The translations under genes and the position numbers were made by a program. This document shows positions 1 to 56,884 of a stretch of DNA of 56,884 nucleotides, in pieces. How positions within the stretch are numbered: the stretch's first letter is position 1; the number at the start of each line of letters is the position of its first letter. The notes under the pieces are model-generated. The model saw only the letters and a list, made by a program, of their open reading frames with translations, was not told where the DNA came from and ran no database searches. Source of the DNA: Kofleriaceae bacterium (GTDB taxonomy: Bacteria > Myxococcota_A > Polyangia > Haliangiales > Haliangiaceae); assembly GCA_048500355.1 (NCBI GenBank), contig JASNYD010000006.1, positions 608,211 through 665,094 of the forward strand, written 5' to 3'.

Positions 1-307
1 CCTCGCCGGCCAGGGTCATGACGCCGGTGTACGGCTTGCCCTTGGCGAAGTCGGCGCTCGACGCCGGCGCCTCGTACGGCCCCGGCTTCTCGATGCTCTC
101 GGCGATGTTCTTGAGCAGGACCATCGGATCGCCGAGGCCGCCGAGGCCGCCGCCGCCACCACCGCCACCGCCGCCGCCACCGCCCTCGCCGCCACCGCCC
201 CACGGGTCGGACTCGGCGCTGCCGCGGGGCACCTCCCAGTCGGGCTTCTCGTTGCCGCAGGCCGCGGCCAGCGCGGCGGCCAGCCAGACCACAGTCGTTC
301 GCGTCAT
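1..307 (-). CDS. Lipoprotein, 5' part only (ATG at ~305-307; C-terminus runs past the window start)
   Basis: Reverse-strand translation from the ATG gives MTRTTVVWLAAALAAACGNEK...: a signal peptide with an LAAAC lipobox, then a Gly-rich linker. Third-position GC is high. A GAGGT RBS lies ~6 nt upstream. The gene sits 29 nt downstream of the TPR gene on the same strand. It is absent from the ORF track only because it is open at the window edge. Confidence 0.6.
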   Translation of the reverse strand, partial: MTRTTVVWLAAALAAACGNEKPDWEVPRGSAESDPWGGGGEGGGGGGGGGGGGGLGGLGDPMVLLKNIAESIEKPGPYEAPASSADFAKGKPYTGVMTLAGE

Positions 308-336
308 GACTACCTCGCTACCTCGACGGATGTTCG

Positions 337-2157
337 TCACGGACCGGGATCGGTGCTCGGCCCGGGCGCCGGGGTGGGCTCGGGCGTGGGCTCGGGCTTG
401 TCGGGTGGTGGCTCGGTCGCGCCGGAGCCCCCGCCGCTGCCACCGCCGCTGCCGTCGTCGGGCGGCGTCGGCCCGCCGCTCTTGCCCTGGAGGCGATCGA
501 GCTGGCGCTGGGCGGCGGCGCTGCCGGGGTAGACGGCGAGGTACTTCTCGTACGCGGTGATGGCGAGATCGGCGCGGCCCTGCTGCTGGTAGGCCTCGGC
601 CACGCCCCACAGCGCCCGCTCGAAGCGCGGCGAGATGCCGAGCGCGGCGCGGAACTTGGAGTGCGCCGACGCGAACTGCTTGGCGTCGATGTGGCAGTAG
701 CCCATGCCGGTGAGCGCCTCGACGCCGTTGGGCTGGACCTCGAGGGCGCGGGTGTAGAACGCCATCGCCTGGCCGCAGTCGACCTCGGCCAGCTTGTTGG
801 CGCGCGCGAGGAGCTTGTCGTAGTCGTCGCCGGTCGCGCCGCCGCCAGTCGCGCCGCCGCCGGTCGCGCCGCCGCCGGTGCCGGGATCTTCGTCGGGCAT
901 CGGGTCGACCGCGACCGCGCCGACGCGGGCCAGGAGCGCGCGGGCACCGGCGTGTTCGGGCTGGGCGGCGAGCACGGCCTCCGCGGCGGCGCGCGCGTCG
1001 GCCTGCCGCTTCTGCAGGAACGCCACCCGCGCCAGGTGCCAGCGCGGCCGCACGTCGCCGCTGGCCTCGAGCGCGCCCTGCCCCTGATCGAGCGCGCGCA
1101 GGAGGCCGACCGCGCGGTCGTAGTCCTTGTCGCGGACGGCGACCAGCGCGTTGACCAGCCCGGCCTCGGGATCGCCGGGGGCGGCCTGGCGGGCGACGTC
1201 GAGGTAGCGGCGCAGCTCCTTGAGCGGCTTGCCCTGCAGGCGGAGCACGTCGGCCATCGCGACGTTGGCGAGCGGCTCCTGGGGCCCCGCCTTGAGCGCC
1301 TTCTGGGCCAGGCTGAGCGCGGTCAGGACGAGCTGCTTGCCCTCGCGGCGGACCTTGTCGGCGGTCCGGGTGTCGGCGGTGAGGTCGGCCTCGTCCATCA
1401 GGATCTGGACCTGGGCCGAGACCAGGCGCGCGCGCATCGCCAGCGTCGTCGCGTCGCTGCGGCCGCCCTCGGCCAGCAGGCGCTCGGCGGCAGACAGGGC
1501 CGCGCCGGAGTCGCGCGCGAGCTGGACCCGCGCCTGGTCGAGGAGATCGTCGGCGGGCGCGACCACGGCGGCGTCGACCTCGGGCGCGAGCGCCGCGCCG
1601 GCGTCGATGGCGCCCGCTGCCCCGCCGCCCGCGACCTCGGCGCCGGCGTCGACCCCGGGCGCAGCCGACGTCGCGGCCGGCGTGCGGAGCACGGTGAAGT
1701 AGACGACCCCGGCCGCCGCGCCGATGACCACCAGCGAGCCGAGCGCGATCCACAGGCCCGCGCCCTTGCGCCGCGGCGGCTCGTCGTCGGCGAAGGCGTC
1801 GAAGCTCTCGACGGCGTCGCGGCGCCCGGCGAGGCCGCCGGCGAAGGCGACGTCGTCGGTGGGGACCGGGCGGACCACGCCGCCGAAAGCGTCCCCGCCG
1901 CTCGCCCGAACCGCGCCGCGCCGCGGGCCGACGGTCTCGACGTCGTCGGCGAGCGGCTTGACCTCGTCGGAGGCCCACGCGCCGGTGGCGCGCTGATCGA
2001 TCGGCGCCAGCGGCGACGGAGCCGGCGGCGCGGGGGCCGGCGGCGCGGGAGCCGGAGCCGGCGGCGCCGGCAGCGGCGCGCTCGCCACGAGCGGCGGCGA
2101 CGCCGGCGGCGGCGCGCTCACCACGGCGGGGGCGGGCGGCGGCGGCGTGGCGGCCGG
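337..2157 (-). CDS. TPR-repeat protein, C-terminal ~600 aa: Pro-rich region, one TM helix (GLWIALGSLVVIGAAAGVVYFTVL), then TPR repeats. True start unresolved; see the frameshift finding.
   Basis: This is the C-terminal part of ORF 337..2547(-). From ~aa 130 the translation has real TPR-like content (LLARANKLAEVDCGQAMAFYTRALEVQPNGVEALTGMGYCHIDAKQF...). The first ~130 aa of the ORF are Arg-rich frame noise. Confidence 0.6.
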   Translation of the reverse strand, partial: PAATPPPPAPAVVSAPPPASPPLVASAPLPAPPAPAPAPPAPAPPAPSPLAPIDQRATGAWASDEVKPLADDVETVGPRRGAVRASGGDAFGGVVRPVPTDDVAFAGGLAGRRDAVESFDAFADDEPPRRKGAGLWIALGSLVVIGAAAGVVYFTVLRTPAATSAAPGVDAGAEVAGGGAAGAIDAGAALAPEVDAAVVAPADDLLDQARVQLARDSGAALSAAERLLAEGGRSDATTLAMRARLVSAQVQILMDEADLTADTRTADKVRREGKQLVLTALSLAQKALKAGPQEPLANVAMADVLRLQGKPLKELRRYLDVARQAAPGDPEAGLVNALVAVRDKDYDRAVGLLRALDQGQGALEASGDVRPRWHLARVAFLQKRQADARAAAEAVLAAQPEHAGARALLARVGAVAVDPMPDEDPGTGGGATGGGATGGGATGDDYDKLLARANKLAEVDCGQAMAFYTRALEVQPNGVEALTGMGYCHIDAKQFASAHSKFRAALGISPRFERALWGVAEAYQQQGRADLAITAYEKYLAVYPGSAAAQRQLDRLQGKSGGPTPPDDGSGGGSGGGSGATEPPPDKPEPTPEPTPAPGPSTDPGP

Positions 2158-2876
2158 GCGCGCAGCGCGGGCGCCGGCGGTGCGGCGGCCGGGCGCGGCG
2201 GCGGCGGCGGCGTGGCGGTGGCCGGGCGGGCGGGGGCGACCGCCGGGCCGGTGGTGGTGGCGCGTGGCGCCGGCGGCGGCGCGGCGTGGCGACCGGTGCC
2301 GGTGCCGCGCACCGGCTCGACGACGGTCTCGCGCTCGGGCGCCGGCGGCCCGCCGCGCGGCGGCGTGATCTGGCCCGACTCGCGCTGCGCCCGCACGTCG
2401 CGCGCCTCGTCGGCGACCACGAAGAACGACGACAGCTCGGCGATGTCGCCGAGGCGCTTCCAGGTCTTGCCGCTGCGCGAGATCATCGACTCGCGCGACA
2501 CCAGGCCGGTGATGATCCACTGCTGGAGGATGCCGAGCTCGCGGCACTGACGGGTCTCGCCGTTGTCGAGGCGGAGGATCCAGTTGCGCTCACCCTCGCC
2601 GCCGGTGACCGGCCCCGAGCCGGTCTGCGCCCGCGGCTGCGGCACGCCGTGGGCCGGGGTCGGCCCGCGCGGCGCGGGCGCCGTCGGGGCCCGCGGAGGC
2701 GGTGGCGCCGAGGCGGTGCCGGCGCGCACCACGGGGATCCCGCCCTGGGTCGGCGACCGCTTGCGGATCTTGAACATGTGACCGCACGTCGTGCACTTGA
2801 CGGTCACGCCACCGGGCTTGAGCCGGGCCTCGTCCAGCTCGTACTCGGTGTTGCACTTCTCGCAGCGGACGTCCAT
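2118..2876 (-). CDS. MJ0042-type zinc-ribbon plus GYF/DUF4339-like domain protein with Pro-rich C-terminus; probably the N-terminal part of one gene with the downstream TPR segment
   Basis: MDVRCEKCNTEYELDE...VKCTTCGHMF is a CxxC...CxxC zinc ribbon. WILRLDNGETRQCRELGILQQWIITGLV is GYF-like. The ORF ends inside CCG-rich Pro codons and overlaps the TPR frame at 2118-2160. Confidence 0.6.
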   Translation of the reverse strand: MDVRCEKCNTEYELDEARLKPGGVTVKCTTCGHMFKIRKRSPTQGGIPVVRAGTASAPPPPRAPTAPAPRGPTPAHGVPQPRAQTGSGPVTGGEGERNWILRLDNGETRQCRELGILQQWIITGLVSRESMISRSGKTWKRLGDIAELSSFFVVADEARDVRAQRESGQITPPRGGPPAPERETVVEPVRGTGTGRHAAPPPAPRATTTGPAVAPARPATATPPPPPRPAAAPPAPALRARPPRRRRPPPPW

Positions 2877-2969
2877 CGACCCGCCCTAGCAGTAGCACGG
2901 CACCGGACCCATTTCTATGGACCGACCCCGCCGTGCCCGACGAGGTCCCGCTCTGGTAGGATCGTGGTG

Positions 2970-3338
2970 ATGGGCTCACCCGAGACGCCGCGTGACGGCG
3001 AGCGCGTGCAGGTCGACGCGTTCGTGAGGGCCGCCTCGGGCGGCCACGAGCTGGTCTTCCGCACCCGCGATCTCTCGCGCTCGGGCCTCTTCCTCTACAC
3101 GAAGGTCGCCCACTCCTATCCGTTCCGCCCCGGCTCGCGCCTCCACATCGAGCTGTTCGACTACGACCAGAGCATCGCGCTCGACGTGGTGGTCGCGCGC
3201 GTCGTCGAGCCCGGGAGCCCGGAGGCCGACTCGTTTCCGACCGGCTTCGGCGTGCGCATCCTGGACACCGACGCCCCGACCCAGGCCCGCCTCGAGGCCC
3301 TCATCGAGCGCATCCGTGCCGGTGGCGGACCGTACTGA
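2970..3338 (+). CDS. PilZ domain protein (c-di-GMP-binding type)
   Basis: From the internal ATG at 2970 the protein reads MGSPETPRDGERVQVD...RTRDLSRSGLFLYT. It carries the RxxxR (RDGER) and DxSxxG (DLSRSG) PilZ motifs. It is in frame with ORF 2286..3338, whose upstream part is noise. Confidence 0.75.
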   Translation: MGSPETPRDGERVQVDAFVRAASGGHELVFRTRDLSRSGLFLYTKVAHSYPFRPGSRLHIELFDYDQSIALDVVVARVVEPGSPEADSFPTGFGVRILDTDAPTQARLEALIERIRAGGGPY

Positions 3339-3360
3339 CCGTGGGGCGGTGTAACCGGGG

Positions 3361-3376
3361 TTCCTACATGTAGGAA
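3361..3376. promoter_or_regulatory. Perfect 16-bp palindrome TTCCTACATGTAGGAA in a 240-bp convergent intergenic region
   Basis: Low-GC palindrome flanked by GGGG/CCC. It lies between the 3' ends of the PilZ and HEAT genes. Confidence 0.3.
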
Positions 3377-3577
3377 GTCCCGCCATGACGCGGGTTTGGC
3401 GCTGTCCTACCCACCCGGCCCCGGCTGTGGACAAGATGTGAAACGTGCGTGGACCGTGGCCGGTCCCCTGTGGATCGGCCAGCGCCTGTCAGGTCCACTC
3501 CCGGGCCGGGTGTGGAGGTCCGAAGCGGGTTCCGGGGCGGATGTCCGGAGGATGTCCGGAGCGGCGCAGCCTCCGCC

Positions 3578-5416
3578 TCAGTCGTCCAGGTAGCCGGTCA
3601 GCTTGAGCTTGTTGCGGGCGGACTTGGCCAGCTTGGAGCGCGGCCGCTCGTCGATGATGCCCTGGAGCAGCTCCGCCCCCAGCTCCTTGCCGCTCTCCTC
3701 GGGCGACTCGAGCAGGCGGAAGCCGAGGCCGTAGAGCTCCGCGTCGTCGACGTCCTTCTCGCGCGCCAGCTTCCCGGCCACCGGGTAGCCCTTGGCCGCC
3801 AGGCGCCCGAACTGCTCGAGCACCGGGTCGTCGGCGTGGGAGGCGCGCAGGATGCCCTGGCCCATGGCGTTGAGGCCGAGCACGGCCAGGAAGAAGCGCG
3901 CGTCGTCGTCGATCACGGCGTCGAGGTCGGCGCGGCTGCGCAGGAGCGGCTTGAGCGCGGCGAAGGCCTCGATGGGCTTGCCGGCCTTGCGCAGGCGGCG
4001 CGCGCGCTCGAACAGCAGCTCGACGTGCTTCTGGGGCGCGACGTCGGCGATCACCTCGGTCAGGATGCGCTCGAGGAGGATCGAGTCGGCGCTCGCCTTG
4101 CCGCGGGCGTGGCGCTCGAGGTGCTCGTGGGCCGCCGCCGCCAGCTCGTCGAGGGCGGTGCTCGAGACGTGCCCGCGGTGCGAGCGCAGGGCGCCGGCGT
4201 AGCGGCGCGCGACGTGCTCGTCGGTGGCGGCGAGCAGCGCGCGCACCAGCGGCAGCACCGCCTCGGGAGCCTTGGCCAGGCCGCGCGCCGCGGCGTCGCG
4301 CGCGGTGACGTCGTCGCCGCCGAGGGCGTCGATGAGGGCCTTGACCGCGCCGGCGCCGCCGCCGGCCGGCAGCCGCTCCATCGCCAGCTTCTGCGCCGCC
4401 GGGTTCTTCGAGCGGGCGAGCGCGGCGAACGGCCGCGCCAGCTTCTCGGGGATGCGCGCGCCGCGCAGGGTGTCGATCGCGGCCTGCGCGATGCCGAGGT
4501 CGTCGCCGTCGGCGTACTCGATGAGCGCCTCGATCGCGGTCTCGGTGCCGCGGGCCTCGCTGGCGGCGACGATCCGGCGCAGCGCGGCGATGGCGGCGAA
4601 GCGCACCGGCCGCGGCCGCCCCTCGGCCGACTGCGCGACCAGCAGGCCCTGCGAGGCCGGACGGGCCAGGTAGCCGAGCAGCCGCAGGAGCGCGGTGTGC
4701 TCGGCGAGGATCGGCGCCACCGACGGATCGCGGGTGGGGTCGAAGGCGGGCGCGGCGGCGCCGTCGCCGGCGGCGGCCTTGCCCTTGCGCGCCGCCTTGC
4801 CCTTGCCCTGGCCCGGCGCCTTGCCGGCGGCGGCCTTGCCGTGCTCCTTCTCGACGCGGGTCAGCTCCTTGTCGAGGCGCTTGCCGGCGTCGCCGACCCG
4901 CGCGGTCGCGGCCTTGAAGACCAGGTCGGCGAGCTTGTCGTCGCCGGCGTCGAGCTCGTGGCGGACGAGCTGCAGCACCTGCTCGCCGAGCTCGGGATCG
5001 CCGAGCTGATCGAGCAGCGCCTCGAGGGCGCTGGTGGTGCCGCGGCGGAGCAGGAGCTGCGCGATGGCGCGGCGCGCGCCGACCGGACCGTGGCCCAGCT
5101 CCTTGCGCAGCGAGCCCTCGGCCGACGAGCCCTGGGCCGCCAGCACCTGGGCGGCGCGCTCGGCCAGGGCCTCGTCGTCGCCCTTGAGGATGGCGACCAG
5201 GTGCGGCGCGATGCCGGTGGCGCCCTGCGCCACCAGCCCCTCGAGGGCGATGCGGCGGACCATGCCGTCGCCGTCCTGGAGCCGCGCCACCAGCCCCTTC
5301 TGCACGGTGGCGTCACCGTCGCCGACCGCGGCCAGGACGGTGGCGGCGGCGGCCCGCAGATCGACGCGATCGTGCTCGAGGAGCCCGATCACCTGCGCTC
5401 CCAGGTTCTTGCCCAT
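3578..5416 (-). CDS. HEAT/armadillo-repeat protein (613 aa)
   Basis: The start is set at the internal ATG (aa 74 of ORF 3578..5635) because GAAGGGGGA lies 6 nt upstream. The protein has repeated helical units of the ...ALEALIEYADGDDLGIAQAAIDTLRG... kind. There is no TM segment and no signal peptide. Confidence 0.75.
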   Translation of the reverse strand: MGKNLGAQVIGLLEHDRVDLRAAAATVLAAVGDGDATVQKGLVARLQDGDGMVRRIALEGLVAQGATGIAPHLVAILKGDDEALAERAAQVLAAQGSSAEGSLRKELGHGPVGARRAIAQLLLRRGTTSALEALLDQLGDPELGEQVLQLVRHELDAGDDKLADLVFKAATARVGDAGKRLDKELTRVEKEHGKAAAGKAPGQGKGKAARKGKAAAGDGAAAPAFDPTRDPSVAPILAEHTALLRLLGYLARPASQGLLVAQSAEGRPRPVRFAAIAALRRIVAASEARGTETAIEALIEYADGDDLGIAQAAIDTLRGARIPEKLARPFAALARSKNPAAQKLAMERLPAGGGAGAVKALIDALGGDDVTARDAAARGLAKAPEAVLPLVRALLAATDEHVARRYAGALRSHRGHVSSTALDELAAAAHEHLERHARGKASADSILLERILTEVIADVAPQKHVELLFERARRLRKAGKPIEAFAALKPLLRSRADLDAVIDDDARFFLAVLGLNAMGQGILRASHADDPVLEQFGRLAAKGYPVAGKLAREKDVDDAELYGLGFRLLESPEESGKELGAELLQGIIDERPRSKLAKSARNKLKLTGYLDD

Positions 5417-5667
5417 GATGCATCCCCCTTCGGGATGGCGAAACGTAGGGCGGCTTCCCCGGCTTGTAAAGAGATCGCGAATCATCTCGCCCGTCTGGCC
5501 CCGCTGGCGCGCCGTCTCTCGCTGCGGTCCGGCGCCGGGACACCTCCCCGGTCCACCTCCGCTCCGGACCGGTCCATCTCCGGGATCCCCGGGGGGAGAT
5601 CGGCCGTCGATCCAGCGTATTCTGAGGCGAGCCACTGCCAGCCGAACGAGCCCCGGAGGATCCTCCC

Positions 5668-6369
5668 ATGTCGAGCGCCAAGGACTTCACCATCGCCCCC
5701 CAGGCCGAGCTCCAGCCCTGGGCCGAGCAGGCCCTGAAGGAGCAGGAGGCGGCGCCCCCCGCCAGCGAGCAGCGCGCCCAGGATCCCGCCGCCAACGACG
5801 TGCTGCTCTTCCAGCTCCCGATGCTCGCCGCCGGCGACGCCGAGGGGCTCGCCGATCTGCTCGAGCGCCACCCCGATCTGCACGAGCAGATCCTGCAGGC
5901 GGCGGCGGGCTTCCTCGGCAACGACACCGTGGTCCGCGCCCTCGACGTGCTCAAGCGCCGCGCGGCGCAGCCGCACGAGGAGCCGAAGGAGGAGCTGACG
6001 CCGCCGGCGGTCGTCGCCGAGCAGGCCGCCGAGGCCACCCCGGCCGGCACCACCGAGTCGGCGCCGGCGCCCGCGCCGACCGAGCAGGCCGAGGACAAGG
6101 TCGAGCCGGGCTGGGTGGTGCGCGCGCGCGCCTACAACGCCAACCACCCCGACGAGGTGTGGATGTTCAACATGGCCACCGGCTTCGCGTGCCGTGGCGC
6201 CGACGGCGCGCCCGACCCCAACGCCGTCGCCAACTGGCAGCACAACCACGGCCTCAAGCCCGACGGCCGCATCGGCAAGCAGACCGCCGAGCGCGCGTGG
6301 ACGCTGATGCCGGTCGAGAAGGCGCCCGAGCCCGAGGCCGCGCCCGCCGAGGCTCCGCCACCGGCCTAG
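5668..6369 (+). CDS. Hypothetical acidic protein with C-terminal peptidoglycan-binding-like (PG_binding_1-type) motif
   Basis: A GGAGGA RBS precedes the ATG. The C-terminal ANWQHNHGLKPDGRIGKQTAERAW resembles the LxxxGxxxDGxxGxxT PG-binding signature. No signal peptide is seen. Confidence 0.55.
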   Translation: MSSAKDFTIAPQAELQPWAEQALKEQEAAPPASEQRAQDPAANDVLLFQLPMLAAGDAEGLADLLERHPDLHEQILQAAAGFLGNDTVVRALDVLKRRAAQPHEEPKEELTPPAVVAEQAAEATPAGTTESAPAPAPTEQAEDKVEPGWVVRARAYNANHPDEVWMFNMATGFACRGADGAPDPNAVANWQHNHGLKPDGRIGKQTAERAWTLMPVEKAPEPEAAPAEAPPPA

Positions 6370-6409
6370 CCGCGCGTGGCCGCGCCTGGCCGGCGCGCGG
6401 CTCGAGGGC

Positions 6410-8512
<2,103 letters not shown>

Positions 8513-8537
8513 GGCGGTCAGGCTAGCACGGGGCCGC

Positions 8538-9325
8538 TCACACGAACTCGCGGCGCTGGAAGATCACGCACGACAGGACCAGCAGCGCCGCGATCCACAG
8601 CAGGCCGTGGCCGGCGGCTGACGCCACGTAGCCCCACGACACGAAGTCGCCGTGCACGGTGACGTGCTCGCCGTCGACCGCCCGCCCCGACACCGCGAAC
8701 AGGTGGAGGTCGGGGACGATCTCGAGCGTGGTGCGGGCGACGGTGCGGATCCACGGCGCGTCGGCGCCGGCGGCGGCGTTGCGCAGGTCGGGGGTGACGC
8801 GCCCGATCACGAACAGGGCGAGGGCGAAGATGCCCGACAGGAACGGGCTCGAGAACGACGAGAAGAAGACCGCGATCGCGGCCACGGTCAGGACCTCGCA
8901 CCAGGCCAGGACCACCGCCTTGCCGACCGCCGCCGACACCGCCACCCCCTGCGAGGCCAGGAGCAGGGCCATCGCCACCGCGAACAGCGCGACCAGCACC
9001 GACAGGACGAGCGCCATCCCCAGGTACTTGCCGACGACGAACTCGGCGCGGGCGATGGGCTTGGAGATGATGGCGTAGATCGTGCGGCGCTGGACCTCGC
9101 TGAAGAGCAGGAACACGCCGAGGAAGATCGCGGTGAGCGCGCCGAACAGCGAGATGCCGGCCAGCCCGATGTCGCGCGCCACCCGGGCCTGCTCGTGGAT
9201 CGACATCTCGCCGAGGACGATGGCCAGGAGGTTGGCGCCGACCACCAGCACCAGGATGCCGTACAGCACCCGGATGCGCGCCGCCTCGCGGAAGGTGTTG
9301 AGGGCGATCGCCCACAGCCGGCCGA

Positions 9326-9329
<4 letters not shown>
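8538..9329 (-). CDS. ABC-2 type transporter permease
   Basis: Six predicted TM helices. The start overlaps the stop of the upstream ATPase gene by 4 nt. Confidence 0.8.
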
Positions 9330-10354
<1,025 letters not shown>

Positions 10355-10361
10355 CGCGGGA

Positions 10362-11213
10362 TCAGGGGTAGCGGCCCTGGATGCCGACGCCGAACTCGAG
10401 GCCGGCCTCGAGCCAGCGGCGGAAGGCCAGCTCCTCGCCGAAGAAGACGTAGGCGCCGTAGGCGTCGTGGAAGTCGACGAACAGGCCGTTGGCGTTGCGG
10501 AGGGCGACGTCGACGCCGCGGCCGGCGCCGCTGGCGTCCTGGTAGCCGGTGGCGTCGAGCGCGACCTGCACCGTCGAGAAGAACTTGAGGACGCCGCGCT
10601 CGCTGAAGTAGAGGCGCACGCCGGGCGAGTAGTGACGGAGGCGCGGGCCCTCGCCGCTGGCGGCGGTGGCCCCGAAGTCGCGCTCGAGGCCGAAGCGCAG
10701 CTCGAGCATGAGCTCGAGGTGGGCGGTCAGGCCGTAGCTGAGGGTGAGATCGAGGGCGACCGGCACCCGCCCGAAGCAGTAGGTGGCGTTGCCGGTGGCG
10801 CTCTCGCCGCGATCGCCGCAGAAGTCGGCGGCGTCCCAGGTCTTGATGAACCGGCTGCCCGAGACGACCTGGGCCGAGACGCCGAGCTGGCCCTTGTGGC
10901 CGTCGCGGGTCGCGCCCACCGGCTGAGCGCCCGTCTCCGACGGCACCTCGCTCGCCCGGCGCGCGCCGTCGTCGCCGTCGTCGCCGCCGTCGTCGTCGGC
11001 GCCGGCGCCGGGCTCGACCACCGGCGCCAGCTCGCCGGGACCGGCGGCGGCGGGCGCGGTCAGCGCGGGGAGCGCGATCAGGGCCAGCGCCGCGAGCGCG
11101 GCCAGCGTCCCGGGCGCGGCCAGCGTCCCGGGCGCGGCGGCGGCGGCGGACGCGGTGCGCGCGGTCGGCCGGCCAGGGTCGGCGCCGGGGCGCCAGGCCA
11201 CGGACGTTCTCAT
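10362..11213 (-). CDS. Hypothetical secreted beta-rich protein (possible outer-membrane beta-barrel); start uncertain
   Basis: A long Ala/Leu signal-like N-terminus is encoded over a short tandem DNA repeat (APGTLAAPGTLAALAALA). The C-terminal half has alternating hydrophobic strands (LDLTLSYGLTAHLELMLELRFGL) and ends ...GVGIQGRYP. It is the first gene of the ABC/AAA operon on the minus strand. Confidence 0.5.
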   Translation of the reverse strand: MRTSVAWRPGADPGRPTARTASAAAAAPGTLAAPGTLAALAALALIALPALTAPAAAGPGELAPVVEPGAGADDDGGDDGDDGARRASEVPSETGAQPVGATRDGHKGQLGVSAQVVSGSRFIKTWDAADFCGDRGESATGNATYCFGRVPVALDLTLSYGLTAHLELMLELRFGLERDFGATAASGEGPRLRHYSPGVRLYFSERGVLKFFSTVQVALDATGYQDASGAGRGVDVALRNANGLFVDFHDAYGAYVFFGEELAFRRWLEAGLEFGVGIQGRYP

Positions 11214-11251
11214 CGGCCGCTACCGTATCATGGGCCTGCTATCTTCGTGGC

Positions 11252-12067
11252 GTGACGACGCGCCGCCGCATGCTCGCCGCCGCCCTCGCGGCCGGGACCG
11301 GGATGATCCTGGGCCGGCCGCGCGGCGCGCGCGCCATCGGCCCCGGGTCGCGCTTCCGGTTCGGCCAGCTGGTGCTGGCCCGCGATCAGCCGCCGCGGCC
11401 GGCCGCCCTGCGCCGGCTCCTGTGGGAGCTCGACAAGCGGACCTCGATCGAGGTCGACCTCGAGTCGCCGCTGGTCACCCTCGACTCGCCGCGGCTGCAC
11501 GAGACCCCGGTGCTGTACCTGGCCGGCGACCGCGAGTTCGCGCTGCCCAGCCCGGCGGCGGTCGGCGCGCTGCGTCGCTTCCTCGCCTTCGGCGGCTTCC
11601 TGCTCGTCGACTCGGCCGAGGGCTCGACCGACGGCGCCTTCGACAAGTCGGTGCGGGCGCTGGTCGACGTCCTCTACCCGCGGCCGGCGGCCGGCCTCGA
11701 GCTGGTCCCGGCCGACCACGTCGTCTACAAGTCGTTCTACCTCCTCGACCGGCCGCTCGGGCGGCTGGCGCTGTCGCCGGTGATGGAGGGCGTGACCCGG
11801 GGTGGTCGGCTGGTCATCGCCTACGTCCAGAACGATCTCGGCGGCGCGTGGGTGCGCGACAACCTCGGCAACTACGAGCTGGCCTGCCTGCCTGGCGGCG
11901 AGCGGCAGCGCGAGCTGGCGTTCCGCATGGGCGTCAACCTGGCGATGTACGCGCTGTGCCTCGACTACAAGACCGATCAGGTCCACGTGCCCTTCATCAT
12001 GCGGCGGCGGCGGTGGCGCCCCGACGACGGCGCGGTGGTGCCCGGGTCCGGGTCCGGATCCAGGTGA
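11252..12067 (+). CDS. DUF4159-like protein with Tat-type signal (MTTRRRMLAAALAAGTG)
   Basis: Twin-Arg signal peptide. The composition and length fit the DUF4159 family that pairs with BatA-like genes. The stop lies 4 nt before the next gene's GTG. Confidence 0.65.
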   Translation: MTTRRRMLAAALAAGTGMILGRPRGARAIGPGSRFRFGQLVLARDQPPRPAALRRLLWELDKRTSIEVDLESPLVTLDSPRLHETPVLYLAGDREFALPSPAAVGALRRFLAFGGFLLVDSAEGSTDGAFDKSVRALVDVLYPRPAAGLELVPADHVVYKSFYLLDRPLGRLALSPVMEGVTRGGRLVIAYVQNDLGGAWVRDNLGNYELACLPGGERQRELAFRMGVNLAMYALCLDYKTDQVHVPFIMRRRRWRPDDGAVVPGSGSGSR

Positions 12068-12071
12068 GACC

Positions 12072-14564
<2,493 letters not shown>

Positions 14565-14575
14565 GAACGGGCGAG

Positions 14576-15805
14576 ATGCTCGCCCTCGACAGCCTGGTCA
14601 CCGACCTCATCTTCCAGCAGTCGGCCCAGATCGATCAGCAGACGCTGATCGACGCCCTCGGCGGCCTCGACGTCGCCCGGCAGCGCAAGCTGCTCGACCC
14701 CGACATGCTCGATCCCCGCATGGAGATGGAGCTGTCGCCGTCGATGCCGTTCCGTCGCCGCGGCGAGCGCCGCCTGCTCATCATCGACGACAGTCAGCCG
14801 CTGCGCGAGGATCCACAGGAGCCGCTGGTCGCGGTCGACCTGCGGCCGGCGCGCGACGCGCTCATCGCCATGTGCGAGGCGCTGCCGGTGCGCCTGGGCC
14901 GGCTGTTCGCGCTCGGCGCCTGGGGCGACGCGGTGCTGGTGGCGCGCGAGGCGCGCGACCTGCGCGCGATCTGCCTGCTGGCGTGGGCGCTCGACCCCAC
15001 GGTGGACATCGACGGCAAGCGGCGGGCCAGCCAGCTCTCGAAGCAGGAGTTCGAGGCCAAGATCATGGCCTACGAGAAGCGCCTCGACGAGCTCGACGAC
15101 CAGGCCATCCTCGCCGCCACCGTCGGCCTCAACGTCGAGCGCCGCGGCGAGCTGATCGTCGTCGACGTGCTGGCCGCCGACGGCACCTGGGATCAGCGGC
15201 GGTCGCTGGCGATGGAGCAGCAGCTCGCGGCGATGGAGCGGTTCTCGCTGATCCCGGGCGCGCCGGCGTCGCCGCGGGTCGAGGCCGCCCGCCCCGCCGC
15301 CGCCAGCAGCGGCGCCACGCCGGCGCGCGGCCGCGCCGAGGGGGCGAAGCCCGAGGCGGCGGCGGCGCCGTCGCCGGAGCCGCCGCCGCCGGAGCCGATC
15401 GGGCCGCCGCTCACGACCGCCGAGATCGGCGGCGCGGTGGTCATCGTCTTCCCGGCCGAGCGCTTCGACCTCGACGTGGCGGCCGCGCTCGGGAAGCGCG
15501 ACTGGGATCAGGTCATCCGCGCCGGCGACGCCTTCCCGGGCGCGATCCGCGACCGCATCCAGCGCGACGGCGCCGGGTGGGTGGCGCCGCTCGAGTTCCT
15601 GTCCGAGGTCTTCGTCGATGGCAAGCCGCTGTCGCGGCCGGCGTTCGAGGCCGGCGCCCGGGCGGCCAGCGGCGGCGTGCGCGAGCTCGAGGTCCACTTC
15701 CCGCGCTTCGGACCGGTGATGCTGCTCGACGTCCCCGGCAAGGGTCGGTTCGTGAGCTCGCTGCGCGACCACACCGAGGCGGTGGTCGCGCTGGTGGCCC
15801 GGTGA
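14576..15805 (+). CDS. Hypothetical cytoplasmic protein (409 aa)
   Basis: The internal ATG at aa 33 of ORF 14480..15805 follows the upstream stop by 12 nt. GC3 is high. No recognisable domain. Confidence 0.55.
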   Translation: MLALDSLVTDLIFQQSAQIDQQTLIDALGGLDVARQRKLLDPDMLDPRMEMELSPSMPFRRRGERRLLIIDDSQPLREDPQEPLVAVDLRPARDALIAMCEALPVRLGRLFALGAWGDAVLVAREARDLRAICLLAWALDPTVDIDGKRRASQLSKQEFEAKIMAYEKRLDELDDQAILAATVGLNVERRGELIVVDVLAADGTWDQRRSLAMEQQLAAMERFSLIPGAPASPRVEAARPAAASSGATPARGRAEGAKPEAAAAPSPEPPPPEPIGPPLTTAEIGGAVVIVFPAERFDLDVAAALGKRDWDQVIRAGDAFPGAIRDRIQRDGAGWVAPLEFLSEVFVDGKPLSRPAFEAGARAASGGVRELEVHFPRFGPVMLLDVPGKGRFVSSLRDHTEAVVALVAR

Positions 15806-15889
15806 CCCAGGCCGCCCGGCGGCGGGCGGAGCTGGGGCGGGCCGCGCGGGGTGGCGGGGGCCGCGTCGCTGCCGTGCCGCTGGTGAGCG

Positions 15890-16140
15890 TCGGCGGTGCC
15901 CATCGGCGGGCCGGGCTCGGGCGGGCCGCGCGGGCCGCGCGCGCGGCGGCCGCGCGTCGGCGGCGCCCGTCGGCGCGCCGGCCTCGGGCGGGCCGCGCGC
16001 GTCGGCGGCCGCGGCGCCGCCGCGCCGCCGGTGAGCGGTGGCCGCGCCCGGCGGCGCGCCGGGCTCGTGCTGACCGCGCGGGTGGCGATCGTCGGCGGCG
16101 CCCGTCGGCGCGCCGGGCTCGTGCTGGCCGCGCTGGCGGC
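15890..16140. repeat. GC-rich imperfect minisatellite (~40-60-bp units x3-4)
   Basis: Recurring gtcggcgg[c/t]gcccgtcggcg[c/g]gccgg[g/c]ctcg[g/t]gc[g/t]g... units. In frame they encode repeated VGGARRRAGL(V/G)L-type, signal-like segments. Confidence 0.5.
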
Positions 16141-17290
16141 GAGCGTCGGCGTCGGCGTCGACGTCGCCGCGGCCGCGCCCGGCGACGCGCCGGTGGGCCG
16201 CGTCGTGTTCGCTCGCGACCGCTCGCTATGGCTCACCGATCCGCTCGGCAAGCGGCCGCCGGTCGAGGTGGCGACGCTGCCGGCGGCGGCCAGCGAGGTG
16301 CGGGCGATCCGCTCCGACGCTGCCGGGACCCGGCTGCTGGTGGACGTCGCCGGACGCTGGTACTGGGCGCCGGTGCCCGATGCCGGCGCGGGCCCGGTGA
16401 CGCCGAGCGCGCTGCCGTGCGGTCCCGGGCCGGCGCGCCTGGCGGCGCGCGGCGACCTGGTGCTGTGCGCGACCCCGGCGGGCAGCGCCCGGCTGGTGCG
16501 GCTCGGCGATGGCAAGCTGTTCGACCGGCCGGCGCCGGCGGCCGCGGCGTCGGTGGTCGAGCGCGGCGGCGTGCGCGAGCTGGTCTGGGACGGTGGCCCG
16601 GCCGGCGTGCTGGCGGCGCCGCTGTCGCGGCCGGGCGACACGCGGGTGGTGGCGCCGACGGCGCCGCTGCGCGGGCTGCTGGCGGCGCCCGACGGCAGTC
16701 GCGGCGTCGGGGTGTACCGGGCACAGGTCAAGAAGCCAGCCAGCCCGGGCGAGCGCGACGAGCTCGTCGGGTTCGCGCTCGACGGCACCGCGGCGCGGCG
16801 GCGGCTCATCCGGGACGGGGTAGTGCTGGACTGGTCGTGGGACTCGCGCTGGCTGCTGGTCCAGGACGGCGCCAAGGCGTGCATCGCGCGCGCGGTGGGC
16901 GGCCAGTTCAAGTGCTGGAAGGGCTACACCGCGGTGTCCCTGGCGCCCGACGGGAGCTGGGCACTGGTGGTGGGCCCGCGCGCGGGCGCCGCCGAGGCCG
17001 AGGCCGCTGGCCGCGCCGGCGCCGACGCCGGGGGCGCCGACGGCGAGCGGGCTGAGGACGAGGACGAGGTCGAGGATGGCGACGCGGACGGTCAGGACGG
17101 TCAACCCCGGAGCGCCGCCCCGGTCGACATTGCCGTGCCGCTGCCCCACGGCCCCTTCTCGCTCTACCGGGCGCGACTCGCCGGCCCGTACACCGAGCGC
17201 CCGGCCCTCGTCGAGACCGTGGTCGACGGCGCCGCGCTCTGGCTACCCGCGGCGCCGCCCCCTGCACCCGGGTCCGCGCCGGCGCCCTGA
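16082..17290 (+). CDS. Hypothetical secreted protein (start uncertain, GTG at ~16082)
   Basis: Signal-like RRRAGLVLAALAASVGVGVDVAAAAP is followed by a beta-rich region (RVVFARDRSLWLTDPLGK...WSWDSRWLLVQDG). The 5' part of ORF 15896..17290 lies in a GC-rich minisatellite. Confidence 0.5.
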   Translation: MAIVGGARRRAGLVLAALAASVGVGVDVAAAAPGDAPVGRVVFARDRSLWLTDPLGKRPPVEVATLPAAASEVRAIRSDAAGTRLLVDVAGRWYWAPVPDAGAGPVTPSALPCGPGPARLAARGDLVLCATPAGSARLVRLGDGKLFDRPAPAAAASVVERGGVRELVWDGGPAGVLAAPLSRPGDTRVVAPTAPLRGLLAAPDGSRGVGVYRAQVKKPASPGERDELVGFALDGTAARRRLIRDGVVLDWSWDSRWLLVQDGAKACIARAVGGQFKCWKGYTAVSLAPDGSWALVVGPRAGAAEAEAAGRAGADAGGADGERAEDEDEVEDGDADGQDGQPRSAAPVDIAVPLPHGPFSLYRARLAGPYTERPALVETVVDGAALWLPAAPPPAPGSAPAP

Positions 17291-17554
17291 CGAGAAGGCC
17301 CTCAGCGCCTACCGGGGTTGCTCCGCCCGGCCGCTTCCCCCCTACCGGCCCCCTTCTGGCCCCCTTCCGGGGTTGCTCCACCCCCGGGTTGCTCCGCCCC
17401 CGCTCCCCCCGGCGCCGCCCCGGCCCCCTTCCGGGGTTACCCCGCCCGGCCGCTTCCCCTCGGCGCCGCCCCGGCCCCCCTTCCAGGGCCCGGACCGCCC
17501 CGGGCCGCTGCCCCGTCCCCCCGGGGCTCCATCAGGGTGGAGCTCCGATGGATC

Positions 17555-17615
17555 CCGGCCGGATTTCGGACGCGTCCGGAATCCGGCCGGGTCCCCGGCC
17601 GGATTCCGGACGCGT
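17555..17615. repeat. REP-like palindromic element (36-bp near-perfect palindrome plus half-copy)
   Basis: ccggccggatttcggacgcgtccggaatccggccgg, then gtccccggccggattccggacgcgt. It lies ~80 nt upstream of the transposase-like gene. Confidence 0.55.
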
Positions 17616-17693
17616 AGCACTGCAACGACTGCAGATCACACGCGCCGATGACCGGCACGCGCTGTGCTTCTTCCGCGGCGCGAGCGTGAAGCC

Positions 17694-18590
17694 ATGACAC
17701 TCCCCCGACAGGTCATTCCGGGCTCCTTCTACAAGATCACGCGTCGTTGCACACAACGGCAGTGCTTGCTCCACCCGAATCCGGTGACGAACGAGATCTT
17801 CCTCTACTGCCTGGCTGAGGCCGCTCAGCGTTTCGACATCGAGGTCATGCTCCCTACTGCCCTCTCCAACCACCATCACACCGACATCTTCGACCGGCAC
17901 GGCAACGTCATCCCGTTCGTCGAGCACTTCCATAGGCTGCTCGCGAAGTCCATGAACGCCTATCTCGGACGTTCCGAGAACTTCTGGTCGAGCGAACAGG
18001 TCTCCATCGTTCGGATCGAGGATCCCGCGGACGTGATCGACAAGCTCGTCTACACCGCGCTCAACCCGGTCGCCGCCGACCTCGTCGAGCGCGTCGCCGA
18101 TTGGCCCGGGGTCTCGGGGCTCGAGGACCTGCTCGCCCAGCGCACCATCACCGTCAAGCGTCCGAGCTGCTTCTTCAGCGCCAACGGCTCCATGCCGGAG
18201 ACCGTGACGCTGAGCCTCGTGATCCCGCCGGAGCTCGGCGATAGCGACGCGATCCGGCGAGAGCTGAGGGAACGCGTCGCTGCCGGTGAGCTGCGGCTGG
18301 CCGCGGAGCGGACGCAAGCGGGCAGACGCGTGCTCGGGCGTCGTGGCATCCTGAAGCGTTCGTGGCGCGACTTCCCCGCAACCGAAGCGCCACGCCGAGG
18401 ACTGCGGCCTCGATTCGCCGCGCGCTCGCGCGCCGTCCTGGAGGCCGCGATCCAGCGGTACCACGAGTTCCTCTGCGCCTACCGACAGGCGCGCCGAGCG
18501 TGGCTGGAAGGCGAAGCTCCGCATTTCCCGGCGGGGACGTACTGGCTCCAGCGCTTCGCGGGGGTCACCGTGGCTCCCCTGTTTCAATGA
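17694..18590 (+). CDS. IS200/IS605-like (Y1 HuH) or REP-associated tyrosine transposase (RAYT)-like protein; low-GC, probably horizontally acquired
   Basis: The ORF is ~59% GC against ~73% in its flanks. It has an HHH motif (LSNHHHTDIF) with Tyr downstream. REP-like near-perfect palindromes sit just upstream at 17555-17615. The family assignment is tentative because 299 aa is long for an IS200 TnpA. Confidence 0.45.
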   Translation: MTLPRQVIPGSFYKITRRCTQRQCLLHPNPVTNEIFLYCLAEAAQRFDIEVMLPTALSNHHHTDIFDRHGNVIPFVEHFHRLLAKSMNAYLGRSENFWSSEQVSIVRIEDPADVIDKLVYTALNPVAADLVERVADWPGVSGLEDLLAQRTITVKRPSCFFSANGSMPETVTLSLVIPPELGDSDAIRRELRERVAAGELRLAAERTQAGRRVLGRRGILKRSWRDFPATEAPRRGLRPRFAARSRAVLEAAIQRYHEFLCAYRQARRAWLEGEAPHFPAGTYWLQRFAGVTVAPLFQ

Positions 18591-18824
18591 GTGCGCGACG
18601 AACCGAGTGAACACGCGGCCCGGCAGGCCGCGCCGTCGCGGCGTGGTGCGGAGCGCGCGAGAACCGCGAGCCCGCGTGGCTGCAGCGGCACCGCCGACCA
18701 TGCTTCGCCGGTGCCCATCGAAACAACCCCGGTGGGGCGGCGGACGGGCGTCGGAACTCCGGGCGTCGGAACTCCGGACCCGCTGCGACGTTGGCGGGGC
18801 GCTGGGCCGCGGCAACGTTCCGGT

Positions 18825-19571
18825 TCAGGCGAGGGCGGCCGTGACGTAGTGGGCGACGCGCGGCGCCAGGACGGAGGGATCGCCGCGGGCGCCGCGGCGC
18901 AACCAGCGCTGGGTGAACGCATGGATGATGCCGGCCACGACCGCGGCGGCGTCGGCGGCGTCGGCGCGGGCAACCCCGGTGTGGCGGTAGAGCCAGGTCG
19001 CGAGCGCCAGCAGGTAACGCTCGGCCCCGGACCGCACCGCCTGCGCCAGCCGCGGGCAGGCGGCGACCACCGGGAAGACGAGGAGGGTGTCGCGCCAGGC
19101 GGCGGCGACGCGGAGCTGGTGGGAGACGAGGAGCTCGAGGGCGTGGCGCCGCGACAGGCCGGCGGGCACCGGCTCGGCGAGCGTGCCGGCGAAGGCGTGC
19201 CAGAGCTCGGCGTGGAGCGCGAGGAACAGGTCGTCCTTGCCGCGGAAGTGCTCGTAGAGCGACGATGCCGCCATGCCCGCTGCTCCGGCGACGTCCTGCA
19301 TCGAGGTGTCCGCGCCCCGGCGCGCCATCGCCCGGGCCGCGGCCTCGAGGATGCGCCCCCGCGCCCCACTCGACCGCGCCGCCCCGCTCGACCGCGCCGC
19401 CCCGCTCGACCGCGCCGCCCCGCCCGACCGCGCCGCCCCGCCCGACCGCGCCGCCCCGCCCGACCGCGCCGCCCGGCCCGACCGCGTCGGCGCGGCGAGC
19501 CGTGCAGATCTCGCAGACCGTGCAGATATCGCAGACTTGCGGGGGGAGGTGGCCATGCTACGAACGAGCAT
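18825..19571 (-). CDS. TetR-family transcriptional regulator; start ambiguous because ATG candidates at 19571 and 19556 collide with the divergent efflux gene start
   Basis: TetR HTH: GRILEAAARAMARRGADTSMQDVAGAAGMAASSLYEHFRGKDDLF. As drawn, the N-terminal ~70 aa are encoded by an 18-bp x7 tandem repeat (AARSGG/AARSSG). The minus-strand ATGs have no SD. Confidence 0.7.
   Translation of the reverse strand: MLVRSMATSPRKSAISARSARSARLAAPTRSGRAARSGGAARSGGAARSGGAARSSGAARSSGAARSSGARGRILEAAARAMARRGADTSMQDVAGAAGMAASSLYEHFRGKDDLFLALHAELWHAFAGTLAEPVPAGLSRRHALELLVSHQLRVAAAWRDTLLVFPVVAACPRLAQAVRSGAERYLLALATWLYRHTGVARADAADAAAVVAGIIHAFTQRWLRRGARGDPSVLAPRVAHYVTAALA
19361..19486. repeat. 18-bp tandem repeat x7 (gccccgc[t/c]cgaccgcgcc) in the TetR/efflux divergent region
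   Basis: Seven consecutive copies in two sub-variants (CTC and CCC). It is followed at ~19499-19534 by two more 18-bp copies of a different unit (cgtgcagatctcgcagac / cgtgcagatatcgcagac), each containing a GCAGAT(C/A)TC palindrome-like core. Confidence 0.7.
19499..19534. promoter_or_regulatory. Candidate TetR operator: 2 x 18-bp direct repeats with internal dyad symmetry immediately upstream of the efflux operon RBS
   Basis: cgtgcagatctcgcagac and cgtgcagatatcgcagac lie ~20 nt upstream of GGGGGGAGGTGG and ATG 19555. Confidence 0.35.
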
Positions 19572-20958
19572 TCGGAGCGACCGAATGCCCGTTCGGATCG
19601 AAGTTGACCCCCGCTCACCTCGCTGTCAAGCCGCCCTCCGTCGCGCGGCCGTGGCGCTGCTCGTGCTGCTCGCCCTCGCCGGCACCGCCGCCGCCGCCCC
19701 CCTCACCCTCGACGAGGCGGTGCGCCTCGCCCTCGACACCTCCGAGGACGTACGCGCCGCACGCGCCCGCCGCGCCCAGGCCGACGCCGGCGTCACCGCC
19801 GCGCGCGCCGCGCTCCTGCCCGGCCTCACCCTCACCGGCTCGTACACGCGCCGCGCCCGCGAGGTGACGCGCAACGTCGGCGGCGAGGACGTCACGATCC
19901 AGAGCGCCAACGCCCTGGGCGCCAACCTCACCGTCGCCACCACGCTCTTCGACGGCCGCGCCTACCCGCTCCTGCGCGCGGCCCGCCGCCAGCGCGACGC
20001 CGCCACGCTCGACGAACAGGAGCGCCGCCGCCAGATCGCGTTCGGCGCGGCCGCCGCCTTCCTCACCGCGCTCGGCCACGAGCGCGTCGTCGACGCCGCT
20101 GTCCGTCGCCAGGAGTTCGCGGTCGCCCGCCAGCGCGACGCCGCCGCCCGCGTCGACGCCCGCCTGGTCTCCACCAACGATCGCACCCAGGCCGATCTCG
20201 AGGTCGCCACCGCCAGCCGCGAGCTCGCCGGCGCGCGCGCCGCCCTCGCCGTCGCCTACGCCGAGCTGGCGTGGTGGATCGGCGGCGACGTGGCCGGCCC
20301 CCTGGTCGAGCCCGATCGCCTCCACGCGACCGCGAGCGCGCCCCAGCCCGATCCCGCCGGCCTCGCCGACCTCGCCCACCGGCAGCGGCCCGACCTCGCC
20401 GCCACCCGCCTCCGCGTCGACGTCGCCCGCGAGCTCGCCGCCGAGCCCGGCCGCCGCGCCTGGCCGACCCTCGACCTGATCGGCCAGTACCGCCTCACCA
20501 ACGAGGCCGGCCTCTCGGGTCACAACACCGACTGGCTGGTGACGCTCAGCGCCACCTGGGAGCTGTGGGACGGCGGTCGCCGCGGCGCCGACGCCCGGGC
20601 CCGCGCGCTCGACGTCGAGCTGGCCCACCTCGACGTCAGCGCCGCCGATCGCCGCGCCCGCGCCGAGCTCGCCGCCGCCCGGGCCCGCCTCGACGGCGCG
20701 CGCGCCGCCCTGCCCCCCGCCGAGCAGGTGGCGGCGGCCGCGGCCCAGCACGCCGACGAGGTCGCCGTCCTCTACGCCCAGGGCCTGGCCCGCGCGCTCG
20801 ACGTGGTCGACGCCGGCGCCCGCCGCTACGATGCCGAGGTGGCGGTCGCCCGGGCCCGCGTCGAGCTCGCCGCCGCCTGGCTCGAGCTGGGCCTGGCCAC
20901 CGGCGCCCCGCCCCTCGCGACCCCGACCTCGCCCTCACCCGACGGAGACTCGCCGTGA
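19555..20958 (+). CDS. TolC-like outer membrane factor of an RND efflux system
   Basis: The ATG at 19555 is preceded by GGGGGGAGGTGG. The signal peptide reads ...RRAAVALLVLLALAGTAAAAP. Typical OMF repeats follow (LTLDEAVRLALDTSEDVRAARARRAQADAGVTAARAALLPGLTLTGSYTRR). An alternative ATG is at 19585. Confidence 0.8.
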   Translation: MLRTSIRSDRMPVRIEVDPRSPRCQAALRRAAVALLVLLALAGTAAAAPLTLDEAVRLALDTSEDVRAARARRAQADAGVTAARAALLPGLTLTGSYTRRAREVTRNVGGEDVTIQSANALGANLTVATTLFDGRAYPLLRAARRQRDAATLDEQERRRQIAFGAAAAFLTALGHERVVDAAVRRQEFAVARQRDAAARVDARLVSTNDRTQADLEVATASRELAGARAALAVAYAELAWWIGGDVAGPLVEPDRLHATASAPQPDPAGLADLAHRQRPDLAATRLRVDVARELAAEPGRRAWPTLDLIGQYRLTNEAGLSGHNTDWLVTLSATWELWDGGRRGADARARALDVELAHLDVSAADRRARAELAAARARLDGARAALPPAEQVAAAAAQHADEVAVLYAQGLARALDVVDAGARRYDAEVAVARARVELAAAWLELGLATGAPPLATPTSPSPDGDSP

Positions 20959-22289
20959 ACCGTCCCGCCCGCCTCGCCCTCTGTGCGCTCCTCCTCGCCC
21001 CGGCGCTGGGCTGCGGCGACGGCAAGGCTGGCGGAAAGCCACCGGCGCGCCGCGAGGTCAAGTTCCCGGTGGAGGTCCGCCCGGTCGAGCTGCGCGCCGT
21101 CGAGTACGGCGTCAACGCTCTGGGGACCATCGACGTGTTCGAGCGGGTCCAGGTCACCGCGCGGGTCGCCGGCGTCGTCGACGCGGTCAAGTTCACCGAG
21201 GGCGACGTCGTGACGCGGAACCAGGTCCTGGTCGCGATCGATCCGGCGCGCTTCGCCCTCGCCGAGCGCCAGGCCCGAGCCGCCGTCGATCGCGCGCGCA
21301 TCGCCGTCACCGACGCCGAGGCCGGCCTCGCCCGCCGCGAGTCGGCGGACCGCAGCAACCCCGGCCTCATCCCCGGCGAGGAGCTCGAGACCTGGCGCAA
21401 CCGGGTGGCCGCGGCCAAGGCCGACCTCGCCGAGCGCGCCGTCGCCCGCGATCGGGCAGCCCTCGACCTCAAGGACGCCTACGTCCGCGCCCCCATCGCC
21501 GGCGAGATCGAGTCGCGCCAGGTCGCGACCGGCGCCTACGTCCAGCCCGGCACCGTGCTGGCCACGATGGTCCGCCGCGAGCCGCTGCGCCTGCGCTTCG
21601 ACGTGCCCGAGGCCGAGGCCGCGCCGATGGCCAAGGGCGGGCTCGCCCGCTTCACGATCACCGGTCACGACCACGTCTTCACCGCCACGATCGTGCATGT
21701 GGCGGCCGCCGCCGAACCGACCTCGCGCATGGTCCGCGTCACCGCCGAGATCGATGACCCCGACCGCGCCCGCCTGCGCGCCGGCGGGTTCGCCCAGGTC
21801 GTCGTTCCGGTGGGCGGCACCGCCCAGGCCCCGGTCATCCCCGAGACCGCGATCCGCCCCAGCGAGCGGGGCTTCCTCGCCTTCGTGGTCGAGGGCGAGG
21901 TCGCCCGCGAGCGCATCCTCGAGCTCGGCCTGCGCACCGCCGACGGCCTGGTCGAGGTCCGCCGCGGCCTCGCCTCCGGCGAGCAGCTCGTCGTCCGCGG
22001 CGCCGAGGCGCTGCGCGAAGGCGCGCCGATCCGCCTCGGCGTCAAGCCGGGTCAGGGCGGCCCCGGCGGCCCAGGCGGCCCCGGCGGCCCCGGCGGCCGC
22101 GGCGGCAACGGCGGCCCCGGCGACAAGGGCGGCCCCGGCGGCAAGGGCGGCGACACGCCGGGCCCGCCCGCGGCCGCGCCCGCCCCCACCGCGCCGGCGC
22201 CCGACGCGCCCTCCCCGGCCCCGCCGTCCCCGGCCGCGCCCGCCGGCGCCGCACCCGCCCCCGCCGCGCCGCCCGGGGGGCCGCGGTGA
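20955..22289 (+). CDS. RND efflux periplasmic adaptor (membrane fusion protein), lipoprotein-type, with Gly/Pro-rich C-terminal tail
   Basis: GTG start by GTGA overlap with the OMF stop. Lipobox LLAPALGCGDG. MFP-like beta-barrel and lipoyl motifs (VRAPIAGEIESRQVATGAYVQPGTVLATMV). The tail is GGPGGPGGPGG.... Confidence 0.85.
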   Translation: MNRPARLALCALLLAPALGCGDGKAGGKPPARREVKFPVEVRPVELRAVEYGVNALGTIDVFERVQVTARVAGVVDAVKFTEGDVVTRNQVLVAIDPARFALAERQARAAVDRARIAVTDAEAGLARRESADRSNPGLIPGEELETWRNRVAAAKADLAERAVARDRAALDLKDAYVRAPIAGEIESRQVATGAYVQPGTVLATMVRREPLRLRFDVPEAEAAPMAKGGLARFTITGHDHVFTATIVHVAAAAEPTSRMVRVTAEIDDPDRARLRAGGFAQVVVPVGGTAQAPVIPETAIRPSERGFLAFVVEGEVARERILELGLRTADGLVEVRRGLASGEQLVVRGAEALREGAPIRLGVKPGQGGPGGPGGPGGPGGRGGNGGPGDKGGPGGKGGDTPGPPAAAPAPTAPAPDAPSPAPPSPAAPAGAAPAPAAPPGGPR

Positions 22290-25200
22290 ACATCACCGAG
22301 ATCTGCATCCGGCGACCCGTCTTCGCCTGGATGATCATGCTGGCGACCGTGCTGTTCGGCGTGGTCGCCATCGGCCGGGTCGGCGTCTCGCAGTACCCCG
22401 ACGTCGACTTCCCGACGATCAGCGTCGGCGTCACCTGGGAGGGCGCCGCTCCCGACGTGATGGAGGCCGAGGTCATCGAGGTCATCGAGGAGGCGGTGAT
22501 GCAGGTCGAGGGCGTGCGCGCGGTCAACTCCAGCGCGCGCCAGGGCCAGGCCTCGGTGACCATCGAGCTCGACATCGACCGCCCGGTCGATCTCGCCTTG
22601 CAGGACGTGCAGACCCGCGTCGCCCAGGCCCAGCGCCGGCTGCCGGTCGACATGGATCCGCCGACGATCTCCAAGACCAACCCCGAGGACCAGCCCATCA
22701 TGTGGGTCGGCCTGTCGGGGCCCTACTCGCGCGCGCTCCTCACCGACACCGCCAAGTACGAGATCAAGGAGCGCCTGCAGACCCTGCCCGGCGTCGGCGA
22801 GGTCACGCTCGGCGGCTTCCTCGAGCGCAACGTCCGCATCTGGCTCGACGCCGCCGCCCTCGCCCGCCACAAGCTGACCCCCGCCGACGTCCAGGCCGCG
22901 CTCCAGCGCGAGCACGTCGAGCGCCCCGCCGGCCGCATCGACGCCCGCGGCCGCGAGATCACCGTGCGCGTCCTGGGCGAGGCCTTCGACCTCGCCACGC
23001 TGCGCGACATCATCATCACCCGCATCGACGGCGCGCCCATCCGGCTCGGCGCCGTCGCCGTGGTCGAGGACGGCTTCGAGGACGAGCGACGCATCGCCCG
23101 CAGCCTCGGCTTCCCGGTCCAGGGCATCGGCATCCGCAAGCAGCGCGGCGCCAACGCGGTGGCGGTGGCCCAGGCGGTGCGCGCCGAGCTGGTCAAGATC
23201 AACGACCGCCTGCCCGAGGGCATGGTGGCCGCGGTCAACTTCGACTCGGCGCGCTTCATCGAGGACACCGTCCGCCACATCGAGATCGAGCTGATCATGG
23301 CGGTCCTGCTCACCGCGCTGGTGTGCTGGATGTTCCTGGGCTCGCTGTCGAGCACGCTCAACGTGATCCTGGCGATCCCGATGTCGTTACTCGGGACGAT
23401 CGCCGCGATCTACTTCCTCGGCTTCACCCTCAACACCTTCACCCTGCTCGCGCTGTCGCTCGCGGTCGGGATCGTCGTCGACGACGCCATCATGGTGATG
23501 GAGAACATCTACCGCCACGCCGAGATGGGCAAGCCCGCGGCGCAGGCCGCCCGCGAAGGCACGCGCGAGATCACCTTCGCCGCCCTGGCCGCCACCATCG
23601 CCGTCGTCGCCATCTTCGTGCCGGTCGTGTTCATCGAGGGCGTCACCGGCAAGTACTTCATGCAGTTCGGCGTGACCCTGTCGATCGCCGTGCTCCTGTC
23701 CTACGTCGAGGCCATCACCCTGGCCCCGGCCCGCTGCGCCCAGTTCCTGCGCGCCGGCCGCCACGACCGCATGTGGCTGGGGCAGCAGGTCGACCGCGGC
23801 TTCGCCACCCTGGCCCGCGGCTACCGCTGGCTGCTCACCCGCGCCCTGCGCTGGTCGTGGGTCGTGCTGCTGGCCGCCGCCACCTCGATCGTCGGCCTCG
23901 TCCACGGCGTGCAGTCGCTGCCCAAGGAGATGGTGCCGGCCCAGGACCAGAGCCGGCTCATGGTCCGCATGTTCACCGAGGTCGGGACCTCGCTCGAGGA
24001 GACCGACCAGGTCTTCCGCCAGGCCGAGGAGTTCATCAACGCCCAGCCCGAGGTCCGCCGCACGATGGCGATCGTCGGCGGCTTCGGCGGCGGCAACGTC
24101 AGCCAGGTGATCGTCATGACCTCGCTGGTGCCGCGCTCCGAGCGCCAGGTCAGCCAGGCCGAGTTCGCGACCCGGTTGCGGCGCAACCTCTCCGGCATCG
24201 CCGGCCTGCGGGTGGTGGTCCAGGACCTGTCGCAGTCGGGCTTCACCGCCAACCGCGGCTTCCCGGTCGAGGTCAGCGTGCGCGGCCCCGACTGGCCGAC
24301 GCTGGTCGACGAGGCCCTGCGCCTGCGGGACGCGCTGGCCGAGAGCGGGATGGTGATGGACGTCGACACCGACTACGAGCTCGGCATGCCCGAGCTGCGG
24401 CTGCTCCCGCAGCGCGACCGCGCCGCCGATCTCGGCATCTCCGTCGACGACATCGCCACGGCGGTCAACACGATGATCGGCGGCGTCCGCGCCGGCAAGT
24501 ACAGCTCCGGCGGCCGCCGCGTCGACGTCCGGCTCAAGGTCCGCCGCGATCAGCGAGCCAGCCCCGACGCCCTGGGCCAGCTCTACCTGCGGGCGCGGAC
24601 CGGCGAGATGATCCCGCTCTCGACCCTGGTCGAGCTGGAGGAGCGGCCGGCGCTGCAGTCGATCACCCGGCGCGACCGCGAGCGCGCCATCACGATCACC
24701 GCCAACGTCGCCCCCGGCTACTCCCAGCAGGACGCCCTGACCAAGGTCCGCGAGCTGAGCAAGACCCTGCCCCCCGGCTACAAGGCGGTGCTCGGCGGCG
24801 CCAGCGCCAGCTTCCTCGAGTCGTTCGCGGGGCTCGGCTTCGCCTTCCTGCTCGGCGTGGCCGTCGCCTACATGGTGCTCGGCTCGCAGTTCAACTCGTT
24901 CCTCCACCCGGTCACCGTGCTGACGATCCTGCCGCTGTCGCTGGTGGGCGCGGTGTTCGCCCTGCTCTACAGCGGCCAGACCCTCAACATCTTCTCGATG
25001 ATCGGCCTCCTCCTCCTGGCCGGCATCGTCAAGAAGAACTCGATCATCCTCGTCGAGTACGCCAACAACGCCCGCGACCGCGGCCTCGACGCCCGCGCCG
25101 CGATGATCGAGGCCGGCCCCACCCGGCTGCGCCCCATCCTGATGACCTCGATCGCGACCATGACCGCGGCGGTGCCCGCCGCCCTCGGCCTGGGCGAGGG

Positions 25201-25348
25201 CAGCGAGACCCGCACCCCGATGGCGATCGCCGTCATCGGCGGCCTGGCGGTGTCGACCGCGCTCAGCCTGTTCGTGGTCCCCGCCTTCTACGTCGTCGCC
25301 GACGCCGTGCGCCGCCGCCTCGGCCTGGGCGGCTCGGCCGCGCCCTGA
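22286..25348 (+). CDS. RND efflux permease, AcrB/HAE1-like
   Basis: GTG/TGA overlap with the adaptor gene. MNITEICIRRPVFAWMIMLATVLFGVVAIGRVGVSQYPDVDFPTISV... is a typical AcrB N-terminus. 1020 aa with ~12 TM helices. Confidence 0.95.
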   Translation: MNITEICIRRPVFAWMIMLATVLFGVVAIGRVGVSQYPDVDFPTISVGVTWEGAAPDVMEAEVIEVIEEAVMQVEGVRAVNSSARQGQASVTIELDIDRPVDLALQDVQTRVAQAQRRLPVDMDPPTISKTNPEDQPIMWVGLSGPYSRALLTDTAKYEIKERLQTLPGVGEVTLGGFLERNVRIWLDAAALARHKLTPADVQAALQREHVERPAGRIDARGREITVRVLGEAFDLATLRDIIITRIDGAPIRLGAVAVVEDGFEDERRIARSLGFPVQGIGIRKQRGANAVAVAQAVRAELVKINDRLPEGMVAAVNFDSARFIEDTVRHIEIELIMAVLLTALVCWMFLGSLSSTLNVILAIPMSLLGTIAAIYFLGFTLNTFTLLALSLAVGIVVDDAIMVMENIYRHAEMGKPAAQAAREGTREITFAALAATIAVVAIFVPVVFIEGVTGKYFMQFGVTLSIAVLLSYVEAITLAPARCAQFLRAGRHDRMWLGQQVDRGFATLARGYRWLLTRALRWSWVVLLAAATSIVGLVHGVQSLPKEMVPAQDQSRLMVRMFTEVGTSLEETDQVFRQAEEFINAQPEVRRTMAIVGGFGGGNVSQVIVMTSLVPRSERQVSQAEFATRLRRNLSGIAGLRVVVQDLSQSGFTANRGFPVEVSVRGPDWPTLVDEALRLRDALAESGMVMDVDTDYELGMPELRLLPQRDRAADLGISVDDIATAVNTMIGGVRAGKYSSGGRRVDVRLKVRRDQRASPDALGQLYLRARTGEMIPLSTLVELEERPALQSITRRDRERAITITANVAPGYSQQDALTKVRELSKTLPPGYKAVLGGASASFLESFAGLGFAFLLGVAVAYMVLGSQFNSFLHPVTVLTILPLSLVGAVFALLYSGQTLNIFSMIGLLLLAGIVKKNSIILVEYANNARDRGLDARAAMIEAGPTRLRPILMTSIATMTAAVPAALGLGEGSETRTPMAIAVIGGLAVSTALSLFVVPAFYVVADAVRRRLGLGGSAAP

Positions 25349-25390
25349 CGCCGGCGCGCGCGTCGTGGCGTGCCGGCGCGCCGCGCGCGA

Positions 25391-25774
25391 TCAGCCGGCC
25401 GTGGCCGCGATCAGCGCCAGCACCCGCGCCCGCAGCGCCTGCGGCGCCCACGGCTTGGCGATGACCTCGTCGACGACACCGGCGGCCTGGGCCGCGACCA
25501 GGGTCGGCTCGTCGTCGAAGCCGGTCACGACCACGACCCGCAGCCGGGGCCAGCGCGCGCGCGCGGCCCGGGCCAGCTCGACCCCGGTCGGCCGCCCCAG
25601 GGCCAGGTCGCTGACCAGGGCGTCGGCCGGCCAGCGCTCGAGCACCGCCAGGGCCTCGGTGGCGTCGGCGGCGGCCACCACCTCGGCGGCGCGGGCGAAG
25701 GTCCGCACCATCAGGTCGCGGTTGTACAGCTCGTCGTCGACGACCAGGATGCGCGGCGGCGGACCGTCAGCCAC
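25391..25774 (-). CDS. Response regulator receiver (CheY-like, stand-alone REC)
   Basis: [13 protein letters not shown].....ALVSDLALG...VVVVTGF....KPW has the receiver Asp and Lys positions. It overlaps the 3' end of the upstream HK gene by 8 nt. Confidence 0.85.
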
Positions 25775-27137
25775 CGCCGACCTCGTCGCCGAGGCCCGCT
25801 GCCCGTGATCCTGGCGCGACCGCGAGCGGCGCCGGGGCCTCGACCCGCGGCCGCTCCGCCGCGCCGTCGCTCGGGCCGCGCACCGGGATCGTGACCACGA
25901 ACTCGGCGCCAGCGCCGGCGCGGTTGGCCCAGCGCAAGGAGCCGCCGTGGGCGCGCACGATGTTGGCGCAGATCCACAGCCCGAGGCCGGTGCCCTCGCC
26001 GACCTCCTTGGTGGTGAAGAACGGATCCGAGATCTTCTCCATCAGGTCGGGCTTGATGCCGGGCCCCGAGTCACAGATGGTGACGCGGATCGCCGCCCCG
26101 TCGTCGACGGTCTCGATCGCGACGTCGATCCACCCGGTGCCGGCGATGGCCTGGGCGGCGTTGGTCAGGATGTTCATGAACACCTGGTTGACGTGGCCGG
26201 CGTTGCACAGCACCCGCGGCACGCCGGGCGCGATCCGGCGCCGGACCTCGACCCGGTTCTTGAGCAGGGGCCCGATCAGGTTGAGCGTGGTGTCGATGCC
26301 GCCGACGATGTCGGTCTCGGCCAGCTCGTTACCCCCGGTGCGCGCGAAGCTCTTGAGATCGGCGACGATGTCGGCGGTGCGCTCGGCGCCGGCCCGGATC
26401 GACCGCAGGAGCTTGCGCCAGTCGGCGACCAGGAAGTCGAGCTCGACCTCGGCCTTGAGCGCGTCGAGCGCGGCCCGCAGCTCGGGCGGCAGCGCCGCGC
26501 CATCGACCAGCGCCACCAGCCGCAGCAGGTCCTCCATGTACTGGCCGAGGAAGTCGACGTTGCCGTAGACGAAGTTGATCGGGTTGTTGAGCTCGTGGGC
26601 GATGCCGGCCACCAGCCGGCCCAGCGACGACATCTTCTCCTGGTGGACGAGCTGGGCCTGGGCCGCGCGCAGCTCGTCGGTGCGCTCCCGCACCTTCTCC
26701 TCGAGGTCGCCCTTGGCCCGCCGCTCGTGCTCGAGCGCGACCTTGAGCCGGCGCTGGATGCGGACGTCGGCGGTGACGTCGCGGTAGGTCTCGACCACCA
26801 CCGCCTCGCCGTCGTCGAGCTCGACCGGGGCCGCGGTCACGATGAAGGTGAGGTCCTCGCCGTCGCCGCGGCGGGCGCCGATCTCGTCGACCCGAAGCCG
26901 CCGCCCGACCTCGCGCACCTTGCAGCCCAGGCACGCCTGCTCGCAGATCTCGAGCTTGAACAGCTCGTGGCAGCGGGCCCCGGCCTTGACCTTCTCGGCG
27001 AGCTGGCGCCCGCGCAGGCCGGTCAGCGCCTCGTAGGCCTGGTTGTAGTGGAGCACCCGACGCTCGGCGTCGAGGACGACGGCGGCGTCGACGCTGCCAT
27101 CGAGGAGCTGGGTGATCTGGTGGAACAGCTTGGCCAA
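25767..27137 (-). CDS. PAS-domain sensor histidine kinase (cytoplasmic), with a 4-Cys PAS
   Basis: H-box: [21 protein letters not shown]-box: [16 protein letters not shown]-boxes: DSGPGI and GTGLGL. The N-terminal PAS carries C-x8-C-x3-C-x2-C ([19 protein letters not shown]). The ORF-track start is TTG at 27137 (see the PAS 4-Cys finding). Confidence 0.9.
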
Positions 27138-27186
27138 GCGGGGGGCTCGGGGGGCGGAGCGCGGGATGGTGCCGGATCGGTCCGGA

Positions 27187-27684
27187 TCAGGCCTCCGCCA
27201 GGAACGACAGGTAGCGCTCGGGCAGGTCGTCGAACTCCATGGTCGCGCCGCACTGCGAGCAGGCGAACTGCGGGATCTCGTGCTTGCCGCCGGTCTGCGT
27301 GACGTCGACCAGCTTCTCCTCCTCCTGGCCGCAGCGGTCGCACACGTAGGGCGCGAAGAAGGAGCGGATGCGAGCGTTGCCGCGGAAGTTGTAGATCATG
27401 TTGAGCTGGGTCACGATCGCCGGCGAGCAGTGCGAGAACGACAGCTCGGTGACGTGGGGCAGATCGCGGACGAAGTTGACCCACTCGCGCACGCCGCAGC
27501 TGTTGATGCGGCGGACCTCGCCGAGCTGGAACGCCACGGCGCCGCGCAGCCGCCGCCGCAGCTCGACGAAGTCGGCGTTCTCGTCGATCTCCCCCACGAA
27601 CTCGACGGTGGTCAGGCCGGGGCGTTCGCGGATGCGCCACGACAGCGCGACCGGCTCGGGCCCCCGCACGTCCGCCGTCGCCAT
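27187..27684 (-). CDS. STAS-like (anti-sigma-antagonist fold) domain fused to a C-terminal C4 zinc ribbon
   Basis: GGAGTGAGG RBS. STAS-like core: ...[15 protein letters not shown]...[22 protein letters not shown]...[15 protein letters not shown]. Zinc ribbon: CDRCG...CSQCG. It is a paralogue of 33748..34695. Confidence 0.7.
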
Positions 27685-27688
27685 CGCC

Positions 27689-28612
27689 TCACTCCATCCG
27701 CTCGGGCGACTTCTCGAAGTGCTGGCGGACCTCGGTCCGCGCCGCCTCGTCGAGCGACGCCGGCTCGATCAGCACGTCCTTGACGTCGAAGCGCACCGGC
27801 TCGGGGCTGGCGAAGACGCCGCGCTTGACGACGCGGCCCATGCGCCCGGCGAGGCCCTGGTAGGCGGCCTTCGACGGCGAGGCCCAGCCCGAGATCGCGC
27901 CGCCGCCGCCGAAGCGGGTCACCGCGGTCCCGACCGAGGCGACCGTCGCCGCCGGCACCTTGGCGTTGACCTGGACGAAGGCGGGGTTGGGCACCGCGCC
28001 GGTGTCGAACAGCTTGGCCAGGCCCTTCTGCGAGCCGATGGGCGCGAACACCGCCTGCGCGCCCTTGTACGACGCGACCTCGGCGACCGCGGCCGTCAGG
28101 TCGGGCTTGCCGACCCGGCTGGCGAAGAAGCCGGCGTCGACCTCGGACTCGAGCATGGCGTTGTCGACGAAGCCGTTGTCGTTGCAGCCGGTCTGCACGA
28201 ACGCCAGCTTCTTGCCCTCGAGCGCCTTCATGTCGCCGCCGGCGCCCGAGAACAGGGCGTAGGTGCGGGCGCCGCTGCCGCCGATCTGGGCGTTGGCCAG
28301 CAGGTTCCAGCCCAGGTTGGTGGCGTAGCACTGGGCGTCGACGATCGCGAAGTCGACGCCGGCGCTCTTGAGGGCGCCGAACGAGGCGAACGACTTGGCC
28401 TCGGTCTTGACCCCGGTCTGGGCCTCGATCGCCTTGGCCAGGCCCTGGACGTAGGACAGGCGGTCCTGGGCGGTGCCGAACTCGACCGACGGCGCGTAGA
28501 TGCCGATCACCAGCTTGCCGGGCGCCGGCTGGGTGGTGCCGGGACGGACCACCAGGGCGACGGCCAGGGCGACCAGGCAGAGCGTCGGGATGATGATGCT
28601 GAGCTTGCGCAT
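27689..28612 (-). CDS. Periplasmic substrate-binding-like protein (PhnD/SsuA-type fold) with signal peptide
   Basis: AGGAG RBS. Signal [22 protein letters not shown]. Its stop is 4 nt from the next gene start. Confidence 0.7.
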
Positions 28613-28631
28613 GGTGTGCTCCTGGGTGCCG

Positions 28632-31283
28632 CTAGTAGCCGTAGATCCGCTTCTTGGCGTCGATCCACTTCTGGAGATCGCGCGCGCCGGCGACCCGGCC
28701 CGACGCCGAGCGCCAGGCCTCGTAGGCGTCCTTGGGCCGCCCCGCCTGGTCGTAGAGGATGCCGAGGTTGACCAGCGCCTCGGGCGGCTGGCCGCGCAGC
28801 GCCTCGAGGGCGCCGATCTTGCTCTTGTCGAGCGACAGCACCGCGCGGTTGTTGACCAGGCGACGCTTGGCGTCGTCGCTGGCGAAGCGCTCGGCGCTGT
28901 CGAGGGCCTTGGCCGCGGGCCCGGTGCGGCCGTTGCGCCAGTGGTCGAACGCGACGTACTCCCACGACGACGCGATCAGGTCGCGGACCTTGGTGCTGAA
29001 GGCGCCGGTGGCGCTGCCGAGCAGGCGGGTGAAGGTCGCGGCCGCTCGTTCGCGCAGGGTGGCGTTGTTCGAGCGGTAGTCGGCGTAGGCGCCGAAGAAC
29101 TCGGTGCCGACCTTGGCGTAGGGCGCCTTGAGGTACGCGGCCTGGTTGCCCTTGGCGGCGAGCTGCTTGAAGTACTTGCCGGCCTCGGCGGTGTCGCCCT
29201 TCTCGAGCAGGGCCAGGGCGTAGCTGAACTCGAAGGCCGCTGGCTCGGTGCCCTTGAGCAGCGAGGGCTCGCGGGTCGCGCGCTCCAGGTCGGCCACCGC
29301 CTCCGCGTCCTTGCCGGCCTTGATCGCCCGCCAGCCGCGGCGGAACAGGGCGAGGGCGAGGTTGCGCTTGGCCGCGGGCGCCACCTCCGGCGACTGGGCG
29401 GCGAAGCCCACGGCGATGCCGAGCTTCTCGACCGCCTCGTCGAGCTTGGTGTCGACCAGCAGCGGCGCCCACTCGGTGTAGATCTCGGCCTTCATCAGGT
29501 TCGCCTGGTTCTTGGTGGCCTCCTCGTCGGCCTCCGCGAAGTGCTGGGCGGCCCGCGCCTTGTCGGGCTTCTTCGCGCACAGGTGGGCGCGGCCGGCCAG
29601 GCGGTTGTAGAGCATGGAGTAGCCGCGGCGGTTGTCCTTGATGCGGTCGAGGTAGCGCAGCCCGCCGTCGCAGTCGCCGCGGTCGATGGCCAGGACCGCC
29701 AGGTTGAGCGCGACCATCGGCGAGCGGTCGTCGACCTTGAGCGCCTCCTCGAGGAAGGCGGCCGCGGTCTTGCCGTCACCCTTGGTGAAGGCGCCGGCGG
29801 CCTGGGCGTTGATGGTCTCGACGAGCGCGCGCCGGATCTGCAGCTCCCTGGGTCGCAGGGCCACCGCGGCCTCGAAGCGCTGGCGCGCCACCACCAGCTT
29901 GCCCTGGTTGTACTGGGCCTTGGCGCTGACCAGGTAGAGCTCGGCGGCGAGCTCGGGCGGCGCGCTGGCGAACGCCTTGCCGGCGATGAGCTGGTCGGCG
30001 GTCTTGGCGGCGTCGCCGTCGCGCCGGGCCGCCAGGTAGGCGCCGCCGAGCTCGATGCCGAGGTCGAAGCTCGACGGGTCGAGCTGGCGGCCGGCCTCGA
30101 GCTTCTCGATGGCCAGCGCCAGGTTGGTGTTCTGGGCGCCGGTCGACGGCATGCGGCGGTAGGTCTTGCCCAGCCGCACGCTGAGCTCGCTGGCGCCCGC
30201 GCCGCCGCGCATGAGCTTCTCCGCCTGCAGGTAGGCCGCCAGGGCCTGGCCCCAGTCGCGCTCCTGGAAGTAGGCGTCGCCGATGAGGATGTAGCCGCGG
30301 GGCTCGTTCTTGCGCTTCTTCAGGTACTCGTTGGCGGCCTGCCGCGCCCGCTGCGGCAGCTTCTTGGCCAGGTACGCCGAGCCGAGGTTGAAGTAGACCG
30401 AGCCGTTGCTGTCGATGTTGCGCGGGTTGCCCTGCAGGCGCTCGCACACGGTGATGGCCTGGTCGAACTTGCGCAGGCCGGTGTAGGCGGCGCACAGTCC
30501 GATGTCGGCGTTGGGCTGGGCGTACTGGGCCTTGCCGTGCTTGCGGACGACGGTCTCGAACTCCTTGACCGCGCGCTCGTAGTCCCGGTTGGCGGCGTCG
30601 TGCTGGCTCTCGCGCACCGCCATGCGGCCGCGCGCCAGGTACGAGAAGCCGAGCCGGATGCGGGGCAGGACGTCGCGGCTCTCGCGATCGGCGGGCCGCG
30701 CCGCCAGGTACGCCTCGTAGGCGGTGATCGTCTTCAGCGGATCGCGGTTGAAGTAGAACTCGCCCAGGATCTGCTGGTTGGAGAACAGCGAGGCCCGCTT
30801 GGCCACCGCCTTCTCGGCGACCGCGACCGCGCCCGGCTTGTCGCCGGTCGCCCACAGGAGCAGCGCCTCCTGCTCGAGGACCTCGGCGGCCTCGGGGTGG
30901 GTGCGCTTGGCCACGGTGCGGATGAACTCGAGCCCGCCCTTGTAGTCGGCCTGGATGATGAAGATCGCCGCCCGCTTGCCGTAGGCCTCGGGCGGGACCT
31001 GGGTCGGGGCCGAGCGGATGGCCGAGTCGAAGGCCGCGGCGGCGCGTCGCCAGTTGGCCTCCTCGAAGTAGCGATCGCCCTCCTTCAGGTCCTCGGCCAC
31101 GTCGGCGACGGCGGTGCCGGCGGCGAGGAGGACGAGCACGAGCCCGAGGGCGGCGGCCCAGGTGCGGGCCAGGCCGCGCGTGGCGCAGGACGTTCGCGTT
31201 GGTTCGTTCACGGGTTCCTCGTTCACGGGTTCCTCCACGGGGGCCGTCGCGGCCCGGGCCTGCCAGCGCTCAGCGTTGCGCAC
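28632..31283 (-). CDS. Secreted TPR-repeat protein (~880 aa); start uncertain (GTG at 31283 or downstream GTG giving MNEPTRTS...)
   Basis: Signal/TM ARTWAAALGLVLVLLAAGTAVADVA. Many TPR-like units follow. A 15-bp tandem duplication (EEPVNEEPVNE) sits at the 5' end. Confidence 0.8.
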   Translation of the reverse strand: MRNAERWQARAATAPVEEPVNEEPVNEPTRTSCATRGLARTWAAALGLVLVLLAAGTAVADVAEDLKEGDRYFEEANWRRAAAAFDSAIRSAPTQVPPEAYGKRAAIFIIQADYKGGLEFIRTVAKRTHPEAAEVLEQEALLLWATGDKPGAVAVAEKAVAKRASLFSNQQILGEFYFNRDPLKTITAYEAYLAARPADRESRDVLPRIRLGFSYLARGRMAVRESQHDAANRDYERAVKEFETVVRKHGKAQYAQPNADIGLCAAYTGLRKFDQAITVCERLQGNPRNIDSNGSVYFNLGSAYLAKKLPQRARQAANEYLKKRKNEPRGYILIGDAYFQERDWGQALAAYLQAEKLMRGGAGASELSVRLGKTYRRMPSTGAQNTNLALAIEKLEAGRQLDPSSFDLGIELGGAYLAARRDGDAAKTADQLIAGKAFASAPPELAAELYLVSAKAQYNQGKLVVARQRFEAAVALRPRELQIRRALVETINAQAAGAFTKGDGKTAAAFLEEALKVDDRSPMVALNLAVLAIDRGDCDGGLRYLDRIKDNRRGYSMLYNRLAGRAHLCAKKPDKARAAQHFAEADEEATKNQANLMKAEIYTEWAPLLVDTKLDEAVEKLGIAVGFAAQSPEVAPAAKRNLALALFRRGWRAIKAGKDAEAVADLERATREPSLLKGTEPAAFEFSYALALLEKGDTAEAGKYFKQLAAKGNQAAYLKAPYAKVGTEFFGAYADYRSNNATLRERAAATFTRLLGSATGAFSTKVRDLIASSWEYVAFDHWRNGRTGPAAKALDSAERFASDDAKRRLVNNRAVLSLDKSKIGALEALRGQPPEALVNLGILYDQAGRPKDAYEAWRSASGRVAGARDLQKWIDAKKRIYGY

Positions 31284-31299
31284 CGGTGCTCGCCGGTGC

Positions 31300-32988
31300 T
31301 CAGAAGACCTTGCCGATGACGAGCGTGATGTCGTCCTTGCGGATGTTGTCGCCGAAGAAGTTGGCGGCGTCGGTCACGACGGCGTCGCGGATCTCCCCGG
31401 CCTCGAGCGCGGCCGCCCGCCGCACCGAGGCCCGGAAGCGCTTCTCGCCGTACTCCTCGCCGCCGCTCGACTCGCACTCGACGATGCCGTCCGTGTACCA
31501 GACCAGGATGTCGCCGGGCATGAGCTCGGTGGTCTTGACCTCGTACTTCGACTCCTTGAGGTCGCCGAGCCGGTTGCCGCGGATCATCAGCGAGCCGAAC
31601 TCGCCCTGCCCGCCCTCCGAGGTCCGGTACAGGTAGGGGAAGTTGTGGCCGGCGTTGGCGTACGTGATCGTGCGCCGGCGGGTGTCGATGACCGAGGCGA
31701 AGCAGGTCATCACGAACTTGCGCTTGGCGCTCTGGTAGATCGCCGAGTTCATGATCTCGAGCAGCTTGGCCGGGTCGACGTTGTCGCCGTTGACGGCGCG
31801 GGCGACGTCGCACGCCGCCTTGGCCGCCGCCGTGATCATCGCCGACGGCACGCCGTGGCCGGTGACGTCGCCGATCACGACCAGGACCTTGTCGCCGACC
31901 ATGTCGTGCCACGTCCACCAGTCGCCGCCGCACTGCGACGCCGGCTGGAAGTAGCCGGCGAAGCGCAGCGTGCCCTTGTCGACCGGATCGTGGGTCGGCA
32001 CCAGGGTCTCCTGGATCGTCCGCGCCACCTCGAGCTCCTTCTCCATCGTCGCCTTCTCGGCGGTCTGCTGGAGCAGCACGAGGAGCTGGTCGGCCATGAA
32101 GTTGAAGTTCTCGCCGAGCAGGCCGAGCTCGTCGGTCGACTTGACCTCGACGCGGGCGGCCAGATCACCGCGGGCGATCTGGTCGGCCTTCCACGCCAGG
32201 AGCTTGATGGGCTTGGAGATCTGGACGCCCTGGAAGATCGCGAGCAGGGTGCCGATGAGCACGAACAGCGCGCCGAAGGCGCCGGTGCGTAGCGCGGCCT
32301 TGCGCGCCTCCTCGTCCTTGAGCTTGGCGCTCTCGCGGGCGAAGGTGTCGACCGGCGACAGGTCGTAGCCGAAGACCACGTAGCCCTGACGGTTCTCGCC
32401 CGGGTCGTCGGCCGCGGCGGCGGCCGGGCTCCAGCCGACCTGCTCGCCCGAGAACACCGGGTAGGCGAACAACAGCAGCTTGCCGTCCTCGCCGGCGGTC
32501 CAGTCGAGCGAGACGCTGATCTCGGGCTCGGTCGCGGCGGCGCGCCGCTTCCACTCCTCCAGCACCTTGGCCCACGACGCGTGCTTGACCCGCTCGCCCT
32601 CGACCTCGCCGGCGGCGTCGCAGCGGTCGTCCTTGCGCCGGCAGTACTTGATGAGGTTCTGGACGCGACCGACGACGTAGACCAGCTTGAGCTCGGCGTC
32701 GTGCTTGAGGGTGTCGTCGACGATCTCCTTGATCTCGACGTCCTGGGTGTTGATGAAGTACGAGCGCAGGCCCTGGCCGAAGAAGATCGTGTTGGTCTCG
32801 CCCTTGCTCTCGAGCTGCTTGCGGTACTCGGTGATCTTGTCCTTGGCCGCGCGATCGTAGGCCTCGCGGATGTTGCACGCGTTCAGCAGACCGAAGCCCA
32901 CCACCGTGAGGAGGATCAGGAACGTGGTGGTCAAGATCATCTTGACCGAGATGCTCAAGCCGCCGCGCTTTGCCATTGGCCATGCCAT
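31300..32988 (-). CDS. Membrane sensor PP2C-family protein phosphatase (SpoIIE/RsbU-like) with HAMP domain
   Basis: N-terminal TM, an extracytoplasmic region and a second TM ([17 protein letters not shown]), then HAMP ([43 protein letters not shown]), then PP2C motifs (GGDWW...[14 protein letters not shown]...YANAGH...WYTDG). Confidence 0.85.
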
Positions 32989-33158
32989 GTTACGGCGTCT
33001 GGTCGGAAGGGGTCAACGAAGCGTCCCCGCGACCGGTCGGTCCATGTCCGGTGTAAAGTTCCACATGCGCCGATGTGGGTGTCCCGCGCGCACCGCCGCG
33101 CGCCTCGGCCGTCGGCGCCAGGGGTCGCATTGGCGAGCGCGCGACGCGCTCTGCTACG

Positions 33159-33725
33159 ATGCCGGGGATGGAGTCCCACCCCGCGCTGACCCAGTTCCTG
33201 ACCGAGTTCAAGCGCGTGGCCAGCGCCATCGTCGACAGCTACTTCATCGTCGACACCGAGCGCCGCATCGTCGACTTCAACCGCGCGTTCTTCGCGATGC
33301 TGCCGCGGCAGGTGGCGCGCGGCCTCAAGGGCAAGCGCTGCTTCGAGGTCATCGAGCTCAACATCTGCCGCAGCGAGTGCATCGCCCAGCAGTGCTGGAC
33401 CGACAACCGACACGTCCGGCTCGACGAGATCAGCGGCAAGGTGCTGGGCGAGCCCGACGCCAAGGAGCTGCGCTTCATCCTGTCGGCGGTGCCGATCACC
33501 GACGAGAGCGGCCAGCACGTCGGCGCCCTCGAGATCCAGCGCAACGTCACCGACGAGGCGGTGGTCCAGGTCAAGTACCAGGAGATGCTCGAGAACGAGG
33601 CCCGCGAGCGCGAGCGCCTCGCCAACCAGATCCGCGCCCGCACCAAGGAGCTGCTCGAGACCAACCAGCTCCTGCTCAAGACCCAGAAGGAGCTCCTGTC
33701 CTACAAGAAGGGCCTCTCGGCCTGA
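33159..33725 (+). CDS. Stand-alone PAS-domain protein with 4-Cys motif and C-terminal coiled coil
   Basis: It is homologous to the N-terminal PAS of the kinase at 25767..27137 ([15 protein letters not shown] versus [15 protein letters not shown]). The Cys motif is [21 protein letters not shown]. The start may be ATG 33159 or 33168. Confidence 0.65.
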
Positions 33726-33747
33726 GCGCCGGGTGCCCCCCCCGGGG

Positions 33748-34695
33748 CTACTTGCCGCTGAAGAGCAGGAACGCCAGCACGCCGATGGCCGCGAGCAGCA
33801 CGACCACGAGCACGTAGATCACGGCGCTCGACTTGGGCTGGGTCAGCGCCGGGCGCTCGGCGGGGACCGGCGTGGAGAAGCTGCCGCTGCCGGGGTTGGT
33901 GCCGGGCGAGGTGAAGTTGCCCGGCCGGCTGCCCGGGTTGGTGCCCTGGAACGAGCCCACCGGGCGCATGCCGGGGTGGGTGGTGGTCGTCACCGGCGTC
34001 ATCGACGGCCGGCTGCCCGGCTTGGCGGTGATCGACGGCGAGCTGCCGCTGGGCCGCGAGATCGACGGCAAGGACGGCACGCTGGGCAACGACGACACCG
34101 ACGAGCTGTGCAGGCTCGAGGTGCCGGTGCGCGAGCGGATCTTGGACTTCTCGCCGTTGTCACCGGAGGCGAACTCCTTGATGACGCCGTTGATCTTGTC
34201 GGGCTCGGCGATCTTCTTCTGGTTCGACAGGAACGCGAAGTACGAGTCGGCCATGTCGTCGAAGTCCATGACCAGATCGCACTCGTCGCAGCGACAGGTC
34301 GGCGGCTCGTGCGGCCCCGAGCCCATGTCGGCCGCCTCGACGAGCAGCACCTTCTCCTCGTCGCACTCGGGACAGAAGTACGGGACGTAGAAGCTCTTGA
34401 CCACGCCCGACCCGGTGAAGTTGTTGACGAGGTTGATCTGGGCGACGATCGCCGGCGAGCACTCGACGAGCACCGCGCGGGTCGCCTGGGTCTCGAGCTT
34501 GCCGAGCCAGTTGACCCAGTCGCGCACGCCACACGAGTTGATGCGCTCGATCTCGCCGAGATCGATCACCGCCGTACCCGCCGGGATCTTGTCGGTCAGC
34601 GCGGTGAGCTCGTTGTCCTCGTCGATGACACCGCTCAGCTTGACGTAGCTGACGTCGTCGCGGTGGTGGACCGACGCCTGAAACTTCTGGCTCAT
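33748..34695 (-). CDS. STAS-like plus C4 zinc-ribbon protein with Ser/Pro-rich linker and C-terminal TM anchor; paralogue of 27187..27684
   Basis: GGAGACG RBS. Shared motifs with the paralogue: [38 protein letters not shown]...[15 protein letters not shown]-terminal TM: [22 protein letters not shown]. Confidence 0.7.
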
Positions 34696-34712
34696 TGCGT
34701 CTCCGTCGACAC

Positions 34713-34735
34713 GTAATTCACGTAGCCGTGATTAC
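34713..34735. promoter_or_regulatory. Inverted repeat gtaattcacg-tagc-cgtgattac in an AT-richer 140-bp spacer
   Basis: 9/10 matching arms with a 4-nt spacer, sitting 18 nt upstream of the STAS-TM gene ATG (34695) and ~100 nt downstream of the giant TPR stop. It could be an operator, or a terminator for the TPR gene. Confidence 0.3.
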
Positions 34736-34833
34736 ACCTGTACCCTAGAACCTTCAACTCGCAAAGCATATCGTGATCGCGCCAGCGGGATCCACTCCAT
34801 GGACGTCGATCGTGGCCCGTCCCCCGCCTCGTG

Positions 34834-37800
34834 TCACGCCTGGTTCGGGGCAGCGGTGAGGTAGTCGCGTAGGCGCTGGTAGTCGTCGGACAGATAGAAG
34901 CGCACCAGGTCGGCCCCGCCCAGCACCGCGCCCAGGGCCACGGTGGCGTCGTGAGACAGGAGCATCTCGCCGGTCAGGCGCGCGATCATCCAGGTGGCGG
35001 CGGCGAAGTCGTCGCAGGCGAGGAGCCCGCCGCGCTTGGCGGCGCCCAGCATGCCGTCGATCCAGGCGTCGCCGTCGACGTCGCGGCCCCAGTTCTGGTG
35101 GCGCTCGATGACCTTCTGCGCCCGCTTGGACAGCCCCTTCACGAACTCGTTGGTCGGCGCCGGCCGCTCGCCCTCGGGCAGCAGCAGCGACTTCATGAAG
35201 TTGCCGAGCTCGGATCGCTGGCGACGGCCGAGGTGGTGGAGGAAGGCGTACCCGCCCCGCAGCGCCTCGAAGGCCCAGCCGAGGAGGAAGCGGCGCGGCC
35301 CGTCGCCCTCGCCGACCAGCGACCGGTCGATCACCACCAGGCGGCGGGGCGCCGCCACCAGCGCCACCAGGCCGGGCACGCGCTCGCCCACGAAGACCTC
35401 GGCCTCGATGGCGTCGAGCCGGGCGATGTCGGCGACCGCGACCTTGAGCCCGGGGTCGTCCATGCCCTGTACCGGGATCAGGTTCTCCCCCAGCATCGGC
35501 GGCGGGTACAGGCCGCCCAGCTCGGCCGCGGCCGCCGCCAGCACCTCGCCGAACGGATCGCGCGCCGCCGTCGTCACCAGCAGCCGCATCCGCATCTCGT
35601 CGTCGAGCGCCCGCCGCATCGGGTGGTAGGGCAACGACGCCCGCACCTTGGCGGCGGCGCCGCGATCGGACTCCTCGGCGAAGCCGAGCTGCTCCATCAC
35701 CGTCAGCGCCCGCGCCGCCCGCTCCGGCTCGCCGACGCGGGTGTAGTACGACGACAGGAGGCGGTAGGCCATCGCGTTGTGGATGTCGCGATCCACGACC
35801 TTGCGCAGCTCCGAGATCGCCTTGCCCGGGTCGTCGATGGCGTAGATCTCGGCCAGCGCCACACGATCGGGCGGGCTGTCGTCGACGCCCAGGATGCCGC
35901 GGTAGGCCTCGATCGCCGCCGGCCGGTCGCCGGACGCGAGGAGGATGCGGGCCAGGCCGCGCTGCAGCGGCACCGCCGCCGGCGGCCCGCCCTTCTCCAT
36001 CGCGGCGTGGGCGGCGTCGATGAGCAGGCCCTCGGCGCCGCGCTGGTCGCCGGCCTCGGCGGCGCGCCGCGCCAGGGCCAGGGCCGGCGGCGCGTAGCCC
36101 GGATCGTACTCGCTGGCCCGGCGGTACTGCGAGGTCGCGCCGCGAGGATCGCCCGAGGTCTCGGTGATGCGCCCGCGGTAGTAGTAGTAGCGGGCCAGGT
36201 TCTCGGGCGAGATCGCCGAGCCCGGCGCCGCCGCCAGCTCGATCACGCGATCGATCGCCGCCCGGGCGTCGGCGTGGCGCCCCAGCAGGTAGTGCTCCTG
36301 GGCCAGGCGGTAGTAGGCCTCCTCGTGGATCGGGTCGATGCGGATGACCTCGCGCAGGACCGAGATCGCGCGGTGGGGCTCCATCTCGCAGTCGGCGTGG
36401 ATCTCGGCCTGCCGCATGAGCGCGCCGACGCGCACCGCCTGCGACACGTCGCTGTGGTTCAGGAACTTGACGATGGCGTCGACCGCGTGGCTCCACCGCC
36501 GCATGTTGAGGTGGAGCGTGATCATCGCCGACAGCACCTCGAAGTCGTCGGGCGCCAGCGCCACCGCCTCGGCGTAGAGCTGCTGGGCCTGATCGAGGTC
36601 GCCCTCGCGCTCCTTCATGCCGGCCTGGGCGACGCGGACCCGGGCCAGGAAGGGCCCGGCGTCGTCGCGCTTCTTGTAGAGCTTGTCGAGCTCGCGGTAG
36701 ATCGCGTCGAAGTCCCAGGCCTCGGGGTGCTTGCGCTGCAGGTCGAGCAGGCCGTCGAGGGCCGACAGGTTGTTGGGCTTGATCTCGAGGGCGACGATCA
36801 GGCTCTCGGCGGCGCCGCGGGCGTCGCCGGTCATGTGGGCGACCACGCCGCGCCGGCGATAGAACTCGCTGCGGGTGTTGGGATCGCCCTCGCGCATGGC
36901 CTTGACCGCCAGCGCCTGGGCCAGGGGCAGCGCCCGCTGCCACTCCCCGGCGTCGAAGTAGTGCTCGAACAGGGCCTGGTTGGCGGGCAGGCACTCGGGA
37001 TCGACGGCGAGCGCGCTCTCGTAGTAGTGCATCGCCCGGTCGGGCTGGCCGAGGCGCGACTCGTAGATGCGGCCGATCTGGGCGAAGACGCCGGCCCGCT
37101 CCTTGTCGTCCTGCCACAGCTTGACCTCGAGCTCGAGGGTCTGGATGACCCGCGGCCAGTCCTCGCGCCGGCGGTAGAGGTCGCGCAGGCCGTGGACCGC
37201 CGGCAGGCACGAGGGCGAGGTCTTGATCGCCGCGTCGTAGTAGCGGATCGCGTCCTCCTCCTTGCCGAACTTGGCCTCCATCACCGAGCCGCACTTGAAG
37301 TAGAGCAGCGCCTTGAGGTTGCGATCGGTGGTGACCCGGATCTGGCGGCGGGTGACGTCGACGAACTCGGCCCACTGCTCCGTCGACTCGTAGATGCGGC
37401 CCAGGGCCTCGAGCGCCTCCTTGTTGGCGGGCGCGATCTCGAGGATGCGCTGGTAGTGCTCGACCGCGCGCGACTCGTCGCGCAGGCCCTCCTCGCTGAT
37501 CTGGGCGATGCGCTTGTGCAGGGTGGTCGCGGCGTCGCCGGCGGGGGCGGTGGCCAGGCGGTGGCGCAGGACCTCGACCAGCTTGCCCCAGTCGTGGTTG
37601 CGCTCGTACCAGCGCTCGAGCGCGTCGAGGGCCTCGACGTCGGACGGATCGATGTCGAGGATGTGCTGGTAGAGGCGGGCGGCCTCGCCGAAGTCGCGCA
37701 TCTTGGCGGCGGCGACCCGGGCGGCGCGGCGCAGCGACTCGAGGCGGCGCTCGTCGTCGCGGGTCAGGCCGGCCCGCTTCTCGTAGACCCCGATGAGCCC

Positions 37801-40800
37801 GCTCCAGTCGCTCTTCTGCGAGAAGATCGACTCCAGGAACTTCACGCTGGTGTCGTTCTCGGGATCGATCTCGACGACCTTGACGTAGGACTGGGCCGCG
37901 GCGTCGAGCTCCCCCAGGTACTGGAGCTGGACCTGGCCGCGGCGGGCGTAGAGGTCGCCCAGGCGGTAGGCCCGCGACGCGCCGCTCTCCACCAGGTCGA
38001 TCGCGCTCTGGTAGAGCTTCATCGCCGACGCCCAGCGCTCGTGCTTGTAGCAGAGCTTCTCGAGCGAGGTGAAGACCTCGCGGTTGGCGGGGTCGGCGAG
38101 GAACGACGCGGTGAAGGCGGCGATCGCGCCGTCGGGGTCGCCGCGGTTCTGCTTGACCTGGGCGATGCGCCCGTAGAGCTGGGCCCGCTCCAGCTTGTCG
38201 ATCGTCGAGTCGGCGCGGGCCTCCAGCACCCGCATCAGATCCTTGTCGCGGCCGAGCCGCTCGTACAGCCGCTCGAGGGCCTCGAGCGCAGGCACGTACT
38301 GGGGGCGGCGCTCGAGGATCGACTCGTAGGCGAGCGCGGCGTCGGCGGGCTTGGCCAGCTTCTCCTCGCGGAGCTGGCCGAGCCGGGTCAGGATCGCGAG
38401 CTGGGCGTCGACGTTGCCCGCCGGCGCCGCCGCCAGCTCGCGCTCGAGCGCGCCGGCCAGGTCGGCCCAGCGCTCGGTGCGCTCGAGCAGCCGGGTCAGG
38501 TCGCGGTGGCTGTCGGTGCTGGCGCTGCCCTGGGCCGCGAGCTGGTGGAAGCGGATCGCGGTCTCGACGTCGCCGAGCTTGTCCTCGGCCATGCGCGCCA
38601 GCGACGCCGCCAGCCGCGGCCGCTCGGCGGCCGGGGTCAGCTCGATCTCGGCCTGCCGGATCTCGGCCAGCTCGGTCCACTCGCCCAGGCGCTCGAGGGC
38701 CTCGGCCAGGACCCGCAGGTTGGCCAGGGTCCGCGGCGCGCGCCGGTAGGCGATCGCCAGCTCGCGCCAGCGATCGTGGCCGCGGGCGACGCGGTCGACC
38801 CCGGCCAGGGCGGCGGCGTCGGCGGCGTCGATCGAGAGCGCGTCGTCGTAGGCGGCGAGCGCCCGCTCGGGGTCGCGCCCGTCCTCGTACAGCTTGCCGG
38901 CCTCGAGCTGGATGGCGAGGCGCCGCGACGGCTCGACGCCGCGGGTCAGCTCCTGCTCGAGCAGCGCCAGCAGGCGATCGTTGCGGCGGGCCCGGCGGTG
39001 GAGCTGCTGCAGGGCGCGCAGCGGCTCGACGGCGCGATCGTCGGCGCGCGCGGCGCGCTCGTAGGCGGCCAGGGCCGCGGCGTCGTCGTTGCGCCGGGTC
39101 TCCTCGAGCTGGCCGATCTCCAGGTACATCTGGGCCTGGCGGCGGACGTCCTTGACCAGCTCGGCGACGCGGGCCCGTAGCTCGATCGCCTTGTCCCATT
39201 GCCGGCCGTGCTCGCACAGCCGCGCCAGCTCGTAGGTGACGTCGGGGTCGTCGGGCCGCAGGGTCTGGGCCTGCTCGAGCACGGCGCGGGCGCGCCGGGT
39301 GTCGCTGATGTGCTCGGCCAGGATCTTGCCGTGCTCGCGCAGGAGCACCAGCTTGAGCTCCTCGGAGGTGCACAGCGCGGTGAGATCGGACAGCGTGCTC
39401 GACAGCTCGCGCCAGCGCTCGGCCTTGCGGTAGATCGCGGCCAGCGCGCCCTTGGCCGCGGGATCCTGCGGCGCCTGGCGCGAGGCCTGGAGAAGGAGCT
39501 CCTCCGCCTCCAGCGGCCGGGCGCGCGCGAGCTCGAGGGCGCCGGCGGCGAACAGGAGCGCGGTGGCGGCGCGGCGGTCGCGGGCCGACTGCGCCGCCGC
39601 CCGGTAGATCTCGCCGAGCTGGGCGCGGTCGCGCTGGCGACGGGCGAGGCGCGCGAGGTGGTCGAGCTCGCTCTGGCGCGCCGGACCGGGAGCGCGCTCC
39701 GACGACGCGACCTTGAGCAGCTCGAGGGCGCGGGCGACGTCGCCCAGCCGGGCCTCGATGACCAGCGCCGCCCGCCGGTTGCCGGCCCGGGCGCCGTCCT
39801 TGGCCTGGGCCAGGAGGTGGCCGACCAGGGCCTCGGGCTCGCCGGCGCGCAGGCGCTCGAGCGTGAGCAGGCCGCTGGCCGTCCGGGCACCGGACGTCGC
39901 GAGCTGGGCCAGCTCGCCGGCCATGGCCAGCCCGTGGGCGTCGGCGATCTCGAGGGCGCGCCAGGCGTGGGCCGCGGACAGGCCGCCGGCGGCCTGCGAC
40001 TCGGCGAGGCCACGGCGCGCGGTCACGGCGTCGCCCCAGCGGCTGGCGCGGTGGCCGACCCGGGCCATGGCCAGCCGCGCCAGCACCGGGCCGTAGCCCT
40101 CGTCGCCGGCGGCCGAGGCGTAGCCGGAGACCGCGGCGCCCAGGTCGCCGGCGGCGAGCCGGGCGTCGGCGAGGGCGTGGCGGGTGGCGGCCTCCTCGCG
40201 GCGGGCCCCGGCGTCGGCCTCGAGCAGCTCGAGGCGGCGCTCGTGCAGCGCGGCCACGGCCGCGACGTCGGCGCCCCCGGGCAGGCGCTGGGCGGCGTCG
40301 AGGGCGAGGTCGATCGCGCGCAGCCAGTGCACCGGCGCGCCGCGGCCGCGCTCGGGGCGGGCCAGGGCGGCCTGGACGATGGCGAGGGCGCCGGCGGCGT
40401 CGCCGAGGCGGTCGAGCCGCACGGCGGCCGCGTCGCACGCGTCCTCGGGCAACGCGCCGGGCGCCGCCGCCGCCGCCGCCAGCGCGGTCGCCAGCTCGCC
40501 CCACTGCCCGGCGCCGGCGCGGGCCAGGGTGCCGAGCGCGCGCATCTCGGCCGCGATCTCGGGGTCACCGCTGACCTCGCCGCCGGCGGACGCCACCACC
40601 GCCGCCGCCCGGACCGGATCGCCGAGCGAGTACAGCCAGGCCTCGACCAGGTCCCGGGTGAGGTGGGCGCGCTCGCGGGCATCGGCGAGCGCGCCGATCA
40701 TGCGGCCCGCGGTCTCGAGCGCCTTGGGATCGGGCGCGGCGATGCCGTGCGACACCAGGAGGCGGGCCGCCAGCGGGTGCTTCTCGGCCAGCTCGAGGTA

Positions 40801-41265
40801 GCGGGCGGCGTCCTCGGGATCGTCGAGGATGTCGGCGGTGATGAGCGAGAGCCGGACGTTGATGTCGGCGAGCCGCTCGTCGGCCTCGGCGCCGCCGCTG
40901 AGGAGCGCCTCGGCCTCCGCCGCGAGCAGCTCGACCACCGAGTCGATCAGCGCCGCCGAGCCCGCGCCCATCACCCGCCGGGTCAGGTCGCCGGTCGAGT
41001 CGTCGTCGGGCGGCGGCTCGGCCGCGGCCCGCGGCGGCGGCGGCGCAGGCGCGGGCGGCGCGACCACCGCGGCCGGGGCCGGGGTCCCGGTCGCCGGCGG
41101 CGCCACGCGCGGCGGCGCGGGCGGGACGGGCAACGACGGCAGCGCCCCCTCGGCGGTGCGTCGAGGCAGCGCCGGCAGCGGTGGCGGCCGCGGCGGGCGG
41201 TCACCCGAGGGGGGTTCGGCCATCGCAAGTATCGTATCAGTGGTCCTCTCCGCTTCGCCACTCAC
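34834..41265 (-). CDS. Giant TPR-repeat protein (2143 aa), Pro-rich N-terminus
   Basis: One uninterrupted ORF with high third-position GC. The N-terminal ~100 aa are Pro/Ala-rich and precede tens of TPR-like helical hairpins. It is divergent from 41400..42338. Confidence 0.85.
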   Translation of the reverse strand: MSGEAERTTDTILAMAEPPSGDRPPRPPPLPALPRRTAEGALPSLPVPPAPPRVAPPATGTPAPAAVVAPPAPAPPPPRAAAEPPPDDDSTGDLTRRVMGAGSAALIDSVVELLAAEAEALLSGGAEADERLADINVRLSLITADILDDPEDAARYLELAEKHPLAARLLVSHGIAAPDPKALETAGRMIGALADARERAHLTRDLVEAWLYSLGDPVRAAAVVASAGGEVSGDPEIAAEMRALGTLARAGAGQWGELATALAAAAAAPGALPEDACDAAAVRLDRLGDAAGALAIVQAALARPERGRGAPVHWLRAIDLALDAAQRLPGGADVAAVAALHERRLELLEADAGARREEAATRHALADARLAAGDLGAAVSGYASAAGDEGYGPVLARLAMARVGHRASRWGDAVTARRGLAESQAAGGLSAAHAWRALEIADAHGLAMAGELAQLATSGARTASGLLTLERLRAGEPEALVGHLLAQAKDGARAGNRRAALVIEARLGDVARALELLKVASSERAPGPARQSELDHLARLARRQRDRAQLGEIYRAAAQSARDRRAATALLFAAGALELARARPLEAEELLLQASRQAPQDPAAKGALAAIYRKAERWRELSSTLSDLTALCTSEELKLVLLREHGKILAEHISDTRRARAVLEQAQTLRPDDPDVTYELARLCEHGRQWDKAIELRARVAELVKDVRRQAQMYLEIGQLEETRRNDDAAALAAYERAARADDRAVEPLRALQQLHRRARRNDRLLALLEQELTRGVEPSRRLAIQLEAGKLYEDGRDPERALAAYDDALSIDAADAAALAGVDRVARGHDRWRELAIAYRRAPRTLANLRVLAEALERLGEWTELAEIRQAEIELTPAAERPRLAASLARMAEDKLGDVETAIRFHQLAAQGSASTDSHRDLTRLLERTERWADLAGALERELAAAPAGNVDAQLAILTRLGQLREEKLAKPADAALAYESILERRPQYVPALEALERLYERLGRDKDLMRVLEARADSTIDKLERAQLYGRIAQVKQNRGDPDGAIAAFTASFLADPANREVFTSLEKLCYKHERWASAMKLYQSAIDLVESGASRAYRLGDLYARRGQVQLQYLGELDAAAQSYVKVVEIDPENDTSVKFLESIFSQKSDWSGLIGVYEKRAGLTRDDERRLESLRRAARVAAAKMRDFGEAARLYQHILDIDPSDVEALDALERWYERNHDWGKLVEVLRHRLATAPAGDAATTLHKRIAQISEEGLRDESRAVEHYQRILEIAPANKEALEALGRIYESTEQWAEFVDVTRRQIRVTTDRNLKALLYFKCGSVMEAKFGKEEDAIRYYDAAIKTSPSCLPAVHGLRDLYRRREDWPRVIQTLELEVKLWQDDKERAGVFAQIGRIYESRLGQPDRAMHYYESALAVDPECLPANQALFEHYFDAGEWQRALPLAQALAVKAMREGDPNTRSEFYRRRGVVAHMTGDARGAAESLIVALEIKPNNLSALDGLLDLQRKHPEAWDFDAIYRELDKLYKKRDDAGPFLARVRVAQAGMKEREGDLDQAQQLYAEAVALAPDDFEVLSAMITLHLNMRRWSHAVDAIVKFLNHSDVSQAVRVGALMRQAEIHADCEMEPHRAISVLREVIRIDPIHEEAYYRLAQEHYLLGRHADARAAIDRVIELAAAPGSAISPENLARYYYYRGRITETSGDPRGATSQYRRASEYDPGYAPPALALARRAAEAGDQRGAEGLLIDAAHAAMEKGGPPAAVPLQRGLARILLASGDRPAAIEAYRGILGVDDSPPDRVALAEIYAIDDPGKAISELRKVVDRDIHNAMAYRLLSSYYTRVGEPERAARALTVMEQLGFAEESDRGAAAKVRASLPYHPMRRALDDEMRMRLLVTTAARDPFGEVLAAAAAELGGLYPPPMLGENLIPVQGMDDPGLKVAVADIARLDAIEAEVFVGERVPGLVALVAAPRRLVVIDRSLVGEGDGPRRFLLGWAFEALRGGYAFLHHLGRRQRSELGNFMKSLLLPEGERPAPTNEFVKGLSKRAQKVIERHQNWGRDVDGDAWIDGMLGAAKRGGLLACDDFAAATWMIARLTGEMLLSHDATVALGAVLGGADLVRFYLSDDYQRLRDYLTAAPNQA

Positions 41266-41399
41266 CCCGGAGCGGTGTCGGGGAACGGAGGATGGTGCGA
41301 GGGGGCCCCCGGCGCGCGCACCCGCCGCCGCCGCCGCTACCCCGCCGGCTCCCGGCCAGGGTTTGACCGTCGCGATCGGCGTACCGTATCCTGGAGGCG

Positions 41400-42338
41400 A
41401 TGGTGGCCCCCACGCGCGCCGTGTGCGTCACCTCCAGCGTCGCGTTGCGGCGGACCCTGCGCCGCGCCTTCCACGCCACCGGGACCCAGGTCGAGTTCGC
41501 CGACGCCGTCGGCGGCGCCGATCCCGCGGACGCCGTCGTCGTGATCGATCAGCCGACCTACGCCGGCCTCGCCGACGCCGACCGCGCCACCCTGGAGCGC
41601 GGCCGCGCGCTCATCGTCATGGGCGCGTCGCTCGAGGACGAGGCGGTGCTCGACGCCATGCGCCGGGAGCGCTGGAACCACGTCATCCGCGAGGCCGAGG
41701 ACCCCGACGACGACGAGCTCGTCGTCACCTCGGTCAAGCTGTCGTCGGGCGACATCTTCGGGCTCGAGAAGTACCTGGCGTGGGGCGTGAAGGTGAACGA
41801 GGCCACGATCGACACCTACGAGGCCAAGCGCGAGGCGCTGCTCGCGGTCACCGCCTCGGCCCGCGACGGCGGCGCCCGCCGCCCCACGATCGCGCGCATC
41901 GAGAGCGTCGTCGACGAGCTGCTGATGAACGCGATGTACGATGCGCCTGCGGTGGCCACCGGCAAGGCCGTGCCCACCCCGCGCCGCATCACCGACCCGG
42001 TCGGCGACGCCGAGGCCCGCCTGCGCTGGGCCGCGGACGGTCGCTACTTCGCGGTCTCGGTCGAGGACCGCTACGGCGCGCTGGCCAAGGACGTCATCCT
42101 CGACCACCTGCTGCGCGCCCGCCAGGAGCGCGGGCGGCCGCGCGCCCCCGACGCCCCCGGCGCCAGCGGCGGCGCCGGCCTCGGCCTCTACTTCATCCTG
42201 TCGTCGGTGACGCGCTTCATCGCCAACCTCGATCCCGGCGTCCGCACCGAGGTCATCTGCCTGTTCGACCTCAAGCAGGGCGGCCGCGACGCCGACGCCT
42301 GCGCCCGCTCGCTGCACGTCTTCGGTCCGCGCGCGTGA
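41400..42338 (+). CDS. RsbW/SpoIIAB-like GHKL ATPase (HATPase_c_2-type anti-sigma regulatory factor or Ser kinase) with N-terminal receiver-like pseudo-domain
   Basis: GGAGG RBS. N-box-like ESVVDELLMNAMYDA. G2-like GGAGLGLYFILSS. The N-terminus has REC-like alternation (AVVVIDQ) but lacks the acidic pocket. Confidence 0.6.
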   Translation: MVAPTRAVCVTSSVALRRTLRRAFHATGTQVEFADAVGGADPADAVVVIDQPTYAGLADADRATLERGRALIVMGASLEDEAVLDAMRRERWNHVIREAEDPDDDELVVTSVKLSSGDIFGLEKYLAWGVKVNEATIDTYEAKREALLAVTASARDGGARRPTIARIESVVDELLMNAMYDAPAVATGKAVPTPRRITDPVGDAEARLRWAADGRYFAVSVEDRYGALAKDVILDHLLRARQERGRPRAPDAPGASGGAGLGLYFILSSVTRFIANLDPGVRTEVICLFDLKQGGRDADACARSLHVFGPRA

Positions 42339-42386
42339 GGGACCCACACGCGCGGCGCCGGCGGGCGGACGCCGACGTCGCCGACG

Positions 42387-43636
42387 TCAGCGCCCGAGGC
42401 GACCCAGCAGCGCGCCGGCGGTCGCGGCGATCGCGGCGGTCACCGCGGCGGCGAGCGGCCGCGCCGACAGGGCGGCGGCGATCGCGGCCGGCGCCGCGAG
42501 GAAGAGGGCGACCCAGGTCGCGACGTAGGCGGTGCGCGCGGCGGCGACGCTGGCGGCGGTCACCGGCAGGGTGGCGGTGAGGCGCGGCAGCTCGAGCGGT
42601 GGGCGGGCCAGCGCCCGCGACAGCCAGCCGGCGAGGAAGCCGAGGGCGGCCGCGGTCACCCCCAGCCACGCCACCAGCTCGGCGGGGGCGGCCAGCCCGA
42701 CGACGATCAGGGTCGCGCCGCCGGCGGCGCCGGCGAAGACCACCAGCGGGTAGCGGCGACGGACCAGGCGCGCCAGCCGGTCGTGGATCGGCGCCGCCGG
42801 CCCCAGCCGGTCGCGGACCACGCGCTCGAGCGCGGTCGGCGGGTGGATCTCGAGGTGGGCGTGGATCTGGCGATCGAGGGCGGCGACCTCGCGCATGGCC
42901 AGGGGATAGACGCGGGCGGCGGCGGCGGTCGCCCAGGCCCCGGCGGCGAGCGCGACGACGACGACGACGCCCAGGCCGATGGGGCCGGCCAGGCCGCCGC
43001 CGTCCCCGAGCCACGGCGCGCCGTAGATCGCGGCGAGCACCACGCCCGCGATCGCGGTGGCGGGCAGGCCGCCGAGCCAGGTCGTCGTCGGCAGCGCGAC
43101 CTCGCCGCCGCTCACCGCCGCGGCCAGGCCGCGGGCCTTGCCGGTCGCCACCAGGTCGGCCGCCGCCAGGCACACCGCCGGCACCAGCGCGATCGCGGCC
43201 ACCGCCATGGTCGCCGCCAGCGCGGCCGCGCGCGCCGCGGTCGTCACGTTGACGGCGGCGATCAGGCCCAGGGTCGGCGCGACCACCACCGCGCTGCGGC
43301 CGGCGGCCCGCGCCGCCCGCGCGACCGCGACGTACCACAGCGCGCGGCCGTCGACGGGCAGACGGGCCAGGAGCGCGGCGTCGCGGCGCCAGAACATGCG
43401 GTAGGGCGCGCCGAACATCGCCGGCACGAACGCCGCCAGCAGCACCGCGACCACCAGCGTCGTCCCCGGCAGCGCGCGCGCGCCCTCGAACCAGCCGGCG
43501 CGGCGCGCGACCTCGGCGGCGATCGCCAGGCCGAGGCCGCCGGCGACCAGCCAGGCCGACGCGCCGCCGCGCCGACGCGCCTCCAGATCGCCCCAGGCCA
43601 GGAGCTCGCGGCCCGTGAGCCCGCTCGACCCGCGCA

Positions 43637-43637
<1 letters not shown>
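42387..43637 (-). CDS. Polytopic membrane protein, putative ABC exporter permease partner
   Basis: Internal ATG (aa 117 of ORF 42387..43985) overlaps the ATPase stop in an ATGA junction. It has ~10 hydrophobic helices. Upstream ORF sequence is Arg-rich noise. Confidence 0.65.
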
Positions 43638-44380
<743 letters not shown>

Positions 44381-44411
44381 CGGCGCCGACCCTACCAAGA
44401 AACCCGCGGCC

Positions 44412-45662
44412 CTACTCGCGGCGCTCGGGTCCGGGTCGGCACACCCGCTCGTCCCACTCGTAGACGACGCGGTACATGACCGTCGCCGTCCCGGCCGCCG
44501 GCACCGTCACCCCCAGCCCGAGCTGCTGCGCCCCCTCCTTGGCCACGCGCGAGCCGGTCGAGTGGTAGGCCAGGGTCCAGCACTGCCCGCGGTAGAGGTG
44601 CTCGCGCACCAGCACGTCGACCGGGCGCGGCCCGCGGTTGTCGAGGGTCACGGTGATCTCCTCGACCAGCCGCATGGCGTCGAGGTCGAGGGCGAAGTCG
44701 GTGCGGCGCCGGCTGCCGCGCACCGCCGCCGCCCGGCCGATCGCGACCGTGGCGTGGCGCTGGCTGTCGGCGGCGGCCGGCAGGAGCTGGCCCTGACCGC
44801 GCCAGCGCAGCGCGCCGCGGTCGCCGTCGACGGCGAGGACCCGCACCGGCCCCGCCGGCAGCGGCGCGGCCGCGACCCGGCCGAGGTCGACGAGCAGGCT
44901 CTCGTCGACCCAGCGCGGCCACCGCGCCACCCCCAGGCGGGGATCGGTGCTCGGGCGCAGGGTGGCCGAGTCGAGGCGCGCGCCGACCGGGTCGTAGACC
45001 AGGGTGGGCACCAGCGGCAGCGCCACCGCCGCGAGCGCGAGATCGAGGCGCTGGGCTCCGGGCGCGATCGCGTGGACGCCCGGCACGATCAGGACCCGCG
45101 CCGGCGCGGTGGCGAGGGCCGCGGTCGCGGTGGCGAGGGGACGATCGGCCACCACCACCTGGGCCCGCTCCCAGCGCCGCCCGGTGTCGTTGCGGAGGGC
45201 GAGCGCGCCGTGGAGCCGGCCCCGGCCGCGCTCGTCGATGAGCGTGTACCCGGCCTGCCACGTCAGGTGGGGCGTGACGTAGGCCAGCGTCAGCCGCGCG
45301 CGGCCGGCGCGAGGCGCGACCACGTCGACCGCCAGGCCGGGGGCGGCGCCGGCGGCCCCGGGGAGGGCCTCCGGATCGATCGCCGTCCAGCCCCGGACCT
45401 GGGCGTCGCGATCGCCCAGCACGATCACCGCGTCGACGCCGCGCGGCCGCGGCAGGTGCACGGTGCTGGCGCCGGCGCCGACCTCGATCGCGAAGCGCTC
45501 CTCGACGACCGCGCCGTCGCGGTGGAGGAGGAGCCGCGCGTCGGCGTCGACGTCCGCCCCCGCCGCCGCGCCGGCCGCCGGCCCGCGCCCGGCGCGCCCC
45601 GCGCACGCCGCCAGGCCGACCGCCGCGGCGACGGCCGCGACCACCGCCGCCGGCCGGCTCAC
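44412..45662 (-). CDS. DUF4139/TIGR02231-like (mucoidy-inhibitor MuiA-family-like) protein, copy 2
   Basis: GTG start by GTGA overlap with the upstream paralogue. Signal/lipobox-like VAAVAAAVGLAACAG. Family-typical C-terminus ...TATVMYRVVYEWDE. Confidence 0.6.
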   Translation of the reverse strand: MSRPAAVVAAVAAAVGLAACAGRAGRGPAAGAAAGADVDADARLLLHRDGAVVEERFAIEVGAGASTVHLPRPRGVDAVIVLGDRDAQVRGWTAIDPEALPGAAGAAPGLAVDVVAPRAGRARLTLAYVTPHLTWQAGYTLIDERGRGRLHGALALRNDTGRRWERAQVVVADRPLATATAALATAPARVLIVPGVHAIAPGAQRLDLALAAVALPLVPTLVYDPVGARLDSATLRPSTDPRLGVARWPRWVDESLLVDLGRVAAAPLPAGPVRVLAVDGDRGALRWRGQGQLLPAAADSQRHATVAIGRAAAVRGSRRRTDFALDLDAMRLVEEITVTLDNRGPRPVDVLVREHLYRGQCWTLAYHSTGSRVAKEGAQQLGLGVTVPAAGTATVMYRVVYEWDERVCRPGPERRE

Positions 45663-47053
45663 CACGCGTAGACGACCGTGTACGACAGGGTCCGGGTGGC
45701 GCCGGCGGGCAGCCGCAGCCGCCACTCGTGGGCCGACGCCCCGGCCCGCTTGCCCGGCTCGTCCTCCTGATCGATCCGCCAGTTGTGCCACCGGTACAGG
45801 TACTCGCGCACGACCACGTCGGCGGCGACCTTGCCTCGGTTCTCGACCTTCACCTCGATGCGCTCGCGCACCGCGCGCCGCCCCGGATCCTCGCGGCAGT
45901 CGAGCTGGCGGCGCTCGCCGACCAGCTCCGGCGCCGCGCCGATCCGCAGCCGCAGCGCGCCGGTGACGCCGTCGACGCGCAGGGTGTCCTCGCCGAGCGC
46001 GGTGAGCGCGCCGCGGTCGTCGCGCCGCAGGAGCCGCACCGTGCCCTCGGGCAGGACCCGACCGGGTCCGTCGAGCTCGAGCACGTGCTGGCTGCGCACG
46101 CCGGCGGCCTGCGCGGTGAAGCCGTGGCAGTCCTGCTGCGGGAACGACGCGGTCTGATCGGCCAGGGCCTCGAACATCACCAGGCGTCGGCCCTTGACCG
46201 CGGTCCGCCGGGGGGCGAGCTCGACCTGGACGGTGGCGCCGGCGGGCACGTCCACCGGCCGCGCCAGGGGGATGGGCGCCGGCCGGCCCGTCGCCGGCGC
46301 CCGCGGCGTCCGCCCCGCCGGGTCGCTCACCAGCGTGAGCTCGGCCGCCGTCAGCGCGAGCCCGGCGTCGTTGCGCACCGCCGCCCAGGCGGTGAGATCG
46401 ACGGCGTCGCCGGCCCCGAGCACCGCGGTGTACTCCGGCGTCCAGCCGAGGCCGGCGGCGCGATAGCGGACCTCGAGGGTGTGGCGGCCCGGGCGGCGCG
46501 CGGCCAGCTTCCACACCAGGGTCGGCTCGTGCTCGACGTCGGCGGCGCCCAGCTCGAGGGCCACGACGTGCTCGCCGCGGCGGACGATCTCGACGCCCTT
46601 GCCGGCGGTCTCGATCACCAGGGCGTCGAGCGTGACGGCGCGCAGCGTGCCCCGGACCTCGCCCCGGCTCAGCACCACCGTGATCGGCCGGCCGACGTGG
46701 CGGGCGAGCAGCGCCTCGGGCGTGGCCAGGTTGGCGGCGAAGCGCTGCTCGAGCACGCTGGTGCCCGACGGATCGGTGACGCTCGTGACCTCGACGGTCG
46801 CCGGATCGAGCCCGGCGGCGACGCCGACGAAGCGCACCACGCCATCGGCGGCCACCTCGACCTCGCGGCGATGGCTGACGAAGGCGCCGCCGCCGCCGTA
46901 GCCGCTGCCGCCCGCGCGCCAGATCGAGACCTGGGTGCGCGCGTCGCGGCGCTCGGCGGCGGCGTGACCGGCCGCGGCCACGGCCAGCGCGGCCGCGGCG
47001 CCGATCGCGAGCGCGACGCGCCCTCGCCCCACCTGCGCGGCATGGTCCTTCAT
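45659..47053 (-). CDS. DUF4139/TIGR02231-like protein, copy 1, with signal peptide
   Basis: Signal ALAIGAAAALAVAAAGHAAA. It ends ...TRTLSYTVVYAW, the characteristic Y-x-V-x-Y-x-W family terminus. Confidence 0.7.
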   Translation of the reverse strand: MKDHAAQVGRGRVALAIGAAAALAVAAAGHAAAERRDARTQVSIWRAGGSGYGGGGAFVSHRREVEVAADGVVRFVGVAAGLDPATVEVTSVTDPSGTSVLEQRFAANLATPEALLARHVGRPITVVLSRGEVRGTLRAVTLDALVIETAGKGVEIVRRGEHVVALELGAADVEHEPTLVWKLAARRPGRHTLEVRYRAAGLGWTPEYTAVLGAGDAVDLTAWAAVRNDAGLALTAAELTLVSDPAGRTPRAPATGRPAPIPLARPVDVPAGATVQVELAPRRTAVKGRRLVMFEALADQTASFPQQDCHGFTAQAAGVRSQHVLELDGPGRVLPEGTVRLLRRDDRGALTALGEDTLRVDGVTGALRLRIGAAPELVGERRQLDCREDPGRRAVRERIEVKVENRGKVAADVVVREYLYRWHNWRIDQEDEPGKRAGASAHEWRLRLPAGATRTLSYTVVYAW

Positions 47054-47139
47054 GCCGCGCCAGCATAGCAGCAGGGCCCGCGGCGATCGGGGTCCGGACC
47101 GGGGGCGCGCGGCCGGCGGCCCTCGGATATAGTCCCGCC

Positions 47140-50100
47140 GTGGCGACGACTCCCGGCACCGCCTGGCGCGGCCTCGCGCCCTACCGCGAGGACGAGCACG
47201 GTGCGCTGCTCGGCCGCGATCGCGATCGCGACGAGCTGATCCAGATGATCACCGCCACCGGCTACCGCGCCGGGCTGCTCCACGGCGAGCGCGGCGTCGG
47301 CAAGACCTCGCTGGTGGCGGCGGTGCTGCCTCACCTGCGCGAGCAGGGCGCGGTGGTCGTGACCTGCGCCGATCCGACGACGCCGGCGGAGTCCCTGGCC
47401 GCGGGCCTCGCCGCCACCGGCGCTCAGCCCACCGCCGGCGAGGCGCCCAGCGCCTTCATCGCCCGCGTGGTCTCGAACGCGCCGCCGTCCCAGCTCTTCC
47501 TGTTCGTCCTCGACGACATCGAGCTGGCGCTGGCCGGCCCCAACGGCCTCGGCGACGAGCGGATCACCCAGGAGCTGGCCGAGGTGTTCGCGCGGTCGAT
47601 GGCGCGCGCCAGCGGCCGCGCCCGCTTCCTCTACGTGGCGTCGAGCGAGCGGGTCCACGTCTTCGGTCACCTCGAGCACCGCACCGGCTCGCTGTTCCCG
47701 CCCACCTGCCGCCACGAGCTGCGCCGGCTGCCCCCGGACGAGGCGAGCGCGGTGCTGGGCGGCCTCCTCGCCGGCGCCGGCGAGCCCGGCCTCCCCGAGG
47801 CGGTGGTGGCCGGCCTCGGCCGCGGCGGACCGGTGCTCCCCGCCGACCTGCAGATCGCGCTGCTCGGCCTGCGCGAGCTGCACGTCACCAGCGTCGCCCA
47901 GCTCGTCCGCGCCGGCGGCGGCGGCGAGCTCGAGCGCCACTGGCTCGAGGGCGCGGCGCGGGCCAGCGGCGACGAGCGGCGCGCGCTGCGGGCCCTGGCC
48001 GAGCTGGCCAGCGACGACGGGGGCGGCGCGCCGGCGGCGCGGACCGCCGCCGACATCGGCGCCCCGCTGTCGCTCCACGCCGACGAGGTCGAGCGGATCA
48101 TGGCCGGCTTCGCCGCGCGCGGCGCGGTGGTGCGCGCCGGCCCGGCGCTCGATCGGTGGCGCCTCGCCCACGAGGTGCTGGCGGCGCGCGTGCGCGAGCT
48201 GACCGCGCCGGCCCGGGCCGCCGCCCGCCGCGCCCACGAGCTGCTCGGGGCGCGCGCCGCCACCGGCACCCGGCTGTCGCCGCGCGAGCTGTGGGACGTG
48301 CGCCTCGAGGGCATCGCCCCCACCCGCGACGACGAGCGGCGCGTGCTCGACGCCTCGCGCCGCTTCTACAAGACGATCGCGATCGCCGTCGCCGCGCTGC
48401 CGGTGGTGCTCCTCGTCCTCCTGTGGTTCCTGCAGCGCGGCAACTACTACCTCGCCCTCACCCCGCGTCCCGGCGGCGACCGGATCGTGGTCAAGGCCGG
48501 GCGCGCCGGCCTGTCGGCGTTCGACTGGCTGCCGAGCTCGCCGGGCTTCGGCGACACCCTGGTCGACACCGGGCTGTCGCGGCCCATGGTCGAACCCCGG
48601 GCGTGGGCGGCGGTGACGCGGCAGGAGCTCGGCGGCGGGCTCGCCGGCTGGGATCGCGTGCTCGATCGGGTCACGGAGCCGCGGCTGGCCGCGCTCGTCG
48701 CCTACGCCACGACCGGCGACGCGAAGGCGCTCGCGACCCTGGCCGCACCGGCCAAGGCTCCCGACGACCTGGCCGAGGTCCTGGTCGCCCTCCGGCCCAT
48801 CGCCCGCGGCGGGGAGGCCGAGGTCCAGCTCGTCGAGCAGGCGCTGGCGACCCCGGCGCCGGCGGTCCAGCAGGCGGCGGTGGCGGTGGCCGGCGCCGCC
48901 GCCCTGCGCAACCCCGAGGTCTACCGCGAGACCCTGGTGCGCGCGCTGACCGCGGCCGATCCCGAGCTCCGCCGCATCGCGTTCGCGGCGGTGCGTCAGC
49001 TCGGCGCCGAGCGCGCGGCGCCGCTGTACGCCGCGGCCCTGCGCCGCGACCCCGACGCCGCCATCCGCCGCGAGCTCCTGCTCGTGGTCTCGATCGAGGA
49101 GACCGACGCCGCGCCGCCCTCGGCCGAGGCCGCGCTGCCGGCGCTGGCCGACGGCGCCGCCAGCCCCGCGCTGCGCGAGCGCGCCCGCGCCCAGCTCCGC
49201 CGCGCCTTCGCCGCCGACGCGGCGGCCGCCGCCGAGGCCACCGCCGCGCTGATCGCCGACGAGAACGCGCCGGCCGACGCCCGGGTGTTCGCGATCCGCG
49301 TCGTGCTCGAGGACGGTGACATCGGCCCGGCCGGCGCGCCGCGCCTGGTCGACCCGGTGCGGGCCGCGGTCGGCTCGCGCGCCGAGGCGGTGCGGGCCGC
49401 CGCCCTGCCCCTGTTCGCGCGCGTCGCGCCGTCGGGCGCCGTCGAGGACATCGCGCGCATCGGCGGCGAGCGCCTGAGCCGCCCGATGAAGGTCGCGGTC
49501 GCGCTGGCGTGGGGCGAGCTGGCCCGGGCCAAGATCCCCGAGGCCGGCCCCGCGCTCGAGCGCCTGATCAAGGACGACGCGTTCGAGGTCCGCGCCGCCG
49601 CCGCCGAGGCCATCGGCTACCTCGGTCGCCCCGCCCAGGACACGCTCATCAAGATGGTCAAGAACGAGCGCATCGAGGTCGCCGCCGGCGCCGCCCGCGG
49701 GCTGGCCCGCACCGCCGACGTCGGCGCCTCGGTGCCGGTCGCGGTCGGCGGCATCGCCCAGCTCTGGCCGCGCAAGGGCCGCGCGCGGCGCGAGGCGGCG
49801 ATCGTCTTCGCGCAGATGGCGAAGAAGCGCCCGGCCCCGGTCATGAACTACCTGGCGGCGGCCGCCCGCGCCCCCGACGATCCCGCGCTCCACCCCATCG
49901 GCGCCGAGGGCCTGTGTCACGCCGCCAACCAGGGCAACCTGGAGGCTCGCCGCCAGCTCCTGCGCGTCACCGACGATCCGGCGGTCGAGGTCCGGCGCAT
50001 GGTCATCGCCTGCGCCGCCGACGGCCCCGACGCCGGCAAGAACGGCGTGGCGGTGGCGACCCGCCTGGTCAAGGACACCGACGGCCAGATCCGCGCCGCG

Positions 50101-51072
50101 GCGGCGCGGGTGCTGGCGCTGTCCACGGCCAAGGGCGGCAAGCTCTCGGGCGGGGTCGGCGACGCGCTCCTGGCCCTGCTCGAGGATCCCGAGCGCGAGG
50201 TGCGAGTGATCGCCGTGCGCGCCGTCGGCGGCCTCGGCGCCGAGGCGCCGCGGGGCGCGGCCGCCGTGCTGGCGCGGGCGTTCGAGCGCGCCGACGAGGG
50301 CGAGAAGCTCCTGCTCCTGCGCGCCGGCCGCGCGGTCGGCGCCGACGAGCTGGTCGGGCTCGCGATCGCCGACGGCTCGCCGCTGGTCCGCGTCGAGGCC
50401 GTCGACAGCGCGCTGGCGACCGGGGTCGGCGCCGCGCCCACGGTCTCCGCCGCCCTGGCCGACGTCGACCCGCAGGTGCGGCGCGCCGTGCTCGCGCGCC
50501 TCGCCACCGACAAGGACAAGCTCGAGCCGGCCGCCCTCGAGCGGGCGCTGGCCCTGGCCGTGCGCGACCCCGATCCCGAGCTGCGCCAGCTCGCCCTGAC
50601 CACGGTGGCGCGGGTCGCCCCCAAGGAGGCGGTGGCCGAGCGCCTGGGCCGCTCGCTGTCGGCGCGCGCCGAGCGCGAGCGCGCCGCCGCCGCCGCCGCC
50701 GCCATCGGGCTGGTCGAGCGCGACGCCCAGCTCGCGGTCAAGCTCCTGACCCCGCTGCTCGCCGATCCGTCCCACGACGTGCGGGTCGCGATGCTGGCGT
50801 CGCTGGGCTCGGCCTACGCCGCCGTCAACTCGCCCGAGCAGCTCTCCAACCTGCTGACCCGCGCCGAGGGCGACGCCATGAAGCGGCTGGCCGCGGCCGC
50901 CGCGTTCGTCATGCTGGCCCGCACCGACGCCGGGCGCGCCGCCGCCGCCAGCGCGCTCGGCCGGATCGCCGAGCGCGGACCGACCATGGCCCGCCGCACC
51001 GCCCGGCTGGTGGTCGGGCTCATCGAGAGCCAGGCCGACGGCATCGCCTTCCTGGAGCAGCTCGTCCCCTGA
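47140..51072 (+). CDS. P-loop NTPase (STAND/AAA_16-like) plus single TM plus long HEAT-repeat protein (1310 aa)
   Basis: Walker A GERGVGKTS. Walker B-like LFLFVLDDIE. TM FYKTIAIAVAALPVVLLVLLWFL at ~aa 395. HEAT-like repeats follow (...DPELRRIAFAAVRQLG..., ...DPAVEVRRMVIACAA..., ...DPEREVRVIAVRAVGGLG...). Confidence 0.8.
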   Translation: MATTPGTAWRGLAPYREDEHGALLGRDRDRDELIQMITATGYRAGLLHGERGVGKTSLVAAVLPHLREQGAVVVTCADPTTPAESLAAGLAATGAQPTAGEAPSAFIARVVSNAPPSQLFLFVLDDIELALAGPNGLGDERITQELAEVFARSMARASGRARFLYVASSERVHVFGHLEHRTGSLFPPTCRHELRRLPPDEASAVLGGLLAGAGEPGLPEAVVAGLGRGGPVLPADLQIALLGLRELHVTSVAQLVRAGGGGELERHWLEGAARASGDERRALRALAELASDDGGGAPAARTAADIGAPLSLHADEVERIMAGFAARGAVVRAGPALDRWRLAHEVLAARVRELTAPARAAARRAHELLGARAATGTRLSPRELWDVRLEGIAPTRDDERRVLDASRRFYKTIAIAVAALPVVLLVLLWFLQRGNYYLALTPRPGGDRIVVKAGRAGLSAFDWLPSSPGFGDTLVDTGLSRPMVEPRAWAAVTRQELGGGLAGWDRVLDRVTEPRLAALVAYATTGDAKALATLAAPAKAPDDLAEVLVALRPIARGGEAEVQLVEQALATPAPAVQQAAVAVAGAAALRNPEVYRETLVRALTAADPELRRIAFAAVRQLGAERAAPLYAAALRRDPDAAIRRELLLVVSIEETDAAPPSAEAALPALADGAASPALRERARAQLRRAFAADAAAAAEATAALIADENAPADARVFAIRVVLEDGDIGPAGAPRLVDPVRAAVGSRAEAVRAAALPLFARVAPSGAVEDIARIGGERLSRPMKVAVALAWGELARAKIPEAGPALERLIKDDAFEVRAAAAEAIGYLGRPAQDTLIKMVKNERIEVAAGAARGLARTADVGASVPVAVGGIAQLWPRKGRARREAAIVFAQMAKKRPAPVMNYLAAAARAPDDPALHPIGAEGLCHAANQGNLEARRQLLRVTDDPAVEVRRMVIACAADGPDAGKNGVAVATRLVKDTDGQIRAAAARVLALSTAKGGKLSGGVGDALLALLEDPEREVRVIAVRAVGGLGAEAPRGAAAVLARAFERADEGEKLLLLRAGRAVGADELVGLAIADGSPLVRVEAVDSALATGVGAAPTVSAALADVDPQVRRAVLARLATDKDKLEPAALERALALAVRDPDPELRQLALTTVARVAPKEAVAERLGRSLSARAERERAAAAAAAIGLVERDAQLAVKLLTPLLADPSHDVRVAMLASLGSAYAAVNSPEQLSNLLTRAEGDAMKRLAAAAAFVMLARTDAGRAAAASALGRIAERGPTMARRTARLVVGLIESQADGIAFLEQLVP

Positions 51073-51133
51073 CGAGCGCCGCCGGCGCCGCGCGACGGGA
51101 TGACCGGGGCCGCGCGACCGGCGAGGCGCGGGG

Positions 51134-51487
51134 CTACCGGCCGGCCGTCACGACCACCGTGGTCGTGATGCCGCCGCGCACCGCGAAGCGGCCGGTCACG
51201 GTGAGCCGACGCGGCGCGATGGCCGCCACCAGGTCGTCACAGATCCGGTTGGTCACCGCCTCGTGGAAGGCGCCCTCGTCGCGGAAGCTCCACAGGTAGA
51301 GCTTGAGCGACTTGAGCTCGACGCACAGGCGGTCGGGGACGTACTCGATGTCGATGGACGCGAAGTCGGGCTGGCCGGTGATGGGGCACAGGCACGTGAA
51401 CTCGGGGCACTGGAACTGGATCACGTAGTCGCGCTCGGCCTTCGGGTTGGGGAAGGTGTCGAGCGACTTGCTCGGCCGCGTGGTCAT
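51134..51487 (-). CDS. queF: NADPH-dependent 7-cyano-7-deazaguanine (preQ0) reductase QueF, type I
   Basis: Catalytic-Cys motif [18 protein letters not shown]. QueF motif [14 protein letters not shown]. 117 aa. Confidence 0.9.
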
Positions 51488-51512
51488 CGCCGAGCCATAC
51501 CACCGAAAAGGA

Positions 51513-51548
51513 CACGGGCCCGTTGCCGGGCCCGCGTTTGCTCTTGTG
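51513..51548 (-). terminator. GC hairpin (cgggcccg-ttgc-cgggcccg) followed on the minus strand by CCTTTTC; it is terminator- or attenuator-like and sits ~25 nt upstream of the queF start
   Basis: Self-complementary 8-bp GC stem, 4-nt loop and a U-tract on the minus strand. It could end the RHH/small-ORF transcript or act as a queF leader attenuator. Confidence 0.35.
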
Positions 51549-51860
51549 TGATGGCGAGCCCCCTGCGGAGCTCACGGCGTGGAGGTTGGCCTAGGGCCGC
51601 CTCTCCTGAGAGCGACGACTGTTACATGACATGTTCGGTTCTTCCTCCCCTGGCATAGGCCAGAGCCTGGCGAGCGGCCCGCAGACAATCCGCGGCTCCC
51701 GTGGCCAGGCCTTCGTAATGGGCACCTCGGCCCGTCTCGAAGACCACCCTGCGCGTGCCCGTCTGGCGTCGCGTGGTGACTGTCGGCGACATGGTCGCGA
51801 TCTGATCTTAGGGGATCTCGATCGCCCGCGCCAGTCCTCGCTTTCGCGGACACCGCCGCC

Positions 51861-51908
51861 CGACGCCGACCTGGAGCGATCCCCGACGCCGACCTGGAGC
51901 GATCCCCG
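51861..51908. repeat. 24-bp tandem direct repeat x2 (cgacgccgacctggagcgatcccc) followed by ccccgtcacgggg hairpin
   Basis: Located in the ~420-bp lower-GC non-coding stretch between the RHH gene and queF. Confidence 0.55.
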
Positions 51909-51978
51909 TCACGGGGACGCGCGCGCCCGACCGGCGCGGGCGCCTCGCGGCCCGCACCCACGGCCTGGCGGCAACCGC

Positions 51979-52389
51979 TCAGAACGTGAAGATCTGCTCG
52001 GCCTTGGGCATCGCCGGCGCCTTGGGCGCGGGCTGCTCGGCCTTCTTGATGATGGGGGGCGGCGGCTCGACCGCGTAGCGCGCGGCCGCCGAGGTCATCG
52101 GGATGATCGGCCGCGCGGGCGCGGCGGTCGCCGCCGGCTGCGTGGAGCGCGGCGTCGAGCCACCACCCGACGACACCGGCCGGGCCGGCGCGGGCGCCGG
52201 CGCGGGCGCGGGCCGCGGCGCGGGCCGCTCGGCGACCTCGGGCGCAGCCTCGCCCTCGCCGAGGAAGTCGCCCACCCGGTTCTCGACGAACTGGCTCATC
52301 GAGATCCCGTTGGTCTCGCAGAACGACTTGAGCCGCTCGTACGTGGTGCGGCTGACGCTGATGCTCCGCCGGGTCTGCTTCTTCGCCAT
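51979..52389 (-). CDS. Ribbon-helix-helix (CopG/Arc-like) DNA-binding protein with Pro/Ala-rich tail
   Basis: MAKKQTRRSISVSRTTYERLKSFCETNGISMSQFVENRV fits an RHH beta-strand plus two helices. A perfect palindrome, CTACCGGTAG, lies in its 5' region. Confidence 0.55.
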   Translation of the reverse strand: MAKKQTRRSISVSRTTYERLKSFCETNGISMSQFVENRVGDFLGEGEAAPEVAERPAPRPAPAPAPAPARPVSSGGGSTPRSTQPAATAAPARPIIPMTSAAARYAVEPPPPIIKKAEQPAPKAPAMPKAEQIFTF

Positions 52390-52403
52390 GTTGATTCCTT
52401 ACG

Positions 52404-52451
52404 CTACCGGTAGGGTACCGTCAAGGACGACCTACTAGCCCTGGTACCCTC
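52404..52451. promoter_or_regulatory. Perfect 10-bp palindrome CTACCGGTAG plus repeated GGTACC motifs just upstream of the RHH gene start; candidate autoregulatory operator
   Basis: CTACCGGTAG at ~52404-52413. GGTACC at ~52414-52419 and ~52443-52448. The RHH ATG is at 52389. Confidence 0.35.
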
Positions 52452-52621
52452 TCTCCACGCACGGGATACCACGGGAGTCTGACACCGACGCCCAACCCCG
52501 CGCCGCGCCTCGCCCCGCCGCGCGCGGAGCGCCGACAGCGGACCGATCGAGGGAGCCGCCCCTCGTCGACCTGCTACCATCGGCGGACTGCACTTCGCCT
52601 AGCGGGGGTCACGACTTCGAG

Positions 52622-53998
52622 ATGTGGGCTGCGATCCGCCTCGTGCGCGCCACGCGCGTGTTCGGCACGATCTTCCTCAGTTACCTGTGGGGGCTCTCGT
52701 GGGCGCGCCTGTGGCCATCGCGCTGCGACACCGCCGAGCGCTGGCGCAAGCTCCACCGCCGCAACGCGCGTCGCATGTACAAGGGCTTCGTCCGCCTCCG
52801 CGGCGTCTACATCAAGCTCGGCCAGATCCTGTCGATCATGGGCACGTTCCTGCCGCGCTCCTACACCGAGGAGCTCGAGGGCCTGCAGGACGAGGTGCCG
52901 CCGCATCCCTACCCGCAGATCGCCCGGGCGTTCGAACGCGCGATCGGTCGGCCGCCGCACGAGGTGTTCTCCAGCTTCGAGCGCACCCCCATCGCCGCGG
53001 CCTCGCTCGGTCAGGTCCACGAGGCCCGCGACGCCGACGGCGTGCGCCTCGCGGTCAAGATCCTCTACCCCAACGTCGCCGAGATCATCCGCGTCGATCT
53101 CAAGGTGCTGGGCTGGGCGCTGCGGGTGTACCGGACCTTCGTGCCGGTGCAGCAGATCGAGCGCGTCCACGAGCAGCTCCAGGACATGCTCGAGCGCGAG
53201 ACCGACCTCGCCAACGAGGCCCGCTGCATCGAGCGCATGAGCCAGAACTTCGCCGGCGACCCCGACGTCCTGTTCCCGCAGGTCTTCCCGGAGTGGAGCC
53301 GCAAGACCGTCCTCACCATGGGCTTCATGGACGGGGTCAAGATCAGCAAGAAGGACGCGCTGGCCGGGCTCGGCCTCGATCCCTACGCCGTCGCCACCAA
53401 GCTCACCCAGGTCTTCTACAAGCAGCTCTTCCTCGACAAGTTCTTCCACGCCGACCCCCACCCCGGCAACTTCTTCGTCCAGCGCGGGCCCGAGGGTCAG
53501 GTCCGGATCGTCGTCCTCGACCTCGGCTCGGCCAGCCAGCTCGAGGACTCGCTGGCCGACGGCATGCTCGACATCCTGTCCGGGCTCATGACCAAGAACG
53601 ACGACCTGGTGGTCAAGGGCATCGAGACCATGGGCTTCGTCGCCGAGGGCGGCGATCGCGAGCTGCTCGAGCGCACCGTGCGCAAGTACTTCGAGAAGCT
53701 GCTCAACCTCAACATCACCGACTTCTCGAAGATCAGCCCCGACGTCGCCCAGCAGTTCGCCGACGGCGACATGCGCCGCGACGAGCTACGCGAGCTCATG
53801 AAGTCGATCGCCTACCCCGACGGCTGGTTCTACGTCGAGCGCGCCGCGGTGATCATGTTCGGGCTGTCGTCGCAGCTCGCGCCCAAGCTCAACACGGTCC
53901 AGGTCGGCTTCCCGTACGTCATGCGCTTCCTCGCCGAGCGCATGGCTCAGCGCACCGCCGCCGCCCCCCCGGCGACGGCGCGCGCCACCGCGTCCTGA
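52622..53998 (+). CDS. ABC1/UbiB-family atypical kinase
   Basis: FVRLRGVYIKLGQILS, AAASLGQVHEA, LAVKILYPN and FHADPHPGNFFV are ADCK/UbiB kinase motifs. Confidence 0.9.
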   Translation: MWAAIRLVRATRVFGTIFLSYLWGLSWARLWPSRCDTAERWRKLHRRNARRMYKGFVRLRGVYIKLGQILSIMGTFLPRSYTEELEGLQDEVPPHPYPQIARAFERAIGRPPHEVFSSFERTPIAAASLGQVHEARDADGVRLAVKILYPNVAEIIRVDLKVLGWALRVYRTFVPVQQIERVHEQLQDMLERETDLANEARCIERMSQNFAGDPDVLFPQVFPEWSRKTVLTMGFMDGVKISKKDALAGLGLDPYAVATKLTQVFYKQLFLDKFFHADPHPGNFFVQRGPEGQVRIVVLDLGSASQLEDSLADGMLDILSGLMTKNDDLVVKGIETMGFVAEGGDRELLERTVRKYFEKLLNLNITDFSKISPDVAQQFADGDMRRDELRELMKSIAYPDGWFYVERAAVIMFGLSSQLAPKLNTVQVGFPYVMRFLAERMAQRTAAAPPATARATAS

Positions 53999-54483
53999 CG
54001 CGGCGCCGTCGCGGCGAGCGCCAGCACCATGCGCAGCGCGCGCTGGCCGCCCGGGTAGGCGCCGAGGTCGCCGGGCGCGACCACGAAACCGGCGCTCCGG
54101 TAGAGCCGCTGGCCGATGACGTTGTCGTCGGCGACGGCCAGCCGGAGCTCGACCAGCCGCGCCGGCGCGACCCGCGGGCGCAGCGCCTCCGTCTCGGCGA
54201 TGGCGTGACCGAGCAGCGCGCGCCCCAGCCCGCGGGCGCGGTGGGCCGGCTCGACCGCCAGCGCCAGCAGATCGGTCACGACCTCACCGGGGTGGTCGCC
54301 CGCGAAGCAGCCCAGCACGACGAAGCCACGCCGGCCCTCCGCCGCCCCGGCCACCCAGGCCATGACGTGGGGCTGGTCGAGCCACGCCGGCAAGATCGCG
54401 GCGTAGTCGCCCAGCGCGGCGAACGCGCGCGCCCCCAGCCCGACCAGCCACGGCCGGTCGGCGGCGGTCGCCGGCCGGATCAC
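53947..54483 (-). CDS. GNAT-family N-acetyltransferase
   Basis: Acetyl-CoA-binding motif HRARGLGRALLGHAI with QRLYRSAGF. 3' ends converge and overlap the ABC1 gene by ~50 nt. Confidence 0.8.
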   Translation of the reverse strand: MIRPATAADRPWLVGLGARAFAALGDYAAILPAWLDQPHVMAWVAGAAEGRRGFVVLGCFAGDHPGEVVTDLLALAVEPAHRARGLGRALLGHAIAETEALRPRVAPARLVELRLAVADDNVIGQRLYRSAGFVVAPGDLGAYPGGQRALRMVLALAATAPRQDAVARAVAGGAAAVR

Positions 54484-54863
54484 CCGGCCTGGGCGCTGCC
54501 GGTCTTGGCCGGCTGGCCGGCGGTCTTGGCCGGCAGCGGCGCAGCGCGGTCCTGCCGGAGCGCGCTGGCCGCCAGCGGCGCGGCGCCGCCGTTGCCGCTG
54601 CTGGACGCCGCGACCGGGGCTCCGGAGGCGGCGACGTCGGCCCGCACCAGCTCGCGCATCGTGTACCGCCCGGGCGAGGTGCGCGCGAACCGCGAGGACT
54701 CACCCTTGCGCTTGATGTCGAGGGCGAGGTCGCGCGCCACCACGGTGTCGGGAGTCTTGGACTTGCTGGGCAGGCGGGCCCCCGCGCGCTGCACGATCTC
54801 GCGCACCGACATGGGCACCGCCGTCTCCCGCAGGATCTCCTCAACCACGGCTAACGTGCTCAT
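54480..54863 (-). CDS. Small winged-helix (HARE-HTH-like) protein
   Basis: The internal ATG (aa 47 of ORF 54480..55001) has a strong GGGGGAGGAAC RBS. MSTLAVVEEILRETAVPMSVREIVQRAG... resembles the N-terminal HTH of RNA-polymerase-associated HARE domains. Its stop overlaps the GNAT start (ATGA). Confidence 0.55.
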   Translation of the reverse strand: MSTLAVVEEILRETAVPMSVREIVQRAGARLPSKSKTPDTVVARDLALDIKRKGESSRFARTSPGRYTMRELVRADVAASGAPVAASSSGNGGAAPLAASALRQDRAAPLPAKTAGQPAKTGSAQAG

Positions 54864-55137
54864 CTGCGTTCCTCCCCCGGGCGGGACGACGTGCCGCTCG
54901 ACCGGTACAGCGCGCTCCGGCAGTGGCCATTTCCCCCGTGGCCTTGCATGACAGTTCCTCGTCGACGTCTCCCGGTGTCGCGACCTGGCGTCGTGAGCCA
55001 CCGAGGGACCTCATCCTAGCCAAGTCCCCCCCGTGAACCAGTCTTGACATCGTCGATTTTTCTCGTCGCCGCGGGCCGAGAAATGATCGGCGCGCCGCGG
55101 TTGCATTTTTCCTCCGGACTCACCAACCGGCGGCCGC

Positions 55138-55250
55138 GGCCGGGCGTGGTCCCGGGCGTGGTCCCGGGCGTGGTGCCCGGGCGTGGTGCCGGGCGTGGTC
55201 CCAGGCGTGGTGCCCGGGCGTGGTGCCGGGCGTGGTGCCGGGCGTGGTGG
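55138..55250. repeat. 14-15-bp tandem repeat x ~8 (ccgggcgtggt[g]c)
   Basis: An array immediately upstream of the RBS/ATG (55289) of the secreted-protein gene. A TTGCAT-containing AT-richer segment lies just 5' of it. Confidence 0.65.
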
Positions 55251-55288
55251 TAGATGATGGGCACGCGGAACGACCCGCGGGAGGGAAC

Positions 55289-56512
55289 ATGTACGCCGTC
55301 ATCATCGCCACGGTCCTCGCGCTCACCAGCTTCTCGATCAAGCCCAACCCCCGGGCGCCGACCGCGGCCGCCGTCCTCGAGCACGCCGTCGACGACGCCG
55401 ACCTCGTCGTCCACCTCGACGTCGCCGCCACCGTGGGCGCCAACTACGGCGTCCTCGCCAGCCTCCCCGAGGACGCCCTCGTCAAGCAGGTGCCGGAGCT
55501 GCGACAGCAGCTCACCCAGGCGGTGATGCAGCTCGAGAGCGGCCGCACCATGGCTCGCGCGATGCTCGGCTTCGACCCGGTCACCGCCCTCACCTCGGTC
55601 ACGGCCTTCGTGCGGATGCGCGAGGGCATGCCGCAGCCCGAGTTCCTCCTCGTGGTGCGCGGCACCCTCCCCGCCGACCTGCCGGCCAAGCTCGCCTCGT
55701 CGCTGGGCGGGCGCACCGGCAGCGTCGACGGCCGGACCACGGTGACCCTGCCCGACGGCACCGTGATGGGCACCTCCCGCAGCGGCGCGCTCCTCGTCGG
55801 CAAGGCCGAGTGGGTCAACGCCCGCGTCGCCAGCGCCTGGCGCGCCCCCGCCCACGCCAAGGGCTCGCCGTGGGGTCGCATCGGCAGCGCGCTCGACGGG
55901 CGACCCTTCTTCCTGGTCGCCTCCAAGGCGGCGCCGGCGCTGGTCGCGACCCTGGCCAAGGGCCTCGGCGACAACTTCGGGCGCGACCTCGTCGCCAACC
56001 ACAAGCTCGGCGTGCTCGCGGTCTCGGCCACCGGCGTGACCTGGATGTACGAGGCCAGCGACGCCGCCTTCGCCCGCCGCATGGAGAGCGCGTCGCTCGG
56101 CCTGCTCGAGCTCATGCGCGCCGCCCACCTCGCACCCCGCGGGATGGCGCAGGTCGCGGTCGCCGCCCTGCCCAGCTACGCCCGGCTCTCCAAGGATCTC
56201 GACGCCGTGATCGGCGCCCGCGACAAGCTGCTCGCCGCGGTCTGGGACCTGACCGGCGACGGCAAGTTCACCGCCCGCGTCCGCGTCGACGGCACGCTGG
56301 TGACCGCGACCGCCACCGGCAAGAAGCTGAGCGACGTCCTGCCCATCAGCTTCGTGGGCGGCCTCGCCGTCATCGGCTTCCTCGCCGACAGCGACGATCC
56401 CACGCCGGTGCCGCCCGCCAGCAAGCCCCCCGCGGTTCGTCCGGCCCCGCGGCCCGCTCCGGTGCCGCCGCGCAAGGGCACCAGCCTCGGCGCGCCGGTC
56501 AAGACCAGGTAG
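55289..56512 (+). CDS. Hypothetical secreted protein (signal peptide [16 protein letters not shown])
   Basis: The internal ATG (aa 24 of ORF 55220..56512) has a GGGAGGGAAC RBS. The upstream ORF portion is translation of a tandem repeat array. Confidence 0.65.
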
Positions 56513-56519
56513 CTCGTTC

Positions 56520-56884
56520 GGACTCGACCTCGGGTTCGGGGCTGAATGACCCGCTGACCCTGCGCGAAGCCCCGAAGGGGCGGAGTCGAACGGGCTCGGG
56601 CTCGGACTCGGGCTCGGACTCGGACTCGGACTCGGACTCGGACTCGGGCTCGGGTTCGGGTTCGGACTCGGGTTCGGGTTCGGACTCGGGTTCGGGTTCG
56701 GGTTCGGGGCTGAATGACCCGCTCACCCTGAGCGAAGCCCCGAAGGGGCGGAGTCGAAGGGACTCGGGTTCGGGTTCGGGTTCGGGTTCGGGGCTGAATG
56801 ACCCGCTCACCCTGAGCGAAGCCCCGAAGGGGCGGAGTCGAAGGGACTCGGGCTCGGGTTCGGACTCGGGTTCGGGTTCGGACT
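56520..56884. repeat. Composite repeat: ~60-bp unit with hairpin core (gccccgaaggggc) x3, interleaved with (GGNTCG)n hexamer microsatellites; runs to the window end
   Basis: The unit gggttcggggctgaatgacccgct[g/c]accctg[c/a]gcgaagccccgaaggggcggagtcgaa occurs at ~56533, ~56699 and ~56786. Between copies are ggactc/gggctc/gggttc runs. Confidence 0.7.

Follow-up and report, generated by a model that had tools for sequence, protein, structure and literature searches.

What does a partner switch regulate when no sigma factor is encoded with it? Partner switching is textbook bacterial regulatory logic, and in most known examples it is sigma factors that are controlled. The question is raised here by a locus from a member of the Kofleriaceae within the Polyangia, social and predatory myxobacteria that are experimentally almost unexplored. 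In an initial annotation of the window (the whole 56,884-nucleotide, or 57-kb, stretch of DNA analysed), a PP2C phosphatase, two STAS-fold proteins carrying zinc ribbons and an RsbW-like GHKL protein were described as a dispersed module resembling a partner switch.

A conserved signalling cluster

The four ORFs are indeed present, in frames supported by GC3 values of 0.94-0.97 in a window of ~75% GC. To call the module dispersed is misleading, however, as in dozens of Polyangia MAGs all four genes lie in a common, contiguous cluster (11 genes) that is syntenic across related loci. The GHKL gene (41400-42338, forward strand) diverges from the gene for a giant, 2143-residue cytoplasmic TPR protein (34834-41265, reverse strand), which matches TPR families, has no TM segment, and is encoded upstream of and co-oriented with STAS2 (33748-34695, reverse strand), a gene that it precedes in all related loci. 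Tail-to-tail with STAS2 is the gene for a small PAS and coiled-coil protein (33075-33725, forward strand; PAS_9, E=1.6e-6), the true start of which may lie downstream of 33075. Diverging from this gene, and all on the reverse strand, are the genes for the predicted HAMP-PP2C sensor phosphatase (31300-32988), an 883-residue TPR protein (TPR883; 28632-31283), a 307-residue exported or membrane-anchored protein (27689-28612), STAS1 (27187-27684), a soluble PAS-HisKA-HATPase histidine kinase (PAS-HK; 25767-27137) and, as the operon's last gene, a stand-alone response-regulator receiver (RR; 25391-25774; Response_reg, E=1.7e-17). The four genes of the initial annotation are members of this single conserved signalling cluster of Kofleriaceae-type myxobacteria. 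That gene set stands but is incomplete, as several genes that are equally well conserved were missed, namely those for PAS-HK and RR, for the PAS protein and for the TPR proteins; the 307-residue protein is a further member.

PAS-HK (HATPase_c, E=7e-23; HisKA, E=7e-9; PAS_4, E=1e-7) lacks a TM segment, is encoded 49 nt downstream of STAS1, and carries a Cys4 motif in its PAS domain (residues 56-72, nt 26922-26972). The RR gene overlaps that of the kinase by 8 nt and comes after it in most related loci. The small PAS protein is paralogous to the PAS region of PAS-HK (30% identity over 172 residues, E=4e-23), and its own Cys4 motif (residues 89-107, nt 33339-33395) is kept in 56 of 56 homologues. 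TPR883, which matches multiple TPR families, contains a single N-terminal TM or signal segment (residues 37-55) and is syntenic in related loci, while the 307-residue protein, syntenic with the genes for the PP2C and TPR883, has an N-terminal hydrophobic segment (residues 4-22) and returned no match in Pfam and NCBIfam searches; it may be a periplasmic co-sensor. An ABC transporter, an unrelated neighbour, is likewise syntenic across related loci.

The cluster is not invariant. The trio of PP2C, TPR and periplasmic-protein genes is missing from approximately a dozen related clusters (L036, L039, L040, L042, L043 and others), and the GHKL gene is missing from its conserved position in 3 of the 15 related loci long enough to include it. 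Thus, the three enzyme classes are not obligatorily co-encoded.

STAS domains that carry a putative zinc ribbon

STAS1 (165 residues, soluble) and STAS2 (315 residues) are paralogues that share 39% identity over 149 residues (E=9e-39). Both contain, as had been noted, NSCG at the phosphosite and a C-terminal CxxC...CxxC motif. In STAS1 the putative phosphosite, S62, lies within INSCG (residues 60-64, nt 27493-27507), accompanied by a CSPAIV motif (nt 27412-27429) and a four-cysteine ribbon (residues 115-145, nt 27250-27342). The corresponding domain of STAS2 spans residues 1-160 and comprises S54 within INSCG (residues 52-56, nt 34528-34542), the CSPAIV motif and the ribbon (residues 108-139, nt 34279-34374). 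It is followed by a Ser/Pro/Gly/Thr-rich linker of ~130 residues and a C-terminal TM anchor (residues 292-310, nt 33766-33822), in agreement with the proposal that one copy is tail-anchored.

Assignment of these domains to the STAS fold was supported by structure and by relatives, although neither window protein reaches the Pfam STAS threshold and the match of STAS2 to TIGR00377 (E=0.0018; 18.1 bits) stays below the cut-off of 53.45. Among 47 diverse members of the family, PF13466 was matched by 10 and PF01740 by 8 (E<=0.01), and one relative, P0144, lies above the gathering cut-off of a STAS model (26.2 against 22.6 bits). The structural model of the STAS-ZnR domain displays a 4-5-stranded β-sheet in the order β-β-α-β-α-β-α, and a Foldseek search with it returned the STAS fold, with SiaC and the STAS domains of transporters among the structural matches. 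Searching PDB sequences with profiles yielded mainly spurious matches between the ribbon and C2H2 zinc fingers; a diverse profile retrieved STAS chains at no better than E~0.003-0.005. STAS-ZnR is a remote STAS homologue and not a member of the STAS family as defined by HMMs.

S62 (S54 in STAS2) opens helix α2 of the model (residues 62-73), the site that is occupied by T68 in SiaC and by S58 in 4QTP (PMC7647112). Aligned by hhalign, the family profile places S62 in register with S58 of SpoIIAA and S56 of RsbV, at negligible probability, and serves solely as an illustration of that register. Both S62 and the four ribbon cysteines (C115, C118, C142 and C145) are conserved in at least 90% of the 47 diverse members. 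From these positions we infer a phosphorylatable serine at the N-terminus of α2, where SpoIIAA, RsbV and SiaC have their phosphosite; its phosphorylation is a prediction. In the model the ribbon region forms β-strands 108-115, 121-127 and 148-151, and it gave weak matches to several zinc-ribbon families in Pfam and NCBIfam. The pattern of cysteines suggests that it may bind zinc.

The STAS-ZnR family is large, at about 4,300 clusters at 50% identity. STAS2 retrieved 1602 homologues, many of which are labelled ‘anti-anti-sigma regulatory factor' by IMG, and the tail-anchored architecture is present in 44 of 150 family representatives. Members of the clusters of ~750-residue double-domain relatives carried no functional names. 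The initial annotation was aware of no described family that combines a STAS domain with a zinc ribbon in this way, and we likewise found no description of the family in Pfam, NCBIfam or the literature.

A candidate kinase with a receiver-like domain

The product of 41400-42338 scored 20.4 bits against HATPase_c_2 (E=5e-4), which is below the gathering cut-off of 27.4. Its AF2 model (pLDDT 80.9), however, showed a receiver-like domain followed by an RsbW/SpoIIAB-type Bergerat fold, as had been predicted. The best Foldseek match was LvrC (Rec plus Bergerat; E=1.4e-8), followed by SpoIIAB, RsbW, UsfX and SiaB. E173 and N177 of the N-box (DELLMNA, nt 41913-41933) and the G2 box (GAGLGL, nt 42171-42188, from G258) are invariant. 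The G1-like motif (VEDRYGAL, nt 42060-42083) reads D-x-x-G instead of D-x-G-x-G, and ATP binding or kinase activity could therefore be impaired. The model and motifs together make the protein a candidate RsbW-type Ser kinase of STAS-ZnR.

The receiver-like domain (residues ~5-100) lacks the acidic pair after β1, where the sequence is V-C-V-T-S-S, and the lysine after β5; it is thus not a canonical receiver, which has the acidic pair, phospho-Asp, Thr/Ser and Lys. Both D50, at the end of β3 (nt 41535-41552), and S77 are invariant, and Response_reg gave weak matches in two relatives (E=3e-5 and 4e-4). The earlier designation as a pseudo-receiver is therefore likely but not certain, given the retained Asp.

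It could be argued that the GHKL protein is an LvrC-like anti-sigma factor that holds a sigma factor encoded elsewhere, with STAS-ZnR as its antagonist, the PP2C as activator and PAS-HK signalling to the receiver-like domain. LvrC, a putative Rec-regulated anti-sigma factor, heads the structural matches, with SpoIIAB, RsbW and UsfX behind it. Control of a Rec domain by a histidine kinase would also fit the invariant β3 residue D50 and the operons of L064 and L072, which include HK and RR genes. It should be emphasized, however, that domain searches detected no sigma-factor domain in any GC3-supported ORF of the window, the remaining ORFs encoding TetR, ABC, DUF4159 and similar domains, and that no sigma-factor gene was detected in the ±8-10 kb covered by the annotated loci of relatives (L001-L004 and L083-L086), despite at least five independent gene orders. 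The absence of a sigma factor stated in the initial annotation extends to these annotated loci. In addition, the receiver-like domain is without the acidic pair and the Lys. We consider such a classical sigma-factor switch unlikely.

The predicted sensor phosphatase

The PP2C protein consists of a TM segment, an extracytoplasmic region of ~200 residues, a second TM segment, a HAMP domain (nt 32083-32223; E=7e-14) and a PP2C/SpoIIE domain (nt 31309-31893; E=2.8e-42), and is a HAMP-PP2C protein of the RsbU/SpoIIE type, as first proposed. Its match to the SiaA model NF038263 is partial (E=4.7e-28, 98 bits) and falls well short of the 700 bits set for equivalogs.

Genomic linkage of the three protein classes

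Co-occurrence of the gene families, on which the initial annotation had staked its proposal, was observed at two levels. Among loci resembling the window, 12 of the 15 that cover this region have the GHKL gene in divergent orientation beside the giant-TPR/STAS2 operon, and the HAMP-PP2C gene, which shares an operon with STAS1 in the window, does so in most related loci. In more distant relatives (30-45% protein identity) at least five other gene orders place the GHKL gene right next to STAS-ZnR: it precedes STAS-ZnR, PAS-HK and RR in L064 and L072; it precedes STAS-ZnR, with a 4-nt overlap between genes, and then PAS-GGDEF and STK-STAND-TPR-GAF-PP2C in L074; it is followed by a 2xSTAS-ZnR-TM protein in L083; it comes after 2xSTAS-ZnR, STAS-ZnR and PAS in L085; and it ends a series of Pkinase-2xSTAS-ZnR and STAS-ZnR in L086. 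PAS genes adjoin STAS-ZnR genes in L085 and L088. The PP2C recurs next to STAS-ZnR in two architectures overall, as a giant Pkinase-AAA16-TPR-GAF-SpoIIE protein is encoded immediately beside STAS-ZnR in L058 and L074. The slot directly after STAS-ZnR is occupied by PAS-HK in nearly all loci and by PAS-GGDEF in L074, the PAS region of which is homologous to that of PAS-HK.

These arrangements bear on whether the co-location is nothing but the conserved neighbourhood of close relatives, in which the four genes are functionally separate. Most window-type loci derive from one order (Haliangiales/Kofleriaceae MAGs), so synteny may persist by descent, as it may for unrelated neighbours such as the ABC transporter. 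The pairing of GHKL with STAS-ZnR outlasts rearrangement, however, being found in at least five gene orders at 30-45% protein identity, and PP2C domains of unrelated architecture recur beside STAS-ZnR. A mere shared neighbourhood is therefore extremely improbable.

A further possibility is that there is no phospho-switch, and that STAS-ZnR is a constitutive adaptor or scaffold, similar to MlaB or the STAS domain of SLC26, which assembles TPR, PAS and a dead GHKL protein at the membrane, while the PP2C has different substrates, perhaps proteins phosphorylated by the many Ser/Thr kinases of myxobacteria. The non-canonical G1 box, the lack of the PP2C in many clusters and the transporter STAS domains among the top structural matches are consistent with such a role, and the Hanks-type kinases that are fused to or beside STAS-ZnR domains in P0245, L086, L058 and L074 could provide an alternative kinase. 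A passive scaffold, however, sits poorly with a Ser retained in at least 90% of diverse members exactly at the SpoIIAA/RsbV/SiaC phosphosite, with the invariance of the catalytic N-box Glu/Asn and the G2 box, and with the tight, often overlapping GHKL-STAS-ZnR gene pairs that are typical of RsbW/RsbV-type kinase-substrate pairs. We regard it as distinctly unlikely.

Proposed mechanism

Three grounds for rejecting a partner switch had been set beforehand: assignment of the 165- and 315-residue proteins to a fold other than STAS, the lack of a Bergerat fold in the GHKL protein, and the absence of co-occurrence of the genes. The STAS fold, the Bergerat fold and recurrent linkage were found instead, and none of the three leads to rejection; the partner-switch reading is supported. 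The folds, motifs, paralogy and conserved gene linkage are established here. We consider it probable, if well short of assured, that the cluster encodes a Ser-phosphorylation partner switch in which STAS-ZnR is the switch protein and the output is not a sigma factor, with the kinase and phosphatase activities, zinc binding and output as predicted components.

In such a switch the GHKL protein would bind STAS-ZnR and phosphorylate the Ser at the N-terminus of α2 (S62 of soluble STAS1, S54 of membrane-tethered STAS2). On sensing an envelope signal, the HAMP-PP2C would dephosphorylate this residue, and may be helped by TPR883 and the exported 307-residue protein, which are encoded just downstream. 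STAS-ZnR, in either its unphosphorylated or its phosphorylated form, would then most likely bind and modulate the adjacent enzyme, the link from STAS to HK being drawn from gene order alone. In the window this enzyme is the soluble Cys4-PAS histidine kinase, which would signal to the single-domain receiver; in a relative it is the PAS-GGDEF cyclase. The output is thus probably one of these adjacent PAS-kinase or PAS-GGDEF enzymes. Tail-anchored STAS2, the giant cytoplasmic TPR protein and the small PAS protein may constitute a membrane-localised second branch or a scaffold.

A broader version can be put forward as conjecture, possible but on balance doubtful. STAS-ZnR proteins would be a widespread new type of phospho-switch adaptor that directly gates adjacent PAS enzymes (histidine kinases and diguanylate cyclases), and its soluble, tail-anchored and duplicated-TM forms would seed the assembly of giant TPR scaffolds at the membrane. 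Redox or metal signals would also enter the switch, through the ribbon, C63 and C86 flanking the phosphosite, and the Cys4-PAS partners, making the system a hybrid of partner switch and two-component system with no sigma factor.

What is described here is a large unannotated family that combines a STAS phosphosite with a zinc ribbon and, in many members, with a membrane anchor; it travels with a receiver-like RsbW-type protein, PP2C and PAS enzymes. If the mechanism holds, it represents a new, sigma-independent branch of partner switching with a direct connection to the two-component and c-di-GMP pathways of Polyangia, and provides a function for thousands of ‘hypothetical proteins'. The residues through which it can be tested are S62/S54, C115/118/142/145, and E173 and N177 of the kinase.

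Comparison with known systems

The Bacillus systems RsbU/RsbV/RsbW and SpoIIE/SpoIIAA/SpoIIAB consist of the same three protein classes, and share with the window the STAS fold, the D/N-S-x-G phosphosite loop, the SPA(I/V) motif and a Bergerat-fold kinase. In contrast to Bacillus, the window has no linked sigma factor, its STAS proteins carry a Cys4 ribbon and in one case a tail anchor, its kinase has a receiver-like domain, and both the STAS and GHKL proteins fall below curated family thresholds. Coupling of an RsbW-like kinase and a PP2C to a receiver domain occurs in SypE/SypA of Vibrio fischeri and HsbR/HsbA of Pseudomonas, in which the STAS protein steers non-sigma outputs (biofilm polysaccharide or a diguanylate cyclase). 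In SypE and HsbR, however, a single polypeptide contains kinase, receiver and PP2C, and SypA and HsbA are plain single-domain STAS proteins, whereas the cluster encodes separate proteins and a STAS domain with a zinc ribbon.

LvrC of Leptospira (PMC13269768, PDB 9qih) is, like the GHKL protein, a Rec plus Bergerat protein with a linked histidine kinase, and is its best full-length structural match, at a sequence identity of ~16%. LvrC has a canonical receiver that is phosphorylated by LvrB (PMC13269768) and no described STAS-ZnR partner; the receiver-like domain of the GHKL protein, in contrast, is without the acidic pair and the conserved Lys. The Myxococcus protein GltJ has an N-terminal ZnR (C5/C8/C28/C31) that a linker joins to a GYF domain (PMC11135422). 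The likeness goes no further than the proximity of a ZnR membrane protein and a large TPR protein (GltI in Myxococcus), and a Glt gliding-motility assignment was rejected, as the window ribbon is preceded by a STAS domain and domain searches detected no GYF.

SiaABCD of Pseudomonas aeruginosa likewise comprises a two-TM HAMP-PP2C (SiaA) and an RsbW-like GHKL kinase (SiaB) (PMC7647112, PMC8457831). Its switch protein, SiaC, is STAS-like and is phosphorylated at the N-terminus of α2 (T68), and its output is an enzyme, the diguanylate cyclase SiaD, and not a sigma factor (PMC7647112, PMC8457831). The partial match of the window PP2C to SiaA, the presence of SiaB and SiaC among the structural matches and the PAS-GGDEF gene after STAS-ZnR in L074 extend the likeness. 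SiaC, however, belongs to DUF1987 and has no zinc ribbon, SiaB is without a receiver-like domain, and the Sia operon consists of four genes with no TPR, PAS or HK/RR, whereas the adjacent enzyme in the window is a histidine kinase, and domain searches of the window detected neither DUF1987 nor GGDEF. The window PP2C is not a SiaA orthologue, and the cluster is an analogue of SiaABCD and not a member of that system; the proposed action of STAS-ZnR on its neighbour enzyme would parallel that of SiaC on SiaD.

Organization and conservation of the gene cluster

Because the GC content of the window is ~75%, its ORF lists are rich in artefacts; genes were called by third-position GC (GC3). Following an AcrB gene (22286-25348, +) are, all on the minus strand, genes for a receiver (RR; 25391-25774) and a PAS-HisKA-HATPase kinase (HK; 25767-27137), both assigned by HMM match, the soluble protein STAS1 (27187-27684), an exported protein of 307 aa (27689-28612), a TPR protein of 883 aa (28632-31283) and a HAMP-PP2C protein (31300-32988). 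Beyond a small PAS gene (33075-33725, +) lie the genes for the tail-anchored paralogue STAS2 (33748-34695, -) and a giant TPR protein of 2143 aa (34834-41265, -), the latter divergently oriented with respect to the gene for a GHKL protein (41400-42338, +). As successive genes from PP2C through TPR, exported protein, STAS1 and HK to RR overlap or sit 4-49 nt apart, they constitute one apparent operon; giant TPR and STAS2 form a second. A hypothetical protein in a Kofleriaceae MAG matches STAS1 at 100% identity, and the related locus L005 is the same locus.

The TetR/OEP/AcrB efflux block (18825-25348) separates the cluster from DUF4159 and GATase1-like genes (10850-14564), which in relatives L001-L004 (at 12.5-19 kb) stand close behind the RR gene; the arrangement suggests that an insertion or rearrangement took place locally. 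On the other flank the minus strand carries two genes convergent with the GHKL gene, one for an ABC ATPase (43637-44398) and the other a permease-like ORF with multiple TM segments (~42387-43640), of which a longer form (42387-43985) overlaps the frame of the ATPase. This pair is syntenic in Kofleriaceae loci and, since it is missing from distant loci, probably consists of mere neighbours of the cluster.

Related loci, 78 in all, were collected by context look-ups and a genome scan; almost all belong to MAGs of Polyangia, Haliangiales or Kofleriaceae. By tblastn, the order giant TPR, STAS2, PAS, PP2C, TPR, exported protein, STAS1, HK and RR, with PAS mostly on the opposite strand, is kept from 100% to ~50% protein identity; a variant without the PP2C/TPR/exported-protein trio occurs in L036, L039, L040, L042, L043 and others. 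The inversion of the PAS gene is not fixed, as it is co-oriented with the cluster in two MAGs (L026 and L031, ~3970-4600). The contig of L067 (JBLMXA010000535.1, labelled an Acidobacteriota MAG), on which STAS2 is 89% identical to the window copy and lies beside giant TPR, probably comes from a Kofleriaceae genome and was mis-binned, and the Gammaproteobacteria label of the L066 MAG is doubtful.

The initial annotation had grouped the PP2C, STAS and GHKL proteins in one partner-switching-like module, and their co-occurrence is seen in other genomes. Fifteen loci reach beyond the start of giant TPR; the GHKL gene divergently adjoins it in 12 of them and not in the other three. In rearranged distant loci the GHKL gene lies beside genes for STAS-ZnR proteins, in which a putative zinc ribbon is built into a STAS domain. 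It should be emphasized that the distant loci are more telling on linkage than those of the window type. The order is GHKL, STAS-ZnR, PAS-HK and RR in L064 and L072, whilst in L074 GHKL is followed by STAS-ZnR (4-nt overlap), PAS-GGDEF and then a 1672-aa Pkinase-AAA16-TPR-GAF-SpoIIE protein. In L083, GHKL precedes the gene for a TM-containing 753-aa protein in which the STAS-ZnR domain occurs twice, and TPR-PEGA comes next; L085 has 2xSTAS-ZnR, STAS-ZnR, PAS and GHKL, and L086 Pkinase-2xSTAS-ZnR, STAS-ZnR and GHKL. Thus, the GHKL/STAS-ZnR pairing outlasts repeated rearrangement. In L058 a 1744-aa Pkinase-AAA16-TPR-GAF-SpoIIE protein is encoded directly upstream of STAS-ZnR, so that, counting the HAMP-PP2C loci and L074, genes of this family repeatedly neighbour PP2C domains, which come in two unrelated architectures. 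It could be argued that the genes reflect mere neighbourhood conservation, but the rearranged loci disfavour this view, which we regard as highly improbable. The ~1700-aa Pkinase-AAA16(STAND)-TPR-GAF-SpoIIE(PP2C) proteins (L058:4495-9729 and L074:11514-16532) belong to two distant lineages; in each, a Hanks kinase and a PP2C within a single polypeptide could act on the STAS-ZnR serine.

The STAS-ZnR family

With 39% of residues identical over 149 aa (E=9e-39), STAS1 and STAS2 are clearly paralogues; STAS2 is extended by a linker of 130 aa rich in Ser/Pro/Gly/Thr and, C-terminally, by a TM helix. Neither matches Pfam STAS, and the sole STAS-type match in NCBIfam is that of STAS2 to TIGR00377 (E=0.0018). 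The AF2 model of STAS1 (pLDDT 78.6) has the element order β-β-α-β-α-β-α, as STAS, followed by β-hairpins bearing C115/C118 and C142/C145 and a last helix, and its top Foldseek matches in the PDB are nearly all STAS proteins (4hyl, SpoIIAA, TM1442, RsbV, MlaB). Among 47 diverse family members, at E<=0.01, 10 match STAS_2 and 8 match STAS; one relative scores above the Pfam gathering threshold, and with E~0.003-0.005 the diverse family profile finds prestin-STAS, TM1442 and 4hyl. Many orthologues are named 'anti-anti-sigma regulatory factor' and/or zinc-ribbon protein in IMG. The model, the Foldseek matches and the family-level HMM matches support the STAS fold initially proposed for the window copies, the zinc ribbon being putative.

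With clustering at 50% identity, an exhaustive profile search returned 4,271 family representatives, 3,320 of them at E<=1e-10; no covering model was found in Pfam or NCBIfam. The best 150 representatives comprise 51 short soluble proteins, at least 44 that are tail-anchored and 38 that exceed 400 aa. The last are mostly ~700-750 aa in length, match STAS-ZnR in two stretches and are predicted to have a TM segment. Such tandem proteins, with the TM near residue 400, include P0129, P0144, P0146 (one of at least one member with a weak C-terminal PDZ match), ~30 more representatives and the protein at L083:7196-9457. Fusions are represented by P0245 (Pkinase-FIST-STAS-ZnR, 1485 aa) and P0249 (3xFIST-STAS-ZnR, 1831 aa).

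The motif INSCG does, as first read, replace D-S-S-G, in alignments to SpoIIAA/RsbV that are of low statistical weight. The putative phosphosite within it (S62 in STAS1, S54 in STAS2) is, in the STAS1 model, the first residue of helix α2, and S62 and the four ribbon cysteines are each >=90% conserved in the 47 diverse members, the next position, C63, being C, S or A. A role for STAS-ZnR as an adaptor that is not phosphorylated is the second rival to the favoured reading, and an improbable one. Within 27412-27507 of STAS1, an invariant C86 (in CSPAIV) and the frequent C63, adjacent to the putative phospho-Ser, sit on the two loops that make up the surface which STAS domains turn towards the kinase, and the switch might conceivably be influenced by thiol or redox chemistry.

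The GHKL protein and other components

In the AF2 model of the GHKL protein (pLDDT 80.9, pTM 0.82) an α/β receiver-like domain at the N-terminus precedes a Bergerat domain at the C-terminus. The best full-length Foldseek match of this model is LvrC (E=1.4e-8), followed by SpoIIAB, RsbW, UsfX and SiaB (E=1e-6 to 6e-4), with histidine-kinase CA domains and PDKs ranking lower. The RsbW-like character and receiver-like N-terminus assigned from sequence are supported by the predicted structure, the HATPase_c_2 match (E=5e-4) being under threshold. Alignment of 17 sequences shows no variation in the N-box (E173, N177) or the G2 box (G258-A-G-L-G-L), and a G1 region that reads D223-x-x-G226. The receiver-like domain keeps an invariant D50 at the end of β3 and S77. 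No acidic pair follows its β1, and no Lys its β5; two relatives give weak Response_reg matches.

The PP2C is predicted to hold a ~200-aa extracytoplasmic region between two TM segments, and partially resembles SiaA, with a score far under equivalog level. Both proteins encoded after it (TPR, 883 aa, and the 307-aa protein) are predicted to be exported or anchored, whilst TM prediction found no segment in giant TPR, PAS, HK, RR, STAS1 or GHKL. The small PAS protein and the PAS region of HK are paralogues (E=4e-23), so that a STAS-ZnR gene with an adjacent Cys4-PAS gene occurs twice in the cluster, as paralogous pairs. Common to both PAS is the motif C-x8-C-x3-C-x2-4-C, which spans 19 residues in the PAS protein (33339-33395, +) and 17 in HK (26922-26972, -), and is kept in 56/56 PAS-only and 40/64 HK homologues; these may represent a metal, Fe-S or redox-sensing PAS subtype.

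A candidate phospho-switch

The best-supported reading, in which we have moderate confidence, is that the cluster encodes a partner-switching-type Ser phospho-switch. In it, S62/S54 would be phosphorylated by the GHKL protein and dephosphorylated by the sensor PP2C, and the output would be an enzyme encoded nearby and not a sigma factor. Such an output is proposed mainly because HK and GGDEF interchange at the slot after STAS-ZnR, that is, from gene order alone. In line with the initial annotation, no sigma factor was found: GC3-supported ORFs of the window gave no sigma-70-family domain, and the pre-annotated genes of L001-L004 and L083-L086 include no sigma factor. The leading alternative invokes a sigma factor gene elsewhere in the genome, in the style of LvrC, the closest structural match of the GHKL protein; we consider this unlikely, if somewhat less so than the adaptor role.

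Full-text literature searches on myxobacterial STAS domains with a zinc ribbon and on partner-switching in Myxococcus returned no description of the family. STAS-ZnR is a large family that lacks annotation, and the mechanism proposed for it, in a phylum that has received little study, is clear and testable. As there are precedents for every ingredient (non-sigma partner switches, HAMP-PP2C sensors and Rec-Bergerat proteins), the proposed switch is not a categorically new principle. Its closest analogue is SiaABCD, in which SiaA (a HAMP-PP2C) and SiaB (an RsbW-like kinase) control the phosphorylation of SiaC, a STAS-like protein that has its phosphosite, T68, at the α2 N-terminus and activates a cyclase (PMC7647112; PMC8457831).

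Follow-up and report, generated by a model that had tools for sequence, protein, structure and literature searches.

A conserved myxobacterial signalling locus in which a STAS-zinc-ribbon partner switch appears to be joined to a histidine kinase

The six minus-strand genes at 25391-32988 of the Kofleriaceae DNA analysed here (56,884 nucleotides in full, referred to below as the window) raise the question of whether a membrane phosphatase, a STAS protein and a histidine kinase encoded side by side belong to one signalling pathway, and of where that pathway begins and ends. An earlier note on this DNA had described the cluster as an operon that joins two extracytoplasmic candidate sensors to a cytoplasmic switch and a two-component output. 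The six open reading frames were found where that note had placed them, with intergenic gaps of 16, 19, 4, 49 and -8 nt (Table 1). Because the window has a GC content of approximately 75% and contains chance long ORFs in every frame, the codon-position GC of the six genes was checked, and the values obtained (GC3 0.97-0.99, GC2 0.42-0.53) agreed with coding. Moreover, protein-level homologues were found for all six genes, with the order kept in other genomes. The cluster contained no terminator-like sites, compared with 2.9 +/- 1.8 in shuffles, and the sole sigma-70-like promoter match between 24800 and 34000 was at its 5' end, just upstream of the first gene. The scan thus gave no sign of internal promoters or terminators that would split the cluster, although it is weak evidence in so GC-rich a genome. 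The domain assignments were borne out by Pfam, by orthologues in the case of the binding protein and by the predicted fold in the case of the STAS-zinc-ribbon (STAS-ZnR) protein, and the hydrophobic segments fitted the proposed division between envelope and cytoplasm.

Table 1. Positions of the genes and of the promoter match, numbered from the first letter of the window
Feature	Position	Strand	Basis
HAMP-PP2C, SpoIIE/RsbU/SiaA-type membrane serine phosphatase	31300..32988	-	Pfam, hydrophobic segments, PDB relatives
TPR1, exported or N-terminally anchored TPR protein, 883 aa	28632..31283	-	Pfam, hydrophobic segment
Orphan periplasmic binding protein (SBP), probably of the PhnD/Phosphonate-bd family, 307 aa	27689..28612	-	Orthologue Pfam matches, signal-like segment
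STAS1-ZnR, soluble STAS domain + C4 zinc ribbon	27187..27684	-	AF2 model, Foldseek, invariant columns
Cytoplasmic PAS histidine kinase (PAS-HK)	25767..27137	-	Pfam
Single-domain CheY-like receiver (REC), 127 aa	25391..25774	-	Pfam, active-site residues
Sigma-70-like promoter match TTGACC-18-TAACAT	32987..33016	-	Consensus match only; overlaps annotated ATG
PAS-only protein, divergently transcribed	33075..33725	+	Pfam PAS_9 and PAS_4
STAS2-ZnR, paralogue of STAS1-ZnR, C-terminal membrane anchor	33748..34695	-	Alignment, TM segment
TPR2, giant cytoplasmic TPR protein, 2143 aa	34834..41265	-	Pfam TPR families, no TM segment
Receiver-like domain + RsbW/SpoIIAB-fold GHKL kinase, LvrC-like	41400..42338	+	AF2 model, Foldseek, motifs

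The six genes did not prove to be the whole system; the earlier note had overlooked the STAS2-ZnR, PAS-only, TPR2 and GHKL genes of the same conserved locus. Together with the hybrid wiring set out below, we hold with moderate confidence that the cluster is the downstream part of a conserved signalling locus of approximately 17 kb (25391-42338) in Haliangiales and Polyangia myxobacteria. Gene order was kept across dozens of related Kofleriaceae, Haliangiales and Polyangia genomes, and the conservation that had been expected of the cluster was found in modules only. The PP2C-TPR-SBP block lay upstream of STAS1-ZnR on the same strand in 37 of the 70 loci with enough flank, with a median gap from SBP to STAS1-ZnR of approximately 7 nt. 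PAS-HK adjoined STAS-ZnR in 55/76 loci (extrapolated median gap approximately 18 nt), and REC was adjacent in 35/74. Across these gene orders, nearly all extrapolated gaps were below 150 nt. A self-contained six-gene unit was contradicted by the facultative nature of the PP2C-TPR-SBP block, which was missing from 13 related loci where the PAS-only gene abuts the STAS gene, and by the Polyangia-type loci, in which REC was not detected beside PAS-HK. Judged from these gene orders, the constant core is STAS-ZnR with PAS-HK, and PP2C-TPR-SBP appears to be an accessory block. A neighbour-joining tree of the 165-aa STAS1-ZnR placed the loci lacking PP2C within those containing it, which would imply secondary loss, but this tree is too weak to be trusted; in these 13 loci STAS-ZnR either needs no dedicated phosphatase or uses one encoded elsewhere. 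Since close relatives share wider synteny, part of this conservation is phylogenetic inertia. Of the locus, the cultured Haliangium ochraceum carries the GHKL, TPR2, STAS2-ZnR and PAS genes at least.

The STAS1-ZnR protein contains a STAS domain at residues ~10-108 followed by a C4 zinc ribbon (C115, C118, C142 and C145), and these four cysteines were invariant or nearly so in the family alignment. No direct match to Pfam STAS was obtained for STAS1-ZnR of the window, and NCBIfam returned nothing of use for it; among the relatives the match was sub-threshold for 9/25, and two long relatives passed the cutoff. The AlphaFold2 model (pLDDT 82) matched SpoIIAA (1tid_B, 3.8e-4), a Haliangium anti-sigma antagonist (4hyl) and RsbV (6m36_B) in a Foldseek search of the PDB. 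In addition, a profile of the STAS part alone aligned Ser62 with the phosphoserine of SpoIIAA/TM1442 in the PDB, the antagonist matches being sub-significant, and Ser62 lies in an invariant motif, NSCGVREW, which was kept in relatives down to 36% identity, STAS2-ZnR included. Fold and motif characterise STAS1-ZnR as a predicted STAS protein of the antagonist type, with a phosphorylatable serine at the N-terminus of helix 2. When the full-length STAS-ZnR profile was compared with the PDB, the matches were dominated by eukaryotic C2H2 zinc fingers because of the cysteine spacing, and they were judged compositional rather than homologous; phmmer searches of PDB sequences with STAS1-ZnR and the binding protein returned nothing, or zinc-finger noise only. 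The paralogue STAS2-ZnR shared 38% identity with STAS1-ZnR, added an S/P-rich linker and a TM segment (residues 292-310), and gave a weak match to the anti-sigma-antagonist model TIGR00377. It was co-conserved with the syntenic TPR2, which matched Pfam TPR families and had no TM segment. The STAS-ZnR family comprised more than 3000 clusters at 50% identity (E<=1e-10), most members of which are missed by the Pfam STAS models.

The earlier note had treated the STAS protein as a cytoplasmic switch joined to a two-component output; its presumed cognate kinase of the RsbW/SpoIIAB fold, the GHKL protein encoded outside the six genes, had been overlooked. The AF2 model of the GHKL protein (pLDDT 87, pTM 0.87) has a (beta-alpha)5-like N-terminal domain, and its top Foldseek match was Leptospira LvrC (9qih_B, E 5.7e-8, 323 columns), followed by SpoIIAB (1til_E, 1.5e-6), RsbW (6m37_C), UsfX and SiaB; for SpoIIAB, RsbW and UsfX, the E-values ranged from 1e-6 to 1e-4 and the target TM-scores from 0.66 to 0.87. 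The ATP-binding motifs were invariant (N-box E173/N177; G2 box GAGLG), and the match to Pfam HATPase_c_2 (PF13581) reached 20.3 bits, below the cutoff of 27.4. As the STAS, binding-protein and GHKL domains of the window all lie below the Pfam threshold, they were identified from predicted structures, from orthologues and from motifs. In the receiver-like domain, D50 and S77 were conserved in at least 90% of close orthologues, and the acceptor Asp was replaced in 9/26 distant homologues with no conserved Lys seen, so that phosphotransfer to this domain is uncertain. Furthermore, an RsbW-like GHKL homologue was encoded directly upstream of a STAS-ZnR gene in 18 distant loci. The gene order was RsbW-like, STAS-ZnR, PAS-HK and REC in one locus (L062), and PAS-HK, REC, RsbW-like and STAS-ZnR in another (L068). 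The GHKL protein is presumed to be the kinase and partner of the STAS-ZnR proteins.

The phosphatase gave Pfam matches to SpoIIE (PF07228; 2.8e-42, 145 bits against a cutoff of 25) and HAMP (7e-14), and its translation displayed the motifs GDWW, DVTGHG, TDG and DDIT. Two hydrophobic segments (residues 17-35 and 237-255) flank a loop of approximately 200 aa that is predicted to be periplasmic, as had been supposed for this protein. Its closest solved relatives were the SiaA PP2C domain (6k4e, 6e-16), Pseudomonas RssB (3eq2) and Rv1364c (3ke6), in every case partner-switch phosphatases. A HAMP-SpoIIE phosphatase, MXAN_4562, is also known from M. xanthus (PMC2887360). In the literature, no description of a system with a STAS domain and a zinc ribbon was found, nor one under MXAN_4562 or the Haliangium locus, the search for the latter two being poorly targeted. 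In locus L053, a third STAS-ZnR paralogue was directly preceded by the gene of a multidomain SpoIIE phosphatase that is unrelated to the PP2C of this locus.

The two-component part of the locus consists of PAS-HK and REC. PAS-HK matched PAS_4, HisKA (PF00512, 36 bits) and HATPase_c (PF02518, 82 bits), displayed the H-box HELNNP in its translation and had no TM segment. Its PAS domain carries a cysteine cluster (C56, C65, C69 and C72), of which C56, C65 and C69 were invariant in 63 orthologues. The REC gene overlaps the PAS-HK gene by 8 nt, and its product was a single-domain receiver, as claimed, with Response_reg (PF00072; 1.7e-17, 64 bits, residues 9-118) as its sole domain and a canonical active site (D13, D14, D56, T84 and K107). 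Phosphotransfer between the two proteins is suggested by this overlap and by the adjacency in 35/74 loci. The PAS-only gene was syntenic across nearly all related loci, and its product bears a C-x8-C-x3-C-x4-C cluster whose cysteines were invariant in 21 orthologues. The true start of this gene may lie at an ATG further in, at 33159.

The two remaining products of the cluster are predicted to be directed to the envelope. TPR1 matched many Pfam TPR families, had one N-terminal hydrophobic segment (residues 37-55) and diverged to approximately 28% identity among syntenic orthologues. The binding protein of the window matched no Pfam or NCBIfam model. However, PF12974 (Phosphonate-bd) was matched by 14/26 of its syntenic orthologues (best E 9.4e-10), precomputed PF12974 annotation was present on members of the family, and the protein begins with a signal-like segment (residues 4-22). 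Compared with the PDB, the binding-protein profile gave weak matches only (TRAP binding protein 2pfy, 0.0037; 7t1m, 0.012). TPR1 and the binding protein may act as sensors, as the earlier note had suggested. A role in transport or envelope assembly, for example in phosphonate-like solute uptake or in a lipoprotein or outer-membrane process merely co-expressed with the regulators, is very improbable: PF12974 proteins are classically ABC-transporter components and TPR1 weakly resembled the envelope-assembly TPR proteins LapB, BamD, PilW and PrsT, all below cutoff, whereas no transporter gene (permease or ATPase) lies between 25391 and 42338, the ABC genes of the window, all of the ABC-2 exporter type, lie at distances of over 10 kb, and the SBP and TPR1 genes stand strictly between the sensor phosphatase and its likely substrate in more than 37 genomes.

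The recurrent gene linkage among PP2C, the STAS-ZnR proteins, the GHKL protein, PAS-HK and the receiver leads us to favour, with some reserve as to the inferred wiring, a hybrid of a partner-switching module and a two-component system. The GHKL protein would bind STAS-ZnR and phosphorylate Ser62, and the membrane HAMP-PP2C would remove this phosphate. Envelope signals may control the activity of PP2C by way of the phosphatase's periplasmic domain, with the binding protein as a ligand receptor and TPR1 as a scaffold. PAS-HK, possibly a redox or metal sensor through its cysteine cluster, would have two phosphorylation targets: the receiver-like domain of the GHKL protein, on the model of LvrB and LvrC, and REC, which may serve as a sink or as a second branch. 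The degree to which STAS-ZnR is phosphorylated would thus depend on cytoplasmic and envelope inputs alike. Two outputs are conceivable, namely the release or sequestration by the GHKL protein of a sigma factor whose gene lies elsewhere, or the binding of a target by the zinc ribbon when STAS-ZnR is unphosphorylated; a parallel branch may be constituted by TPR2 and the membrane-tethered STAS2-ZnR. There are precedents for two of these steps. The histidine kinase LvrB phosphorylates LvrC, a Rec-Bergerat protein, on its Rec domain (PMC13269768), and in CapK/CapS a GHKL kinase switches a STAS protein whose C-terminus carries a fused effector domain (PMC13373217). Besides the loci lacking PP2C, the divergent receiver-like domain, the sub-threshold Pfam scores and the shared synteny noted above, two further observations weigh against the hybrid wiring: in this genome a distance of 8.4 kb separates the GHKL gene from the six genes, which lie on the opposite strand, and no sigma-factor domain or other output gene was found in the scanned coding ORFs of the window. 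A more speculative extension, which we consider doubtful, is that the zinc ribbon docks on the Cys-cluster PAS-HK or on another non-sigma target, so that a serine partner switch gates a two-component pathway; the PAS Cys3-4 cluster would then be an Fe-S, metal or redox sensor, and the STAS-ZnR proteins would represent an unrecognised large class of phospho-switchable adaptors.

A linear pathway was also considered, in which the periplasmic TPR and binding proteins signal through PP2C to STAS-ZnR, whose unphosphorylated form directly regulates PAS-HK, with REC as the terminal output and the GHKL protein outside the pathway. The STAS-ZnR/PAS-HK pair is indeed the tightest and most widespread adjacency of the locus, the six genes follow one another in a single orientation, and the receiver is canonical. 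However, the substrate of a PP2C phosphatase requires a kinase and the six genes include no serine kinase, the sole RsbW-fold protein of the locus is the one whose homologues directly adjoin STAS-ZnR in the 18 distant genomes, and REC is not a constant neighbour, as the Polyangia-type loci demonstrated. Moreover, no precedent for a STAS protein gating a histidine kinase was found in the literature examined. On this evidence, the linear pathway is rather unlikely. It is still less probable that the locus contains two or three independent systems lying side by side, namely PP2C-TPR-SBP with a substrate elsewhere and a separate STAS-ZnR/HK/REC module. The presence or absence of the block as a unit, together with the general synteny common to close relatives, is consistent with independence. 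Against it, the block, wherever present, directly precedes STAS1-ZnR without a change of strand, at the short median gap given above, and this placement holds in Polyangia loci despite the divergence of TPR1 and differing flanks. The separate SpoIIE/STAS-ZnR adjacency of L053 points in the same direction, and STAS domains are the standard substrates of this SpoIIE-type PP2C subfamily (PMC8256260).

Among known systems, the RsbU/RsbV/RsbW and SpoIIE/SpoIIAA/SpoIIAB modules of Bacillus have in common with the hybrid locus proposed here a PPM/SpoIIE-type phosphatase, a small GHKL serine kinase fold and a STAS antagonist whose helix 2 begins with a serine. Unlike those modules, the present locus has no sigma factor nearby, its STAS domain carries a C4 zinc ribbon, its kinase carries an N-terminal receiver-like domain, its phosphatase is a membrane HAMP protein, and its genes form two divergent or convergent units with an embedded histidine kinase. 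In Chlamydia trachomatis, RsbU is likewise located in the membrane and has HAMP and a periplasmic sensor domain. The RsbU/RsbV1/RsbV2/RsbW system of Chlamydia trachomatis also combines two STAS paralogues with one RsbW (PMC8256260), but it belongs to another phylum, its STAS proteins have no zinc ribbon, and it includes neither TPR or binding-protein partners nor an embedded two-component system. The Leptospira LvrB-LvrC pathway, termed a TCS/sigma-factor hybrid by its authors (PMC13269768), similarly couples a Rec + Bergerat-fold (RsbW-like) protein, genetically or functionally, to a histidine kinase. In contrast, the present locus encodes a candidate STAS partner and a PP2C, neither of which is mentioned for LvrC in the parts of that paper examined (PMC13269768); its receiver-like domain is divergent with no clear Lys, and its histidine kinase is of a PAS-Cys type, whereas LvrB is a Rec-controlled kinase.

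In the SiaABCD system of Pseudomonas aeruginosa, the membrane phosphatase SiaA is of the HAMP-PP2C type and was matched best by the present PP2C in both NCBIfam and the PDB, and SiaB is a GHKL-type kinase matched by the GHKL model; however, SiaC is not a STAS-ZnR protein. Orthology with SiaABCD was rejected, since NF038263 scored 98 bits against a cutoff of 700 and the SiaD diguanylate cyclase is missing, with no GGDEF protein in the locus. Nor did anything point to a stressosome, as neither RsbR/RsbS-type paired STAS genes nor the RsbT arrangement was seen. A role in anti-phage defence was rejected, a PADLOC scan of nine proteins being negative save for a marginal low-complexity match. Orphan periplasmic binding proteins encoded beside a membrane signalling protein, without transporter genes, are familiar from AioX-AioS, LuxP-LuxQ and TorT-TorS; here, the proposed transducer is a PP2C and not a histidine kinase, and the gene of an 883-aa TPR protein accompanies it. 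In Vibrio fischeri SypE/SypA (PMC8256260) and in CapK/CapS (PMC13373217), as may be the case here, the STAS protein is the output and is switched by serine phosphorylation. SypE unites RsbW-like and PP2C domains with a receiver in one protein (PMC8256260), whereas kinase and phosphatase are separate proteins in this locus, and the C-terminal domain fused to the STAS domain of CapS (PMC13373217) is a wHTH instead of a zinc ribbon.

In conclusion, the locus appears to encode a bacterial switch of a known kind, in an unusual form in which a STAS-zinc-ribbon partner switch would be joined to a histidine kinase. Partner-switching modules and two-component systems have usually been studied apart, and the description of hybrids such as LvrB-LvrC is very recent. 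Because the STAS-ZnR family, recognisable by NSCGVREW, is largely missed by current domain models, annotation pipelines could be improved, and the cultured Haliangium ochraceum offers an experimental entry point to the locus. If the proposed wiring is true, an envelope-sensing PP2C with its binding-protein and TPR accessories, a PAS histidine kinase and an RsbW-like kinase linked to a receiver would all converge on a STAS-zinc-ribbon protein, and the locus would represent a conserved natural example of such a hybrid in a developmental and socially behaving phylum.

The earlier note had described a signalling operon of six minus-strand genes, encoding a membrane phosphatase (PP2C), a TPR protein (TPR1), a PhnD-type binding protein (SBP), a STAS protein with a putative zinc ribbon (STAS1-ZnR), a PAS kinase (PAS-HK) and a receiver (REC). 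The ORF coordinates bore out both the genes and their spacings, which from PP2C to REC are 16, 19, 4, 49 and -8 nt. A Kofleriaceae (Myxococcota) metagenome-assembled genome encodes proteins identical to the window's SBP, STAS-ZnR and GHKL (41400-42338) products. Because long ORFs occur in every frame at the G+C content of the window (~75%), coding signatures were checked by codon position, and the six genes together with four neighbours gave GC3 values of 0.96-0.99 and GC2 values of 0.42-0.53. Very long antisense or out-of-frame ORFs (28500-31319 and 21697-25464, both on the plus strand, and others; at most 1255 aa) overlap real genes; these ORFs, in which Arg, Pro, Gly and Ala abound, were rejected as artefacts of the high GC content (75%) and should be left out of any annotation.

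Genes of the six-gene cluster and of the region upstream of it
Gene	Position	Strand
PP2C	31300-32988	-
TPR1	28632-31283	-
SBP	27689-28612	-
STAS1-ZnR	27187-27684	-
PAS-HK	25767-27137	-
REC	25391-25774	-
PAS-only protein	33075-33725	
STAS2-ZnR	33748-34695	
TPR2	34834-41265	
GHKL protein	41400-42338	

A divergent PAS gene faces the 5' start of the six-gene cluster. Scanning of 24800-34000 returned a single sigma-70-like match, at 33016-32987 just before the PP2C gene, and no terminator-like hairpin; in an organism of such high GC, both the match and the hairpin absence are weak indicators. The -10-like hexamer of this match (32976-33016 region) overlaps the annotated PP2C ATG at 32988. Either translation may really begin at the Met five codons further on (32976), or the transcript may lack a leader.

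The PP2C protein combines HAMP and SpoIIE/PPM phosphatase domains (Pfam) and carries a loop of ~200 residues between two hydrophobic segments. Its nearest solved relatives, SiaA (6k4e), Pseudomonas RssB and Rv1364c, are all partner-switch phosphatases. TPR1 (883 aa) matches TPR families and has a single N-terminal hydrophobic segment. The window copy of SBP gave no direct family match in Pfam, NCBIfam or a phmmer search of PDB sequences; because 14 of its 26 syntenic orthologues matched PF12974 (Phosphonate-bd; best E 9.4e-10) and its N-terminus is signal-like, there is indirect support for its being a PhnD-like exported binding protein. No transporter genes accompany it in the locus. PAS-HK is a soluble protein of PAS-HisKA-HATPase_c architecture, and REC (127 aa) retains every canonical receiver residue. 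Moreover, a C-x8-C-x3-C cluster and one additional Cys occur both in the PAS domain of the kinase (residues 56-72) and in that of the PAS-only protein (residues 89-107). Across 63 kinase orthologues three of these Cys never vary, and across 21 orthologues of the PAS-only protein all four are invariant, a pattern that suggests a candidate site for a metal, Fe-S or redox input.

STAS1-ZnR had no direct STAS match in Pfam. Its AlphaFold2 model (pLDDT 82) matched SpoIIAA, a Haliangium ochraceum anti-sigma antagonist (4hyl), RsbV, TM1442 and MlaB in a fold search. In the STAS-only family profile, the invariant Ser62 of the motif NSCGVREW is aligned to the Ser that is phosphorylated in SpoIIAA and TM1442. 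Residues 110-165 contain four Cys, invariant or nearly so, which is consistent with a C4 zinc ribbon. The upstream paralogue, STAS2-ZnR, is 38% identical to STAS1-ZnR and has an S/P-rich linker and a C-terminal membrane anchor. The STAS-ZnR family is large. When its profile was run against 1.84 billion representatives, the matching representative clusters numbered 4148 at E<=1e-3, with 3185 of them at 1e-10 and 663 at 1e-30. Some members of ~700-750 aa carry two tandem STAS units, and of 9 long relatives scanned, two, of 731 and 814 aa, have a PDZ domain at the C-terminus.

The earlier note had proposed examining gene order in related genomes, and the order does recur. A one-genome-per-species scan gave 145 loci with STAS-ZnR relatives, 80 of which were retrieved; all of these came from metagenome-assembled genomes, mostly labelled Myxococcota or 'Deltaproteobacteria', with a few under other labels. 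The window proteins were compared with the 80 loci by tblastn, and scoring was limited to loci with enough flank. PP2C-TPR-SBP lay directly upstream of STAS1-ZnR in 37/70 loci, PAS-HK directly downstream in 55/76, and REC next after PAS-HK in 35/74. The extrapolated intergenic distances had medians of at most ~20 nt and exceeded 150 nt in at most one locus per junction.

Flanking genes bear on how this recurrence is to be read. Beyond the GHKL gene (42387-56512) lie genes for an ABC ATPase, a DUF4139-like protein, a ~1400-aa AAA_16/HEAT STAND-like protein, QueF and an ABC1 kinase, and synteny with a relative (L083; 65% identity) extends across this flank. General gene order is therefore common to close relatives, and distant loci alone are informative on selection of the cluster. 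In Polyangia-type loci, the cluster order is kept while TPR1 identity falls to ~28-30% and the flanking genes differ; the conservation is therefore more than the general synteny of close relatives. On the other side, genes for an outer-membrane efflux protein (OEP) and an AcrB-type RND pump (19258-25348) converge on REC, with 42 nt between the REC end of the cluster and the pump stop; this flank is not kept in most related loci. Farther out, 6410-8563 and 3578-5686 encode an AAA+ ATPase with an N-terminal winged-helix domain and a HEAT-repeat protein, with no visible relation to the cluster.

The cluster is also modular: 13 loci, some of them in Haliangium-type genomes, lack PP2C-TPR-SBP, and there the divergent PAS gene abuts STAS1-ZnR. 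REC was not detected by tblastn adjoining the kinase in Polyangia-group loci. The parts named in the earlier note and their conservation held, whereas the six genes as the functional unit did not: the unit is larger and modular, and the GHKL protein, the presumed key kinase, had been missed. In 18 of the 22 most distant loci (40-46% identity), the gene directly upstream of STAS-ZnR is a homologue of the GHKL gene; the order is GHKL homologue, STAS-ZnR, PAS-HK, REC in one locus (L062) and PAS-HK, REC, GHKL homologue, STAS-ZnR in another (L068).

Pfam HATPase_c_2 matches of the GHKL protein were below threshold; its N-box (E173, N177) and G2 box (GAGLG) are invariant. The confident AlphaFold2 model (pLDDT 87, pTM 0.87) had its best PDB match in LvrC (9qih_B), a Leptospira Rec-Bergerat protein (E 5.7e-8), followed by SpoIIAB, RsbW, UsfX and SiaB; target TM-scores reached 0.87. 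The receiver-like domain is divergent, and 9 of 26 distant homologues have another residue in place of its Asp. Three genes separate the GHKL gene from the cluster, encoding TPR2 (2143 aa, cytoplasmic, with a Pro/Ala-rich N-terminus), STAS2-ZnR and the PAS-only protein; these form a paralogous set that mirrors the STAS/TPR/PAS content of the cluster and is co-conserved with it. The GHKL-TPR2-STAS2-ZnR-PAS arrangement recurs in related genomes, and a contig whose GHKL protein is identical to that of H. ochraceum has the genes for GHKL, TPR2, STAS2 and PAS up to the point where the locus is cut off; H. ochraceum, a cultured relative, has at least this part. Furthermore, in a Haliangium MAG with no PP2C block at its main locus, a 1744-aa Ser/Thr kinase-AAA_16-TPR-GAF-SpoIIE protein (L053:4495-11635) is encoded directly upstream of a third STAS-ZnR paralogue, with a ferrochelatase gene next. 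This is a further independent link between the SpoIIE phosphatase class and STAS-ZnR.

What was observed directly is the set of parts and the recurring linkage of their genes. The locus has all three defining proteins of a partner-switching module, although without a nearby sigma factor; the domain scan of ORFs found none in the window. Orthology with SiaABCD was ruled out by a score of 98 bits (cutoff 700) and by the absence of a diguanylate cyclase, and a PADLOC scan of nine proteins gave no match beyond a marginal low-complexity one. In the literature searched, no counterpart was found for the STAS-zinc-ribbon fusion, for the nearly obligate pairing of this fusion with a PAS kinase that has a Cys cluster, or for TPR and PhnD-type accessories of the phosphatase.

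We infer that the locus may combine a two-component system with a partner switch in one hybrid. The divergent receiver-like domain and the PP2C-less loci are weak points of this model. In the hybrid, the receiver-linked GHKL protein would bind STAS-ZnR and phosphorylate Ser62, and the membrane HAMP-PP2C would reverse this phosphorylation on envelope signals, sensed via its own loop, the orphan binding protein and perhaps the TPR scaffold. PAS-HK would pass phosphate to the receiver-like domain of the GHKL protein, to the single-domain receiver, or to both. As output, the GHKL protein might sequester a sigma factor encoded elsewhere, as is proposed for LvrC (PMC13269768). Alternatively, the zinc ribbon of STAS-ZnR might engage a target, which would parallel SypA (PMC8256260) and CapS with its fused wHTH (PMC13373217), where the STAS proteins are themselves the outputs.

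Follow-up and report, generated by a model that had tools for sequence, protein, structure and literature searches.

Tri-cysteine PAS domains of a Kofleriaceae bacterium related to the iron-sulfur sensor domain of OrpR

Two proteins encoded in the window (the whole stretch of 56,884 nucleotides of Kofleriaceae DNA that was analysed), one a histidine kinase and the other a small stand-alone protein, each carry a PAS domain with a C-x8-C-x3-C cysteine triad, and sequence comparison identifies OrpR, not NreB, as the closest characterised relative of both domains. By analogy, we consider it reasonably likely that these are PAS domains of the OrpR type, in which the triad holds an iron-sulfur (Fe-S) cluster in the PAS pocket. 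The kinase and the stand-alone protein probably belong, as members not described before, to a class of redox sensors that is known but has received very little study. The original prediction of a candidate Fe-S or metal redox-sensing PAS thus gains support from homology to a PAS domain that was experimentally shown to bind a redox-sensitive [4Fe-4S] cluster.

The two tri-cysteine PAS proteins

The sensor histidine kinase (456 aa) is encoded on the minus strand at 25767..27137 and consists of an N-cap helix, the tri-Cys PAS domain, a long signalling helix, HisKA and HATPase_c. Pfam matches were obtained for HATPase_c (6.9e-23), HisKA (7e-9) and PAS_4 (1.1e-7), and the HisKA histidine is His181, located in the sequence AHELNNP. 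The PAS domain covers residues 12-124 (26766..27104, minus strand). In the AlphaFold2 model a continuous helix of residues 122-174 (26616..26774, minus strand; pLDDT 90-97) leads from the PAS I-beta strand to the DHp domain, and R119-D120-V121-T122 is presumably the 'DIT'-type junction known from PAS-kinase linkers.

The stop codon of the kinase gene is overlapped by 8 nt by the gene of a 127-aa single-domain response regulator (25391..25774, minus strand; Pfam Response_reg 1.7e-17). The same arrangement of kinase and response regulator was found in loci L127-L129, and the regulator is presumed to be the cognate partner of the kinase.

The kinase open reading frame begins with TTG at 27137, the earliest start codon available, and no Shine-Dalgarno sequence was found before it, which is why this 5' end had been flagged for checking. 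The TTG start is supported by several lines of evidence: an orthologue in locus L126, 65% identical to the kinase, has a TTG start too, at the corresponding residue and 4 nt past the upstream stop; the start position is shared by the kinase orthologues; independent gene calls in other assemblies of the locus likewise give 456 aa; and residues 3-13 are modelled by AlphaFold2 as the PAS N-cap helix.

The second protein is a 'short' tri-Cys PAS protein encoded on the plus strand at 33168..33725. Started from the ATG at 33168 it has 185 aa, which is also the most frequent length among its homologues; from the ATG at 33159 it has 188 aa, as in gene calls elsewhere. An N-cap is followed by the PAS core and then by a C-terminal helix, with no output domain. 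Its PAS region matches Pfam PAS_9/PAS_4, and the matches of the two proteins to these PAS families lie at E values of 1e-7 to 1e-6. The PAS regions of the stand-alone protein and the kinase are 30% identical (BLASTP E 8e-25 over PAS and linker), and the C-terminal helix of the former aligns without gaps with the signalling helix of the latter.

The AlphaFold2 model of kinase residues 1-175 (pLDDT 92.8) has the canonical PAS topology, and according to its secondary structure the cysteine motif occupies E-alpha, the following loop and the N-terminus of F-alpha, on the side where PAS domains usually hold their cofactors. The best structural matches of the modelled PAS were short LOV proteins (Foldseek E ~5e-8, TM 0.68-0.75 normalised to target), such as PpSB1-LOV, PF5-LOV and SBW25-LOV, which share the layout of N-cap helix, PAS core and long C-terminal J-alpha helix and, like the 185-aa protein, lack an effector domain. 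However, short LOV proteins bind FMN and sense light, and their identity to the kinase PAS is just 21-24%. The LOV flavin-binding consensus around the photoactive cysteine is GXNCRFLQ; it is absent from both proteins, which have GARCHELF (kinase) and GKRCFEVI (stand-alone protein), and the pocket has the cysteine triad in place of the flavin consensus. The likeness of the modelled domain to LOV is structural alone.

Conservation of the cysteine motif

In the kinase the motif is C56-x8-C65-x3-C69-x2-C72 with Glu58 (26922..26972, minus strand), read from the sequence, the orthologue alignment and the census described below; the codons of Cys56, 65, 69 and 72, within a 24-residue stretch of the reading frame, run from 26972 to 26922, which falls in the interval 26900-27137 given in the original prediction. 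The stand-alone protein has C-x8-C-x3-C-x4-C at 33339..33395 (plus strand), within a stretch of 23 residues. Within the window, C-x8-C-x3-C occurs in real reading frames at these two places alone, and the four further six-frame matches are off-frame, in Arg/Ala-rich translations of DNA with 75% G+C.

The original prediction described a conserved four-cysteine motif, C-x8-C-x3-C-x(2-4)-C, that aligned position for position between the two proteins, and proposed an alignment of homologues as a check on the invariance of all four residues. The motif is indeed real in both proteins, and the first three cysteines do align, but the fourth does not: it lies at +3 from the third in the kinase and at +5 in the stand-alone protein, in a part of the BLASTP alignment that is free of gaps. 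Likewise, Cys56, Cys65 and Cys69 are invariant among intact kinase orthologues, whereas Cys72 is replaced (CIMRRA) in a clade of ~50%-identical kinases. For the stand-alone protein 811 homologues were found; the best 120 of these are all at least 82% identical to it and ~185 aa long, and 119 of them keep all four cysteines, while adjacent residues vary.

An exhaustive profile search over 1.84 billion representatives gave 3284 hits, with 398 proteins at E<=1e-10, and the census was made on the 140 domain matches that cover the motif among the best 150 of these 398. All three cysteines of the triad are present in 101 of the 140 domains and none in 32; the seven partial cases hold one or two, and several of them are frameshifted reads. 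Such all-or-none inheritance is the pattern expected of residues that build one joint site, and the conservation of the cysteines is far above chance expectation.

The fourth cysteine behaves differently. It is missing in 57 of the 101 triad-bearing domains, and a role as obligatory ligand is not supported; it also persists in 13 of the 32 triad-less relatives, so its inheritance is separate from that of the triad. What is conserved is a unit of three cysteines (C56/C65/C69 in the kinase), not four, and C72 is clade-specific. Attachment of heme c through C69-L-G-C72-K was rejected, since CXXCH is absent from this cytoplasmic protein and the residue itself is not a conserved one.

Both proteins have a glutamate two residues after the first cysteine (Glu58 in the kinase). 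An acidic residue at this position is found in 74 of 101 triad-bearing domains and is equally common in triad-less relatives (28 of 39, the partial cases included), and it is therefore uninformative on a cluster. Co-variation with the triad thus gives no support to a role as cluster ligand.

The outputs to which the tri-Cys PAS is joined include kinases and hybrid kinases, a CheA-like protein, GGDEF-EAL proteins, MCPs, a sigma-54 activator and a Ser/Thr kinase; such varied output fusions are to be expected for a modular input domain.

OrpR as the closest characterised relative

OrpR (DVU2106) of Desulfovibrio (Nitratidesulfovibrio) vulgaris Hildenborough belongs to the sigma-54 enhancer-binding proteins and has a PAS domain with a redox-sensitive [4Fe-4S] cluster, in which C52, C61 and C65 (C-x8-C-x3-C) as well as D/E54 are fully conserved (Fievet et al. 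2021, PMC8359166). As purified, OrpR is brown and gives no EPR signal, which fits [4Fe-4S]2+; with mild oxidants the cluster turns into [3Fe-4S]1+, air destroys it, and a triple Cys-to-Ser mutant has lost redox sensing (PMC8359166). The preparations contained just 0.3-0.5 cluster per chain, with the coordination unproven, and D/E54 was proposed as a possible cluster ligand (PMC8359166).

To obtain OrpR orthologues, genomes were scanned with the operator sequence published for OrpR; of the 120 loci obtained, 118 were chance matches and two (from Desulfovibrionaceae) the wanted ones. The Nitratidesulfovibrio orthologue is a sigma-54 activator 84 bp from the operator, adjoining genes for DUF5320 and ParA/MinD-ferredoxin proteins, and its residues C52, D54, C61, C65 and C70 agree exactly with the published OrpR numbering. 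Both orthologues (L057 and L035) have GAFTGA-type activator domains and lie beside DUF5320 and ParA-Fer4 genes.

Both window proteins can be aligned with the two orthologues along the entire PAS, at 26-31% identity and with the cysteines in register, and on this ground we read both proteins as putative OrpR-type Fe-S PAS sensors. The profile of the window family matches the orthologues at E values of 1e-5 to 1e-10 on the scale of 1.84 billion sequences, and orthologues with the cysteines substituted by alanine still score 42 bits and 26 bits. In a BLASTP search of the representatives with the OrpR PAS, all significant full-domain matches bear the triad, and they include members of both window families.

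The likeness extends to details of the domain. The OrpR triad C52/61/65 and the kinase triad C56/65/69 have the same spacing and a nearly equal distance from the N-terminus, the PAS is N-terminal in OrpR and the window proteins alike, and all have an acidic residue two positions after the first cysteine. The OrpR orthologues carry the +5 cysteine of the stand-alone protein, whose motif spacing is identical to their C52, C61, C65 and C70 (all four in register with both orthologues), whereas the extra cysteine of the kinase is at +3.

On the other hand, the output of OrpR is an AAA+ sigma-54 activator with an HTH, while the window proteins have a HisKA/HATPase kinase or no output at all, and OrpR comes from a strict anaerobe, the window from an aerobic myxobacterial lineage. 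Orthology of the window proteins with OrpR was rejected, as they have no AAA+ sigma-54 domain, no HTH_8 and no orp genes in the neighbourhood of either PAS gene. What they share with OrpR is the sensor domain only, and at a distance of 26-31% identity the type of cofactor can change.

Other readings of the triad

Among the alternatives, binding of Zn2+ or another thiophilic metal by the triad, with or without the fourth cysteine, survives best, although we regard it as unlikely; such a site, structural or regulatory, would let the domain sense the availability of metal, or the oxidation of thiols by way of released zinc. Short-spaced Cys3/Cys4 sites are typical of zinc, the aerobic host lineage favours sites that are stable to O2, and all-or-none inheritance of the triad suits any joint metal site equally well. 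WalK is, moreover, a known zinc-binding cytoplasmic PAS; its site, however, is reportedly built of His/Asp/Glu ligands, not Cys. What weighs against zinc is also that the sole characterised homologue with the exact motif, OrpR, binds Fe-S, and that more than half of the family has three cysteines only, which is less usual for structural zinc.

There is a smaller chance that the domain works without metal, as a thiol/disulfide (or sulfenic/persulfide) switch in which an intramolecular disulfide formed under oxidants, for example C65-C69 or C69-C72, would reshape F-alpha. Cysteines spaced C-x3-C and C-x2-C where a helix begins resemble redox-active dithiol motifs, and thiol-based switching is established for sensor kinases such as ArcB and RegB, which provide a precedent. 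A disulfide needs two cysteines, however, and strict co-conservation of three over 14 positions would be left unexplained, while in OrpR a cluster is associated with the same three residues.

A third reading, which we consider very improbable, makes the kinase an oxygen or sulfide sensor belonging to the NreB family. NreB, cited in the original prediction as an oxygen-sensing [4Fe-4S] PAS of differing spacing, has the motif C-x2-C-x11-C(-x2-C), and NreB proteins vary between [4Fe-4S] and [2Fe-2S]; that of B. licheniformis coordinates its cluster by three cysteines and a non-protein fourth ligand (PMC13478379). This three-cysteine cluster is a precedent for the many three-cysteine members of the window PAS family. 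NreB, the oxygen/sulfide sensor of Staphylococcus and Bacillus, is likewise a cytoplasmic PAS-histidine kinase, with the Fe-S cluster thought to sit on E-alpha/F-alpha cysteines.

The sole PDB sequence match of the kinase PAS was 9wex_A (E 0.02), which we take as the B. licheniformis NreB PAS because its aligned residues 11-79 carry the NreB-type C-x2-C-x11-C-Y-L-L-A. In this alignment C56 of the kinase pairs with C66 of NreB and C69 with C78, and C72 falls where S. carnosus NreB has its fourth cysteine. However, the window motif is C-x8-C-x3-C(-x2/x4-C), and that of NreB is absent from the kinase. Similarity to this solved PAS structure is marginal: apart from the match of the kinase, the family profile scores just 11.5 bits (E 1.8) with the 9wex PAS, in the generic N-terminal part only, and the stand-alone PAS gave no match to 9wex in the PDB sequence search.

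The NreBC system pairs a HisKA_3 kinase with a NarL/LuxR-type regulator (NreC), unlike the HisKA (PF00512) kinase and receiver-only, CheY-like partner of the window. Membership of the kinase in the NreB family was rejected on motif spacing, the lack of family-level similarity and the grouping of the window proteins with OrpR. The spacing does therefore differ from that of NreB, as had been noted, but NreB is not the closest known system.

That the cysteines are buried structural residues with no role in sensing, and the likeness to OrpR coincidental, is scarcely credible: although the +5 cysteine may be merely structural, as it is retained in relatives without the triad, the triad itself is invariant amid varying flanks, is inherited in an all-or-none manner over 140 domains and lies in a register identical to that of the triad functionally required in OrpR.

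Proposed mechanism

Returning to the OrpR-type reading, we infer a mechanism that covers cluster binding, cluster type, signal, direction of regulation and partners. The triad, presented by helix E-alpha, the loop that joins it to F-alpha and the beginning of F-alpha, would hold in the canonical PAS pocket a cluster that, by analogy with OrpR, is most likely [4Fe-4S]2+. The fourth ligand could be the nearby clade-specific cysteine (C72 or that at +5), a different residue, or a non-protein ligand open to exchange. On oxidation, or on contact with O2 or some other small molecule, the cluster would be converted or destroyed, and the resulting change in the PAS core would pass through the I-beta strand and the RDVT junction into helix 122-174 and on to the DHp domain. 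There it would switch autophosphorylation of His181 and, as a consequence, the phosphorylation state of the single-domain regulator encoded next to the kinase.

The 185-aa protein would be the same sensor and helix without the kinase, acting presumably through protein-protein contact; its candidate partners are the kinase, the zinc-ribbon STAS proteins and the PP2C phosphatase described below.

What speaks against this mechanism is that Kofleriaceae and Haliangium are known as aerobes, whereas OrpR is from a strict anaerobe. In air little of an O2-labile cluster would be left, unless the protein shields it or signals in its apo form.

A more far-reaching version of the proposal, which we put forward as doubtful, is that tri-Cys PAS domains form a large, modular and hardly studied family of Fe-S sensors with OrpR as the sole member examined. 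As most of them offer three protein ligands, their cluster would carry an exchangeable fourth ligand, like that of the unrelated three-cysteine NreB, and would sense a small molecule (sulfide, NO or O2) instead of bulk redox. In aerobic Kofleriaceae the near-invariant 185-aa form would then be a diffusible sensor that gates both the kinase and the STAS/PP2C proteins.

Genomic neighbourhood

Immediately upstream of the kinase gene lies that of a 165-aa protein with a STAS domain and a zinc ribbon (27187..27684, minus strand; AlphaFold2 pLDDT 82), which is 100% identical to the Kofleriaceae MAG protein HS111_33760. Pfam and PDB sequence searches gave no clear match to STAS, and the fold was settled by the predicted structure alone: the top Foldseek matches were 4hyl, SpoIIAA and RsbV, which are anti-sigma-factor antagonists (probability 1.00). 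The STAS fold of the partner STAS-ZnR proteins named in the original prediction is in this way confirmed by model and structural search, and the zinc-ribbon Pfam matches are sub-threshold.

A second STAS and zinc-ribbon protein (315 aa; 33748..34695, minus strand) is 38% identical to the first, with a weak STAS_2 match, a Ser/Pro-rich linker and a C-terminal hydrophobic anchor. Its gene is convergent with the stand-alone PAS gene, and its orthologue also adjoins a PAS gene in locus L126.

The invariant residues of the 165-aa protein are S62-C63-G64, C86 and C115/C118/C142/C145. The redox theme suggested earlier on account of the cysteine-rich STAS proteins is weak, as four of their six invariant cysteines form an ordinary CxxC...CxxC zinc ribbon.

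The stand-alone PAS gene is divergent from that of a membrane HAMP-PP2C (SpoIIE-type) phosphatase (31300..32988, minus strand; Pfam SpoIIE 2.8e-42, HAMP 7.1e-14), which is present in the related cluster L125 and absent in L126. It is the probable partner-switching phosphatase for the STAS proteins. Between the phosphatase gene and the STAS-kinase pair (27689..31283) sit the genes of a 307-aa secreted protein of no known family (27689-28612, minus strand), which has no Pfam match, and of an 883-aa TPR protein with Pfam TPR matches (28632-31283, minus strand). The conserved cluster is headed by the gene of a giant TPR protein of 2143 aa (34834..41265, minus strand), and its place is taken in L125, L126 and L127 by genes of TPR proteins with 1517-2099 aa.

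The arrangement TPR / STAS-ZnR / PAS / STAS-ZnR / kinase recurs in L125 and L126. Synteny of the stand-alone PAS gene is not universal, however, since in L001-L004 a 90%-identical PAS copy is surrounded by genes for pseudopilins and polysaccharide export and adjoins that of an unrelated lipoprotein.

The cluster resembles the partner-switching modules of SpoIIAA/RsbV-type STAS proteins and PP2C (SpoIIE/RsbU) phosphatases in its STAS folds and in encoding a HAMP-SpoIIE phosphatase. The STAS domains of SpoIIAA/RsbV modules have the phosphorylatable motif D-S-[ST]-G, where the window STAS proteins have an invariant N-S-C-G, and, unlike SpoIIAA/RsbV, the latter continue into a zinc ribbon at the C-terminus. 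The cluster encodes neither an anti-sigma kinase of the RsbW/SpoIIAB type nor a sigma factor. The STAS and PP2C proteins may be linked to the PAS proteins, with conserved gene neighbourhood as the sole basis for this suggestion.

Significance

Two kinds of Fe-S PAS sensors have been characterised so far, NreB and OrpR, and in the literature surveyed OrpR stood as a lone, anaerobe-specific case; in other work on Fe-S PAS proteins (PexR, PdtaS, HydS) the motif is unrelated. Our comparisons show the OrpR-type triad to be the hallmark of a wide family of input domains which extends to aerobic myxobacteria. Among the best 150 matches alone, its carriers fall into at least about 100 clusters at 50% identity and are annotated merely as 'PAS domain protein'.

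If cluster binding is true, the genes of this family would gain a concrete predicted signal, and C-x8-C-x(3-5)-C in E-alpha/F-alpha would serve as a rule by which Fe-S PAS sensors could be annotated. In that case, the short protein of 185 aa would also lend itself well to a first structure of the cluster site.

Cysteine motif and its conservation

The histidine kinase of the window (456 aa; 25767-27137, minus strand) is composed of a PAS_4 domain (Pfam, residues 12-124) followed by HisKA and HATPase_c, and its translation contains the motif KAGARC56HELFKLEIC65EQAC69LGC72KV, with the cysteine codons at 26972-26922. Among the genuine reading frames of the window, the C-x8-C-x3-C pattern is confined to this kinase and to a stand-alone PAS protein recognized by Pfam and translation (185 aa; 33168-33725, plus strand; 188 aa from an alternative ATG at 33159). 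The kinase PAS and the helix following it share 30% identity with their stand-alone equivalents (BLASTP E 8e-25); the C-terminal helix of the shorter protein aligns without gaps to the kinase signalling helix and ends just short of the H-box position. In the original prediction the four cysteines of both proteins were aligned position for position, which the BLASTP alignment bears out for the first three, but not for the fourth, placed two residues off.

The TTG start of the kinase, which had also been questioned, is upheld. It is the earliest start codon in the ORF, and TTG is likewise used at the corresponding residue, 4 nt past the stop of the upstream gene, by an orthologue of 65% identity from a Haliangium MAG (locus L126). 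The start position is identical in further orthologues, the 456-aa product was called independently on other assemblies of the locus, and residues 3-13 form a confidently predicted PAS N-cap helix (AlphaFold2).

A word-index search returned 15 kinase orthologues. C56, C65 and C69 are invariant among the intact ones, while C72 is limited to the closer clade (at least 65% identity), the clade of ~50% identity having CIMRRA instead. For the stand-alone PAS, 811 homologues were found; the best 120 listed are 82-93% identical and ~185 aa long, and 119 of these retain all four cysteines amid variable neighbouring residues. Conservation of this protein is unusually high and extends to an almost invariant tail at the C-terminus (LL.YKKGL, possibly a docking motif) in the same best 120 of 811.

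An exhaustive search of 1.84 billion representatives with a profile of both families (A2) yielded 3284 proteins at E<=1e-3 (398 at E<=1e-10). In the 140 domain hits that span the motif, taken from the best 150 proteins, all three core cysteines occur in 101, none in 32, and one or two in 7, several of the last being obvious frameshifted reads. The predicted four-cysteine motif, tested by this alignment of homologues, is therefore conserved as a triad, C-x8-C-x(3-5)-C, which is the jointly inherited unit, but 57 of the 101 triad domains have no further cysteine nearby; in the others it lies five (30), three (10) or two (4) residues after the third. The +5 cysteine is retained in 13 of the 32 triad-less relatives. 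Judging from these alignments, the fourth cysteine is optional and evolves independently of the triad.

Eight paralogues of the short PAS protein (~180 aa) lack the triad (P0147, P0161, P0170, P0180, P0184, P0193, P0201 and P0215). All core cysteines are gone from them, but their overall sequence is preserved, as are the RxDE motif following F-alpha and, in many cases, a single +5 cysteine, so that they resemble naturally occurring 'apo' forms of the sensor.

Relationship to OrpR

OrpR (DVU2106), from Desulfovibrio vulgaris Hildenborough, begins with a PAS domain in which C52, C61 and C65 (C-x8-C-x3-C) are fully conserved, along with D/E54. The purified protein is brown and EPR-silent, which fits a [4Fe-4S]2+ cluster; this becomes [3Fe-4S]1+ after mild oxidants and is destroyed by air, and redox control is lost both on deletion of the PAS domain and in the triple Cys-to-Ser mutant (PMC8359166).

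OrpR orthologues were located through their published operator, GGGCGYRTTTTGCGCCC, for which the genome collection was scanned. Two of the 120 loci returned were from Desulfovibrionaceae, each with a sigma-54 activator beside the operator. The Nitratidesulfovibrio activator (MALPRDIS...GRRC52RD54VFHSSIC61DGAC65VLRAC70) matches the published numbering exactly and adjoins DUF5320 and two ParA/MinD-ferredoxin genes, as would be expected in an orp cluster. Over the whole domain, the PAS of these orthologues is 26-28% identical to that of the kinase (pairwise E 2e-9 and 1e-13) and 29-31% identical to the stand-alone PAS (E 2e-12 and 1e-14; four of four cysteines in register). With A2 they score 41 and 57 bits (E 1.5e-5 and 1.9e-10, scaled to the 1.84-billion library), against at most 18 bits for any PAS of known structure.

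With the cysteines changed to alanine, the orthologues still scored 42 and 26 bits. When the OrpR PAS was compared with the representatives by BLASTP, every significant full-domain match carried the triad; the matches included a Desulfobulbaceae sigma-54 activator (54-56% identity), chemoreceptor PAS domains (33-44%) and representatives of both window families. These two controls argue for a real family relationship, and on this sequence evidence the sensor domain is common to OrpR and both window proteins. Orthology to OrpR itself was rejected, as the outputs differ: a sigma-54 activator in OrpR, and a HisKA/HATPase_c kinase or no output domain in the window.

Elsewhere, the triad PAS is fused to HisKA kinases, hybrid kinases, a Hpt-HATPase (CheA-like) protein, GGDEF-EAL, chemoreceptors, a Ser/Thr protein kinase and sigma-54 activators. 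Chemoreceptors P0186 and P0249 contain four or five PAS domains in tandem, each with the variant motif C-x8-C-x4-C-x-C (KCYDLFKTxHCKTxKCAC), a pattern that suggests arrays of candidate cluster-binding sensors in one receptor. Where named, triad-PAS proteins are annotated in the source only as 'PAS domain S-box protein', and our literature search found the family described nowhere beyond OrpR.

Genomic neighbourhood

The kinase gene is overlapped by that of a single-domain response regulator (25391-25774, minus strand) and preceded by that of a 165-aa protein (27187-27684, minus strand) with a STAS domain and a C-terminal CxxC...CxxC zinc ribbon, whose predicted structure matches the anti-sigma-factor antagonists 4hyl, SpoIIAA and RsbV. 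Farther upstream, the same strand encodes a secreted protein of 307 aa (27689-28612), a TPR protein of 883 aa and a phosphatase of the HAMP-SpoIIE (PP2C) type. The stand-alone PAS gene comes next, in the opposite orientation, and past it lie genes for a second, membrane-anchored STAS-ZnR protein (33748-34695, minus strand) and a 2143-aa TPR protein. The 307-aa protein has an N-terminal signal-like hydrophobic segment and is unmatched in Pfam up to E 10; in additional assemblies of the locus its gene keeps its position between the TPR gene and the STAS-kinase pair.

The STAS-ribbon architecture is unrecognised by Pfam. Across 121 homologues S62-C63-G64, C86 and the four ribbon cysteines are invariant, S62-C63-G64 standing where SpoIIAA/RsbV have their phosphorylatable D-S-[ST]-G loop. 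Neither an RsbW-type kinase nor a sigma factor is encoded near the STAS-ZnR genes, whereas the HAMP-SpoIIE phosphatase is.

The order TPR, STAS-ZnR, PAS (opposite strand), STAS-ZnR, kinase is repeated in L126 and, phosphatase included, in locus L125. Since a 90% identical copy of the stand-alone PAS also occurs in an unrelated neighbourhood, its linkage to the cluster is suggestive, not obligatory.

In L125 (ENA contig_34618, 906,940 bp) the kinase, phosphatase and TPR genes are fragmented and the cysteine region of the kinase (P0013) is frameshifted, which looks like long-read indel errors and not pseudogenes. The best matches of the window are Kofleriaceae and Haliangium (Myxococcota) MAGs, one neighbour protein being 100% identical to HS111_33760 of a Kofleriaceae MAG. 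The G+C content is ~75% overall, and 68-71.5% over the signalling cluster (26000-38000) versus 75-79% in most flanking DNA. A gene for an RND efflux pump (ACR_tran, 1020 aa; 22286-25348, plus strand) closely follows the response regulator gene in convergent orientation and is adjoined by membrane-fusion, outer-membrane-factor and TetR genes (seen in L127, the same locus); a connection between these genes and the sensor cluster is improbable.

Predicted structure and proposed function

The AlphaFold2 model of kinase residues 1-175 (pLDDT 92.8) comprises the N-cap helix (3-13), strands 18-22 and 27-31, helices 33-39, 43-51 and 56-59, a loop (60-69), helix 70-77 and strands 81-89, 95-106 and 112-120. 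C56 starts helix 56-59, C65 and C69 lie on the loop, and C72 is within helix 70-77. An unbroken helix (122-174) runs toward the H-box (His181), continuously joining the PAS I-beta strand (R119-D120-V121-T122) to the DHp domain.

Beyond the established fold, triad and its inheritance, OrpR homology and continuous PAS-DHp helix, we consider it fairly probable, by analogy with OrpR, that the triads of the kinase and the stand-alone PAS are Fe-S sensor sites. The original observation is genuine, and its main idea, a cysteine-based Fe-S or metal redox PAS, seems right, with the motif restated as a three-cysteine, OrpR-type one. The main grounds for caution are that identity to OrpR is modest, that a fourth ligand is not defined and that the host lineage is aerobic. 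A site for zinc or another metal at the same triad is a much less probable reading, and a metal-free thiol switch a slightly weaker one still.

The comparison originally drawn with NreB should give way to OrpR, given the motif spacing and the lack of family-level similarity. NreB has the motif C-x2-C-x11-C(-x2-C), and the 2026 structure of the B. licheniformis protein contains [2Fe-2S] held by three cysteines and a labile sulfur ligand (PMC13478379). The sole PDB sequence match of the kinase PAS, a marginal one (E 0.02), is 9wex_A, a 132-aa 'Sensor histidine kinase' taken to be this NreB PAS by the C-x2-C-x11-C-Y-L-L-A motif in its aligned part. Kinase C56 stands opposite C66 and C69 opposite C78, so that two of three ligand cysteines coincide, a hint that sites of the NreB and OrpR types have equivalent locations in the fold. 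The match of the family profile to 9wex_A, however, is restricted to the generic N-terminal portion (11.5 bits), and the stand-alone PAS does not match this chain at all, so that membership of the kinase in the NreB family is very improbable; NreB is a functional analogue on the same fold side, not the parent family. A purely structural role of the cysteines is the least credible of all.

If the triad is an OrpR-type Fe-S site, it would most likely hold [4Fe-4S]2+. Remodelling of E-alpha/F-alpha would follow when the cluster is oxidised or when a ligand is lost or exchanged, and the change could pass via the beta-sheet and then the helix to set the kinase/phosphatase balance toward the CheY-like regulator. 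The 185-aa protein shares the layout of short LOV proteins, a sensor and helix without a kinase, and probably signals through partner binding; judged by neighbourhood only, its candidate partners are the kinase, the phosphatase and the STAS proteins.

The window proteins are newly recognised members, with new output contexts, of a kind of sensor that is known and scarcely explored. The finding would gain in interest if the cluster were confirmed biochemically, above all with an exchangeable fourth ligand.

Follow-up and report, generated by a model that had tools for sequence, protein, structure and literature searches.

A candidate partner-switching cassette combining zinc-ribbon STAS proteins with cysteine-triad PAS effectors in a Kofleriaceae bacterium

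Gene content of the two loci

The window, i.e., the whole stretch of 56,884 nucleotides of Kofleriaceae contig JASNYD010000006.1 that was analysed, carries two loci, here called A and B, and an ORF check of the window located their genes at the positions reported in Table 1. The initial annotation had drawn attention to two gene pairs in this region, each combining a Cys-rich PAS protein with a protein made of a STAS domain and a zinc ribbon (STAS-ZnR). Both pairs were recovered: at locus A, where all genes lie on the minus strand, a 49-nt gap separates STAS-ZnR_A from the histidine kinase (HK) gene downstream of it, while at locus B the PAS_B gene converges on STAS-ZnR_B-TM with a gap of 22 nt. 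The pairs are therefore real, but they turned out to be part of a larger cassette, extending from 25391 to 42338.

Table 1. Features of the cassette, with positions given in window coordinates
Feature	Position	Strand	Basis or remarks
Single-domain response regulator	25391-25774	-	Pfam Response_reg E 1.7e-17; 8-nt overlap with the kinase gene; syntenic
Histidine kinase (HK), 456 aa: N-terminal PAS, stalk helix, HisKA, HATPase_c	25767-27137	-	Pfam
STAS-ZnR_A, 165 aa: predicted STAS fold, Ser62, Cys63, Cys86, C-terminal zinc ribbon	27187-27684	-
307-aa protein, signal-peptide-like N-terminus	27689-28612	-	Stops 4 nt before STAS-ZnR_A
TPR protein, 883 aa, N-terminal hydrophobic segment, operon member	28632-31283	-	TPR matches
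HAMP-PP2C phosphatase of the SpoIIE family, membrane-bound; opens the locus A operon	31300-32988	-	Pfam
PAS_B: N-cap helix, PAS domain, 57-residue C-terminal helix	33159-33725	+
STAS-ZnR_B-TM: predicted STAS and zinc ribbon (residues 1-160), Ser/Pro-rich linker, C-terminal transmembrane anchor	33748-34695	-
Giant TPR protein, 2143 aa	34834-41265	-	TPR family matches; upstream of STAS-ZnR_B, divergent from c6
c6: receiver-like N-terminal and GHKL (HATPase_c_2-like) C-terminal domain	41400-42338	+	HMM, Pfam, PDB profile

Specifically, the genes for the HAMP-PP2C phosphatase, the 883-residue TPR protein, the 307-aa protein, STAS-ZnR_A, HK and the response regulator follow each other on the minus strand with gaps of at most 49 nt, and a promoter-like site (33016..32987) lies directly upstream of the phosphatase gene. 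The latter matches the Pfam families SpoIIE (E 2.8e-42) and HAMP (E 7e-14) and shows weak similarity to SiaA. The response regulator has no DNA-binding domain in Pfam. In related loci, the 883-residue TPR protein is syntenic in 42 cases and the 307-aa protein in 33, and an orthologue of the giant TPR protein precedes STAS-ZnR_B in 39. No sigma-factor domain was found among the scanned cassette genes (25391-42338), and the cassette contains no sigma or anti-sigma factor gene.

The 307-aa protein has no family match in Pfam, NCBIfam or PDB, which leaves its assignment as a PhnD-like protein unsupported. It was also considered as the equivalent of c6; this was ruled out, as the c6 HMM matches positions 41367-42335 instead.

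STAS-ZnR proteins, candidate switch enzymes and Cys-triad PAS domains

The paralogy of the two pairs, as initially proposed, was borne out by pairwise alignment: the STAS-ZnR proteins are 39% identical over 149 aa (E 9e-39), and the PAS domain of HK and PAS_B are 30% identical over 172 aa (E 4e-23), in an alignment that extends past the PAS core into the following helix. At the level of curated profiles, the PAS call holds, with PAS_4 and PAS_9 above their gathering scores in both HK and PAS_B (PAS_9 28.8 bits in PAS_B), while the STAS call falls short. In Pfam STAS_2 copy B alone scores, with 14.6 bits (E 0.038) against a cut-off of 29.2, and TIGR00377 reaches about 18 bits against a threshold of 53.45 (E 0.0018). 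The STAS assignment rests on fold prediction, which returned the STAS alpha/beta fold. A PDB search with the STAS-ZnR profile gave chance zinc-finger matches and no STAS, and weak precomputed matches to PF13466 exist for some few distant members of the family.

In the predicted structure, Ser62 (in INS62CG) opens the helix spanning residues 62-73, and Ser62, Gly64, Val65 and Arg66 are invariant in all of the 100 family members. In an hhalign comparison with SpoIIAA, Ser62 pairs with SpoIIAA Ser58, at a non-significant E of 0.14. Ser62 would occupy the phospho-serine position of SpoIIAA/RsbV and is a putative phospho-site. The family shows six invariant cysteines within 165 residues. The zinc ribbon of STAS-ZnR_A contributes C115-x2-C118 and C142-x2-C145, and its segment gives weak matches to ribbons that bind nucleic acids, such as RPB9, TFIIS and Lar, all below thresholds. 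Cys63 and Cys86 are family-specific, the former adjoining the phospho-serine position and the latter lying in a C-S-P-A-I-V loop; some STAS-ZnR copies are fused to Hanks-type kinases, and in these kinase-fused paralogues both cysteines are absent together. Copy A is predicted to be soluble and copy B to be tail-anchored in the membrane, its translation ending in a hydrophobic tail of 22 residues.

STAS_A is at least 70% identical across more than 100 clusters. No cultured or named organism with the family was found, its members being MAG or metagenome proteins annotated as hypothetical, and a literature search combining STAS, zinc ribbon and kinase returned nothing relevant. A STAS domain fused to a zinc ribbon would be a new type of antagonist: neither Pfam nor NCBIfam has a family for it, and none of its members has been characterised.

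The description of the arrangement as a sensor plus switch, given in the initial annotation, is a fair summary, but it overlooked the candidate enzymes of a phospho-switch, namely the SpoIIE/PP2C gene at the head of the locus A operon and c6, with its receiver-like and GHKL-like parts. The c6 ORF, whose start agrees with that of an NCBI protein, is matched at E 3e-92 by an HMM of the gene directly upstream of STAS-ZnR in distant loci. In at least 16 distant loci c6 overlaps the start of STAS-ZnR; in the window, 6.7 kb separate it from copy B and 13.7 kb from copy A. Its conserved motifs (N-box ELLMNA, DxxG and GGAGLGL) are those of a Bergerat fold; the window c6 matches Pfam HATPase_c_2 at E 5.8e-4, the values for two members being about 6e-4 and below the curated cut-off, and SpoIIAB aligns over the N-box only (hhalign E 0.065). 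The N-terminus of c6 resembles response-regulator receivers (PDB E 1.6e-4), and neither a conserved acidic pocket nor an acceptor Asp was found in it. These likenesses suggest, as a weak assignment, that c6 may be a kinase or binding partner of the STAS-ZnR proteins.

On the PAS side, the window copies read C56-x8-C65-x3-C69-x2-C72 in HK (bases 26922-26972) and C61-x8-C70-x3-C74-x4-C79 in PAS_B. By exact look-up, the start of HK agrees with an NCBI protein; PAS_B is 9 nt shorter in NCBI (185 aa). The name '4-Cys PAS' initially given to these domains fits the window copies, but it overstates the motif, because only three cysteines are universal: the triad C-x8-C-x3-C occurs in all the PAS_B orthologues seen and in 62 of 64 kinase orthologues, the remaining two having a C-x8-C-x5-C variant, while the alignment of the 64 shows the fourth Cys of the kinase PAS to be clade-specific. 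In addition, an acidic residue stands two positions after the first Cys in both proteins (C56-H-E58 and C61-F-E63). The model of PAS_B (pLDDT 87.6) shows a helix from 131 to 187, and its top Foldseek matches are nearly all PAS/LOV domains with flanking helices. The protein has no output domain and is 82-93% identical across more than 120 clusters. A profile search indicated that OrpR-type triad PAS domains are widespread in kinases, chemoreceptors, cyclases and sigma-54 activators, three of the 36 proteins scanned being sigma-54 activators with the same motif. By analogy with OrpR, the triad-bearing PAS domain probably holds an iron-sulfur cluster.

Conservation of the PAS/STAS-ZnR neighbourhood

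The proposal that the two families co-localise more often than by chance was assessed on 80 related genome loci from uncultured species, in which a six-frame HMM scan identified 112 triad-bearing PAS domains. The host organisms belong to uncultured Kofleriaceae and Haliangiales lineages. Nearly all of the triad PAS domains are encoded next to a STAS-ZnR gene or a short distance from one, and the five found more than 3 kb away are separated from it by the locus edge or by intervening genes. Seen from the other partner, a triad-bearing ORF occurs within 3 kb of 89 out of 100 STAS-ZnR ORFs and within 300 nt of 78. Of the 353 ORFs at more than 3 kb from the module, a single one, not a PAS gene, fits the Cys pattern by chance; a further 14 distal ORFs with the pattern are PAS genes of the module whose STAS partner was missed by the ORF caller or cut at the edge, and in these loci triad PAS domains outside the module are edge cases only.

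About 70 genomes at species level show the adjacency, with STAS identities as low as 40%. In almost all loci the PAS kinase gene comes after STAS_A in the same orientation, usually no more than about 70 nt away, and pair B is kept across Haliangiales/Kofleriaceae-like loci; both adjacencies persist as protein identities fall to 40-45%. The partner output is HisKA-HATPase in most loci, a Pfam-confirmed GGDEF domain in loci L068, L072 and L074 (and likely also in L063, L065 and L066, judging from gene size and PAS-only similarity), and only a coiled coil in pair B, whereas the C-terminal strand of the PAS domain and the stalk helix are conserved across all three output types. Since the neighbour keeps its PAS and stalk while its output goes from kinase to GGDEF to none, these data point to the PAS module as the coupled element. 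All together, they strongly support a functional link between the Cys-rich PAS and STAS-ZnR, as the initial annotation had argued.

About ten members of the family stand without any neighbouring PAS gene (L050, L055, L071, L073, L075-77, L079, L080 and L081-85), so that PP2C appears to be a more universal partner than PAS. Most of the related loci contain a PP2C gene; members of the PAS-less branch have the PP2C domain at the end of the giant protein directly upstream of STAS-ZnR, and in L084 and L085 PP2C lies about 4 kb upstream of it. No PP2C was found within 10 kb in L032-L047, where pair B is directly beside pair A.

The further claim that both partners were duplicated together could not be sustained in that form. 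In the distant locus L061, separate orthologues of the two pairs exist. Co-duplication is not demonstrated because both pairs are old, their genes differ in orientation, and the neighbour-joining trees of the STAS and PAS domains are poorly resolved, with no single joint duplication emerging from them; it is plausible but unproven.

A possible sigma-independent partner switch and its relatives

The two pairs are part of a signalling cassette that is conserved in dozens of uncultured species and has not been characterised before. We consider it moderately probable that this cassette is a sigma-independent partner-switching system, in which STAS-ZnR antagonists gate effectors carrying an Fe-S-type PAS domain. 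Bases 25391-42338 would then form one conserved signalling unit directed at a target other than a sigma factor, with the two paralogous STAS domains, each bearing a C-terminal zinc ribbon, as switch proteins. Ser62 would be phosphorylated by the receiver-like/GHKL protein c6 and dephosphorylated by the HAMP-PP2C phosphatase; periplasmic signals may reach the latter via two products of the same operon, the TPR protein and the 307-aa protein, which would be secreted. Each STAS-ZnR would, in one of its phospho-states, bind the partner encoded beside it, this being defined by the particular PAS domain and the following stalk helix and not by its output. Copy A would thereby modulate HK together with its single-domain response regulator; in the case of copy B, PAS_B, which lacks an output, would be retained at the membrane or set free. 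As the triad and the acidic residue are arranged as in OrpR, the effector would combine the phospho-switch with the sensing of a redox or Fe-S signal.

An extended version, which we regard as improbable, adds a redox gate to the phosphorylation of STAS-ZnR. In this case a thiol/disulfide or metal site at Cys63 and Cys86, which should sit side by side at the phospho-site given the STAS topology, would decide on Ser62 phosphorylation or on partner binding. One small protein would thereby join thiol redox state and Ser phosphorylation and relay both to Fe-S-sensing PAS effectors. In its extreme form, Cys63 or Cys86 would provide the PAS triad with its missing fourth ligand across the interface; such an intermolecular Fe-S cluster is weakened as the reason for the two cysteines by the PAS-less members, which keep both, and by the kinase-fused members of PAS-containing loci, which have neither.

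It is somewhat unlikely that the proteins share a cassette and STAS-ZnR never contacts the PAS protein. STAS-ZnR would then be a classical antagonist titrating c6, or merely a PP2C substrate, and the PAS kinase or cyclase a separate branch, for instance a kinase feeding the receiver-like domain of c6 as HptB feeds HsbR. This would fit the presence of such a domain in c6, the common operon of kinase and response regulator, and the fact that c6 and PP2C are the most widespread STAS-ZnR neighbours, PAS-less loci included. However, the c6 receiver has no conserved phospho-acceptor pocket, pair B stays together as two closely spaced genes with no gene for either enzyme beside it, and the retention of the same PAS and stalk under changing outputs indicates that the PAS module is what is coupled.

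The abundance of invariant cysteines in so small a protein, the weak zinc-ribbon matches described above and the response regulator devoid of a DNA-binding domain could also suggest that STAS-ZnR is mainly a thiol/metal redox protein or a zinc-ribbon nucleic-acid binder. It would then act without phosphorylation, as co-sensor or transcriptional output of the adjacent two-component system, with the STAS-like fold as a scaffold only. We hold this to be quite improbable, as the S-x-G-V-R motif with Ser62, placed where STAS domains carry their phospho-site, does not vary, genes or fusions for PP2C, GHKL and Hanks kinases recur systematically, the zinc-ribbon matches remain under their thresholds, and copy B is membrane-anchored. 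Myxobacterial genomes are rich in PAS kinases and duplicated signalling genes, and the two pairs are oriented differently, as might be expected if they were a chance by-product of segmental duplication, with no coupling. This last explanation is scarcely credible, since it is already contradicted by the synteny data: the adjacencies persist in dozens of species-level genomes despite the low identities reached, and PAS_B and STAS_A are unusually conserved.

The partner switch acting on PAS effectors would link a Ser-phosphorylation switch to two-component and c-di-GMP outputs via one PAS-stalk module, and would give the OrpR-type Cys-triad PAS a second biological context. Partner switches are increasingly found on non-sigma targets, and few architectures have been worked out. 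As the proteins are small, partly soluble and extremely conserved, Ser62 phosphorylation, Fe-S content and STAS-PAS binding can be tested in vitro.

In the classical partner switches, SpoIIAA/SpoIIAB/SpoIIE and RsbV/RsbW/RsbU, as in the present cassette, a SpoIIE-family phosphatase and a GHKL component (here the candidate c6) are found, and the antagonist combines a STAS fold with a Ser at the N-terminus of helix 2 and an SPAxV-like motif. The cassette differs from them in the zinc-ribbon fusion, in the neighbouring PAS effector and in having no sigma or anti-sigma gene. SypE/SypA form a system similar to HptB-HsbR-HsbA-HsbD.

In this latter Pseudomonas pathway, the phospho-state of the STAS antagonist depends on a response-regulator-type protein with an RsbW-like kinase domain and on a PP2C activity (PMC5085249). 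Here too, the antagonist would act on non-sigma targets such as a diguanylate cyclase; unlike in HsbR, the candidate kinase and phosphatase are separate proteins and the receiver looks degenerate, and unlike HsbA, the antagonist has a zinc ribbon and a partner defined by an Fe-S-type PAS. SiaABCD of Pseudomonas aeruginosa (PMC8457831, PMC7647112) is likewise a sigma-independent partner-switching system, and SiaC-SiaD offers a precedent for a STAS-like switch binding the stalk of its effector (PMC8457831). In comparison with it, the switch described here is not a DUF1987 protein but has a fused zinc ribbon and extra invariant cysteines, the putative kinase has a receiver-like domain, the effector, in the window a histidine kinase, starts with a Cys-triad PAS, and there are two paralogous switch-partner pairs.

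As regards the PAS domain, that of Desulfovibrio vulgaris OrpR binds a redox-sensitive [4Fe-4S]2+ cluster through C52, C61 and C65 with D/E54 (PMC8359166). Comparing motif positions from the published description, the spacing C52-x8-C61-x3-C65 is identical to C56-x8-C65-x3-C69 of the kinase; in both systems the acidic residue lies two positions past the first Cys, and the triad occupies the corresponding helical part of an N-terminal PAS. OrpR is a sigma-54 AAA+ activator with no STAS partner described, while the effectors described here have a kinase or cyclase output or none, and the window PAS copies have a fourth Cys. The PAS domain of NreB, which is N-terminal to a kinase like that of HK and holds its cluster via three to four cysteines in the same part of the fold, binds [4Fe-4S] in Staphylococcus and, through three cysteines, [2Fe-2S] in Bacillus licheniformis (PMC13478379). 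The NreB-type motif C-x2-C-x11-C(-x2-C) is absent from HK and PAS_B, whose spacings are x8/x3/x2 and x8/x3/x4, and NreB has no STAS partner; it is nevertheless an earlier example of a site with three cysteines whose fourth ligand is labile (PMC13478379).

Cassette organisation and paralogy of the two gene pairs

The initial annotation had described two gene pairs, each joining a Cys-rich PAS domain to a predicted STAS domain fused to a C-terminal zinc ribbon (STAS-ZnR), and every feature that it described was found in the window. Both pairs belong to a cassette (25391-42338) in which the coding frames are clear by GC3, in DNA with a G+C content of about 75%. In all sources the cassette proteins are either called hypothetical or named after generic domains, and a hypothetical protein from a Kofleriaceae MAG has the same sequence as STAS-ZnR_A. 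The locus A genes are separated by intergenic gaps of 49 nt or less, and the 2143-aa TPR protein is conserved upstream of STAS-ZnR_B in 39 loci.

Cassette genes (window positions) and related proteins in the numbered loci of the genome scan (L061 onwards)
Feature	Position	Strand	Remarks
HAMP-PP2C phosphatase	31300-32988	-	first in locus A order
TPR protein	28632-31283	-	second in locus A order
307-aa protein, signal-like N-terminus	27689-28612	-	third in locus A order
STAS-ZnR_A	27187-27684	-	fourth in locus A order; pair A
PAS histidine kinase	25767-27137	-	fifth in locus A order; pair A
Single-domain response regulator	25391-25774	-	sixth in locus A order
PAS_B	33159-33725	+	pair B; divergent from locus A operon, convergent with STAS-ZnR_B-TM
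STAS-ZnR_B-TM	33748-34695	-	pair B; 22-nt gap to PAS_B
2143-aa TPR protein	34834-41265	-	upstream of STAS-ZnR_B
c6, 312 aa	41400-42338	+	divergent from 2143-aa TPR gene
Giant kinase-STAND-TPR-GAF-PP2C proteins	L068 11552-16681		also L063, L065, L071, L076, L080, L083, L084
Hanks-kinase-fused STAS-ZnR	L061 6721-8838; L064 6259-8433; L069 6534-8930; L070 3932-6187; L078 6011-8263		

Only two sigma-70-like hexamer pairs occur in the 17-kb cassette (0.3 expected from shuffled sequence), at 33016..32987 (minus strand) and 41363..41392 (plus strand), directly 5' of the PP2C and c6 start codons; with 0-8 nt between the second hexamer and the ATG, they would imply transcripts with no leader or a very short one. 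The 22-nt gap between the convergent pair B genes (33726-33747) is a G+C-rich palindrome, CCCCCCCCGGGG, without a T run, where the two transcripts may run into each other or have a bidirectional hairpin in common. Opposite the Ser/Pro-rich linker of STAS-ZnR_B, a low-complexity region, runs an antisense ORF of 185 aa (33833-34390, plus strand, GC3 0.98), probably an artefact of the composition of that region. Neither flank looks related to the cassette: the 5' side (19258-25348, plus strand) encodes an outer-membrane efflux protein and an RND pump of the AcrB type, and the 3' side (43637-51072) an ABC ATPase, a DUF4139 protein and an AAA_16-HEAT repeat protein of 1397 aa.

Pairwise alignment bore out the paralogy of both partners, with 39% identity over 149 residues between the two STAS-ZnR proteins (E 9e-39) and 30% over 172 residues between the kinase N-terminus and PAS_B (E 4e-23), the latter alignment extending through the helix after the PAS core. 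The Cys patterns were as described (kinase C56/C65/C69/C72; PAS_B C61/C70/C74/C79). In profile searches both PAS domains scored above the Pfam gathering thresholds, whereas STAS stayed below the cut-offs (STAS_2, 14.6 bits against 29.2; TIGR00377, about 18 bits, repeated in three independent members), leaving the STAS assignment weaker at the sequence level. As to the proposal that the pairs were duplicated together, both are old, since L061 has separate orthologues of each, and neighbour-joining trees do not resolve a joint duplication.

Conservation of the pairing and the Cys-rich PAS domain

Scanning a single genome for each species recovered 147 stretches encoding relatives, the best 80 of which were kept with 10-kb flanks. 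These 80 loci all come from MAGs, most of them labelled Kofleriaceae, Haliangiales, Polyangia or Myxococcota; the labels Gammaproteobacteria (L063), Bdellovibrionales (L070) and Omnitrophota (L074) also occur and make the taxonomic range uncertain. The L072 contig (CALQBK020000032.1), carrying a myxobacterial-type module of c6, STAS-ZnR and PAS-GGDEF, is deposited under a 'Bifidobacterium breve' MAG and is almost certainly mis-binned.

The co-localisation anticipated for the two families was recovered: in almost all of the best 80 loci the PAS kinase gene comes next after the STAS-ZnR_A orthologue in the same orientation, mostly within about 70 nt, an arrangement persisting down to 40% STAS identity. 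Pair B is kept throughout the Haliangiales-like loci and, in about 12 genomes, directly adjoins pair A without the intervening PP2C/TPR block, no PP2C being present within 10 kb. A six-frame HMM scan of the 80 loci gave 131 STAS-ZnR domain matches and 112 PAS domains bearing the C-x8-C-x3-C triad, each of which adjoins a STAS-ZnR gene except at a locus edge or an inserted gene; of the 353 ORFs lying over 3 kb away from the module, only one, a non-PAS ORF, matched the Cys pattern, by chance. In three loci of one distant branch (L075 10457-11584, L077 and L079) a patatin-like phospholipase, not a PAS protein, lies downstream of and convergent with STAS-ZnR.

The main rival explanation is that the cassette is real but involves no direct STAS-PAS contact. 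About 10 family members have no PAS neighbour and stand beside PP2C or c6 only, which makes PP2C the more universal STAS-ZnR partner. The strongest argument for the PAS module itself being the element coupled to STAS-ZnR is that the PAS domain and following helix remain constant across neighbours while the output changes, being HisKA-HATPase in most loci, GGDEF in L068, L072 and L074 by Pfam and, probably, in L063, L065 and L066 as well, and in pair B no more than a coiled coil. In the PAS_B model (pLDDT 87.6) a PAS core lies between an N-cap helix and a helix of 57 residues, and the Foldseek matches are PAS/LOV domains with flanking helices. Because the long helix aligns with the kinase PAS-to-DHp linker, PAS_B looks like a kinase sensor and stalk without the catalytic core; its 82-93% identity across more than 120 clusters suggests several constrained surfaces.

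The '4-Cys' description held for the triad, universal among 64 aligned kinase orthologues apart from a C-x8-C-x5-C variant in two, but not for the fourth Cys: in the kinase (x2-C) it occurs only in the clade near the window and is replaced elsewhere, where some sequences have an additional Cys or a His next to the first Cys. PAS_B always carries x4-C. The sensory PAS of OrpR, reported to bind a redox-sensitive [4Fe-4S] cluster (PMC8359166), has the same spacing (C52/C61/C65) and Asp or Glu at position 54, the matching residue being Glu in the window copies; NreB has different motifs (PMC13478379). Searched as a profile against 1.84 billion representatives, the two window domains gave 377 matches at E <=1e-10, and the triad was present, often in tandem, in 73 of the 150 best. 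Among 36 longer matches, 11 kinases, 7 chemoreceptors, 4 GGDEF proteins and 3 sigma-54 activators with OrpR architecture identify this PAS as a member of a widespread sensor class, which probably binds an Fe-S cluster and of which only one subclade is tied to STAS-ZnR.

Features of a probable phospho-switch and a proposed partner-switching model

Ser62, Gly64, Val65 and Arg66 are invariant in 100 STAS-ZnR family members, and Ser62 opens helix 2 of the model. A non-significant hhalign alignment with the SpoIIAA sequence places Ser62 on the phospho-serine and CSPAIV on ISPAV. SpoIIE/PP2C domains recur near STAS-ZnR, as in the HAMP-PP2C of the window operon and in directly adjacent giant proteins of about 1700 aa, in which Ser/Thr kinase, STAND ATPase (AAA_16), TPR and GAF domains precede a C-terminal SpoIIE/PP2C domain. 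In a third paralogue class (about 750 aa) STAS-ZnR is fused to a Hanks-type Ser/Thr kinase, with a weak second STAS-like match after the first domain; Ser62 and the zinc ribbon are kept, and Cys63 and Cys86 are absent, except in L064, which lacks only Cys63. These two family-specific cysteines are retained in PAS-less members, so that a thiol switch inside STAS-ZnR is likelier than a cluster spanning STAS-ZnR and the PAS domain.

Clustering of all ORFs of the 80 loci without prior labels yielded the c6 family (about 320 aa), the gene for which overlaps the STAS-ZnR start in the distant loci L061-L080 and whose HMM matches the window at 41367-42335 (E 3e-92). Its N-terminus is receiver-like (PDB response regulator, E 1.6e-4), with neither acidic pocket nor acceptor Asp conserved, and its C-terminus carries the GHKL motifs ELLMNA, DxxG and GGAGLGL, HATPase_c_2 matching below threshold in two members. 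The c6 gene, which lies beyond the coordinates of the initial finding, probably encodes the kinase otherwise missing from the system, although the assignment is not secure. The initial reading of a sensor coupled to a switch was largely right but incomplete, having left out c6 and PP2C.

The c6 motifs, PP2C, the Hanks fusions and the invariant Ser62 together point to a partner-switching module, and the cassette encodes no sigma or anti-sigma factor. Our literature search found no paper describing the STAS-ZnR family; we consider the cassette a partner-switching variant not previously described, combining this family with an OrpR-type PAS. In the model that we propose, c6 and the PP2C phosphatase would set the phospho-state of Ser62, and one of the two states would allow STAS-ZnR to engage the neighbouring PAS-stalk module. 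The kinase and response regulator would be tuned by copy A, and copy B, anchored in the membrane, would capture PAS_B or let it go; PAS_B might in addition use the common stalk to pair with the kinase. The extracytoplasmic domain of HAMP-PP2C may receive input from the TPR and 307-aa proteins of the periplasm. All these binding and chemical steps are inferred, the model being patterned on SiaABCD, in which the cyclase SiaD is bound at its stalk by the STAS-like SiaC when SiaC is unphosphorylated (PMC8457831; PMC7647112), and on HsbR/HsbA/HsbD, in which the cyclase HsbD is the target of the STAS protein HsbA (PMC5085249).
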